34,282 nt of DNA, taken from the NCBI GenBank assembly GCA_964447725.1, contig CAYUUB010000001.1, positions 1 to 34,282 on the forward strand, read 5' to 3'. Positions within the stretch are counted from its first letter, which is position 1. Each line of letters opens with the position of its first letter. This DNA is from an uncultured Oscillospiraceae bacterium (GTDB lineage: Bacteria > Bacillota > Clostridia > Christensenellales > CAG-138). A program made the translations under genes and the position numbers. Positions 1 to 34,282 of this stretch are shown piece by piece. The notes under the pieces are model-generated. The model saw only the letters and a list, made by a program, of their open reading frames with translations. It had not been told where the DNA came from and made no database searches.

Positions 1-1
1 G

Positions 2-2053
2 GAGCTGCTTGGCTGCAAGGACGCCAAGGTGCAATATTTCCTGATCAACGTGCTAAAGATCGACCCGGCTTATTACGCCCAGATTGCCGAAAGGCTGGCC
101 GAACCGGACGTGATCGAGCCGGTCCTGCCGCTGGAAATCTGCGAATGCAGGAACCTCACCTCGCTGCACCGGGAGCTCGTCGTACGGGACGACGTGCTGG
201 AATCGGTCGTAAAGGTGTTTTTCCGAAAGTCCAAAAGAAACGTCCTGCTGCATGGCGACCGCGGGACGGGCCTGACAAGCATGGCCGCTTTGCTTGCGAC
301 GGAACTGCGCGACGGACGATATGCCTCGCTGAGGCACATTCAGGTAATCTGGTTCGATCTTTCCGGCGTTGCGGAGGGAGATTATGAAGAAGCCGCGGAA
401 AAACTGATGCGCTTTTTTGACGAAGAACCGGAACGCATCTACGTCGTCGAAGGTTTTTATAAGTATTTCAAGGATCATTTTTCAGCCGTTGCCCGAAGGC
501 TGCTCAAAAATAGTTATCGATTGCTGCTGATTACGGACACCGAAGAATACAACAGCCTTTCCGCAATGGGCGAACAGCTCGGCGCCTGCATGGAACCGGT
601 CCTTTTGCCGGAGGCCGGGAAGGCGGACGTACAGAAGATGATCGACCTTGCGCTGCCGGAAATCGAGCGGGAGTACGGCGTGCGCCTTGCAAAGGGCGTC
701 TCCAAAACGGCGTACCGCATGGCGAACGACTATTTGCTCTCCAAGCGGTTCCCGAAAAAAGCGATTGAACTGATTGCGCAAACCGCCGCCGACGTGTCGG
801 CGGAGGCGGAAATGCACGGTAAAACGGACCCGGCGATGACGCAGGAACACCTTGCCGGCCGGCTGGCGGTGCTGACGGGGCTTCCGGCGGAAACGATCCT
901 CGGCACGGGCGCGGACAAGGACTATGCGTTCCTGCTCTCAAGACGGCTGGTCGGCCAGGACGCGGCGGTGAACAAGGTTGCAGGGCGGCTCGACCTCATT
1001 CAAAAGGGAATGGTGGACAAAAAAGCGCCCGCCGCGGTGTTTGTGTTTGCGGGGCTGTCCGGCACGGGCAAAACGGAGCTTGCAAAGCAGATCGCCCAGA
1101 TTTATTCGAATTCCAGAAAGCTGATCTCCTTTGAAATGGCCAACTTTGGCGAGGCGCACAGCGTTTCGCGCCTGATCGGCACGCCGCCGGGCTACGTCGG
1201 CTATGAGGAGGGCGGCAAGCTGATTAACGACCTCAACAACGACCCGTACTCCGTTGTGCTGCTCGACGAGATCGAAAAAGCGAATCCGGCCGTATGGGAC
1301 CCGTTCCTGAACCTGTTCGACGAAGGCACGATCACGGACATGCGCGGCGTGACCGCCTCCGGTAGCAAGGCGTTTTTCGTGCTGACGTCCAACATCGGCC
1401 AGTACGACATCGCAAAGATGCTTCGCGAGGGTCGTCCGCAGGAAGAAATCGAGGACGTGGTGAAAAACAAATTCGGTACGGAAAAGCACTATAAAACGGG
1501 GGAACCCTGCTTCCGGCCGGAGTTTATCGGGCGCATCATGCGCCGCGGCGGCATCGTGGTGTTTAACGCGCTTTCGCGCGAGGCGCTGGAAGGTATTGCG
1601 CGCTATATGTTTTCAAAGAAAGCAAAGGAATACGGCGAAGTGCACGAGGGAAAGCTGATCTGCGACGACGACGTGATCGAGATGCTCGCCGGACGCGTGT
1701 TTGAAGGCAACGAGCAGGCGATTCGGCGCGGTTCCGGCTATTACGGCGGCCGCGAGCTGGATATTCTGATGAACCAGTATGTCGACAACAAGATCGCGTC
1801 CCAGCTGCGGCAGCTTGCGGGCGTGCCGCTTGTGCGCATCGTGAAAAACGGCGAAGATACCTCGGTGGTTCCCGTCTACAACGACGCGGACGCGGCGTCG
1901 CTGCTGGCGGAAAAACACCGCGCGCTGGTGGACCGCGTCGCGCAGAGGTTCGACAAGGTGGCCATGCTTTCCTCGGACGCGTTTGCGGACCTGGGCGACG
2001 AAAGCCTCGCCAAGCTGAACGCGCTGCTTTCGGAAATCGACATGATGGTATAA
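2..2053 (+). CDS. Clp/Hsp100-family AAA+ ATPase with degenerate D1 and intact ClpB-D2-like (AAA_2) module; probably 5'-truncated by the window edge (alternative start GTG 29)
   Basis: The frame is open from nt 2 with no stop upstream of GTG 29, and the first residues (ELLGCKDAKVQYFLINVLKIDP) resemble the end of a Clp_N repeat. D1-like module: Walker A is GDRGTGLT (nt 254-277, Lys replaced by Leu) and there is no hhhhDE Walker B (IYVVEGF). D2: GLSGTGKT (nt 1052-1075), VVLLDEIEKA, VLTSN sensor-1 and FRPEFIGRI, all typical of ClpA/ClpB D2. There is no long coiled-coil M-domain between the modules. Confidence 0.8.
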   Translation, partial: ELLGCKDAKVQYFLINVLKIDPAYYAQIAERLAEPDVIEPVLPLEICECRNLTSLHRELVVRDDVLESVVKVFFRKSKRNVLLHGDRGTGLTSMAALLATELRDGRYASLRHIQVIWFDLSGVAEGDYEEAAEKLMRFFDEEPERIYVVEGFYKYFKDHFSAVARRLLKNSYRLLLITDTEEYNSLSAMGEQLGACMEPVLLPEAGKADVQKMIDLALPEIEREYGVRLAKGVSKTAYRMANDYLLSKRFPKKAIELIAQTAADVSAEAEMHGKTDPAMTQEHLAGRLAVLTGLPAETILGTGADKDYAFLLSRRLVGQDAAVNKVAGRLDLIQKGMVDKKAPAAVFVFAGLSGTGKTELAKQIAQIYSNSRKLISFEMANFGEAHSVSRLIGTPPGYVGYEEGGKLINDLNNDPYSVVLLDEIEKANPAVWDPFLNLFDEGTITDMRGVTASGSKAFFVLTSNIGQYDIAKMLREGRPQEEIEDVVKNKFGTEKHYKTGEPCFRPEFIGRIMRRGGIVVFNALSREALEGIARYMFSKKAKEYGEVHEGKLICDDDVIEMLAGRVFEGNEQAIRRGSGYYGGRELDILMNQYVDNKIASQLRQLAGVPLVRIVKNGEDTSVVPVYNDADAASLLAEKHRALVDRVAQRFDKVAMLSSDAFADLGDESLAKLNALLSEIDMMV

Positions 2054-2069
2054 AAAGGAGGATGCGGAC

Positions 2070-3278
2070 GTGTTGGTATCGGAACTTTCCGGCCAGACGA
2101 TCGGAGACGGCCAGTACCGGCTGCTGGTGCGGCTGGGCGGAGGAAACTTCGGCACGGTCTATCGCGCGGAAGAGCTGATGAACGGCGCCGTGGTGCGCGA
2201 GGTCGCCATTAAGATCTACAAACCGGAAGCAACGGCCCTGGGAAACGTGGACGGCATGCTGGAAGACTGTGCGTTGCCGGCGAAAATCCTCGCGTCAAGC
2301 GCGCCGCTGGCGCAGAAGCAGCATTTCGTGCCGATCTATTCGTTTGGCAAGCTGGATACGCCCGCCGGGCGATGCGCATTCGTCTCCATGGAACTGATAC
2401 GCGACGGCGAAACGCTTGAAGCGCTCACGAAGCGCTATCGCCGCTTAAAGCGCTTCCCGAGCGAAGCCGCAATCGTCGATTTGATGCGGCAGTTTTTCAC
2501 GGCGCTGTCGCTCGCGCACCGCGCAGGCGTCCTGCACAGGGACATCAAGGGCGCGAACGTCATGATCCAGAACGGCGTTGTGCGCGTGATGGATTTCGGC
2601 ATGGGCGCATATGCAAACCGGCCGGACACGGCGCTTTGCACCACGATGAGCATCTATGCGCCGGAAAATTTCGAGGGACGGTATACCGAAGCGTCGGATA
2701 TCTATCAGGCGGGGCTGATGTTTTACGAGTTGTATACGGGATATTCGCCTTTTGCGGACCGATTCGGCGGCGGCACCGACATGCTGCGCGAGCAAAAGAA
2801 GCGCGTCGACTTTCAGTTCCGCGGCGGGGCCTACTTTCAGGGCGCGGATCCGTCGCCGAGGCTCGATAAGGTTCTTGCCCGTTGCCTGCGCTACAGCGAC
2901 GAAGCGCGTTATACGAGCGCAAACGCCGTTCTCGAAGCGCTGGAAGGGGCGAAATCGACGGAAGCGCTGCGCCAGGCGCTCACCGACAACGAATTCGACG
3001 CCGTGCTCCGTTTATCGGAAGAAATACTGGCCGGCCCGCGCATAAGGGACGACCAGCGCATCGAGTGTCTGACGTCCCGCGCGAAGGCGTATGCCGGGAA
3101 GAATGAAAACGAAAATGCGCTCACGTCCTATATGGAGGCGCTCAGTCTGGTTGACAAAACGGGGATCTATTTTCACCAGCCGTCAAAATACAACGCGCTG
3201 ATCGACAGCATTTGTATTCTCTATCTTAAAACCGGCCAGACGGGAAGCGCGCGGCTGTTCGCAAAGAAAAAACGCTGA
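2070..3278 (+). CDS. Hanks-type Ser/Thr protein kinase, soluble, with C-terminal TPR-like helical region
   Basis: SD AAAGGAGGA precedes GTG 2070. Kinase motifs are GGGNFGTVY, VAIK, HRDIKGAN (nt 2535-2558), DFG and APE. The last ~110 aa are helical-repeat-like. No hydrophobic TM segment. Confidence 0.85.
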   Translation: MLVSELSGQTIGDGQYRLLVRLGGGNFGTVYRAEELMNGAVVREVAIKIYKPEATALGNVDGMLEDCALPAKILASSAPLAQKQHFVPIYSFGKLDTPAGRCAFVSMELIRDGETLEALTKRYRRLKRFPSEAAIVDLMRQFFTALSLAHRAGVLHRDIKGANVMIQNGVVRVMDFGMGAYANRPDTALCTTMSIYAPENFEGRYTEASDIYQAGLMFYELYTGYSPFADRFGGGTDMLREQKKRVDFQFRGGAYFQGADPSPRLDKVLARCLRYSDEARYTSANAVLEALEGAKSTEALRQALTDNEFDAVLRLSEEILAGPRIRDDQRIECLTSRAKAYAGKNENENALTSYMEALSLVDKTGIYFHQPSKYNALIDSICILYLKTGQTGSARLFAKKKR

Positions 3279-3339
3279 AAACAAAGGGAACATAACCAAC
3301 GCAAAATCGGACAAACAAGCAAAACAGGAGGGCTATCGC

Positions 3340-4119
3340 ATGCAGTTCAAACCATTACCGGAGAAAAGAGCAGTACCGGCGTTTGTAAAAAAAGTGCCGG
3401 CGCAGACCGTCGTTTTAGAATTGATGAAGACCGGCGCGGCCGAACGGAGCACGCTCCGGCAGGAAATTGAAGCCGAGCGGAAACGTGCCGACAGCCTGGC
3501 GACGGCGTTCGCGCTGCAGGTATACCGCAAACGCGGCAGCGACGATCCGTTCGTTCACATGCTGTCCGATTTGATGGCGGAATATAAGGTAGAGGCGGTC
3601 ACCTACGAAGGCGAACCGCTTACCCCGGAACTGGAGACGGCGGCGGACATCGTGGAATGGCTGCCGGCCGGGGACAACGATGCCGAATGCGTGGTCGAGG
3701 CGATTGAGCCGGAAATCCGTTTTCAGGGCCGCATCCTCCACCGGGCGAAGCTCTCCTGCAGGAAAGCGCCGGAACCCGAACCGGAAATCACGGCGGAGCC
3801 CGAGCAGGCGGTTGCCAGTGAAAGCGCGGCGGCCGAAGAAGCGGCGAAGGAGCCGACTGCCGAAGCCGCAAACGGGTCTTTGGAGCCGGCGGACGCCGCG
3901 GCAGAGGAGCGGCCCGTCGAACCTGCGGCCGCCGCCGGGCCGCAGACCGCGCCGGAGCGTGAGAAACCGGGCCGGAAGGCGCGGTTCATGGCGATCATCG
4001 GAAAACTGTTTTCCAAATGGAAAAAGCCGGGGAATCCGGAAGCGCAAGCAACGATGGAAGATACGGCTACCAAAGCCGACGATACGGACAACGAGAATGA
4101 AGGGAGCGACAGAACATGA
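3340..4119 (+). CDS. GrpE-like nucleotide-exchange-factor candidate (minimal beta-domain) with long Ala/Glu/Pro low-complexity tail
   Basis: SD AGGAGG precedes ATG 3340. The segment nt 3586-3768 (KVEAVTYEGEPLTPE...ECVVEAIEPEIRFQGRILHRAKLSCRK) follows the GrpE C-terminal pattern (gVE.i...G.pfDP..H.A....vv.v.qkGY.l.GrvlRpA.V.V.k). The tail (nt 3769-4119) is acidic/Pro-rich and contains a basic amphipathic stretch FMAIIGKLFSKWKK. The stop overlaps the Hsp70 start (ATGA at 4116-4119). The CDS itself is solid; the GrpE assignment is moderate. Confidence 0.6.
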   Translation: MQFKPLPEKRAVPAFVKKVPAQTVVLELMKTGAAERSTLRQEIEAERKRADSLATAFALQVYRKRGSDDPFVHMLSDLMAEYKVEAVTYEGEPLTPELETAADIVEWLPAGDNDAECVVEAIEPEIRFQGRILHRAKLSCRKAPEPEPEITAEPEQAVASESAAAEEAAKEPTAEAANGSLEPADAAAEERPVEPAAAAGPQTAPEREKPGRKARFMAIIGKLFSKWKKPGNPEAQATMEDTATKADDTDNENEGSDRT

Positions 4120-6665
4120 AGACCAGTAAATGTGTCGGGATCGACCTCGGCACGACGAACAGCGTCATCGCGATGATTGCCAACGACAACAAAACGATCG
4201 TATGCCGGACGGACAGAAGCGGACGAAAGACATTCCCGTCGGTTATCGTTTACGATGCGAAGTCGGATTCTGCGAAAGCGGGCCAGATTGCGTTTAACAG
4301 GCGCGGCACCACGCCGGAGCCGATCGTATCGATCAAGCGCCACATGGGGAACGCCAACTATCGCGCGACCTGCGGTGCGCTGAACTTGTCGCCCGTCGAA
4401 GTTTCCGCCGAGATCCTGCGCACCATGAAAGAGAACATGCAGGATTATCTCAATAAAATCCCGGAATATTCCGACTATGTGGTGGACCGGGCGGTCATCA
4501 CCATTCCGGCGTACTTTGCTTCGAACGCTCGCGAAGCGACGACGCAGGCGGGCGAAATGGCTGGCTTGAAGGTGGAATTTACGCTCCAGGAACCCACCGC
4601 ATCGGCATTATATTACTGTTTTAAAAACGGGATCGATAATGGGATCTTCATGGTCTACGACCTTGGCGGCGGAACGTTCGACGTCTCCATTGTCCGGATG
4701 AACGAGGGCGACGCATATGTGCTCGGCATTGCCGGGAACAACTACCTTGGCGGCGACAACTTCGACGACGCGCTGGCGCATCGTTTGCTTGAACTGCTGC
4801 AGGACCCGGAAGAGGGGTACGATCTGGACCTGGATATCAACCACGAAGAGGAAGACCGCCTGCGCTTTACACGGCTGAAGCTCGAGGCCGAGATTATCAA
4901 AAAAGCGCTGTCCAAGAAAGAGGAGCATTTCGAAGCCGCGGACGGCGTCATCAAGGATAAATGCGGCGCGTCGGTCAATCTTGCCGCAACCGTTACGCGC
5001 AAAGAGTTTGAGGAGATGATCCGGCCGCTGCTGGAAACTACGATAGAGGAATGCTATAAGGCGCTGAAAGAAGCCGAAGAGAAACACAGCGTTACGCTGG
5101 ATATGATCGACGGCGTGCTGCTGGTCGGCGGAAGCACGCACATACCGGCCGTTGCACGGATCATTGAAAAAACGTTTACCGATCCCGGCCTCCCGGTCCA
5201 TACGAAGCTGCCGAAGCCGCTGGTGGACGAACCCGATATGGCGGTCGGCTACGGTGCGGCGATCGCCGCCGCGTCCTGCGGAATCGTATCCGCGGGAGCG
5301 GAGGCCGTCGAGCATAAGGGCGTGAAGCTGCAGGTAACGGCGGAGTTCAAGCCGGGCCGCGGGTACGCCGGCATCAGCATTGTGGAGGGCAGGATTTCGG
5401 CGGTGTCCGGCAATCTGCCGGACGGCATTTACGCGAAGGTTCAGCGTGCCGCAGGCGGGTTTTCAAAGGAATACATGGTGAACGAGGACGGCAGCTTCGT
5501 TTTTGACGAGCTCATGTCCGTGGAGGAAAAGGAACCGTACGCGTGCGAGTTTTACGCGGGGAACACGCTGATTCTCAGCACAAGCTTCGATGCGGCGGTG
5601 CTTGCCGTCGGCGAAATGCCCGTCGTTTTGTCCCGCAACTACTATATTCAGACGCTCAACGAAAACACCGGCGCGCTTCAACTGGTGAAACTCATGGAGA
5701 AAGGGACGCAACTGCCGTGCTCGAAGGACTATGAGTTTGAAGTCAACAGCAAAAACCCGTATTATGCCGAACTGCGTTTTTTCGAAGAAACGGAGTTTCT
5801 CAAGCAGGTCAACATGACGTTCGACCCGCCGGTTCCGCAGGGCACGGTCATCCGGCTGTCGCTGGCTTGCGATATTTCGAGCCGTTTTACCGCGCGTGCG
5901 GAGGCCGCCGGCATTGTCGTGGACGTTACGTTCGAGCAGTCGCCGATCGAGCCGGTCGATCCGGACGAGCTGGACCAGCTCGTGCACGACGTAAGAGATC
6001 GCATTGCAATGATCCCGAAAGCGGGCGACCGTATCGTTGCGGAAACGATGCTGACGCGGATCGTGCGGGAAATCGAACAGGCCATCGACGAAGGCGACAT
6101 CTGCAAAGCAAACGAAAAAATGGTGGAGCTGCGGGGAATCGGCGGGTTTACCGCAAGCCATGCGCCGCTGGAACCGCCGAAACAGGAGTTTGACGCGTTG
6201 GTCGCGGAAGTAAAGAAGCTCAATGAAACGTCTGAAAACGGAAGCCCGAAATTCGAACCGGACATCGCAAGCGCGGCTTCCCTGGGATATCGCGCCTATG
6301 ACAATGAAGACCAGGCGGTTCTCTCAAAAGCGGTGGCCGATTTGAATGCAATCAAGAAGGAGATAGCGGGAGAAGACCCGCCGTCGCCCACTCCGCCGAT
6401 GTGGCTGATTTGCCAGGTCTTTGCAAAGAAGGCGCTGGAACTCATCCAAAAAGTCGATGAGGAATCGAAGATACCGTCTGAATTCAAGAAAAAACTGATG
6501 GCTTCGGCACCGGCCGACCGCAAGGCGCTGCGAGAGGTACAGGATGCAACGCGCTTCATGCTCAGCGACGAAGAATGCGCGCCGCATATGAACGTCCTGA
6601 GGCAGGTATACCCAAAGTGGGAAAAGGCGGCTAAAATGTCCGGCATTCCGACTATTAAAATGTAA
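4116..6665 (+). CDS. Divergent Hsp70/DnaK-family ATPase (849 aa) with insertion between NBD and SBD-beta and an extended helical C-terminus
   Basis: NBD motifs: GIDLGTTNSVIA, IKRHMG, LQEPTASALYY, DLGGGTFDVSIV, LGGDNFDDAL, LLVGGSTHIPAV, DEPDMAVGYGAAIAAA. SBD-beta-like segment nt 5616-5940: VVLSRNYYIQTL..LVKLMEKGTQLPCSK..ELRFFEE..FDPPVPQGTVIRLSLACD. A ~115-aa insert (nt 5274-5615) replaces the canonical VLLLDVTPLSLG linker. Confidence 0.9.
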   Translation: MKTSKCVGIDLGTTNSVIAMIANDNKTIVCRTDRSGRKTFPSVIVYDAKSDSAKAGQIAFNRRGTTPEPIVSIKRHMGNANYRATCGALNLSPVEVSAEILRTMKENMQDYLNKIPEYSDYVVDRAVITIPAYFASNAREATTQAGEMAGLKVEFTLQEPTASALYYCFKNGIDNGIFMVYDLGGGTFDVSIVRMNEGDAYVLGIAGNNYLGGDNFDDALAHRLLELLQDPEEGYDLDLDINHEEEDRLRFTRLKLEAEIIKKALSKKEEHFEAADGVIKDKCGASVNLAATVTRKEFEEMIRPLLETTIEECYKALKEAEEKHSVTLDMIDGVLLVGGSTHIPAVARIIEKTFTDPGLPVHTKLPKPLVDEPDMAVGYGAAIAAASCGIVSAGAEAVEHKGVKLQVTAEFKPGRGYAGISIVEGRISAVSGNLPDGIYAKVQRAAGGFSKEYMVNEDGSFVFDELMSVEEKEPYACEFYAGNTLILSTSFDAAVLAVGEMPVVLSRNYYIQTLNENTGALQLVKLMEKGTQLPCSKDYEFEVNSKNPYYAELRFFEETEFLKQVNMTFDPPVPQGTVIRLSLACDISSRFTARAEAAGIVVDVTFEQSPIEPVDPDELDQLVHDVRDRIAMIPKAGDRIVAETMLTRIVREIEQAIDEGDICKANEKMVELRGIGGFTASHAPLEPPKQEFDALVAEVKKLNETSENGSPKFEPDIASAASLGYRAYDNEDQAVLSKAVADLNAIKKEIAGEDPPSPTPPMWLICQVFAKKALELIQKVDEESKIPSEFKKKLMASAPADRKALREVQDATRFMLSDEECAPHMNVLRQVYPKWEKAAKMSGIPTIKM

Positions 6666-6688
6666 AGAGGAAGAGGGGGAAACGAATC

Positions 6689-7186
6689 ATGATCTGCCCA
6701 ATCTGCGCGGCATCTTTGAAACCCGATCAGCAAAAGTGCCCGAACTGCAAAAACGATCTGACGTATTTTCTGACGCTTGCCTACCAGCCGGACCTGCTGT
6801 TCAACGACGCGATCGGCCGCATGAAGCGGGAAGATTACGACGGCGCGAGCGACCTGCTCTGCCGCGCGAGCGCGATGCGGCCGGACGACGCGGAGATCAA
6901 GGCGCTTTGGGCGCAGGCGTGCTACGGCGCCGGAAATTTAAAAAAGGCGTTGAGCCTGATGCTCGATTTGATGGGGAGCGCGCCGACGGAAGCGCTGGGC
7001 GCACAGTGCGAACGGCTGATGAGCGAGTATGAACGAAGCGCGTCGTCTCCGGAAACCCTGATCCGCGATCTGCTGCTTACACAGAGCGACCGGATGGAAA
7101 ATTTGATCGGGCGTCTCGAGCGTTTGGCGGAGCCCGGATCGGATCAAGCGCCTCCGGAAAAGGGGGATAACGATGAACCTGTATGA
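6689..7186 (+). CDS. Zn-ribbon (CPxC...CPxC) plus TPR-like small protein
   Basis: SD GAGGAAGAGGGGG precedes ATG 6689. The N-terminal MICPICAASLKPDQQKCPNCKN is a four-Cys zinc ribbon. It is followed by helical TPR-like repeats (DYDGASDLLCRASAMRPDDAEIKALWAQACYGAGNLKKALSL). Confidence 0.7.
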   Translation: MICPICAASLKPDQQKCPNCKNDLTYFLTLAYQPDLLFNDAIGRMKREDYDGASDLLCRASAMRPDDAEIKALWAQACYGAGNLKKALSLMLDLMGSAPTEALGAQCERLMSEYERSASSPETLIRDLLLTQSDRMENLIGRLERLAEPGSDQAPPEKGDNDEPV

Positions 7187-9998
7187 AGCGCTCGGCGCGC
7201 CGCCGACACTGTCGTCGAAAGATATGGCGATGCATATCCGAATGATGCCGACGACGCTCTTGTCGCCGCAGCAGCGGACACAGTACAGCGGCGAGCTTCT
7301 GAACCCGAAGACGCGACTTTACAACGAGCTGAAAACCTTGCGCTTTCCGCCGCGGCCCGGCGAGGAAGAAACAAACTCGCTCTATAAAAGCGTTTGCAAA
7401 AAAATCACGCATGCCTCGGGTGAGCCAATCCCTTACCGGTTTTTCAAAACGGAATTTCAGCGTTTGCTAAAGGATTGCGGATATACGCAGAATACATCGT
7501 CTGCGGAACTGATCGAAAACACGCTGAATAAGGCCATCGATCAAATCACGGACGTCTGGCGCTTTCAGGGATATGCCGCGCTGTTTTTGCGCATCGCCGA
7601 GAACAGCGAGCAGAGCGACCCCAAAAACGCGCATCGCGCCTGGCTCGTGGCGTTGGAAGCTTATCAGCGGTTCTTTGCCGAAGCCGACGTGAAGGACAGC
7701 TGCGCATACCGCGCCCAGACGGAAAAACAATTTCAGGATAAATGCCGCGAAGCATGGGGCGAGTTTCTGAAAGGGCAACTGGAGGACGTTTATCAGCGCC
7801 TGAAGCGCAATATCAAGCAAAAAAATGCGGACGGCGTCGGTGCCTGCGTACAGATCCTGCAACTCAGTTTGGCAAAAAGCATCGCGCCGGACATATCTGC
7901 GAGCGCCGTAGCGGACAGCTTGCTTCCGTATACTTCGGCGATACGAACGGCGCCGTCTCTTTCAACAGCGGGAAAGATGTACAAAAATTGCCCGAAAGCG
8001 TTGCTGGCGCAGGACGAACACGACGAATGCAAGCGCGCAATGCTCGGCGCGCTCAGCAAGGCGACGGGCCAACTTGCCGAGGGCAACGAGAATATTACGG
8101 AAATCATTCGGTGGGCAAACGCGCTGAAAGCGAAAGAGCTGTATCAAAGGGGCTCGTTGCTGGTGAAAAGCGACGCCAACCTGTTTTTTGAGGCTTGTAC
8201 GGAATTTATCCGAAGCGTGATACAAAACCATAAGCTCGACCGGACGAAAGAGATGGAGCTGCTCGTAACGATCCTTCCAGCCGACTTTTTTATCGCGAAA
8301 TCCGATGGCGACGACCTGAAGCAAAACGACATGCTGGGGTTCGGTGTTTTAATGTGCCTCAAAGACCTGTTGGAAAGGGACGTCTCCGCTTCGATGAAGG
8401 AAAGCACCGCCAAAACGATCGGCGGGCGCGCTTACAGGATGATTGACGAAAGCGTCCCGAAAGGGACGTTCAGGGACAAAACGCTTGGCAAGGTCAATCG
8501 CTATCTGATCATACAACTGCAGAACAGGAATGTTTCGCATTCGGCGTTCAGAGCCTTTATAGACATATTTCCGGACGACTGGCCCATCGATATTCCGGAG
8601 GTTCAAAACTTTGGGAAGCTGAAGGGGGGCGTGATCGGCGACCCGCTCGTTGCACAGGCATTCAAGCTGCTGAAAGAGGCGAACGAAGCGACCGCAGGAA
8701 CGCCCGATCAGGAGAAAAAACTGCGCGCGTTGATCGACTTTGCCTGCGCCAACCCGGGCCTTGATCTGGGGCAGGCTGATATGAACTTTAAAGAACTGGT
8801 GGACCGTGTCCTGACCCAGGCGTTTGTGGGCAGCTTTAACGCCTACATGAACGTGGACCTTTCTTTTGACAAAAACGATCCGGACATTATGGCGAATCTG
8901 CAGAACGCTATTTCCAAGCGGAGCCAGGCGAGCAGCGTTATAAAGCTTTGCGGCAGCTTTCTTCCGGCGAAGACAAAATTACCGGCGGAAGCGAGCAAGA
9001 AGCCGACGACGGATTCGCTTATGGAAAAAATCAGCGTCAAAAAGGACGATGCGTTTGTTAAGCGGCGGAAACAATACGATCGCAGCCGCGCTAAGAAGAC
9101 GACGACCAAGCCTACGCCTACGCCACCGCCCCCCCCGACGCCTCCGACGCCGAAAATCAAACCAAAGCATACAAAGATCAACGGCCTCCGCTTCCGCGGA
9201 GGGAGCGTCGCGGCCGCCATACAGTATTTTATCTGGATGCTGGTCCTTCCGATGCTTGGCGCTTACCTGATTCTCCGAATGCCGATACATTCGTACGATA
9301 CGATGATGATGCGTTTTCTCCTGTTCAGGGCGGAGCTTTACGTATGGGCAGCGCTGCTGATCAACGGCATTTTCGGGTTGATGGCCAACAGCAAGAACGG
9401 GAGAGTGTCCGGGTTCGGAAAGACGATGCGGGTCTTTGTCTGGATGGCGGCGGTGCTGATGACGCTGGTGTACGCCCCGCTTCATCTATGGAAGGCAAGC
9501 ATTTTCGCACGCGTACTTGTGGGGATCTGGGCGCTTATATTGCTCATCGTTATGAACAAACAGATCGACAAGAACGCGTATTACCCCGACAACATCATCA
9601 CAATCGATGGAATTAAGTATCACGGCGGCGGGATCGCGGTGTTCTTCAAGTTCCTCATCATGCAGATGATCGTGCCGTGCATCGTCGCGTCGCTGATCTT
9701 CATTTTCGACTGGCAGCTTTCGCCCGGCTGGATATTTGGGTTTAAACTCATCGGCCTGGCGATTGCGCTCAGCATCCTGCGCGTGTTCTTCACCTGCCTT
9801 GCCGAGGCGAGAAGCGTAAAACGGTTCGCCGCGTTTATGGCCGTAGAGATTTACATGCTGGTTCTGCCGATATGCGGCTGGTATGCGATAACCTATTTTG
9901 ACGCGCTGCCGTTGAAATGGTGGATGATCGTATTATACTCGGTCTACGGGCTCTTCTTCCTGATCGGAACGATTGCGGCGGCCCGGATGAAGGACTGA
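7173..9998 (+). CDS. Large membrane-anchored protein: N-terminal J-like (HPD-less) motif, ~600-aa helical domain, Pro/Thr linker, 8 predicted TM helices (2x4 internal duplication)
   Basis: SD AAGGGGGA precedes ATG 7173, which overlaps the upstream gene by 14 nt. The N-terminus NLYEALGAPPTLSSKDMAMHIR...ELLNPKTRLYNEL resembles J-domain helices I-II and IV, but no HPD is present. Linker: PTPTPPPPPTPPTPK. The hydrophobic C-terminal 270 aa contain two homologous halves, starting INGLRFRGGSVA (nt 9177) and IDGIKYHGGGIA (nt 9603). Confidence 0.75.
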   Translation: MNLYEALGAPPTLSSKDMAMHIRMMPTTLLSPQQRTQYSGELLNPKTRLYNELKTLRFPPRPGEEETNSLYKSVCKKITHASGEPIPYRFFKTEFQRLLKDCGYTQNTSSAELIENTLNKAIDQITDVWRFQGYAALFLRIAENSEQSDPKNAHRAWLVALEAYQRFFAEADVKDSCAYRAQTEKQFQDKCREAWGEFLKGQLEDVYQRLKRNIKQKNADGVGACVQILQLSLAKSIAPDISASAVADSLLPYTSAIRTAPSLSTAGKMYKNCPKALLAQDEHDECKRAMLGALSKATGQLAEGNENITEIIRWANALKAKELYQRGSLLVKSDANLFFEACTEFIRSVIQNHKLDRTKEMELLVTILPADFFIAKSDGDDLKQNDMLGFGVLMCLKDLLERDVSASMKESTAKTIGGRAYRMIDESVPKGTFRDKTLGKVNRYLIIQLQNRNVSHSAFRAFIDIFPDDWPIDIPEVQNFGKLKGGVIGDPLVAQAFKLLKEANEATAGTPDQEKKLRALIDFACANPGLDLGQADMNFKELVDRVLTQAFVGSFNAYMNVDLSFDKNDPDIMANLQNAISKRSQASSVIKLCGSFLPAKTKLPAEASKKPTTDSLMEKISVKKDDAFVKRRKQYDRSRAKKTTTKPTPTPPPPPTPPTPKIKPKHTKINGLRFRGGSVAAAIQYFIWMLVLPMLGAYLILRMPIHSYDTMMMRFLLFRAELYVWAALLINGIFGLMANSKNGRVSGFGKTMRVFVWMAAVLMTLVYAPLHLWKASIFARVLVGIWALILLIVMNKQIDKNAYYPDNIITIDGIKYHGGGIAVFFKFLIMQMIVPCIVASLIFIFDWQLSPGWIFGFKLIGLAIALSILRVFFTCLAEARSVKRFAAFMAVEIYMLVLPICGWYAITYFDALPLKWWMIVLYSVYGLFFLIGTIAAARMKD

Positions 9999-10001
9999 AC
10001 G

Positions 10002-13000
10002 ATGGAACCTTTCGCACGAGAAACCGCGCTTTTAGGCGTATATCGGGTTCTGGACGGGCCGATCAGCGGCGCGATGGGCCGTGTGTTTCGCGTGCGGCAT
10101 CTTGAATGGGACGTCGACCTTGCGATGAAACAGCCGAACGAGCGGGCGCTTGCGATAGCGGCTTACAGAAGCTGCTTTACGCACGAATGCGAGGCTTGGA
10201 TCGATCTGGGCCTTCACGAGCACATCGTGTCGTGCTACTACGTGCGCGAAATCGACGGCGTGCCGTCGATTTTCGCGGAATGGATGGACGGCGGCAGCTT
10301 ACGTTCGAAGATAGCGGACGGTTTTTTCCGGCAGGACGATGAAGGCGCGGCGCTTTCGCGTATCCTCGACGTGGCGATCCAAACGTCCCGCGGGCTTGGC
10401 TATGCGCACGAATGCGGATTGATCCACCAGGACGTAAAGCCGGACAACATCCTGCTTTCGTCGGACGGGACCGTTAAAGTGACGGATTTTGGCATCTCCG
10501 GCATCTGCTGCCAGACGGAGGGCGGCGCCGCGGCCGCAGGAACGGCAGGCGGGCCGAACGCCCTGCGCTGCCAAAGCGCGCCGGGAACGCCCGCGTACTG
10601 TTCGCCGGAGCAGAAACGCGGCGGGACGGCCACGATTTGGACGGACCTCTGGAGCTTTGCCGTCATGCTGCTGGAGATGCTCCTAAACGACCGCCCGTGG
10701 CGGGACGGAGAGGTTGCGGGGCTCTGCTGCGAAAAGTATCTGGCAAAAATCGGTGATTTTGCACCGGAAAAATTGAAAACGCTTCTGCGGAGATGCTTTT
10801 CGCAAGAAGAAGCACGGCGGCCGCAGGGATTCGGGGAAGTCGAACGCATACTTTGCAACGTCTATTTCGAGCGGACCGGGCGCGCGTATCCGCGCGCGCT
10901 TCCCGACAACCCCGCGGCGAGCGCGGGCGCGCTCAATAATCGGGCGCTGAGCTTTCTCGACCTCGACAAACCCGAACAGGCGGAGGCGCTCTGGAAGTCC
11001 GCATTGCAGGCGTACCCGGGGCACATGCCCTCCGTATTCAATCAAACCGTATATCATTGGCGCTTGGCGAAAATCGACGATCTGGAAGCGATGCGCAGCA
11101 TTCAGAATTGTTTCAATGGCGATCCGTGCGCCGAAACCGCGGAACTGTTCGCGCGGTTTTTGAGCGAGCGGGAGACGACGCGGCCGGTCCGGCAGCTGGC
11201 GGACCGCTTCGGGAGCTCGGTTGCTTCCCGCGGCGCGCTCGCCCGGGAGACGAGCGAAGACGCCTGCGTACGCCTCTGCGCAAAAAGCGCGCGCGCAATC
11301 GCCGCCGGCGAGGACAGGTTGTGCGCGATTGCGTTTGAGGACCGTTCGCTCGAAATCTGGAATACGGAAACGCGCATGTGCACGGCGACTTTGGAACGGC
11401 ACGGCGAAAAGATAAACGCGCTCGATTTCGATTCGCGTGCGGGGATTGTTGCCGCCGCGTGCGAGGACCGTTCTTTACGGCTTTATGGGACGAACGGAAC
11501 GATGATCCGACGGCTTTCGTTTACCGAAGGCGCCGTAAAACGCGTTCGTTTGTTCAGCGGGACGAACAGCGCGCTTCTGCTGCTCTGTAGAACGGAAGAC
11601 GGGCGGGCCAAACGCTATGTCATGCGCGTCGATCTGGAAAGCGGCGCGTGGCGGAACAAAATAAAAGCCCCGCAGTTCGGCCATGCCGGATTTTGCGCGC
11701 TGGGAGACGGGCGGCGTTTCGTTACGGACACGGGAGGCAGGCTTTTCCTTTGGGATATTGAGACGGCCGAATGTTTACGCACATTTTCGCTCCAAACGGG
11801 CGGCGTGTCCTGCGCCGCGGCCGACGCGGCGCAGGAACGGCTGCTCGTCGGAACGGACGAAGGGGACGCACGGGTGTTTTCGATAAAGGACGGAAGCTGC
11901 GTGCTGCGGCTTAACGGGCACACGGGCGCCGTCACCGCGGCTGCGTTTCACCCGGACGGCAAACAGGCGATGACCGCGGGACAGGACGAGACCGTTCGCG
12001 TCTGGGATTTGTCGACGGGGCGCTGCCTGCGCTCGTTCACCGCGCATCGGTCGCCCGTAAACTGCGCGTGTTATTGCAGCGGCGGGCGGGCCATCCTGTC
12101 CTCGGGATGGGACAACGCCGTTTTGATGCAGTTTGTACCGGTGTTTTCCTATCGCGCCGACTGGCAGCTTTGCCGGATCGTCCCGCTGGCGGGCCAGCGG
12201 GCTCTGCGCGATACGTTCGACCGCTTTCTGGACGATGCCGCGCGCGCGGCCGAGGCGGGCGAGACGGCCCGCGCCCTTTCGCTTCTCTATGCGGCGGGCG
12301 ACCTCCAGGGATTCGCGCAGGACCCGGCATATCTGGAGAGAAACGCGGCGCTCGGCGCCCGGCTTCCGATCGGCGGCGTAAGGTTCGCCTGGACGAGGCG
12401 CGTATTAGCGAATGAAGGGCCGCTGCGGGCGGCGGCGTTCCTGTGCGGCGATACGCGCGTTCTTACCGCGTCGGGAGCCGGCTTGCTGCAGGTTTGGGAC
12501 ATGGAAAACGGAGCCTGCGTCCGCAAGGCGGGATTGCCCGGACCGGCGAAAAGCGTGGCGGTCGCCGAAGGCATGATTGCAATCGGAACCGCCGACGGCA
12601 CGGTGCGATTGCTGCGGCCGGACGACCTGTCGGAAATTTGCGTTTTCAGCGGCCATACCGGGCCGGTGAACGCCGTTTGCATCAGCCAAACCCGGACGGT
12701 ATTGACGGCGTCCTGGGACCACACGCTGCGTGTGTTCGAAGCAAATGGAGACTGCCGGTTCGCGTTGAACGGGCATACGTCCAGCGTTTCCGCCGCCGCG
12801 CTTTCGCCGGACGGCGCGCTTGCCCTTTCCGGCGGGTGGGACAATACCGTTCGCATCTGGGATGCGGAAACGGGGCGGTGCCTGCGCGCGCTGACGCATC
12901 ACAAAACCAGCGTGAGCGCTGTTGCGCTGTCGCCCGACGGTTTGATCGGCGCGTCGGGGGACTGGGACGGCGAAATCGTGTTATTCGACCTGAAAACCGG

Positions 13001-13271
13001 GCAAATGCGCGCCCGGCTAACAGGTGCTTCCGGTTCCGTTACCGGAATATGCTTCACGCGGGACGGCAGGTTTGTCGCTTCCTGTGGGACGGACGGGCTC
13101 GTTCGCTTCCGGCGCGTATCCGACGGCGCGGTGGAGACGGTGCTCGCGGGTCACACGGGCGCGGTCAACGCCCTTGACTTCACGCGGGACAGCCGATTTG
13201 CCGTAACCGCGGGAGAGGACGGCACCGTCCGGCTGATACAAGTCGATTACAGGTACGATGCCGACGACTGA
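10002..13271 (+). CDS. Hanks-type Ser/Thr kinase fused to TPR-like linker and a long WD40 array (probably two beta-propellers)
   Basis: ATG 10002 lies 3 nt after the upstream stop. Kinase motifs: LAMK, HQDVKPDNILL, DFG, TPAYCSPE. From ~nt 11320 there are repeated WD40 signatures, for example GHTGAVTAAAFHPDGKQAMTAGQDETVRVWD, GHTSSVSAAALSPDGALALSGGWDNTVRIWD, HHKTSVSAVALSPDGLIGASGDWDGEIVLFD and GHTGAVNALDFTRDSRFAVTAGEDGTVRL. Confidence 0.9.
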   Translation: MEPFARETALLGVYRVLDGPISGAMGRVFRVRHLEWDVDLAMKQPNERALAIAAYRSCFTHECEAWIDLGLHEHIVSCYYVREIDGVPSIFAEWMDGGSLRSKIADGFFRQDDEGAALSRILDVAIQTSRGLGYAHECGLIHQDVKPDNILLSSDGTVKVTDFGISGICCQTEGGAAAAGTAGGPNALRCQSAPGTPAYCSPEQKRGGTATIWTDLWSFAVMLLEMLLNDRPWRDGEVAGLCCEKYLAKIGDFAPEKLKTLLRRCFSQEEARRPQGFGEVERILCNVYFERTGRAYPRALPDNPAASAGALNNRALSFLDLDKPEQAEALWKSALQAYPGHMPSVFNQTVYHWRLAKIDDLEAMRSIQNCFNGDPCAETAELFARFLSERETTRPVRQLADRFGSSVASRGALARETSEDACVRLCAKSARAIAAGEDRLCAIAFEDRSLEIWNTETRMCTATLERHGEKINALDFDSRAGIVAAACEDRSLRLYGTNGTMIRRLSFTEGAVKRVRLFSGTNSALLLLCRTEDGRAKRYVMRVDLESGAWRNKIKAPQFGHAGFCALGDGRRFVTDTGGRLFLWDIETAECLRTFSLQTGGVSCAAADAAQERLLVGTDEGDARVFSIKDGSCVLRLNGHTGAVTAAAFHPDGKQAMTAGQDETVRVWDLSTGRCLRSFTAHRSPVNCACYCSGGRAILSSGWDNAVLMQFVPVFSYRADWQLCRIVPLAGQRALRDTFDRFLDDAARAAEAGETARALSLLYAAGDLQGFAQDPAYLERNAALGARLPIGGVRFAWTRRVLANEGPLRAAAFLCGDTRVLTASGAGLLQVWDMENGACVRKAGLPGPAKSVAVAEGMIAIGTADGTVRLLRPDDLSEICVFSGHTGPVNAVCISQTRTVLTASWDHTLRVFEANGDCRFALNGHTSSVSAAALSPDGALALSGGWDNTVRIWDAETGRCLRALTHHKTSVSAVALSPDGLIGASGDWDGEIVLFDLKTGQMRARLTGASGSVTGICFTRDGRFVASCGTDGLVRFRRVSDGAVETVLAGHTGAVNALDFTRDSRFAVTAGEDGTVRLIQVDYRYDADD

Positions 13272-13321
13272 GTTGAACCAAAGCGGCGGCAAGCCGGACG
13301 GCTTGCGGAAGGAGGAAAGCT

Positions 13322-16300
13322 GTGGAACTGAACCTTGCGATGCAGTTTGTGATGCTGCGGGCATATGAGGAAGCGAAAGCATTCAGCAAAGGAGAACTGG
13401 GCACGGAGCATCTTTTTTTGGGACTGCTGAAGCTTGCCGAATTGAAGTGCGCGGATTTTGCGCCGTCATACAAGAACCAAACGACGGTCGACGCAGATAT
13501 CCGGCAGGTTGCGGAGGAGCTGCAAAAAAGAGGCGTTCAAACTTCGGCGGGACGGCAGCAATTACGCCGGATATTGAGAAACGAACCTCTTTCGCCGTCG
13601 GCGCAGGAGCAGTTAAACCTGGTTTTGGGCAGCGCGATGTATCATGCCCAACAGGACGGACAGGCGGAAATCACGTCATACGGCGTGCTTGGCGCGATCC
13701 TGCGGCATCCCACGCCGATGCTGAAGAACCTGTTAAGCGGCGACGCGCAAAAGACCGAAGCGGAAGCCGGGCCGGAGGAGCAGGAAACGCCGCCGGAAGA
13801 ACCGGAAGAAACGGGGATCGCCTACCTGCCCAGGCTGAACGAGCGAATCCGCGAAATGCGGTACCGGCTGCTGGAGCGCGTGTACGGGCAGGACCACGCG
13901 GTCCACGCGCTGGCCGAAGGGATGTTTTCCGCGGAAGTACTCGCCGCCGCGGACGAAAACCGCAAACAGCCGCGCGCCGTGTTTGCGTTTGTCGGACCGC
14001 CGGGCGTTGGCAAAACCTATCTGGCGGAGCAGGCGGCCGACGCGCTGAAACTGCCGTTCAAGCGGTTTGATATGAGCGGCTATGCCGATCATCAGGCACA
14101 TATCAACCTCATCGGATTCGCGCCCAGCTATAAGGACGCAAAGCCGGGGCTGCTGACGGAGTTTGTGCGGAAGCACCCGCATTCGATCCTGCTGTTCGAC
14201 GAAATCGAAAAGGCGCACCTGAATACGATTCAGCTGTTCCTCCAGATTCTGGACGCCGGTCGTCTTCACGACGATTTTCTGGACGAGGACGTTCCGTTTA
14301 AAGACACTTTGATTATCTTTACCACCAATGCGGGCAGTTCGCTGTACGATAACCTGCACGGCGGCGCGGGCGTTTCGAGGCAGACCATCCTCAACACGCT
14401 GGAGACGGAGATGAATCCGCAGACGCACAAGCCGTATTTTCCGCCGGCGATCTGTTCGCGCCTGGCGACCGGCTGGCCGCTGCTGTTCAACCGGCTTTCC
14501 GCGCACGACCTCGAGCGGATATGCGAAAAGGAAGTGGCGCGCTTTAGCCAGATGTTTGAAAAGCAATATGGCATTCGCGTCGACACGGACCAGCTTTTAC
14601 CGGCGACGCTGCTGTTTGCGGAAGGTGGACTCGCCGACGCACGGACCGTGCGCGCGCAGACGGAATTGTTCTGCAAAAACGAGTTGTTCAAGCTCTGCGG
14701 GCTATGGGGCGAAAGCAGTTTTGAAAAAGCGCTGGAGAATCTGACGGCGATCCATTTCCAGGTGGAAACGAACGAGCTCGAAGACCGGGTGCGCGCGCTC
14801 TACGTTAACCCGGAGAAACCGGAGATACTATTGTTCGGGAACGCGGGTTTTGCCGAACGCTGCCGGGCGATGCTGCCGGATTGCATCATTTACGACACGC
14901 TGGACATGGCGCGGGCGTATTCGATTTTCGGCGAGCATGAGATCCAGTTCGTTTTGCTCGACCTTGCCAGAGAGGCGGAGAACGCGCCGGACGACGATCC
15001 GCTGGCGACGCGTCTTTCGCTGGACGACGTGCCGCAGGGGACCGTGGCGTCGTTCGAAAACGTACCGATCGCCGCGGCGTCCATCAGGGACGAATATGCG
15101 TTCCTGAAGAACGTGCGGGAGCGCATGCCGGACCTGCCGATTTATCTGCTGGAATCCAGCGGGTTCCGCATCGACAACGAGCTGATGGCGGCGTTCGTGC
15201 GCTCCGGCGCGCGTGGTAAGCTACTGAAACCGGAAGGCGATTTCGGCGTATTTGCTGAAGAACTGCTGCGTATCGCCGCCCAAGTGTATTTGCAAAGCGC
15301 CGCGCAGTCGCTGCACGCGGAGCGGAAAATACTGACCTTCGAAACGGCTCCGATTCTAAGTCCCGACAAGCATGTGGCGACGATCCGCCTGCGCGATCTT
15401 TCGCTGCGCCGCGAAATGTCCGCGGAAGACAGCGGCGGGGTGCTTGAAGAGACGGAGCGTCCCGACGTTCGTTTCTCGGACGTGATCGGCGCCGACGATG
15501 CAAAGGACGAGTTGGCGTTTTTCGTGCAGTATCTGCAATCGCCCAAGAAGTTTTTAGCGCAGGGGCTGCGTCCGCCCAAAGGTGTGCTCCTTTATGGACC
15601 TCCGGGCACCGGAAAGACGCTGCTGGCGCGCGCGATGGCAGGGGAGTCCAACGTGGCGTTCCTCTCGGTCGCCGCAAGCGCCTTTACGACGAAATATCAG
15701 GGGAGCGGGCCGGAGTCCGTACGCGAGCTGTTCCGGCGCGCCCGCCGCTATGCGCCGTCCATCGTGTTTATCGACGAGATCGACGCTGTCGGCCGGCTGC
15801 GCGGCGCAGGCAACACGGGGCACGGCGAGGAGATGGCGCTGACGGCGCTGCTGACGGAGATGGACGGCTTTTCCGTTGACCCGCGAAGGCCGGTTTTTGT
15901 GCTGGCGGCGACAAATTTCGGCGTGGACGGCGAGAATGGCTCTGCGGGCGTAATCGATCCTGCGCTTACGCGCCGGTTCGACCGCAAAATCCTCGTGGAC
16001 ATGCCGACGCGCGACAACCGGAAGGCATATCTGGAACGCATGCTGGGCAAGCGCAGGGACAGCGCGGTTACGCCGGGCCTGATCGACCGGCTTGCCGGGC
16101 GCACGACGGGGCTGAGCCTTGCCAGCCTGGAATCCGTTATCGAGCTTGCCGCGCGAACCGCCAGCAAGCAGAAAACGGCAATTACGGACGAGCTGCTGGA
16201 AGAAGCGCTTGAACTCAGCCGGCACGGCGAAAAGAAAGACTGGGGCGTCGATTATCTGGAACGCGTCGCGCGGCACGAAGCGGGGCATGCGTATCTTTGC

Positions 16301-16780
16301 TATCTTGCCGGCGAGACGCCGGCCTATCTGACCATCGTCGCGCGCGGCGGACACGGCGGGTACATGGAGCATTCGGACAAGGAACAGACGCCGATCCGAA
16401 CGCGGGACGAACTGCTGGGGAACATTCGCACCGCTCTCGGCGGGCGCGCGGCGGAGCTGGTCTATTACGGACAGGAGGGAGGGCTTTCCACCGGCGCCGC
16501 CGGCGACCTGGAGCATGCGGCGCGCGTTGCGTCCGCAATGCTGCTGCAATACGGCATGGAAGGCAGGCTTGGCCTCGCCGCGCTCAATCACGCGGAGGTT
16601 TTGAAAGGGCCGCTTTCCGAATCGATTGTGGAATATGTGTCGCAACTGCTGGAAGAAGAGCTGAAAAAAACAATCGGGACGGTTGAAGACGGCAGGGCAA
16701 AGATCGACCGTCTGGTGGAAGCGCTTCTCGATAAAAACAAGCTGACGCGCGAAGAGATCGAAGCGATTCTGAAAGCGTAG
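13322..16780 (+). CDS. Soluble chimeric AAA+ protease: Clp_N-like domain + ClpB-D2-like AAA + receiver-like domain + FtsH-like AAA + M41 Zn-metalloprotease
   Basis: SD GGAGG (13311-13315) precedes GTG 13322. Clp_N-like repeats: [25 protein letters not shown] and [16 protein letters not shown]_2 module: GPPGVGKT (13994-14017), [18 protein letters not shown]. Receiver-like segment: 14822-15232. FtsH-like AAA starts at 15467: [63 protein letters not shown]41 motifs: HEAGH (16274-16288) and [16 protein letters not shown]. No TM segment anywhere. Confidence 0.9.
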
Positions 16781-16892
16781 CGAACCGGACGGACGAGTTA
16801 AACGGAGGAACGTTTGCATTGTGCGGCGGATACGTATGCCGGACGCCCGGCACGCGTGATAGAATATACGTAAAGAACGGAGGGGATCGAAT

Positions 16893-17450
16893 ATGGCGTT
16901 TGAAATTGTTCGAAACGACATAACGAAGATGCATGTCGATGCGATCGTCAACGCCGCAAACTCCGGACTGCTTCGGGGCGGAGGCGTCTGCGGCGCAATT
17001 TTTTCCGCGGCGGGCGCGGAAGAATTGCAGCGGGCTTGCGACGCGATCGGCCGCTGCGAAACGGGAGAAGCCGTTATAACGGACGGCTTTCGCCTGCCCG
17101 CGCGGTATGTGATCCACACGGTCGGTCCGGTTTGGCGCGGCGGCATGCAAAACGAAGAAGCGTTGCTGCGTTCGTGCTACATAAAATCGCTGGAGCTCGC
17201 AAAATCGCGCGGCCTGCACTCGGTTGCATTCCCGCTGATTTCGTCCGGAATTTTCGGTTATCCGAAGGAAGAGGCCGTTTCGGTCGCGATTTCGGCGATC
17301 GAATCCTTCCTGCAAAAAAACGACATGGTCGTTTTCCTTGTCCTGTTTGACGAACAGACCTATCGCTTAAGCAAAAACTGCGTACATAAACGCCGTCGGC
17401 AGCTTTCAGAAACGGGCGGCTGCGAACTGGGAAGATCGATCAACCAATAA
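16893..17450 (+). CDS. Stand-alone macrodomain protein (MacroD/YmdB-like ADP-ribose / O-acetyl-ADP-ribose hydrolase)
   Basis: SD GGAGGGG precedes ATG 16893. Motifs: [48 protein letters not shown], typical of MacroD-type macrodomains. Confidence 0.88.
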
Positions 17451-17461
17451 GGTGCTTGCCG

Positions 17462-17497
17462 AGGTCCTGCTTTGCTGTCAAGGCAGGACCGTTGTTT
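17462..17497 (+). terminator. Rho-independent terminator after the macrodomain gene
   Basis: Stem GGTCCTGC (17462-17469) pairs with GCAGGACC (17482-17489) across a 12-nt loop, followed by GTTGTTTT. Confidence 0.7.
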
Positions 17498-17513
17498 TAC
17501 AAATATGCTTCGC

Positions 17514-17541
17514 CTTGACACTGGAAGCGACATGCGATAAT
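17514..17541 (+). promoter_or_regulatory. Sigma-A-type promoter candidate for the CdaR-family gene
   Basis: TTGACA (17514-17519), 16-nt spacer, TGcGATAAT (extended -10; hexamer 17536-17541), about 65 nt upstream of ATG 17606. Confidence 0.45.
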
Positions 17542-17605
17542 TTGTTATCTGAAACAATGCTTATATCAATTCCTGACGCATAAAACAAAGCGAGGCCATC
17601 CAATC

Positions 17606-18757
17606 ATGAAACTTTCACAGCAAATAGCGGAAAATATCGTGCATGAGGTCAACGCGGTCATTCCGCAGATGATCAATATTATGGATGAAAACGGCGTTAT
17701 CATTGCCAGCTCCGACCTCGCGCGCGTCGGGACCCTGCACGACGGTGCGGCGCAGATCATCAAGGCGGGGCTGTCGGAACTGATCATCCATGGTCTCGAC
17801 GAATTTTTGGGCGCGAAACCCGGCGTCAATTACCCGATTATCATGCAGGGCGACTGTGTCGGCGTGCTCGGGATAACGGGAGACTATAAGGACGTTGCGG
17901 ACAATGCGCTCATCATAAAGCGAATGACGGAATTATTGCTGCTCAACGCATACAATACCGAGCAGCATCTGCTGGGCGAAAACATCCGCAACCGTTATAT
18001 CGACGCGTGGCTGAGCGGCGACGTGAAGAATATTACGGCGGATTTCATCGAACGCGGGCGCATGCTGAACATCGATATCACGATTGCGCGCCGGTTTCTC
18101 AATATCGTGCTGTATCCCGCGTCCGGTACGACGAAGCTGGACGCGATGGTCGAAATTGACCATGCGACGGAGGAAATTGTGGGGTACATCTCCCGCTTGA
18201 ATCCGTACAATCTCTACTTCAAAGACGGCGGCGCGTTGGTCTGCGCCGTGACCGAGCACGACGACGCTGCGCTTGCGCGGCTGTCGGAGCAAATTTTATC
18301 CCTTGTGGCGTCGCGCTATCCGCTGAAAGCCGCAATTGGCATCGATGCGCCTGCGGAAAACTATATGCAGGCCAGACGCAGTTACAGGAAGGCGCGCCGC
18401 GCATGCAACGCCTGCATGCGTACGCACACATGGGACATTCGCTTCTACAACGACCTGAATATGGAGCTCATTTCCGGCGAGTTGGAAGACGCCACGAAAC
18501 TGGAATTCATCCGCAGGATATTCCGCGGGATGTCCCGCGAGGAGATCGTGGAAGCGGTGATGCTGCTTGAAAATTATTATGATGCGGAAGGGTCGCTGGA
18601 ACGCTGTGCGGAACGTCTGTTTTTGCATAAAAATACAGTACAATACCGGCTGAAACGTATTGCCGAGCGGACCGGATACGACCCGAGATCGATCCGGAGA
18701 GCGCCGCTGTACTACCTTGCGATCTATTTTTACCGCGATATGCAGGAGCGGATATAG
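17606..18757 (+). CDS. CdaR/PucR-family transcriptional regulator (sugar-diacid regulator type)
   Basis: The C-terminal HTH LFLHKNTVQYRLKRIAERTGYD is typical of the PucR/CdaR family. The N-terminal AENIVHEVNAVIPQMINIMDENGVIIASSDLARVGTLHDGA resembles the diacid-recognition domain. The gene sits next to GntP and glycerate kinase genes, as for E. coli cdaR regulon genes. Confidence 0.8.
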   Translation: MKLSQQIAENIVHEVNAVIPQMINIMDENGVIIASSDLARVGTLHDGAAQIIKAGLSELIIHGLDEFLGAKPGVNYPIIMQGDCVGVLGITGDYKDVADNALIIKRMTELLLLNAYNTEQHLLGENIRNRYIDAWLSGDVKNITADFIERGRMLNIDITIARRFLNIVLYPASGTTKLDAMVEIDHATEEIVGYISRLNPYNLYFKDGGALVCAVTEHDDAALARLSEQILSLVASRYPLKAAIGIDAPAENYMQARRSYRKARRACNACMRTHTWDIRFYNDLNMELISGELEDATKLEFIRRIFRGMSREEIVEAVMLLENYYDAEGSLERCAERLFLHKNTVQYRLKRIAERTGYDPRSIRRAPLYYLAIYFYRDMQERI

Positions 18758-18789
18758 GGATGTTGAAAAATGGCGCAACGTTTCGGATT

Positions 18790-18900
18790 GCAACGAAATT
18801 ATGGACAGGACATATGAAATTTGTTACAAAAACCAAACAAAAACAAATAAAGCTGTTATTTAAAATATAGTAATCTCCCAATACTAATTATTATACTTTT
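18790..18900 (+). promoter_or_regulatory. AT-rich intergenic region, probable promoter/operator for the GntP-glycerate kinase genes (elements not resolved)
   Basis: A sharp drop in GC (TTGTTACAAAAACCAAACAAAAACAAATAAAGCTGTTATTTAAAATATAGTAAT...) occurs upstream of the transporter gene. Several TATAAT-like hexamers are present, but there is no unambiguous -35/-10 pair. Confidence 0.3.
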
Positions 18901-18986
18901 TGTATGGTCGATCGGCGGCCGCTTGTAAGGGTGCAGGGCGGCTGCCGAGCGATCGAAAAATTCAATATGGGGAGGCACATCTTTTT

Positions 18987-20336
18987 ATGACAGGCATTCC
19001 GCTTATTATCGCATTTGTCATCGCTATCGTCTTAATGATCCTTGCAATTTCAAAACTGAAAATTCATCCGTTTCTATCAATTTTAGCTGTTTCTCTTTTG
19101 TTTGCGCTGGTCGCGGGAATTCCCATTACGGACATTCCTTCCGTAATCGGCGCGGGCTTTTCCGGTACGTTCACAAGCATCGGCATCGTCATCATCTTCG
19201 GCGCGCTGGTCGGCACCCTGCTGGAGAAAACCGGTGCGGCGCTCAAAATGGCGGACTGTGTTGTAAAAGCCGTCGGCAAAAAACATCCCGAACTGGCAAT
19301 TATGCTCATGGGCTGGATCGTTTCCATCCCGGTATTCTGCGACAGCGGGTTTGTCGTTTTGAACCCGATTCGCAAAGCGATGGTCAAGCGCACGGGCGTG
19401 TCGAGCGTAACGATGACCGTGGCGTTGTCCCTCGGCCTCTATATTTCGCACTGCTTCATCCCGCCGACGCCCGGACCGATTGCGGCGGCGAGCTCCCTCG
19501 GCATTGGCGACAACCTGCTGACCGTTATGGGCCTTGGCGCGCTGATCTCTATTCCGGCGCTTGCCGCGGCGTATTTCTTCTCCAGGGCGATCGGCAAAAA
19601 AGTCAAAGCGGCGGACGACATCGAGAACGACGAAACCGTCCAGACATATGAAGAACTGGTCGCTTCCTACGGCAAACTGCCGAACGGCTGGATGGCGTTT
19701 GCGCCCATCGTCGTCCCCATCCTGCTCATGGCCATTTCTTCGGCATTCTCCATGGGCGGGCTCACCATCGGCATCATCAAGTTCCTTGGCACGCCTATCA
19801 TCGCGCTGGCTGTCGGCGTTATCTTCGGCATCATCGGCCTTGCCTCGGCGGGCAAAATGAAGGACTTCTACAAGATTACCAATGAAACGCTCAAAATCGT
19901 CGGCCCGATCCTCTTCATCACGGCGGCCGGCGGCGTGCTGGGCAAGGTCATTGCCAATTCCAGCATGGTTACTTACATCACCGATCATTCCGACGTACTC
20001 TCCGTGGTCGGAATCTTCTTCCCGTTCCTGCTTGCCGCGATTCTGAAATCCGCGCAGGGCTCTTCCACGGTTGCGATTACAACGACCGCGGGAATCCTCG
20101 CGCCGATGCTTCCGGCGCTTGGCCTTGGAACGCCGGCTCTTGCGGCCCTGACGGTTATCGCCATCGGCGCGGGCGCCATGACGGTTTCGCACGCCAACGA
20201 TTCCTATTTCTGGGTTGTGACGAACTTTGGCGAACTTACGCCTGAAGACGGCTACAAGACGCAGACGCTCGGCACCCTTGTCGTCGGCCTTGCTTCCATG
20301 GTCGGCGTGTTGATTATGTTCTTCATTTTGAGATAA
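18987..20336 (+). CDS. GntP-family permease (gluconate/glycerate-type anion:H+ symporter)
   Basis: The internal ATG 18987 is preferred over the ORF-track start 18900 because GGGGAGG lies 9 nt upstream and the protein then begins directly with TM1 (MTGIPLIIAFVIAIVLM). The protein is polytopic, ~450 aa, with GntP-like segments (GALVGTLLEKTGAA, CDSGFVVLNPI). Confidence 0.8.
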   Translation: MTGIPLIIAFVIAIVLMILAISKLKIHPFLSILAVSLLFALVAGIPITDIPSVIGAGFSGTFTSIGIVIIFGALVGTLLEKTGAALKMADCVVKAVGKKHPELAIMLMGWIVSIPVFCDSGFVVLNPIRKAMVKRTGVSSVTMTVALSLGLYISHCFIPPTPGPIAAASSLGIGDNLLTVMGLGALISIPALAAAYFFSRAIGKKVKAADDIENDETVQTYEELVASYGKLPNGWMAFAPIVVPILLMAISSAFSMGGLTIGIIKFLGTPIIALAVGVIFGIIGLASAGKMKDFYKITNETLKIVGPILFITAAGGVLGKVIANSSMVTYITDHSDVLSVVGIFFPFLLAAILKSAQGSSTVAITTTAGILAPMLPALGLGTPALAALTVIAIGAGAMTVSHANDSYFWVVTNFGELTPEDGYKTQTLGTLVVGLASMVGVLIMFFILR

Positions 20337-20361
20337 AATAAAAGCAACTATAAATCTAAAT

Positions 20362-20395
20362 GCGGAGCGCGCGACGGATTTCGCCGGCGCTCCGC
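20362..20395 (+). other. Intercistronic stem-loop between permease and glycerate kinase genes
   Basis: GCGGAGCGC (20362-20370) and GCGCTCCGC (20387-20395) form a perfect 9-bp stem. No U-tract follows. Confidence 0.35.
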
Positions 20396-20422
20396 GGCGC
20401 AAATAAAAGGAGACGAAACGAC

Positions 20423-21670
20423 GTGACGCTGAAAGAGGACGGAAAAATCATCTTGCAGGAGGCGCTTGCCGCGGCCCTTCCGGATGCCGCTGTGAACAAG
20501 GCGCTGGAGGGCGTTCGCTTCAACGGCGGAAAACTCGTGCTCGTTGCGGTTGGTAAGGCCGCGTGGCAAATGGCTTACGCCGCGCATCAGACGCCGGGCG
20601 TGCGCATAGACAACGGCGTGGTCATCACGAAATACGGCTATGCGAAAGGACCGATCGGTGATCTTTCCATCTGCGAGGCCGGACATCCAGTTCCGGATGA
20701 AAGCACTTTTGAAGCGACGGAAAAGGTGATGAAAGCGGTCTCGGGCCTTACCGAACGGGATACCGTTTTGTTTCTGCTTTCCGGCGGCGGGAGCGCCTTG
20801 TTCGAAAAACCGCTGATTCCAAAAGAAGAGCTGTACGCGCTTACCGACAAGCTGCTGGCGTGCGGAGCCGATATCACGGAGATGAACACGGTACGCAAAC
20901 GTCTCTCGGCGGTCAAGGGCGGTCGCTTTGCTCAGATTTGCGCGCCTGCGCACGTGTATTCCATTGTGCTTTCGGACATCATCGGCGATCCGCTGGACAT
21001 GATCGCCTCCGGGCCGGCCTATCCAGACGCATCTTCGAGCGAGCAGGCGCTTGCGATACTCAGGAAATACGATATCTCCGTTTCCGGCGAAACGCGCACG
21101 TGCCTGATGCGGGAAACGCCGAAGCATCTCGACAATGTCACCACCGTGGTCACGGGCAGCGTCCGTCAGCTGTGCCTGGCTGCCGAAACGGCTTGCAGGC
21201 GGCTCGGCTATGAGCCCATCGTCCTGACGGCGAGCCTTTCCTGCACGGCAAGGGACGCCGGCAGCTTCCTGGGGTCGATCGCGCAGTTTCATGCCGAAGA
21301 CACGCACTCCGTTGCGTTTATCGCCGGCGGCGAAACCATCGTTCGACTGACGGGAAAGGGAAAGGGCGGACGCAATCAGGAAATTGCGCTGGCCGCCGCG
21401 GAGAAAATCGCGGGGATACGCGACTGCGCCGTTTTTTCATTCGGATCGGACGGAACGGACGGGCCGACGGACGCGGCAGGAGGCTGGTGCGACGGCGATA
21501 CCGGACGGATATTAAGCCGGCAGGGAATCGATATCGACGAAGTCCTTATGCGCAACGACTCGTACCATGCGCTTGAGCGGTGCGGCGGCCTGATTATGAC
21601 GGGCCCGACCGGGACGAACGTCAACGATCTGTCCATCGTACTGATCAAAAGGGAACCAACGTCCGACTGA
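20423..21670 (+). CDS. Glycerate kinase, MOFRL family (DUF4147 + MOFRL; glycerate 2-kinase type)
   Basis: GTG 20423 with AGGAG 10 nt upstream is preferred over 20360. Motifs: VLVAVGKAAWQMA, LLSGGGSALFE, FIAGGETIVRLTGKGKGGRNQEIALAAA, GSDGTDGPTDAAGG. Confidence 0.8.
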   Translation: MTLKEDGKIILQEALAAALPDAAVNKALEGVRFNGGKLVLVAVGKAAWQMAYAAHQTPGVRIDNGVVITKYGYAKGPIGDLSICEAGHPVPDESTFEATEKVMKAVSGLTERDTVLFLLSGGGSALFEKPLIPKEELYALTDKLLACGADITEMNTVRKRLSAVKGGRFAQICAPAHVYSIVLSDIIGDPLDMIASGPAYPDASSSEQALAILRKYDISVSGETRTCLMRETPKHLDNVTTVVTGSVRQLCLAAETACRRLGYEPIVLTASLSCTARDAGSFLGSIAQFHAEDTHSVAFIAGGETIVRLTGKGKGGRNQEIALAAAEKIAGIRDCAVFSFGSDGTDGPTDAAGGWCDGDTGRILSRQGIDIDEVLMRNDSYHALERCGGLIMTGPTGTNVNDLSIVLIKREPTSD

Positions 21671-21728
21671 CGGTTTGTGCCGGCGTTTTGAAAGAAAATG
21701 ATTCGAATAGCCGTGCTTTCGTGAATAT

Positions 21729-21760
21729 AAGGGCCCTGCAAGAGTGTTTGCAGGGCCTTT
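21729..21760 (+). terminator. Intrinsic terminator-like hairpin after glycerate kinase gene
   Basis: AAGGGCCCTGCAA (21729-21741) pairs with TTGCAGGGCCTTT (21748-21760) to give a 13-bp stem with a 6-nt loop. The U-tract is short. Confidence 0.6.
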
Positions 21761-21835
21761 AAACGTTGTCCGCATATAAAACGCCACGAATGGGATTTCG
21801 CTTGCGAGAAGGGAAAACGGTTACTTAAAATTTCC

Positions 21836-21864
21836 TTGATGATGATTTGCCGGGATGCTATATT
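21836..21864 (+). promoter_or_regulatory. Sigma-A-type promoter candidate for the starch-binding protein gene
   Basis: TTGATG (21836-21841), 17-nt spacer, TGcTATATT (extended -10; hexamer 21859-21864). Confidence 0.5.
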
Positions 21865-21945
21865 GATTGTGCCGAACGATCTATTTCATTCACAGAATAT
21901 CAAAGTTTACGCGAACAAAAAGCAAATATTGGAGGAGGAACGAAA

Positions 21946-23472
21946 ATGAAACGAAGAGGGAAAGTTCTCGCGCTGTTTTTGGCGGTCCTGATGGTTCTTG
22001 CGTTGCTGCCGATGAGCGCGCTGGCGGAGGACGGCTACATTTGCGTTTACGCTCAGGTGCCGGACGACTGGGAAAGCCCCTGCGTCTGGGCGTGGGACGC
22101 GGACGGGACGAGCGCCTTTTCCGCGTGGCCGGGCGGCGCGATGACCGCGGATGAAACCAACCCCGGCTGGTACTATATGTATGTTCCGGACACCATGGCG
22201 TTTGTCATCATCAATGCAAACGAGGGGACCGTACAGACCAGCGACTATGAGATTGAAGCAAACGACCTCTGGATCACGGTTTCGGAAGACACGAGCGCGA
22301 CGATCACATACGATCAGCAAACGACGGGCGACATGCCGGAATACGTGCCGTACGAGGAACCGGCTGAGGAACTGCTGACTGCGGACGACGTGTGCCTCGT
22401 CTACGCCGCCGTACCCGACGACTGGGCGAATCCCTGCGTCTGGGCGTGGGACGCGGACGGCAAAGGCGCGTTCGATTCCTGGCCGGGCGGTGCGATGACG
22501 GCTGACGCGGATAATCCGGGCTGGTATTATATCTTCATTCCCAAAACCATGGCGAACGTGATTATCAACGCCAATGAAGGCGGCGTCCAGACCGGCGACG
22601 GCGCGATCGAACCGAACGACATGTGGATCACGGTCACGGCTGCGGAAACGGAAGGCGAAAACGCAACGTTCGTCGTCAGCTACGATCAGCAGACGATCGG
22701 AGGCCTGCCGGAATACGTCTCCACCGTTACGCTGTACGCGCAGGTCCCGGACGACTGGGCCGCACCCTGCGCCTGGGCCTGGACGGACGACGGAACGAAC
22801 GCCTTTGAAGCGTGGCCGGGCGGTGCGATGGAGCTCCAGACGGACGGCTGGTACGCCATCGGCATCCCTGCGAATATGGAAAACGTGATTATCAATGCAA
22901 ACGAAGGCACGGTGCAGACGAGCGACTACGCGATCGAGACGGGCAAAGACGTATGGGTCAGCGTAACGAGCGCGGAAGAAGCGAGCGTCGCATACGAAAA
23001 GCCTGCCGAGCCGACGTTCACCGTGCATGCAAAAGTGGACGGCAGCTGGACGATGCCGGGCATCTGGTCGTGGTCCGACCCGGACGGGACGAACGTGTTT
23101 ACAAACTGGCCGGGAGCCGATATGATTGACGACGGGGACGGCTGGTACAGCTACGGGCTGCCGATGTGGGTCAACCGCGTAATCATCAACGCAAACGTGG
23201 GCGCGACCCAGACCGCGGACATCGAAATCGAAGCGAAAGAACTCTGGCTCGTGGTGGACGCGGAGGGTAATTATGTCCTGAGCTACGAACAGCCTTCCGA
23301 GGACACGACGCCTGTTGCGGCGGAAACCGAAAAGAGCGTGACGGAAGCCGAGCCGGTTGTCGAAGAAGCGGCGGCAAGCCTGACATGGCTGTGGATTCTG
23401 ATTGCGGCAGTAGTTGTGGCCGGCGGTGTGACGGCCGGCATCGTAGTCGGCAAGAAGAAGAAAAACACATAA
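21946..23472 (+). CDS. Secreted, C-terminally membrane-anchored protein with four tandem CBM25/26-like starch-binding modules
   Basis: ATG 21946 with GGAGGAGG 8 nt upstream is preferred over 21847. Signal peptide: MKRRGKVLALFLAVLMVLALLPMSALA. The module pattern occurs four times: YAxVPDDWxxPCVWAW..DG..AF..WPGGAM....GWYY..IP....VIINANEG.VQT.D..IE..D.W. C-terminal TM plus basic tail: WLWILIAAVVVAGGVTAGIVVGKKKKNT. Confidence 0.8.
   Translation: MKRRGKVLALFLAVLMVLALLPMSALAEDGYICVYAQVPDDWESPCVWAWDADGTSAFSAWPGGAMTADETNPGWYYMYVPDTMAFVIINANEGTVQTSDYEIEANDLWITVSEDTSATITYDQQTTGDMPEYVPYEEPAEELLTADDVCLVYAAVPDDWANPCVWAWDADGKGAFDSWPGGAMTADADNPGWYYIFIPKTMANVIINANEGGVQTGDGAIEPNDMWITVTAAETEGENATFVVSYDQQTIGGLPEYVSTVTLYAQVPDDWAAPCAWAWTDDGTNAFEAWPGGAMELQTDGWYAIGIPANMENVIINANEGTVQTSDYAIETGKDVWVSVTSAEEASVAYEKPAEPTFTVHAKVDGSWTMPGIWSWSDPDGTNVFTNWPGADMIDDGDGWYSYGLPMWVNRVIINANVGATQTADIEIEAKELWLVVDAEGNYVLSYEQPSEDTTPVAAETEKSVTEAEPVVEEAAASLTWLWILIAAVVVAGGVTAGIVVGKKKKNT
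22036..23290 (+). repeat. Four in-frame tandem coding repeats (~354, ~333, ~290 nt spacing), one per CBM-like module
   Basis: Copies 1 and 2 share an identical 26-nt core TGCGTCTGGGCGTGGGACGCGGACGG (22081-22106 and 22435-22460). Copy 3 (~22768) and copy 4 (~23053) are progressively more diverged. Confidence 0.8.
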
Positions 23473-23490
23473 ATCAAGTAAGCAGAATCG

Positions 23491-23516
23491 CGAGCGGGCA
23501 GTTTTCTGCCCGCTCG
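23491..23516 (+). terminator. Strong stem-loop after the CBM protein gene (partial terminator / mRNA stabiliser)
   Basis: CGAGCGGGCAG-TTTT-CTGCCCGCTCG gives a perfect 11-bp stem with a 4-nt loop. No downstream U-tract. Confidence 0.45.
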
Positions 23517-23547
23517 AATCGAATGGCATAGCAAGTGAGGGCGGCTT

Positions 23548-24756
23548 ATGAAAAGAGTATGGAGCATCCTGACGGCGCTTCTTCTCATCGGGACGATCAT
23601 TCCGATGACGGGATGCGCAAAAAAGCAGACGGATACGAACACGATCGTCATTTGGCACGATAAGGAGGACGCGGTCGTCGAAGTCCTGCAAAAAGCGTTT
23701 GAAGAGCAGTTGCCGGACGTGACCGTGGAACTGGTGCGGAAGGAAGGCCTGACCGAGGCACTCAAGTTGGTCGGCAACGACCCGAGTGCCGCGCCGGACA
23801 TGTACCTGTTCGCGCACGACAAGATCGGCGTTTACGCGGAGCTTGGCATTCTTGCGCCGATCACGGATTTTGTGGACGAGGAGACGCTTTCGAACTACCT
23901 GCCGGTCACCATCGAGTCCGCCACGTATAAGGACACGCTCTATCAACTGCCGCTTTATTTCGAGACGCTGCTGTTCCTCTACAACAGGGACCTGATGAGC
24001 GACGACGAAGTTCCGGCGACGACGGAAGAGCTCTACGCCTATATGCAGGCGAACACGTCGGGCGATCATTTCGGCTTCGTGGAGCAGCACAGCACGGCGT
24101 ATTACAGCATCCCGTGGATCAACGGCTTCGGCGGGAGCCTGATTTCCGACGACGGCGTGCCGCTGCTGAACTCGCCGGAAGTGCGCGCCGCGTTGAAATA
24201 TCATAAAAAGTTTTTAGCGTATATGCCGGGTGAAAGCGAATATTCGACGGTGAACACGCTGTTTTTGAGCGGCATGGCGGATTCGATTATCGGCGGCCCG
24301 TGGCTCGTTCCGTCGGCACGGGAGGCGGGCATCGACCTTGGATTTTCCACGATGCCGGTCGTGGACGAAACGGGTTTGCCGCTCGCGCCGTATACGGGCG
24401 TGCAGGGCGTGCACGTGCTCAAGGTTGCCGCCGAAAGCAAGCACGATACCGTCGCGCGCGTGCTGAACGTGCTGACCGACCCGCAGGTCGGGATCGACCT
24501 CGCCAACGCCAGCGGCTGCGCGCCCGCCAACGCGCTGGCTTATGAGGACGAGAGCGTCAGCAGCGACCCGATGGTGACGACCATGCGCGAAATCGCGGAA
24601 ACGGCGGTTCCGATGCCGAACATTCCGGAGATGGACGTGATGTGGACGGTGATGGGCAACCTGCTTGTTGCGGTGAACATGTCCGACGGCGTCGTGGAGA
24701 CCGAAACGACGAAATACCAGACCAAGGCCGAGCAGCTCATCGAGGCGATGAAGTGA
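23548..24756 (+). CDS. Maltose/maltodextrin-binding lipoprotein (MalE-like ABC substrate-binding protein)
   Basis: Lipobox IPMTGC. IVIWHDKED...PDMYLFAHDKIGVYAELGIL parallels E. coli MalE LVIWINGDKG...[20 protein letters not shown]. Confidence 0.8.
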   Translation: MKRVWSILTALLLIGTIIPMTGCAKKQTDTNTIVIWHDKEDAVVEVLQKAFEEQLPDVTVELVRKEGLTEALKLVGNDPSAAPDMYLFAHDKIGVYAELGILAPITDFVDEETLSNYLPVTIESATYKDTLYQLPLYFETLLFLYNRDLMSDDEVPATTEELYAYMQANTSGDHFGFVEQHSTAYYSIPWINGFGGSLISDDGVPLLNSPEVRAALKYHKKFLAYMPGESEYSTVNTLFLSGMADSIIGGPWLVPSAREAGIDLGFSTMPVVDETGLPLAPYTGVQGVHVLKVAAESKHDTVARVLNVLTDPQVGIDLANASGCAPANALAYEDESVSSDPMVTTMREIAETAVPMPNIPEMDVMWTVMGNLLVAVNMSDGVVETETTKYQTKAEQLIEAMK

Positions 24757-24797
24757 GAAAAAGTACGGGTTGTCAGCAGACCAAAGACGGTGAAGCG

Positions 24798-25691
24798 ATG
24801 AAAAAGAGGAACGATAACAAACGCGCATACCTATACAGCGGCCTTTCGCTGCTGCTGATCTTCGTCGTGGTCGTATTCCCGATTCTATACACCGCCTATA
24901 TTTCGCTGACCAATATGAACCTCTACCACTGGTTCGATTTCGATTTCATCGGCCTGGAGAATTACAGAAAGGCGCTGCTGGTGCTGGACTCCGGGTTTCT
25001 CGCGGCGCTTTTGAGGACGGTGCTGTGGACGGTCGTGAACATGGTCATCCAGCTCGCGCTCGCCTTCATGCTGGCTTCGCTGCTGAATTCGCCGAACCTG
25101 AAGGGCAAGGGAATCTATAAAACGATCCTGATGTTCCCCTGGGCGATGCCCGGCTATGTTTCGATCCTGCTGTGGAAAACCGGCATGTTCAATTCAACGT
25201 TCGGCCTGCTGAATCAGTGGATGGAGCGGCTCGGGCTTAATATGGTCCGCTGGCTTGCGGGCGACGTTTCCGCGTTTATCTGCTGCACGGTGGTCAACCT
25301 CTGGCTTGCGCTGCCGTTTATGATCATGATTATCGACGGCGCGTTGCAGAGCGTCGACCGGAGCCTGTATGAAACGGCGCAGATCTGCGGCGCGAACCGC
25401 CTGCAGAAAACGACGATGATCACCATCCCGCTCATCAAGCCGGTGATCGGCCCGGCGGTCGTGATTACGGTTTTCACGACGTTCAAGCAGTTCGACGTGG
25501 TATACCTTCTGACGCAGCAGGCGGGCTCGCCGAGCGGCGCGAATATCCATACGATTTTGACATACGCGTATGAAAACGCGTTTATCACGAGCAACTATGG
25601 CTACAGTTCCGCGATTTCCATCATCATATTCCTTTTGATGATTGCGTTTACCGTCCTGACCAACAAGCAGATGCGGAGGAAACGCGTATGA
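24798..25691 (+). CDS. Sugar ABC transporter permease (MalF-like)
   Basis: ATG 24798 is preferred because the ORF-track start 24642 lies inside the upstream CDS. The protein has multiple TM segments and an EAA-loop-like DRSLYETAQICGANRLQKTTMITIPLIKP. Confidence 0.85.
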   Translation: MKKRNDNKRAYLYSGLSLLLIFVVVVFPILYTAYISLTNMNLYHWFDFDFIGLENYRKALLVLDSGFLAALLRTVLWTVVNMVIQLALAFMLASLLNSPNLKGKGIYKTILMFPWAMPGYVSILLWKTGMFNSTFGLLNQWMERLGLNMVRWLAGDVSAFICCTVVNLWLALPFMIMIIDGALQSVDRSLYETAQICGANRLQKTTMITIPLIKPVIGPAVVITVFTTFKQFDVVYLLTQQAGSPSGANIHTILTYAYENAFITSNYGYSSAISIIIFLLMIAFTVLTNKQMRRKRV

Positions 25692-26548
25692 GCATGAGCC
25701 AAAAGCAAAAAAGGAAGGCGCTTACCTGCGCAAAAAAGATATCGCTGCATACGTTTTTCGTCATCTTCTGTTTTATCACGATGATTCCGATCCTGTATGC
25801 GTTGTCGGTTTCGTTCAATGCGAACAACAGCCTGCTTTCGTCCGATTTTTCGTTTTTGCCGAAGGCGTTCACGCTGGCGAACTACAAGGCGGTGTTCACG
25901 GAGGAAGCCGTGCTGCTGTGGTTCAAAAACAGCGTGATCCTTGCGGTTTGCACGGTGGCGATCGCGCTCGGCGTCTCCATCCCCGCGGCGTATGCGTTTT
26001 CGCGGATGCGCTTTACGGGGAGGCGGCCGCTATTGAACATGCTGATCCTGCTAAACGCGTTTCCGTCGCTGCTGTCCATGTTCGCCATCTACAAGCTTAT
26101 GAATCCGCTGGGCCTGATCAACACCCGGCTCGGCCTGATCATCGTCTATACCGGGACGATGGCGGTGTTCGGGCTCTGGAACATGAAAGGCTATTTCGAC
26201 ACCATTCCGTACGACATAGAGGAGGCGGCGCGCATCGACGGCGCGAACGAACTCCAGATCGTCCGGCGAATCGTGCTGCCGCTGGCAAAGCCGTCCATCG
26301 TCGTGACCGCGGTGATGGTGCTGATCTATGTTTGGAACGAGTATATCTATGCCATCACGTTTTTGACCGGCGCGGACAAATACACGCTCGCGGCGGGCCT
26401 GTATTCACTCCAGGCGGGCGAGATGTCCGGGAGCTGGCCGGTGTTTGCGGCGGCTTCGCTGGTGATCTCGCTGCCGGTGCTGCTCATTTTCCTGTATGTG
26501 CAAAAGCACATGGTGTCCGGCCTGACCGCGGGCGGCGTAAAAGGATGA
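25688..26548 (+). CDS. Sugar ABC transporter permease (MalG-like)
   Basis: ATGA start/stop overlap with the upstream permease gene. EAA loop: IEEAARIDGANELQIVRRIVLPLAKP. Confidence 0.85.
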   Translation: MSMSQKQKRKALTCAKKISLHTFFVIFCFITMIPILYALSVSFNANNSLLSSDFSFLPKAFTLANYKAVFTEEAVLLWFKNSVILAVCTVAIALGVSIPAAYAFSRMRFTGRRPLLNMLILLNAFPSLLSMFAIYKLMNPLGLINTRLGLIIVYTGTMAVFGLWNMKGYFDTIPYDIEEAARIDGANELQIVRRIVLPLAKPSIVVTAVMVLIYVWNEYIYAITFLTGADKYTLAAGLYSLQAGEMSGSWPVFAAASLVISLPVLLIFLYVQKHMVSGLTAGGVKG

Positions 26549-26589
26549 ACCGAAGAACCGATATTTAAAAGAAAGTTACGAAGAGCTAC

Positions 26590-28299
26590 ATGATAAAAGA
26601 AGCGATCCTGCATCAACCGATGTCCAACTTTGCGCATGGTGCCGACGAAAGCCGCATCGTGTTTCGCCTGCGTGCGGCAAAGGACGATCTCGTTTCCTGC
26701 CGCCTGTTTTACGGCGATACGGCGTGCCGCGTCAACCCGGTCGTGTTTTCGAGCGTCGACATGGAAAAAGCCGCGACCGGCGAACTGTTCGACTGGTTCG
26801 AGGTCACGCTGGCGAGTCCATACCGGCGTGTCTGCTATTACTTCGAGCTTTCGGACGGGAAGGAAACGACGCTGTATTACGGCGATCTGTTTTACGAGAC
26901 GGTTGCGGACGAACGCTCGGAGTTTTACAAGCTGCCCTATAACCGGCGCGAGGACATTGCGGACGTTCCGGCGTGGCTGAAAAACGCGGTGATCTACAAC
27001 ATCTTTCCGGACAGTTTCGCAACCGGCAGGCGATCGGTCAGCCGCGTCCCGACGCAGAAAGAATATGACGGATTTACCGTAAACGGTAAGCTCGGCGGAA
27101 CGATCAACGGCATAAAAGAAAACCTGGATTACATCGCGGGGCTTGGGGTCAACTGCATCTATCTGAATCCGATTTTCGTTGCGGGCGAATACCATAAATA
27201 CGACCTGCTGGACTATTATCATATCGACCCGTGCTTCGGCAGCGACGAAGACTTTCGCGTGCTGGTCGAAGCGTGTCACAAACGGAATATGCGCGTGATC
27301 ATCGACGGCGTGTTCAATCACTGCGGATGGAATTTTTTCGCATTCCGGGACGTGGTGGAAAACGGCGAACGTTCGAAATATGCGGATTGGTTTTATTCGC
27401 TCGAATTTCCCGTGGTCAAACCGGAAACGGGCGAGGAGATCCCGAATTACGAATGCTTTGCCTACGAGCGGCTCATGCCGAAGCTCAATACCGGCAACCC
27501 GGAAGTGCGGGCGTATTTTTTCGACGTCGGGGCATATTGGATACGGGAGTTCGGTATCGACGGCTGGCGGCTCGACGTGGCGGACGAGATCGACGTCGGC
27601 TTCTGGCAGGATTTCAGAAGAGCGGTGAAAACGGCCGATCCGGAAGCGGCGATCATCGGCGAGGTCTGGCAGAACGCGGCGTACTGGCTCGACGGCCGGA
27701 CGTTCGACTCCACGATGAACTACGATATGATGAAGCATTGCAAGCGCTTCTTTGGGATCGGCGACATCGACGCCGCGGCATTCGATTCCCGCGTGAGCGA
27801 TATGCGCATGCGGTATCGAAAGAACCTGACCTTCGGACAGCTGAACCTGCTGGACAGCCACGACGTGCCGCGATTTTTGTCGCGTTGCGGCGGCGACGAA
27901 CGCAGGTATCGCCTTGCCGTCCTGTTTATGATGACGTTCATGGGCGCCCCGTCCGTGTTTTACGGGGACGAGCAGGGGATTTCCGGTGTGCTGGAGAACG
28001 ATTACCGCGCGCCGATGCGGTTTGAGGAAACGGGCCTGACGGCGTTTTTCCGGCGGGCGATTGCACTGCGAAACGCCTTTTCCTGCCTGCGGACGGGCGG
28101 GTTCCGTACGATCCTTGCGTCCGGCGGGCTCTATATTTTTGAGCGGTACGACGATGAAAGCCGCGTCGCGGTCGTGCTCAACGCGCAGCAAAAAGCGGCG
28201 GACTTATCGGACAGGGCGCTTGCCGGAGAGCCGCTTTTGTCGGAAGGGCTCGACGGCCAAACGCTTGCGCCGTTCGGGTATTTGATTGTCAAACGCTGA
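26590..28299 (+). CDS. Intracellular GH13 alpha-glucosidase-family enzyme, neopullulanase / cyclomaltodextrinase / maltogenic amylase type
   Basis: GH13 conserved regions are VIIDGVFNH, DGWRLDVADE, IIGEVW and NLLDSHD. There is a ~120-aa N-terminal domain as in neopullulanase-type enzymes, and no signal peptide. Confidence 0.85.
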   Translation: MIKEAILHQPMSNFAHGADESRIVFRLRAAKDDLVSCRLFYGDTACRVNPVVFSSVDMEKAATGELFDWFEVTLASPYRRVCYYFELSDGKETTLYYGDLFYETVADERSEFYKLPYNRREDIADVPAWLKNAVIYNIFPDSFATGRRSVSRVPTQKEYDGFTVNGKLGGTINGIKENLDYIAGLGVNCIYLNPIFVAGEYHKYDLLDYYHIDPCFGSDEDFRVLVEACHKRNMRVIIDGVFNHCGWNFFAFRDVVENGERSKYADWFYSLEFPVVKPETGEEIPNYECFAYERLMPKLNTGNPEVRAYFFDVGAYWIREFGIDGWRLDVADEIDVGFWQDFRRAVKTADPEAAIIGEVWQNAAYWLDGRTFDSTMNYDMMKHCKRFFGIGDIDAAAFDSRVSDMRMRYRKNLTFGQLNLLDSHDVPRFLSRCGGDERRYRLAVLFMMTFMGAPSVFYGDEQGISGVLENDYRAPMRFEETGLTAFFRRAIALRNAFSCLRTGGFRTILASGGLYIFERYDDESRVAVVLNAQQKAADLSDRALAGEPLLSEGLDGQTLAPFGYLIVKR

Positions 28300-28314
28300 G
28301 CGGGCCGGTATAAT
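28286..28314 (+). promoter_or_regulatory. Sigma-A-type promoter candidate for the LacI-family gene
   Basis: TTGTCA (28286-28291), 17-nt spacer, TATAAT (28309-28314), about 44 nt upstream of ATG 28358. Confidence 0.55.
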
Positions 28315-28357
28315 AAATTTACGAAACATCGGGAAACCGTTTTAGGAGGCGCTGGCG

Positions 28358-29371
28358 ATGGCGGCAACGATCAAAGACGTGGCGAAACTGGCGAACACCT
28401 CCACCGCGACGGTTTCAAAAGTCATCAACGGGTCGTATTCCATTTCGGAAGCGACGGCGGGACGCGTCCGCGCCGCGATGCGGGAACTGAAGTATACGCC
28501 GAACCGGCGCGCGCAGAGCTTTGCCAGGCAGGCGTCCGGAAGCGTCGCGTTTGTAACTACGTTGGAACGCGACGTCGCGTTCCAGAACCCGCACATGTTT
28601 GAAATCATGTCCGGCTTGCAGCATGCGCTTGCGCGCAAGGGTTACAGCCTGGTCGTCATCGACATGGCGGAAGGTAACTGTGCGGCGGTCGAAGAACTCA
28701 TGCTGCAAAAAAGCGTGGACGGGATCGCCTTCCATGCGGCGATCGTGACGCGCGAGCTGTCCCAGCTCGTTTTGAAATATGAATTCCCGCATGTCGTTGT
28801 CGGCATGCCGAATTTTCCATCCAAACTGTGCTGGGTCGACAACAACAATCCGCTTTCGGGCGAGCTGGCCGCGCTGCACCTGCTGGAAACGGGCAAGCGG
28901 CTGATTGCGTACGTCGGCGGCAGGGAGATGGACGCAATATCGGAGGCGCGGCTCAAAGGCGCAAAGCTTGCAATGCAGGAAGCGAGGCTGAAATTTCGCG
29001 ACGATCTCGTCGTGCGGGGCGAGTCCACGATTGCGGACGGATTCGACATGACGCAGAGGCTGCTTGCCGGGCAGACGAAGCCGGATGCAATCGTCTGCGC
29101 CAACAACCGGCTCGCGTTGGGCTGCATCAACGCGCTTCACGCGCGGAAAGTCGCCATACCGGAAGAGATTGCCGTCGTAACGTTCGACGATTATCCGTTT
29201 TCGCGAATCACCGACCCGCCGCTGACCGTCGTCAATATCGATGTGTACGATCTCGGCATGCAGGCGGGGAAGATGATCATCGACAAGATCAAAAAACCGA
29301 ATCTCCAGTTTCAAACGTATATCACCCTGCCGAAACTCATCATACGCGAATCGACGATGAGACGAAAATAA
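28358..29371 (+). CDS. LacI/GalR-family transcriptional regulator
   Basis: SD AGGAGG. The N-terminal HTH TIKDVAKLANTSTATVSKVINGS is followed by a periplasmic-binding-protein-like core of ~270 aa. Confidence 0.9.
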   Translation: MAATIKDVAKLANTSTATVSKVINGSYSISEATAGRVRAAMRELKYTPNRRAQSFARQASGSVAFVTTLERDVAFQNPHMFEIMSGLQHALARKGYSLVVIDMAEGNCAAVEELMLQKSVDGIAFHAAIVTRELSQLVLKYEFPHVVVGMPNFPSKLCWVDNNNPLSGELAALHLLETGKRLIAYVGGREMDAISEARLKGAKLAMQEARLKFRDDLVVRGESTIADGFDMTQRLLAGQTKPDAIVCANNRLALGCINALHARKVAIPEEIAVVTFDDYPFSRITDPPLTVVNIDVYDLGMQAGKMIIDKIKKPNLQFQTYITLPKLIIRESTMRRK

Positions 29372-29376
29372 GCACT

Positions 29377-29407
29377 GAAAAGCACGGGAATTTACCGTGC
29401 TTTTTTT
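29377..29407 (+). terminator. Rho-independent terminator after the LacI-family gene
   Basis: AAAAGCACGG-gaattta-CCGTGCTTTTTTT: 7-bp GC-containing stem (29381-29387 / 29395-29401) plus a 7-nt T-run. Confidence 0.8.
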
Positions 29408-29647
29408 GCACCACGCCGCTTGCGCCCGCGAGGGCGCTGCCCCGATAAAATGCCGAGGCGCGCGGACCCGATTTGCAGACGCGGTGTTTCGCTTTTCAAT
29501 AAATGTCGCTATAATACAAATATTGTCATTCTCATCAATTTGTTTCGCCTGAAATCCCGCGTAGAATCGAAGTACAGCAAGGCGGCTGAAATACAAAAGC
29601 CGCGCGCGCATTTCAACGAAACAAATCTATCGAGGAGGGAACACAGT

Positions 29648-30940
29648 ATGTCATTGAAAAAGCTTATTGCGATACTTGCAGCGTTGCTGCTGGCTGTCGG
29701 CTGCCTGTCCGCCTGCGGTGGCACGTCCACGGAAGCGGAAGCGACGGACGAGCCGGAAGCACAGCAGGAAGAAGCCGTTGCAACCGAACCGGAAGAAACC
29801 GCGGAACCCGTTACGCTGACGTTCTGGAATACGTATGGCGACACGGAAGAAGCGCAGTTTGAGGACGTCGTTTTGCCCATGTGGAACGAGCTGCATCCGG
29901 AAATCACGATCGAAGTCGTCCGCCAGGACAGCAGCCAGTACCATGAGATGATCGTGACGTCGTTCGGCACCGGCCAGAGCCCGGACGTCGCGCGCATCGA
30001 CATCGTCAACACCGCCGCGTATGCCGCGCAGGGCGGGCTGGTCGCGCTGAGCGACTACGACGATTTTGCAACCGTTGCGGACAACTATCTCGAAGGGCCG
30101 CTCTCGACGAACCTGTATCAGGGCAGTTATTACGGCCTGCCGCTGGACACCAACTGTAAGGCCGCCGTCATTAACACAACGATCATGGCGGAGCTCGGCA
30201 TCGACGGCGCGCCCGCCACCATGGAGGAGTTCATCGCCGCCGCGGAAGGCCGCGGGACCTATTCGCTGAACGTCTCCGGCGTCGGCGACTGGGACCTGTA
30301 TCCGTATTTCTGGCTGTTCGGCGGCACGCTCACGGACGACGGGTTCACGGTGGCGTCCGGTTACCTTGACAGCGCGGCGAGCGTCCAGGCGATCCAGACC
30401 ATGCTCGATTTGCACGCCGACAAGGTTTTCACCATTCGCGACGTGGACGGCACGGTCGACGCCTGGGACGGCATCAACAGCGAATACGCCATGTTCTTCG
30501 AAGGTCCGTGGTACTTCGGGTCCTATGACGACAGCCTTGCAAGCGGCATCATCGCCGCGACGATCCCGACCTATGAAGGACGCAGCGCGTCCGTTGTCGG
30601 CGGGGAAAACATCGCGGTGTTCTCCACGGGCGATCATCCCGACGAAGCGTACGAATTCGCGAAGTTTATGACCAGCGAAGAAGTACAGCTCGCAATGCTC
30701 GAAACCGGCCAGCTCCCGGTGCTCAAGTCGCTGGTCGATAACGAAACCGTGCTCGACAACCCCGTGTGGTCCGTCTACATGGAGCAGCTTGAGTCCGCGT
30801 CCGCGCGCATCCCGTCGCCCAACAACTCGCAGATTCAGCAGGTGTGGAGCGACGCAATGACGGATATTTTCGTTAACGGAACCGACGTACAGGCGACGCT
30901 GACCGCCGCCGCGCAGCAGATCGACGCGCTGCTCGGATAA
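29648..30940 (+). CDS. Sugar ABC transporter substrate-binding lipoprotein (family 1 SBP)
   Basis: ATG 29648 with GAGGAGGG 8 nt upstream is preferred over 29420. Lipobox LLAVGCLSAC, an acidic linker, then SBP-like TLTFWNTYGD. Confidence 0.8.
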   Translation: MSLKKLIAILAALLLAVGCLSACGGTSTEAEATDEPEAQQEEAVATEPEETAEPVTLTFWNTYGDTEEAQFEDVVLPMWNELHPEITIEVVRQDSSQYHEMIVTSFGTGQSPDVARIDIVNTAAYAAQGGLVALSDYDDFATVADNYLEGPLSTNLYQGSYYGLPLDTNCKAAVINTTIMAELGIDGAPATMEEFIAAAEGRGTYSLNVSGVGDWDLYPYFWLFGGTLTDDGFTVASGYLDSAASVQAIQTMLDLHADKVFTIRDVDGTVDAWDGINSEYAMFFEGPWYFGSYDDSLASGIIAATIPTYEGRSASVVGGENIAVFSTGDHPDEAYEFAKFMTSEEVQLAMLETGQLPVLKSLVDNETVLDNPVWSVYMEQLESASARIPSPNNSQIQQVWSDAMTDIFVNGTDVQATLTAAAQQIDALLG

Positions 30941-30957
30941 ACGAAACGGTATCGTCC

Positions 30958-30995
30958 GCTTGCGCCGCAAAGCCGCGCGGCTTTGCGGCGCAAGC
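30958..30995 (+). other. Perfect 38-nt palindrome (hairpin) between the SBP and permease genes
   Basis: GCTTGCGCCGCAAAGCCGC|GCGGCTTTGCGGCGCAAGC is an exact reverse complement across the centre. No U-tract follows. Confidence 0.7.
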
Positions 30996-31043
30996 GCGGA
31001 AGGTCGGCCGAAATACGGTTTCGGAGGTAAAGGAGAGGCAATC

Positions 31044-31976
31044 GTGAAGGCGTGTACGAAACGAAAATGGAAGAAAGGCGCCAAGGGGTGGCTTGCGGCG
31101 CTGCCGTTTATCCTGCCCGGGCTGATCCTCGTCGTGCTGTTCGTTCTGTACCCGATGATCTTCACCATCCGTATTTCGCTTTCCGAATATAAGATCGTGC
31201 AGGGTCAGATCAACTTCGTCGGGCTTGACAACTATATCAGCGTGCTGACCGATCCGAGCGGACGGTTCTGGTATGCCTACCGCAACAACTTCCTCTACGC
31301 GCTGTTTACGGTGCCGTTCATTATCTTCGGGGGCATGATCTTTGCGTACCTGATCAACAACCTCAAGCGCGGCAAAACGATCTTCAAGGTTGGCTTCTAT
31401 CTGCCCGTCATCACGTCCTGGGTTATCGTGAGCCTCGTGTTCACCTATATGTTCAATAATTCGGACCGCGGGCTGATCAACTATGTCCTTGTGGATAAAC
31501 TGCACCTGCTGGACGATTACGTGCCGTGGCTGCTGCGCGAATGGTCGGGCAACGCGGCGATCTGGCTCATGGGTATCTGGAAAAACGTCGGCTGGGCGAT
31601 GCTGATCTTCCTTGCGGCGCTTCAGAGCATTCCGCGCGATTTGTACGAGGCGGCGTCGCTGGACGGCGCGGGCGTCTGGGGTCGATTCCGGCATATTACG
31701 ATCGCATGCCTCAAGCCCACGACGTATTACATTCTGGTCAACATGATTATCGGTTCGTTCAACGTGTTTATTCAGGTTTTGATGCTCACGCAGGGCAACC
31801 CGAACGGGCGCACCTCCGTTTTGCAATACCTGCTTTACGACAAGGCGTTTAACCAGTTCCAGTTCGGCGAGGCGTCCGCGATCGGTCTGATCTCCGCCGT
31901 GACCATCGTCGTCTTAACGGTCGTGCTCAACAGGCTTTTAAAGCTCGACACCGTGGAGAAAGGCGGTGTCGATTGA
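31044..31976 (+). CDS. Sugar ABC transporter permease
   Basis: GTG 31044 with AGGAG 8 nt upstream is preferred, because the ORF-track start 30960 lies inside the palindrome. EAA loop: LYEAASLDGAGVWGRFRHITIACLKP. Confidence 0.8.
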   Translation: MKACTKRKWKKGAKGWLAALPFILPGLILVVLFVLYPMIFTIRISLSEYKIVQGQINFVGLDNYISVLTDPSGRFWYAYRNNFLYALFTVPFIIFGGMIFAYLINNLKRGKTIFKVGFYLPVITSWVIVSLVFTYMFNNSDRGLINYVLVDKLHLLDDYVPWLLREWSGNAAIWLMGIWKNVGWAMLIFLAALQSIPRDLYEAASLDGAGVWGRFRHITIACLKPTTYYILVNMIIGSFNVFIQVLMLTQGNPNGRTSVLQYLLYDKAFNQFQFGEASAIGLISAVTIVVLTVVLNRLLKLDTVEKGGVD

Positions 31977-32857
31977 TGAAGCGAAACCTGCGCGGCAAAA
32001 AAGCGGGCGAGGTCATAGCGCAGATGGTGATCTGGACGATCCTCGTGACGTCGCTTGTGATCTTTTCGGTGCCGTTTCTGTTTATGATCACAAATTCGTT
32101 CGAAGAGTTCAGCTACGTGCTGCCGTATCCGCCGAAGCTGTTCCCGACGCAGCTCGATTTTTCAGCATACCGTTATGTGCTTTCGTTGCCGCTGTTTCCG
32201 GTCGCGGTGAAAAACAGCGTGATCAACACGGCCATCACGGTCGCGCTTTCCGTATTTATTTCCACGCTGTCGGCGTATGGATTTGCGCGGATCGAGTTTC
32301 CTGGCAGGGAGACGCTCTTTAAGCTGTATCTGTTTACGTTGATGGTGCCGAGTTTTCTCAACATCATCCCGCAATTTATCATCCTCAAGGGGATACACCT
32401 GCCGTGGTCGGACGAAAACCTGATCGGCACGCGCGCGGGCCTGATTTTGGTCTATGTCGCCACCAACGTCTGCGGGCATACTTTTTTCCTGCGGAATTTC
32501 TTCCGCGGATTGCCGGACGCCCTGTCCGAATCGGTCATTGTGGACGGCGGCGGCCACGGGACGATCTTTTTCCGCGTGATGCTGCCGCTTTCCAAGCCGG
32601 CGATCGGCACGATGAGCATCTTTGCGCTGCAGGGGTTCTGGGAAGAATATTTCACCGCAAAAGTGCTTGTCGGCGCAAATGAGGACATGATCACATTGCC
32701 GCTGCTGCTGCAGCGGCTGCACGGTCAGTATTCCACGCGCTGGGAGTGGGTGTTCGCCGCTTCCATTCTGGCGCTGATACCGGTGATCGTCCTGTTTGTC
32801 GTCTTTCAACGAAAAATGGTAATTGGCGGGCTCACGCAGGGTTCCGTCAAGGAGTAA
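31973..32857 (+). CDS. Sugar ABC transporter permease
   Basis: 4-nt overlap with the upstream permease gene. EAA loop: LSESVIVDGGGHGTIFFRVMLPLSKP. Confidence 0.85.
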   Translation: MMKRNLRGKKAGEVIAQMVIWTILVTSLVIFSVPFLFMITNSFEEFSYVLPYPPKLFPTQLDFSAYRYVLSLPLFPVAVKNSVINTAITVALSVFISTLSAYGFARIEFPGRETLFKLYLFTLMVPSFLNIIPQFIILKGIHLPWSDENLIGTRAGLILVYVATNVCGHTFFLRNFFRGLPDALSESVIVDGGGHGTIFFRVMLPLSKPAIGTMSIFALQGFWEEYFTAKVLVGANEDMITLPLLLQRLHGQYSTRWEWVFAASILALIPVIVLFVVFQRKMVIGGLTQGSVKE

Positions 32858-32861
32858 CGAT

Positions 32862-34282
32862 ATGAAGCAAATCAATCGGGAGGCGGCGTATTGCTGCCCC
32901 GACCGGGCGCAGTACCGCGCGGGCGGGCATGTCCGCATCGAGCTGCACTTCGACTTTGGATTTCCGCGCGTCCTTCGCGTTCAACTGTATTTCCTGCAAC
33001 AGAGAATCGAATGTGATTGGAAACAAGACGGCGATACAATTGACATCGGCACACCGGACGTCGGTAACTACGGCGTGGCAGTCGAAACGGAAGCAGGGAC
33101 GTTTGAAACCGCGTTCGACGTGGTATCCTCGGTCAAATCCGTCGTTCGTTACGGGTTTCTGTCCGATTTTTCGCCGGAGGACGCGGATACGGCGGACGTC
33201 GACTGGCTCAACCGCCTGCATGTCAACACCGTGCAGTTTTACGACTGGATGTACCGCCACGACAAGCTGATTTCTCCGACGGAGGATTATCTCGACCCGA
33301 TCGGCCGCAGGAGCGCGCTTTCCGTCGTTAAAAAAAAGATCGCCGCCTGCAAATCGCGCGGGATGCGTCCGTTTGCATACGGCGCCGTCTATGCGGCGAC
33401 GGAGGAAACGTTTGCCGCGCATCCGGACTGGGCGGCGTACCTCCGCGACGGCGAGCCGATGCTGTTTGCCGGATGGCTCCACTATATGAACATTTCTTCC
33501 GGCTGCGGCTGGAGCAAACATATCGTGGACGAATACGTGTCCGCGGTCGGGGCGCTGGGCTTTTCCGGCATCCATATGGATACCTACGGGTTTCCCAAAC
33601 GCATTTACGACGCACAGGGGAAGCAGGTGCTGCTTGAGGACGCGTTTTTGCCGCTCATCGACGCGGCGCAAAAAGCCGTGTGCGTCGCCGACGAAGAAAA
33701 CGGCGTAACGTTTAACGCGGTCAACGACTGGCCGACGGAGAAGGTCGCGTCCGGCGCTCAGGACGCGATGTATATCGAAGTCTGGCCGCCGCACGATACC
33801 TACCGGGATTTATACCTGCTGATTCAAAAGGCAAAGGCGGTTTCCGGTAAGCCCGTCGTGCTCGCGGCGTACATGAAACCGTTTCAAAATGCGAAGGCTG
33901 AAATCGAGCTTGCGCGCGCCGAGCATGCGTTCCGGCTGGCAAACGCCGTGATCATGGCATCCGGCGGTTTTCAGCTTGTACACGGCGAGGAAAAAGGGCT
34001 GCTTTGCGACAGCTACTATGCCAACTATGCAAAGCTTCGGCCGGATTTTTGCGAAACGGCGGTACGTTACGCCGATTTTCTTGTCCGTTATGCGCCGCTG
34101 CTGTATGATGATGGCGGGATGGACGTGACCATGACGGCGAGCGGCGGCATCAACGAGGACGTCGTCGCGTCGGCGGACGGCGTGTCGTTTTCGTCCGACG
34201 GGCGCGCGGACGCGGTCTGGCTGATCCTGCGCGAATCGAAAAGCCGGGTTGCGCTGCATCTGCAAAACCTCACGGGGAACGA
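32862..34282 (+). CDS. GH66-like glycoside hydrolase (dextranase / cycloisomaltooligosaccharide glucanotransferase family), 3'-partial, no signal peptide
   Basis: This ORF is not in the supplied ORF track because it has no stop inside the window. By manual translation from ATG 32862 (AAGGAG 7 nt upstream) the frame stays open for 473 codons to the window end. NTVQFYDWMYRHD and GFSGIHMDTYGFP resemble GH66 signature segments (from memory, not searched). Confidence 0.65.
   Translation, partial: MKQINREAAYCCPDRAQYRAGGHVRIELHFDFGFPRVLRVQLYFLQQRIECDWKQDGDTIDIGTPDVGNYGVAVETEAGTFETAFDVVSSVKSVVRYGFLSDFSPEDADTADVDWLNRLHVNTVQFYDWMYRHDKLISPTEDYLDPIGRRSALSVVKKKIAACKSRGMRPFAYGAVYAATEETFAAHPDWAAYLRDGEPMLFAGWLHYMNISSGCGWSKHIVDEYVSAVGALGFSGIHMDTYGFPKRIYDAQGKQVLLEDAFLPLIDAAQKAVCVADEENGVTFNAVNDWPTEKVASGAQDAMYIEVWPPHDTYRDLYLLIQKAKAVSGKPVVLAAYMKPFQNAKAEIELARAEHAFRLANAVIMASGGFQLVHGEEKGLLCDSYYANYAKLRPDFCETAVRYADFLVRYAPLLYDDGGMDVTMTASGGINEDVVASADGVSFSSDGRADAVWLILRESKSRVALHLQNLTGN

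Follow-up and report, generated by a model that had tools for sequence, protein, structure and literature searches.

The described systems closest to the locus analysed here include the bacterial Hsp70–Hsp100 bi-chaperone disaggregase (DnaK–GrpE–DnaJ with ClpB) and the GAP1-N2 GTPase-centred conflict systems with HSP70, GrpE, and DnaJ/TPR-FNIII; for the latter, chaperone 'thresholding' of effectors was proposed, and kinase plus PP2C constituted a separate theme (Kaur, Burroughs, Iyer & Aravind 2020; PMC7159879). Also among the closest are the threonine-phosphorylation pathway of type VI secretion (PpkA kinase, PP2C PppA, Fha1, and ClpV), the McsB–ClpC(P) phospho-arginine degron pathway of Bacillus, the membrane AAA+ Zn-metalloprotease FtsH, and Escherichia coli HscC with its membrane J-proteins DjlB/DjlC. 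The locus, a gene cluster with nine ORFs (O1 to O9; Table 1), comes from an uncultured gut/digester-type Clostridia bacterium and lies in an analysed stretch of 34,282 nt (the window). Presented in the earlier note as a system with no described counterpart, it kept that standing when checked against named chaperone and defence systems: PADLOC gave only generic domain matches, no defence-system model, and nothing for Hsp70, O3, O5, and O6, and the searchable literature held no system of matching composition.

Compared to DnaK–GrpE–DnaJ plus ClpB, the cluster shared an Hsp70 whose ATPase motifs are intact and which has a substrate-binding domain plus lid, a GrpE-like gene immediately 5' of Hsp70 (the O3 stop overlapping the O4 start as ATGA), and a dedicated ClpB-like AAA+ protein with Clp_N, but it contained no J domain, had an inactive first AAA ring in O1 and embedded kinases, displayed a longer Hsp70 with extra beta subdomain and helical domain, an unconserved linker, and loss of the Arg167 equivalent, and scored far under the family cut-offs throughout. 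In Actinobacteria and Firmicutes, the GAP1-N2 systems likewise associate GrpE and TPR partners with an accessory Hsp70, but no GAP1 GTPase, FNIII, vWA, or MoxR gene was found in the window or related loci; the present cluster has Hsp100, three or four Hanks kinases, and an AAA+ metalloprotease instead. With type VI secretion it shared FHA, Hanks kinase, and PP2C together with a ClpV/ClpB-like AAA+ remodeller, but it had no T6SS structural genes, Gram-positive hosts, and Hsp70 plus protease. As in McsB–ClpC(P), a kinase was encoded with Clp_N-bearing AAA+ unfoldases, but the kinases were Hanks Ser/Thr kinases rather than McsB guanidino-kinases, a ClpP-docking loop was absent, and the protease (M41) was fused. 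O8 resembled FtsH in its FtsH-type AAA+ plus M41 domain with HEAGH, but it lacked the N-terminal TM anchor, carried extra Clp_N, ClpB-D2-type AAA+, and receiver-like domains, and had a separate 7–8-TM protein encoded beside it. Finally, the cluster and HscC plus DjlB/DjlC both couple a specialised Hsp70 paralogue to its own membrane-anchored partner, but the partner in the cluster (O6) had no J domain/HPD motif, and O4 was much longer than HscC.

Table 1. Features of the cluster, with positions in the window
Feature	Position	Strand	Description
O1	2(29)-2053	+	C-terminal 683 aa of 981-aa ClpA/ClpB-like double-AAA+ protein
O2	2070-3278	+	Hanks-type Ser/Thr kinase, 402 aa
O3	3340-4119	+	Small partner protein, weak GrpE C-terminal-domain similarity
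O4	4116-6665	+	849-aa Hsp70 paralogue
O5	6689-7186	+	165-aa Zn-ribbon + TPR adaptor-like protein
O6	7173-9998	+	941-aa membrane protein, predicted helical solenoid + 7–8-TM domain
O7	10002-13271	+	1089-aa Hanks kinase + two WD40 beta-propellers, PkwA-like architecture
O8	13322-16780	+	1152-aa soluble chimeric protease
O9	16893-17450	+	Macro-domain protein, O-acetyl-ADP-ribose deacetylase-like
Intrinsic-terminator-like hairpin	17463-17490	+	12-bp stem, 7 G-C pairs, then GTTGTTTT

The ORF anatomy described in the earlier note was re-derived from the sequence: eight plus-strand ORFs O1 to O8 with spacings of exactly 16, 61, −4, 23, −14, 3, and 50 nt, GGAGG-like Shine-Dalgarno sites 6–10 nt 5' of each start, a terminator, and a window free of mobile-element and known defence genes. 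The hairpin was the sole strong terminator-like site, the best among candidates in 1–18000, and it ended the co-directional gene string. The picture at the cluster edges, that of a self-contained eight-gene operon in 2–17497, did not hold: (i) an unreported ninth ORF, the macro gene O9, preceded the terminator; (ii) a PP2C phosphatase, an FHA-kinase, and an HTH protein were encoded directly upstream in identical/orthologous contigs, and the supposed lack of a PP2C or FHA partner was an artefact of the window edge; and (iii) O1 itself was cut by this edge, its full-length form in an identical contig (L002) including an N-terminal Clp_N outside the window. With at least 11 genes, most of them inside the window, the cluster is best read as a composite accessory system rather than a housekeeping chaperone operon.

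O1 matched Pfam AAA_2 (E 2.5e-41) and AAA_lid_9 and displayed a degenerate D1 (Walker A GDRGTGLT, Walker B absent) plus an intact D2 (GLSGTGKT/VVLLDEI); direct reading of O1 found no IGF/L ClpP-docking loop, and its NCBIfam matches to ClpV, ClpB, and ClpA were all far under their cut-offs, TssH/ClpV being the best. O2 (Pkinase, E 1.2e-28) harbored VAIK, HRDIKGAN, DFG, and APE motifs and an unassigned helical tail of ~100 aa, and its orthologues were co-linear in all core loci (41–86% identity); Pfam (E ≤ 0.01) did not recover the TPR formerly assigned to it. Catalytic motifs were intact in O2, O7, O4, O1-D2, and O8. O3 had a conserved N-terminal region of ~150 aa followed by a disordered acidic/Pro-rich tail, and its residues 73–150 matched NCBIfam GrpE PRK14151 (E 7.7e-5; 22 bits vs cut-off 231), with a PDB profile match to GrpE 4ani in the same region (E 0.66) and an hhalign alignment to E. 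coli GrpE (P 0.0018; O3 73–140 on GrpE 127–191). These weak but consistent similarities favour the 'GrpE-like' label given before, and O3 probably serves as a nucleotide-exchange factor of the GrpE type. In O4, Pfam HSP70 (E 1.3e-71) covered residues 7–386 only; this intact nucleotide-binding domain was accompanied by the extra beta subdomain, a divergent substrate-binding domain plus lid, and the extra C-terminal helical domain. The O4 C-terminal profile matched PDB Hsp70 substrate-binding domains (E 3e-8), and the AF2 model (pLDDT 89.4, pTM 0.81) matched full-length DnaK/BiP in Foldseek (E 6e-38); in the family alignment, the Arg167 equivalent was Phe and the interdomain linker was not conserved. 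O5, whose orthologues sit after Hsp70 in core loci, matched TPR_19 (E 4e-6) and Zn_ribbon_3 (E 3.6e-5), with CPIC...CPNC read directly in the sequence.

O6 was composed of a cytoplasmic, all-helical solenoid (residues ~1–640) fused to the 7–8-TM domain (window 9153–9995). It had no sequence matches in Pfam, NCBIfam, PADLOC, and PDB, and only 45 relatives were found among 1.84 billion representative proteins; as modelled by AF2 (pLDDT 93.7), with all PDB fold matches ≤ TM 0.19, the solenoid is a new all-helical fold. The domain order read earlier (AAA+, kinase, Hsp70, Zn-ribbon-TPR, TM protein, kinase-WD40, and AAA_2–AAA–M41) stood except for the 'J-like' character of O6, which had neither J domain nor HPD motif; since no J domain was detected anywhere in the cluster and the Hsp70 had lost the Arg167 equivalent and conserved linker, the proposed Hsp70/GrpE/J triad loses its J member. 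The O6 TM domain was homologous to that of Clp_N-TM proteins adjoining O8 elsewhere (E 4e-17 and E 3e-75; L021, L022, and L103). In O6, this TM domain of the O8 module is fused to a domain specific to the core, and the fusion links the Hsp70 core and the protease module. O6 was multi-TM in all five independent O8-containing core loci (3–8 predicted segments, L013 having only 3), and four of the six O8-less loci had 1–3 predicted segments only, without the shared TM domain; L014 and L019, with multi-TM O6 yet no O8 nearby, count against our preferred reading. One O6 orthologue contained a peptidoglycan-binding domain.

O7 matched Pkinase (E 2.2e-31) and WD40 (E 1.5e-70 across 8 stretches), and it was always paired with O8 in L008–L011, L013, L020, L021, L023, L031, L103, and L105. 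O8 displayed the order Clp_N, ClpB-D2-type AAA+, receiver-like domain, FtsH-type AAA+, and M41 Zn-metalloprotease (AAA_2, E 7e-34; AAA, E 2.5e-46; Peptidase_M41, E 1.7e-26), with both Walker A/B pairs and HEAGH intact, no predicted TM segment, and 346 bits vs the FtsH cut-off of 600. The 'REC-like' assignment of its mid-region found weak but consistent support, the top five PDB profile matches all being receiver domains (E 0.025–0.25). In the O8 Clp_N, the GTEH motif keeps its invariant Glu (E29), which would correspond to a phospho-arginine pocket residue of ClpC. The O8 family comprised at least 120 clusters across phyla (54–89% identity; nearly all, at least 99%, full-length), Bacillota and Bacteroidota members sharing 54–60% identity at ≥99% coverage; the M41 motif was invariant in 24 aligned members, which argues that degradation is central. 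The neighbours of O8 were often housekeeping genes, such as the one for ArgRS in L022 and those for aromatic amino-acid synthesis in L103; such placement and its unusual conservation are atypical for an immune effector. O9 (Macro, E 1.1e-43; NCBIfam PRK00431 up to E 2.8e-55, under curated cut-offs) had its own Shine-Dalgarno site and a possible TG-extended −10 box at 16857–16865; it was retained after O8 only in close relative L020 and was absent in L021, L022, L103, and L105. Its membership of the cluster is doubtful, and it would be a neighbour or a lineage-specific add-on.

The sequence comparison was also applied to related loci, and conservation of the neighbourhood in unrelated genomes, on which the earlier note had made its claim depend, was found. 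Wherever the flanks sufficed, O1 to O6 kept their order; this covered about 10 independent loci from Clostridia and Actinobacteria (Christensenellaceae, Oscillospiraceae, Ruminococcaceae, other Clostridia, Bifidobacteriaceae, and Propionicimonas; Hsp70 identity 39–86%), and a distant relative (32% identity) still paired Hsp70 with an O1-like AAA+ protein, making the Hsp70–Hsp100 pairing the deepest conserved association. The single eight-gene unit was instead resolved into a composite of this six-gene core and a kinase/protease module with a distribution of its own: only the closest clade had O7 plus O8 downstream of the core, the FHA-kinase/PP2C/kinase-WD40/O8 module occurred without any Hsp70 in L021, L023, and L031, and the core occurred without O8 in L003, L004, and L018. 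The O8 family recurred with FHA-kinase/PP2C/kinase-WD40, with the 7–8-TM domain, and with other long Hsp70s (L022 and L103). In related loci the executioner was swapped, e.g., for a TPR-CHAT protease that followed the Bifidobacteriaceae core in place of O7 plus O8. The core sat inside the outer module, between PP2C and kinase-WD40, with gaps of 3–61 nt or overlaps, and five loci kept this gene order, the lowest Hsp70 identity among them being 62%. The distribution was rare and patchy, 12 of 185,579 species genomes yielding a locus, and copies from Clostridia and from Actinobacteria were ~50% identical; O3, O6, and O7 shared 59–73% identity with the closest relative (L008/L020) vs 90–97% for flanking genes. 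The window flanks were syntenic in a relative, and no cluster copies were found on plasmid or viral contigs.

Judged from domains and gene order, the cluster may be a composite Hsp70/Hsp100 system, gated by phosphorylation and docked at the membrane, that feeds an AAA+ metalloprotease (probability about 0.5). It would have two layers: (i) the Hsp70 core, with a ClpB-like unfoldase whose first ATPase ring is dead (O1), a Hanks kinase (O2), a probable GrpE-type factor (O3), an 850-aa Hsp70 (O4), a Zn-ribbon-TPR adaptor (O5), and O6 tying the set to the membrane; and (ii) a signalling/execution module of FHA-kinase, PP2C, O7, and O8, which also occurs alone in other bacteria. A protein-level signal would be detected by WD40, TPR, and FHA sensors; Ser/Thr phosphorylation would license the machine and PP2C reset it; Hsp70 with O3 and O1 would extract or unfold the target in a J-domain-free cycle on the O6 scaffold; and O8, docked on the 7–8-TM domain of O6, would degrade it. 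The kinase-controlled unfold-and-degrade module at the membrane proposed earlier fits the anatomy once its self-contained nature and J partner are dropped, and it is strengthened by the upstream PP2C plus FHA-kinase and by the O6 fusion linking both modules.

Dedicated stress proteostasis or membrane-protein quality control with no conflict role, i.e., a phospho-regulated DnaK–ClpB plus FtsH counterpart clearing damaged envelope/cytosolic proteins in anaerobes, is possible but not favoured: the cross-phylum conservation of O8 beside housekeeping genes, the stable, syntenic chromosomal context, the lack of PADLOC system matches and of plasmid/viral contig copies, and the depth of the Hsp70–Hsp100 pairing speak for it, but such a role sits poorly with a very rare, patchy, and divergent distribution, a terminal module exchangeable even for a CHAT caspase-like protease, many repeat-type sensor domains with up to three or four kinases, and the much faster evolution of O3, O6, and O7 than of flanking genes. 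The host's housekeeping DnaK/GrpE operon in divergent form is scarcely credible; only the Hsp70 nucleotide-binding domain and the GrpE-then-Hsp70 order recall it, against 252 bits for O4 vs the DnaK cut-off of 648, the missing J domain and hrcA, the unconserved linker and Phe at Arg167, and a family in 12 of 185,579 species genomes vs dnaK in 98.9% of bacteria, as reported in PMC11019930.

Two further readings appear unlikely. Adjoining but independent systems (Hsp70 core, kinase/phosphatase/protease module, and macro gene, two or three in all) would account for the O8 module without core, the core without O8, and a macro gene not conserved with O8; they would leave unexplained the insertion of the core inside the outer module at such short spacings, the two-sided nature of O6, the independent association of other long Hsp70s with O8-like proteases, and the order kept in five loci. 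Similarly improbable is control of assembly/disassembly of an unseen membrane/envelope complex, with proteolysis secondary: FHA-kinase, PP2C, and ClpV/ClpB-like AAA+ follow the PpkA/PppA/Fha1/ClpV signalling logic of type VI secretion, TssH/ClpV tops the sub-threshold matches of O1, and O6 is polytopic, with the peptidoglycan-binding orthologue, but secretion/structural genes were absent from the window and every related locus, and the invariant M41 motif argues for degradation as a central activity.

The cluster is conserved and undescribed, and on the strength of its gene content its parts probably act jointly at the membrane to unfold and degrade targets in a switchable manner. Most likely the cluster serves to mount a triggered proteolytic response, of conflict or stress type.

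The gene cluster at the left of the window is a conserved accessory system and a real feature, bigger and more modular than the self-contained eight-gene unit described in the earlier note: it extended leftward, had a ninth gene, and was made up of separable modules. The eight same-strand ORFs (O1 to O8) and their gaps of 16, 61, -4, 23, -14, 3, and 50 nt matched exactly on re-reading, each of the O1 to O8 starts had a GGAGG-like Shine-Dalgarno site upstream, and the sole strong terminator-like hairpin lay within 17462-17497, where a terminator had been placed. The ORF overlooked was O9, a macro-domain gene (148 bits against Pfam Macro, cut-off 22) that was O-acetyl-ADP-ribose deacetylase-like, with its own Shine-Dalgarno site and a possible TG-extended -10 box ahead of it at 16857-16865 (TGATAGAAT). 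Its membership is doubtful, and it is probably a mere neighbour; the closest relative, L020, alone kept it after O8. Downstream, the flank was ordinary metabolism, as had been noted: a CdaR/PucR-type regulator, a GntP permease, and a glycerate kinase (these three syntenic in L020), plus a CBM26 starch-binding protein, ABC sugar-transporter parts, an alpha-amylase, and a LacI regulator.

O1 continued beyond the left window edge, and its full length of 981 aa with a Clp_N domain was read from L002, an identical metagenome contig. The 131 codons lying 5' of O1 in L002 encoded the C-terminus of a PP2C phosphatase, 58% identical to the PP2C_2-positive gene at the equivalent place in the related locus L010. 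In L008 to L010 (77-94% identical loci), PP2C was preceded by an FHA-kinase of 469 aa (459 aa in L010) and an HTH_3-type protein of 414 aa (394 aa in L010); in the core loci L004 and L014, a homologue of this HTH protein was found ahead of the core, plus a kinase-Sel1-LRR protein. The caveat that the cluster lacked a PP2C or FHA partner was therefore a window-edge artefact, both being encoded directly left of the window in identical or related contigs.

Coordinates of the cluster genes, their flanks, and recurring features in the window and in compared loci
Feature	Location	Strand	Remark
O1 ORF	window 2(29)-2053	+	off left window edge
O2 ORF	window 2070-3278	+	
O3 ORF	window 3340-4119	+	
O4 ORF	window 4116-6665	+	
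O5 ORF	window 6689-7186	+	
O6 ORF	window 7173-9998	+	
O7 ORF	window 10002-13271	+	
O8 ORF	window 13322-16780	+	
O9 macro-domain ORF	window 16893-17450	+	Pfam Macro E 1e-43; between O8 and terminator
Terminator-like hairpin	window 17463-17490		single strong one found
Carbohydrate-metabolism region	window 17606-31976		downstream
PP2C, FHA-domain Hanks kinase, HTH_3 protein	L002 1-396; L008 308-3038; L010 3021-3785		left of window
7-8-TM domain	window 9153-9995; L021 3275-4330; L022 808-1659; L103 8926-9801		recurs beside O8-like proteases
Two tandem long Hsp70s	L022 2670-7975; L103 1-3391		directly upstream of O8-like protease; Bacteroidota-type

Clostridia and Actinobacteria both had full-length Hsp70s of the O4 type (39-88% identity), and a scan of 185,579 species genomes with a 6-sequence alignment of the family-specific Hsp70 C-terminal region gave 12 loci. 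The neighbourhood was indeed conserved elsewhere, the order O1 to O6 (the core) being kept in every locus with enough flank. A relative at 32% identity had its Hsp70 paired with an O1-like AAA+ protein and small partner genes, and no kinase; the AAA+ gene but not the kinase being kept, the deepest association is therefore that of the Hsp70 with its own Hsp100. In the window, the six-gene core was placed between PP2C and the kinase-WD40 gene O7, i.e., within an outer module of FHA-kinase, PP2C, O7, and O8. Only the closest clade (L008 to L011, L013, and L105) had O7 and O8 after the core; elsewhere their position was occupied by a TPR-CHAT protease in Bifidobacteriaceae and by LRR proteins, or nothing recognisable, in the remaining core loci. 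O8 had three kinds of neighbourhood: (i) the O4-type core; (ii) FHA-kinase, PP2C, and one or two kinase-WD40 genes with no Hsp70 (L021, L023, and L031); and (iii) a different long-Hsp70 family, often paired (L022, 858 and 881 aa, about 70% identical mutually; L103, 847 and 660 aa). In these Bacteroidota Hsp70s, likeness to the O4 family was confined to the nucleotide-binding domain (NBD), at about 27-32% identity, the L022 and L103 pairs being about 27-28% identical to O4 itself, so the Hsp70-O8 association there looks independent. The cluster is composed of known domain families plus the O6 solenoid and 8-TM domain, which are both unassigned, and it is rated as a variation on known chaperone/AAA+-protease and NTPase-chaperone conflict themes. 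Beside individual core loci were seen an nSTAND NTPase with RtcB (L003 1-1711) and an opposite-strand JAB and ThiF cluster of ubiquitin-like conjugation (L004 15662-21060).

O4 was rejected as a canonical DnaK: it scored 252 bits against the curated model NF001413 (cut-off 648) with the match confined to residues 4-386 (Pfam Hsp70, residues 7-386 only), the post-NBD region of its family differed in sequence and length, the hydrophobic interdomain linker was not conserved in the family alignment, the position of Arg167 was Phe, and VEFTLQEPT stood where DnaK has VKRIINEPT. The reference features were those of E. coli DnaK, namely the linker DVLLLD, Arg167 for J-domain coupling, and the VKRIINEPT stretch. 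The AF2 model (pLDDT 89.4, pTM 0.81) matched full-length DnaK and BiP (Foldseek E 6e-38, 759 columns), and the C-terminal-half profile of the family matched Hsp70 substrate-binding domains (E 3e-8); the predicted structure has the Hsp70 fold of NBD, beta-sandwich substrate-binding domain, and helical lid, to which O4 adds about 200 further helical residues and an extra beta subdomain. ATPase motifs were invariant or nearly so (at least 90%) among 58 homologues. In a 2026 review, the Hsp70 paralogues of bacteria other than DnaK, HscA, and HscC appear as 'derivates' of unknown function (PMC13580251). CnuD-type Hsp70s of CoCoNuT systems are McrB/McrC-linked and have degenerate Walker motifs (PMC11090510); they were rejected as a match for O4, which has intact ATPase motifs and no McrBC genes around it, in an unrelated genomic context. 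Another locus, L007, carried a 984-aa Hsp70 and two unassigned partners of 285 and 609 aa (10001-18206) within an integrative element, with integrase, Mob_Pre, resolvase, SIR2_2, Thg1, and GIY-YIG genes as neighbours, and this set may represent an Hsp70 system of its own in a defence island.

O3 gave three weak matches that coincided on the GrpE C-terminal domain: NCBIfam GrpE models (22.4 bits, cut-off 231, E 7.7e-5; seen in 2 of 11 O3 orthologues), GrpE 4ani in a profile search of PDB (E 0.66), and E. coli GrpE by hhalign (P 0.0018). By these likenesses O3 is a probable nucleotide-exchange factor. O5 was a Zn-ribbon and TPR protein. The earlier reading of O6 as J-like fell away: no DnaJ Pfam match was found among the nine proteins of the window, those encoded upstream of it, and 11 orthologues of O6, the HPD motif was absent from the O6 family alignment, and hhalign aligned the O6 profile to the DnaJ J domain over 6 columns at a probability of 0.1%. 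O1 was ClpA/ClpB-like (AAA_2 E 2.5e-41; 222 bits against the ClpB model, cut-off 1232) and was rejected as a ClpB/Hsp104 disaggregase with two active rings, its D1 being degenerate (Walker A GDRGTGLT with Lys changed to Leu, Walker B missing); the D2 Walker motifs were intact, and only about 70 residues lay between AAA_lid_9 and D2, where a long Hsp70-binding coiled-coil M-domain would sit. O2 and O7 were Hanks kinases as proposed, with VAIK/HRD/DFG intact in both, and the WD40 part of O7 comprised two propellers.

O6 had no family match in Pfam, NCBIfam, PADLOC, or PDB sequence searches. Its residues 1-640 were modelled by AF2, drawing on library-representative relatives, as an all-helical solenoid (pLDDT 93.7) with no PDB counterpart found (TM at most 0.19). 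An exhaustive HMMER scan of 1.84 billion representative proteins gave 45 relatives; a word-indexed protein search with O6 residues 1-440 (window 7173-8492) gave zero matches, its own protein included, so the index evidently misses the O6 family. The multi-TM character claimed for O6 was upheld, with seven or eight TM helices after the solenoid. This 7-8-TM domain, matched by no Pfam model, opened with the conserved motif T-x-I-N-G-x-x-[FY]-R-G-G and was an internal duplication of two ~4-TM halves; outside O6 it was often joined to a Clp_N-like domain in place of the solenoid. Homologues encoded beside O8 in other loci were (i) an L022 protein of 807+ aa (E 4e-17), (ii) an L021 protein of 737 aa with a Clp_N-like N-terminus (E 2e-5), and (iii) an L103 Clp_N-like plus TM protein of 507 aa, 43% identical to a Tannerella protein. 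O6 thus joins, in one fusion protein, a solenoid specific to the core and the O8 module's membrane partner. O6 was multi-TM in all five independent core loci containing O8, and in 4 of 6 O8-less core loci it had one to three predicted TM segments, the 7-8-TM domain being missing. Partners of the distant long Hsp70s (481 aa in L006, 609 aa in L007) were rejected as O6 relatives, being not O6-like.

O8 was confirmed as an FtsH-M41 protein (AAA E 2.5e-46, Peptidase_M41 E 1.7e-26, HEAGH at residue 985) with the order Clp_N, ClpB-D2-type AAA+, middle domain, FtsH-type AAA+, and M41. A hydropathy scan revealed no TM-like segment and no N-terminal anchor, and the protein was soluble. The simplest inference from sequence is that the O6 TM domain would dock or regulate O8, which lacks the FtsH anchor, at the membrane. 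The N-terminus was Clp_N-like by faint matches for the window's O8 and the L105 protein. The middle domain had no Pfam match; the best five PDB matches of its profile were all receivers (E 0.025-0.25), and LVLLDL aligned to the receiver phospho-acceptor strand. In the Clp_N region of the O8 family (window 13322-13450, O8 residues 1-40), an invariant Glu was seen in GTEH-L-LGLL, a motif that is gone from the second repeat and presumably resembles the ClpC pocket for phospho-arginine. The family comprised at least 120 clusters at 54-89% identity, nearly all (at least 99%) full-length, from Bacillota, Bacteroidota, and Deferribacteraceae, with a mean column identity of 66%. A metagenome scan with the O8 alignment returned mostly generic ClpB, the usable loci being only L023 to L032.

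The earlier note knew of no described system of such composition, and none was found in PADLOC-DB 2.0 or in literature searches covering 8 million papers. PADLOC-DB 2.0 gave no signature-protein match, generic domain matches only (the kinases matching PD-T4-6/mad6 and the AAA domains DolB/PDC-M37B/IetA), and zero matches for O3, O4, O5, O6, and O9. Each of five known systems failed at least one tested defining feature: (i) DnaK-GrpE-DnaJ with ClpB is a near relative, but the present cluster has no J domain and scores far below curated cut-offs; (ii) GAP1-N2 GTPase systems carry HSP70, GrpE, and DnaJ/TPR partners (PMC7159879) and need the GTPase with an FNIII-DnaJ/TPR partner, whereas no GTPase or FNIII domain was found in the window proteins or the gene lists of L003 to L005 and L008 to L019; (iii) the T6SS PpkA/PppA/Fha1/ClpV pathway shares FHA, Hanks kinase, PP2C, and a ClpV-like ATPase, but T6SS structural genes were found in none of the loci compared; (iv) McsB-ClpC is a near relative, but McsB is absent here; and (v) FtsH shares with O8 the order AAA+ then M41 with HEXXH, but not the TM anchor.

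The order of the genes, their conservation and modularity, the intactness of the catalytic motifs, and the folds were supported directly. On the proposed mechanism, to which a probability of about one half is given, the WD40, TPR, and FHA sensors and the kinases with PP2C would gate the system, Hsp70, O3, and O1, with O6 as their scaffold and no J domain involved, would remodel or extract the target, and O8 would then degrade it.

What such a machine would serve, conflict or proteostasis, is a separate matter. A conflict-type role would fit a system that is rare and patchy, its clostridial and actinobacterial copies about 50% identical, and in which O3, O6, and O7 were 59%, 61%, and 73% identical to their L008/L020 orthologues versus 90-97% for flanking genes; the executioner module is exchangeable, with a CHAT protease among its versions, repeat-type sensor domains are many, and the JAB/ThiF cluster adjoins one core locus. 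However, O8 is highly conserved with housekeeping neighbours, the flanking genes in the window are ordinary metabolism and syntenic in a relative, no PADLOC system matched, and no copies were found in searches of plasmid and viral contigs. The purpose is therefore left split between conflict and proteostasis.

Rather unlikely is a bolder form of the conflict role, an unrecognised class of bacterial immunity or programmed death. In it a J-independent Hsp70/Hsp100 pair would sense and threshold foreign or aberrant proteins, WD40/TPR/FHA kinases with PP2C would be the trigger, and execution would fall to interchangeable proteases, either the soluble Clp_N-AAA-receiver-FtsH enzyme docked on the 8-TM partner dedicated to it or a caspase-like one of the CHAT type; such a class would resemble, in outline, the eukaryotic WD40/kinase/caspase death pathways.

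The Hsp70 O4 is accompanied by an Hsp100 of its own, a probable exchange factor, and a new-fold membrane scaffold, but by no J domain; it therefore lends itself, as a natural example, to testing J-independent Hsp70 cycling. The O8 family and its 8-TM partner are widespread in gut and digester anaerobes of Bacillota and Bacteroidota, where their sole annotation is 'AAA family ATPase'. In bacteria, a link from phospho-signalling to AAA+ proteolysis is known mainly for arginine phosphorylation (McsB-ClpC); in the present cluster, signalling by Hanks kinases, PP2C, and FHA is tied directly to an AAA+ apparatus for unfolding and proteolysis. If immune, it would add a chaperone-based sensing principle; if proteostatic, important anaerobes would have in it a new, regulated pathway of degradation.

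Follow-up and report, generated by a model that had tools for sequence, protein, structure and literature searches.

Can an Hsp70 remain a working chaperone when a folded domain occupies the place of its linker? This question is raised by a gene in a window of 34,282 nucleotides (the whole stretch of DNA analysed) from an uncultured Oscillospiraceae bacterium. In the usual view, Hsp70 allostery is transmitted universally by the short hydrophobic linker, which also forms part of the docking site for the J-domain. To our knowledge, all the Hsp70s studied carry a short allosteric linker at the position where an Ig-like domain is located here. The original prediction, made from the DNA alone, had described an Hsp70 with a folded segment at the linker position, and this observation is borne out by the open reading frame (ORF), the profiles and the AlphaFold model. 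The protein is arranged in the order of an Hsp70 nucleotide-binding domain (NBD), an Ig-like insert, the substrate-binding SBD-beta, lid-like helices and an extra helical domain. This architecture, with its domain order and Ig-like insert, is well supported. The parts are as follows.

4116..6665, + strand: complete Hsp70-like ORF, 849 aa plus stop (AlphaFold mean pLDDT 89, pTM 0.75)
4116..5279, + strand: NBD, residues 1-388, catalytic residues all intact (Pfam HSP70, E 1.3e-71; residue table)
5280..5318, + strand: N-side connector, residues 389-401, with a short strand at 390-393 (AlphaFold, alignment)
5319..5594, + strand: Ig-like beta-sandwich insert, residues 402-493, about 90 residues, with a conserved DGxFxFxxVPL motif (AlphaFold strands, Foldseek)
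5595..5636, + strand: C-side junction, residues 494-507, predicted coil running into VVLSRNYYIQT (AlphaFold, lower pLDDT)
5637..5933, + strand: divergent SBD-beta, residues 508-606 (hhalign, Foldseek, AlphaFold strands 509-605)
5949..6155, + strand: lid-like helices, residues 612-680 (hhalign into the DnaK lid, AlphaFold helices 616-678)
6165..6662, + strand: family-specific helical C-terminal domain, residues 684-849, about 165 aa, with a conserved LxPxxxxF motif at its start (AlphaFold helices 689-842)

The NBD is the most recognisable part of the protein. The Pfam HSP70 match is confined to residues 7-386 (profile positions 2-373 of 599), and the last helix of the domain spans residues 376-388 in the AlphaFold model. 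BLASTP gives 34% identity with E. coli DnaK over residues 5-383, with nothing significant past that, and the NBD identity with DnaK in the family comparison is 36-37%. The residues equivalent to DnaK D8, T11, T12, K70, P143, E171, D194, T199 and D201 are unchanged throughout the family sequences covering them, in agreement with the earlier claim that all the catalytic signatures are present. Within the family, the mean pairwise identity is 46% for the NBD versus 18-25% for the remaining parts, as a retained ATPase engine would lead one to expect. The GrpE-signature loop, which is deleted in HscA and absent in HscC (PMC8215388), retains a DnaK-like length here in the BLASTP alignment.

The NBD residues that contact the HPD motif of the J-domain or relay allostery have, in contrast to the catalytic ones, lost their conservation. 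Roles in J-domain contact or allosteric relay are known for R167, Q378 and L391 of DnaK (PMC8215388). The R167 position is F155 in this protein and mostly E in the family, while that of N170 is Q158 and mostly Q or H. The positions of D148, R151, K155 and Q378 (A384 here) are variable.

Between the NBD and SBD-beta lie about 119 residues (389-507), which are all-beta in the AlphaFold model and include the folded beta-sandwich. In all 21 aligned family members the insert keeps its position, and no conserved hydrophobic motif of the DVLLLD type is found on either side of it in the family alignment. Thus, the proposal of a linker replaced by a beta-rich insert holds, and the misread normal linker, which its author had named as a possible refutation, is not found. 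The insert itself stands, but the limits first given for it do not: nucleotide 5274 falls at S387, and the quoted LQVTAEF begins at nucleotide 5328. The N-side connector lies just ahead of where the DnaK linker falls in the alignment, and its segment 390-393 is a strand in the full-length model and disordered in the insert-only model. In the C-side junction, a hydrophobic AVLAV is shared by the closest relatives only, the segment being polar in other members.

Foldseek relates the insert to generic Ig-like sandwiches (TM 0.4-0.5, E about 1e-3). Its top matches are a GH2 Ig-like domain, CARDB and CopC, and no Hsp70 SBDs are among them; Pfam and NCBIfam scans of the insert give no consistent family. 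It could be argued that the insert is a degenerate, duplicated SBD-beta, making a tandem substrate-binding domain, as both are beta-sandwiches of about 100 aa and an hhalign alignment extended from the strong NBD match runs the DnaK SBD-beta onto the insert. When the insert profile is taken alone, the hhalign probability is only 2.9% against the DnaK SBD-beta and 0.5% against the protein's own SBD-beta. Together with the Foldseek matches, this domain-wise comparison rules the duplication out, and we hold it to be very improbable. Even less credence is due to an ordinary DnaK with a misread linker, or to an artefact of assembly or frameshift, in favour of which nothing was found. With 252 bits, the protein falls well short of the NCBIfam DnaK cut-off of 648; the insert is kept in 21 divergent homologues, two independent metagenome assemblies encode the identical 849-aa protein, and the model is confident across the region. 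These explanations are, therefore, already refuted.

The SBD-beta is divergent yet real. The family profile over residues 501-612 aligns with the DnaK SBD-beta at an hhalign probability of 92% (E 6e-7), and the whole C-terminal profile aligns with the HscC C-terminal region at 83%, while the Pfam SBD profile matches none of 20 members. Hydrophobic residues occupy most of the DnaK peptide-pocket positions. The recognisable SBD-beta that had been placed at nucleotides 5616-5940 is, thus, confirmed. When the lid is run together with SBD-beta, the hhalign match continues into the lid helices of DnaK, with AIDEGDICKANEKMVEL paired with ALKGEDKAAIEAKMQEL; the lid profile run alone gives just 1.3%. 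Ten helices are predicted across residues 616-842. The C-terminal extension of about 240 aa was correctly said to exceed DnaK in length, but about 65 aa of it are probably a lid homologue, so that the true extra domain comprises about 165 aa. The protein ends in GIPTIKM, as had been read from the sequence. No consistent Pfam or NCBIfam match is found for the C-terminal domain; a hit to the XXXCH (GAK-system) domain (E 4e-4 to 1.6e-3, in two of 20 members) was treated as noise. The lid-like segment and the C-terminal domain are the two fastest-evolving parts of the family protein.

As a whole, the AlphaFold model aligns with full-length Hsp70 structures over 660-790 columns in Foldseek, which the original prediction had proposed for residues 387-849. 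The best superposition is with domain-docked, ATP-like BiP structures (TM 0.76-0.80, normalised to the target). The docked conformation of the model may stem from a bias of AlphaFold toward the ATP state.

Where, then, does the protein belong? The comparison with the DnaK, HscA, HscC and Hsp110 families and the phylogenetic placement of the NBD, both suggested at the outset, bear on this. In a coarse NJ tree, the family forms a separate clade outside E. coli DnaK, HscA and HscC. The scores lie below both NCBIfam DnaK equivalogs (PRK00290, 251.9 bits against 648; TIGR02350, 243 against 822) and below the curated HscA cut-off (237 bits against 708). The NBD and SBD-beta of the Hsp70 superfamily are present and the DVLLLD-type linker is not. 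The protein is a rare variant within the known Hsp70 superfamily, with a folded Ig-like domain at the linker, and the ORF belongs to a rare, deep-branching, uncharacterised clade. No description of this architecture, or of the gene cassette around it, was found in the literature.

With DnaK, the family shares the NBD fold, the catalytic residues, a recognisable SBD-beta, probable first lid helices, the GrpE-signature loop length and an adjacent GrpE-like gene. Unlike DnaK, it has an Ig-like domain in place of the DVLLLD linker, no conservation of R167, N170 and Q378, an extra helical domain of about 165 aa, no J-protein detectable in the operon and an NCBIfam score far under the cut-off. HscC is likewise a specialised Hsp70, and shares the insertion of about four residues in loop L1,2 of SBD-beta (PMC8215388). 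A TPR-type protein and a membrane protein occur in the neighbourhood, just as E. coli HscC has the membrane-anchored co-chaperones DjlB/DjlC and Sel1/TPR-like genes nearby. HscC differs in its length (556 aa; 550-580 aa for the family), conserved linker, deleted GrpE signature and use of true J-proteins; the L1,2 insertion is the only one of its distinguishing features found here, and the NBD identity is 31-32%. Hsp110/Grp170 proteins also have a divergent linker, an enlarged SBD region, a C-terminal extension and a docked ATP-like conformation (here predicted), and have lost the J-domain responsiveness that is predicted to be lost in the Ig-linker Hsp70. Yet they are eukaryote-only, lack a dedicated GrpE-like partner and carry their insertion inside SBD-beta, whereas here it precedes SBD-beta strand 1 and the identifiable hosts are bacterial. 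The resemblance is one of convergence and not of membership (PMC13580251). The prokaryotic ‘DnaK derivates’, such as the Myxococcus paralogues, are likewise NBD-containing paralogues of uncharacterised function that have gained domains and whose linker is altered or lost (PMC13580251). In most of those described, the SBD is partly or wholly missing, and no report mentions one in which a folded domain separates the NBD from a retained SBD, or one accompanied by this cassette.

The neighbouring genes can be considered next; homologous loci are given by their L numbers.

1..2053, + strand: Hsp100/Clp-like double-AAA ATPase without an M-domain, incomplete at its 5' end because the window begins inside it (its L003 counterpart has 981 aa)
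2070..3278, + strand: Ser/Thr protein kinase of 402 aa, a conserved part of the cassette (Pkinase, E 1.2e-28; HRD and DFG motifs)
3340..4119, + strand: GrpE-like protein, 259 aa, its stop overlapping the Hsp70 start by 4 nt (NCBIfam, hhalign, position)
6689..7186, + strand: small zinc-ribbon and TPR protein, 165 aa, with a 14-nt overlap with the next gene (synteny)
7173..9998, + strand: protein of 941 aa whose N-terminal region is large, soluble and helical, with about seven TM-like segments between residues 677 and 938; no J-domain detected
10002..13271, + strand: Ser/Thr kinase fused to WD40 propellers, a variable add-on (in L004, L010 and L014; absent in L005, L006 and L008)
13322..16780, + strand: Clp_N / Clp-D2-like AAA / FtsH-type AAA / M41 metalloprotease fusion with a HEAGH motif, a variable add-on (in L004 and L010)

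The assignment of the 259-aa neighbour as GrpE-like is weakly supported. The NCBIfam GrpE profile gives 22.4 bits (cut-off 231; E 7.7e-5) in two of six members, and hhalign against E. coli GrpE gives a probability of 18% (E 1.3e-3); there is no Pfam match, and no GrpE is found in a PDB profile search. Of the seven loci examined, six show the overlap with the Hsp70 start (the window, L004, L005, L006, L008 and L014), while L010 has a 338-aa ORF between the two genes. This conserved position lends circumstantial support to the call and suggests translational coupling. Thus, the GrpE-like protein named beforehand keeps its weak similarity and its position but falls short of the curated threshold. 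Taken together, the retained loop length, the overlapping gene and the weak similarity suggest the use of a nucleotide exchange factor (NEF).

The J-domain side came out differently. The 941-aa protein had been proposed as an HPD-less J-like partner, and it indeed has no HPD motif, but a profile of six homologous N-termini scores only 0.19% against the E. coli DnaJ J-domain in hhalign. No J-domain appears in a PDB profile search, in Pfam or among the annotations of the homologues. The resemblance of ‘NLYEALGAPP’ to ‘DYYEILGVSK’, which could have indicated a J-like N-terminus, failed these profile tests, and the proposal finds no support. The wider expectation of the original prediction fares better: with the linker absent and the J-contact and relay residues not conserved, it is reasonable to infer that the coupling and the co-chaperone logic are altered.

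The Hsp70 gene is part of a conserved cassette of an Hsp100-like ATPase, a Ser/Thr kinase, the GrpE-like protein, the Hsp70, the zinc-ribbon/TPR protein and a polytopic membrane protein, which is kept across Oscillospiraceae, Ca. Limiplasma and Bifidobacteriaceae. In L009, a distant family member, the cassette is absent upstream of the Hsp70 gene, which indicates that the architecture and the cassette are separable. The D1 Walker A of the Hsp100-like ATPase reads GDRGTGLTS, with the lysine missing, and the alignment skips residues 396 to 520 of T. thermophilus ClpB, leaving about nine query residues between. The coiled-coil M-domain inserted in D1 of ClpB is lacking here, and ClpB's combination of this domain with two active AAA modules is not reproduced. 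As ClpB engages DnaK via its M-domain, the partner logic should differ from that of the DnaK-ClpB pair. Around the core, the loci vary. L005 has a TPR-CHAT protease downstream in place of the Clp-FtsH fusion, along with a neighbouring nSTAND-type NTPase; L006 has JAB and ThiF/E1-like genes nearby; L004 and L010 carry an FHA-kinase upstream, to which L004 adds a PP2C phosphatase. A macro-domain gene is located downstream within the window.

The mechanism that we infer for the Ig-linker Hsp70 keeps the ATP/ADP cycle, with the GrpE-like neighbour as the probable exchange factor. Hydrolysis and client capture would be triggered without a classical J-domain, and the insert with its adjoining segments would stand in for the linker as a coupling or docking element. 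These segments may also form a binding platform for the zinc-ribbon/TPR protein, the soluble domain of the membrane protein or a kinase. The task of the Hsp70, shared with the Hsp100-like ATPase that lacks an M-domain and with the variable proteases, would be a dedicated, phosphorylation-controlled remodelling or degradation of proteins at the membrane, rather than general folding. This reading as a whole, that of a rare, J-independent Hsp70 clade with the Ig-like insert as the coupling element and a dedicated membrane task, is the best explanation, and we give it an even chance of being right. More tentatively, the Ig-linker Hsp70 may form the core of a signalling or conflict system that is built around a chaperone, occurs in anaerobic Clostridia and Actinomycetota and has not been described before. 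In it, the J-independent Hsp70/NEF pair, with the Ig-like domain as its inbuilt element for coupling and partner docking, would act with Ser/Thr kinases and the M-domain-less Hsp100 to detect a particular protein cue at the membrane and set free variable proteases (Clp-FtsH fusion or CHAT) as effectors.

A rather doubtful rival reading makes the core a sensor or threshold module of anti-phage defence or programmed cell death. The Hsp70, NEF-like, Hsp100-like and kinase core would detect an invader or aberrant protein and license a variable protease effector, analogous to the MoxR-vWA systems. For the Hsp70 itself, this need not conflict with the best explanation, from which it differs in biological role only. 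It would account for a fixed core with varying effector-like genes (kinase-WD40 and Clp-FtsH, or TPR-CHAT), the FHA-kinase, phosphatase, nSTAND-type, JAB and ThiF/E1-like and macro-domain genes, and the very sparse phyletic pattern. PADLOC gives domain-level matches only, for the kinases and AAA proteins, and is silent on the Hsp70, GrpE-like, zinc-ribbon/TPR and membrane proteins. Precedents are the DnaK-like domains fused to protease-effector modules (PMC12642450) and the chaperone-based conflict systems (MoxR-vWA ternary systems, and GAP1-N2 GTPase with Hsp70 and GrpE), whose operons follow a similar logic, an NTPase chaperone and co-chaperone being joined by kinases or a phosphatase and by effectors that vary, proteases among them (PMC7159879). 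However, this cassette has no MoxR, vWA or GTPase component, and the Hsp70 of those systems is not reported with the Ig-linker architecture. Further, nuclease, TIR and pore-forming effectors are absent, nothing was found that ties the cassette to phages, and the defence-island association is anecdotal (two of six loci). It is unlikely that the protein is instead an Hsp110-like derivative that has abandoned its own allosteric cycle to serve as a constitutively docked holdase or exchange cofactor for the housekeeping DnaK. Such a role has been proposed for prokaryotic DnaK derivates, and the divergent linker, lost J-contact residues, enlarged SBD region and C-terminal extension are common to Hsp110 (PMC13580251), as is a likeness of the model to docked, ATP-like states. 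Against it, the catalytic residues are all invariant, the insertion sits at the linker and not inside SBD-beta, and the overlapping GrpE-like gene and retained loop length point to the protein's own ADP/ATP cycling.

The J-independent reading makes the clade a natural experiment in coupling ATP hydrolysis to client binding with neither the canonical linker nor a J-protein. The clade combines a complete ATPase and a substrate-binding domain with a folded Ig-like domain at the linker position, and it has an exchange-factor-like partner but not the conserved J-contact residues. The make-up of the cassette (Hsp70, NEF-like protein, atypical Hsp100, kinases, membrane protein, swappable proteases) suggests that uncultured anaerobic bacteria, found only in metagenomes, have a multi-component protein-remodelling or signalling system not described before. 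The clade is very rare, with 42 clusters among 1.84 billion representatives. A genome scan with the narrower C-terminal alignment used a single peptide pattern, so that its count of at least five species is a lower bound. The identifiable members all come from uncultured Clostridia and Actinomycetota, and the identifiable hosts are all bacterial metagenome-assembled genomes.

The Hsp70 of the window belongs to a family in which an Ig-like domain stands between the nucleotide-binding domain (NBD) and the substrate-binding beta domain (SBD-beta), at the position usually held by the interdomain linker. It is encoded as follows.

4116-6665, + strand of the window: Hsp70-like ORF, 849 aa

An identical copy of this protein is present in two independent metagenome assemblies (one ENA, one JGI). 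The Pfam HSP70 profile covers only residues 7-386 (profile positions 2-373 of 599), and BLASTP finds 34% identity to E. coli DnaK over residues 5-383, with no significant similarity to it beyond residue 383. Similarly, the NCBIfam models of DnaK and HscA cover only the NBD, and the scores of 252 and 237 bits are far under the respective curated cut-offs (648 and 708). The ATPase motifs are indeed intact, as was first proposed; the catalytic and nucleotide-binding residues of DnaK (D8, T11, T12, K70, P143, E171, D194, T199 and D201) are invariant wherever the family sequences cover them. In DnaK, the HPD motif is known to touch R167, Q378 and the linker residue L391 (PMC8215388). The R167 position is F in the query and mostly E across the family, that of N170 is Q in the query and mostly Q or H in the family, and those of D148, R151, K155 and Q378 are variable. 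The 'GrpE signature' loop (DnaK 290-295), which HscA is reported to have lost by deletion and HscC to lack (PMC8215388), keeps its length in the query. A subclade of the family (P0018, P0020 and P0040 of alignment A1; 1006-1020 aa) carries two additional NBD inserts, one of ~75 residues in lobe I after a SIKRxMG motif and the other of ~30-40 residues directly ahead of the last NBD helices.

Alignment of 21 full-length members revealed a single domain plan in all of them. The NBD is followed by a beta-rich segment of ~100 residues with the motif DGxFxFxxVPL, an SBD-beta-like segment with the pattern LSxxxxLEV...GTxLP...F...LKxI...PxGTPIxF, an EPPP motif and a long helical tail. An AlphaFold2 model of the query, built from this alignment, is confident (mean pLDDT 89, pTM 0.75) and places the elements after the NBD core in this order.

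Residues 376-388: last NBD helix
Residues 390 to 492: strands of the insert
Residues 493-508: coil
Residues 509-605: strands of SBD-beta
Residues 616-842: ten helices

In a Foldseek search of the PDB, the model matched full-length Hsp70s over 660-790 aligned columns. The best superpositions were with lid-truncated BiP (e.g. 6eob, 6zmd and 5o4p; target-normalised TM 0.76-0.80, rmsd 6.5-8.6 Å), which are domain-docked, ATP-like structures, as against TM 0.53-0.63 with undocked ADP-state Hsp70s.

The original prediction of a beta-rich segment between the NBD and SBD-beta is upheld, as it is conserved in the 21 members and modelled as a beta-sandwich. Modelled in isolation (residues 389-504, pLDDT 83.5), the insert matches only generic Ig-like sandwiches in Foldseek (TM 0.4-0.5, E ~1e-3), including CARDB, CopC and the Ig-like domain of GH2 glucuronidases. 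By hhalign, it matches neither the SBD-beta of DnaK (2.9%) nor that of the query itself (0.5%). Together, these results rule out a duplicated SBD and identify the insert as an Ig-like beta-sandwich that belongs to none of the named families. Residues 501-612, on the other hand, align with the SBD-beta of DnaK (hhalign probability 92%, E 6e-7), and the alignment continues into the DnaK lid, where AIDEGDICKANEKMVEL is paired with ALKGEDKAAIEAKMQEL. The proposed C-terminal extension of ~240 aa is helical and long; it is, however, made up of a probable lid homologue of ~65 aa and a family-specific helical domain of ~165 aa, for which Pfam and NCBIfam give no consistent match.

At the linker position, most members carry G-h-x-h-x-D-x4-5 after the NBD and then a strand with an alternating hydrophobic pattern (e.g. 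VRVSF). The stretch is the positional counterpart of DnaK GVLTGDVKD-VLLLD, and its strand is the first of the sandwich. Further on, the VVLSRNYYIET segment upstream of SBD-beta corresponds to DnaK TPLSLGIET; the residues preceding it are polar in most members and hydrophobic (AVLAV) only in the closest relatives of the query. Residues 390-393 are modelled as a strand when the protein is full length and as disordered in the isolated insert, which suggests that contact with another domain may stabilise them. The most conserved motif of the insert is FxFxxVPL, with F461 invariant. MAFFT sets the DnaK linker LLLDVTPL on this motif (window 5496-5519, residues 461-468), a placement without statistical support that may reflect chance or linker mimicry.

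The family is small. When 1.84 billion representative proteins were searched by phmmer, residues 387-849 matched only 42 clusters, all of them proteins of ~840-1020 residues or shorter fragments, and none with a canonical DnaK SBD. Every member with a name is called 'Hsp70 family protein' and comes from a MAG of Oscillospiraceae, Eubacteriales, Bifidobacteriaceae or Propionicimonas. With one genome taken per GTDB species, a scan for a single peptide pattern, which sets a lower bound, picked out at least five species, every one a MAG. In the literature searched, three prokaryotic Hsp70 types are recognised, namely DnaK, HscA and HscC (PMC8215388). In a coarse neighbour-joining NBD tree with only these three E. 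coli proteins as references, the 21 members form one clade outside them. Their NBDs share 36-38% identity with DnaK and HscA and 32% with HscC (DnaK-HscA 45%, DnaK-HscC 39%). Within the family, pairs of members share on average 46% identity in the NBD, 25% in SBD-beta, 21% in the insert and 18-19% in the lid and C-terminal domain, which also diverge fastest among close relatives.

The gene order was compared in the window and at seven other loci with family members (L003, L004, L005, L006, L008, L010 and L014); L003 and L014 are truncated contigs, where the cassette is seen only in part. The conserved genes are, in order:

Hsp100/Clp-like ATPase, 975-1015 aa (window 1-2053, + strand; full length at L003 396-3338)
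Ser/Thr kinase, ~400 aa
GrpE-like protein, 207-289 aa, its stop overlapping the Hsp70 start by 4-14 nt at most loci
the Hsp70
Zn-ribbon/TPR protein, 152-210 aa
large protein, 688-1084 aa

L009, the locus of a distant member, has no cassette upstream of the gene. In the window, the GrpE-like and Hsp70 genes overlap by 4 nt (ATGA, 4116-4119), the Zn-ribbon/TPR and membrane-protein genes by 14 nt (7173-7186), and a kinase-WD40 gene starts 4 nt past the preceding stop (9998-10002). Such tight junctions suggest a single translationally coupled operon. The Hsp100-like ATPase lacks the M-domain (residues 396-520 of T. thermophilus ClpB have no counterpart in the alignment), its first AAA module (D1) has a Walker A without lysine (GDRGTGLTS), and its N-terminal region of ~350 residues is only weakly similar to Clp_N.

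The co-chaperone arrangement first envisaged was only partly right. The J-like reading of the N-terminus of the large protein fails the profile tests; this protein ends in about seven TM-like segments, and none of its homologues has a Pfam domain. The GrpE-like call is weakly supported by sequence, to which gene position adds, and a PDB profile search with its alignment found no GrpE. A loose parallel is seen at E. coli hscC (L019). Its flanks encode Sel1/TPR-like proteins and two J-domain co-chaperones, DjlB and DjlC, reported to be membrane tail-anchored (PMC8215388); the Ig-insert Hsp70 is followed by genes for a TPR protein and a membrane protein.

We infer an Hsp70 that would cycle ATP in a NEF-assisted yet J-independent manner, with the Ig-like insert and its flanking segments standing in for the linker and perhaps offering a partner from the cassette a platform to dock on. 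Such a machine would be dedicated to one task of remodelling or degradation under the control of a kinase. Alternatively, the Hsp70 may act as the sensor in a conflict system whose protease effectors vary, a reading with conceptual likeness to chaperone-based systems (PMC7159879) and DnaK-like fusions (PMC12642450). The genes after the cassette do vary. The kinase-WD40 protein is found in the window, L004, L010 and probably L014, and is followed in the first three by a soluble Clp_N/Clp-D2/FtsH-AAA/M41 fusion protease; L005 (Bifidobacteriaceae MAG) has in their place a TPR-CHAT (caspase-like) protease (15807-18368). An FHA-kinase lies upstream in L004 and L010, with a PP2C phosphatase additionally in L004.

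The Hsp70 could also serve the housekeeping DnaK as an Hsp110-like cofactor, a role proposed for DnaK derivates (PMC13580251). These prokaryotic derivates are heterogeneous, and their linkers are altered or missing (PMC13580251). The literature searched yielded no account of this cassette, nor of a folded domain that separates the NBD from an SBD still present. A misread sequence, an artefact or a duplicated SBD is excluded as the explanation. The protein is a real, rare and uncharacterised Hsp70 variant, and a credible case can be made for the altered coupling that the original prediction proposed.

Some further features of the flanks were observed.

13322-16780, + strand of the window: fusion protease, 1152 aa

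In this unusual protein, a Clp_N-like N-terminus is joined to a ClpB-D2-type AAA module, an FtsH-type AAA module and an M41 metalloprotease with the motif HEAGH; an obvious transmembrane anchor is not seen. Upstream in L005 lies an nSTAND-type NTPase, and in L006, from Ca. Limiplasma, the opposite strand carries JAB and ThiF/E1-like genes immediately downstream (15662-19561). In the window beyond 16.8 kb, a macro-domain gene (16893-17450, + strand; Pfam E 1e-43) comes directly after the cassette, and past it lie ordinary genes of sugar/glycerate metabolism and transport.
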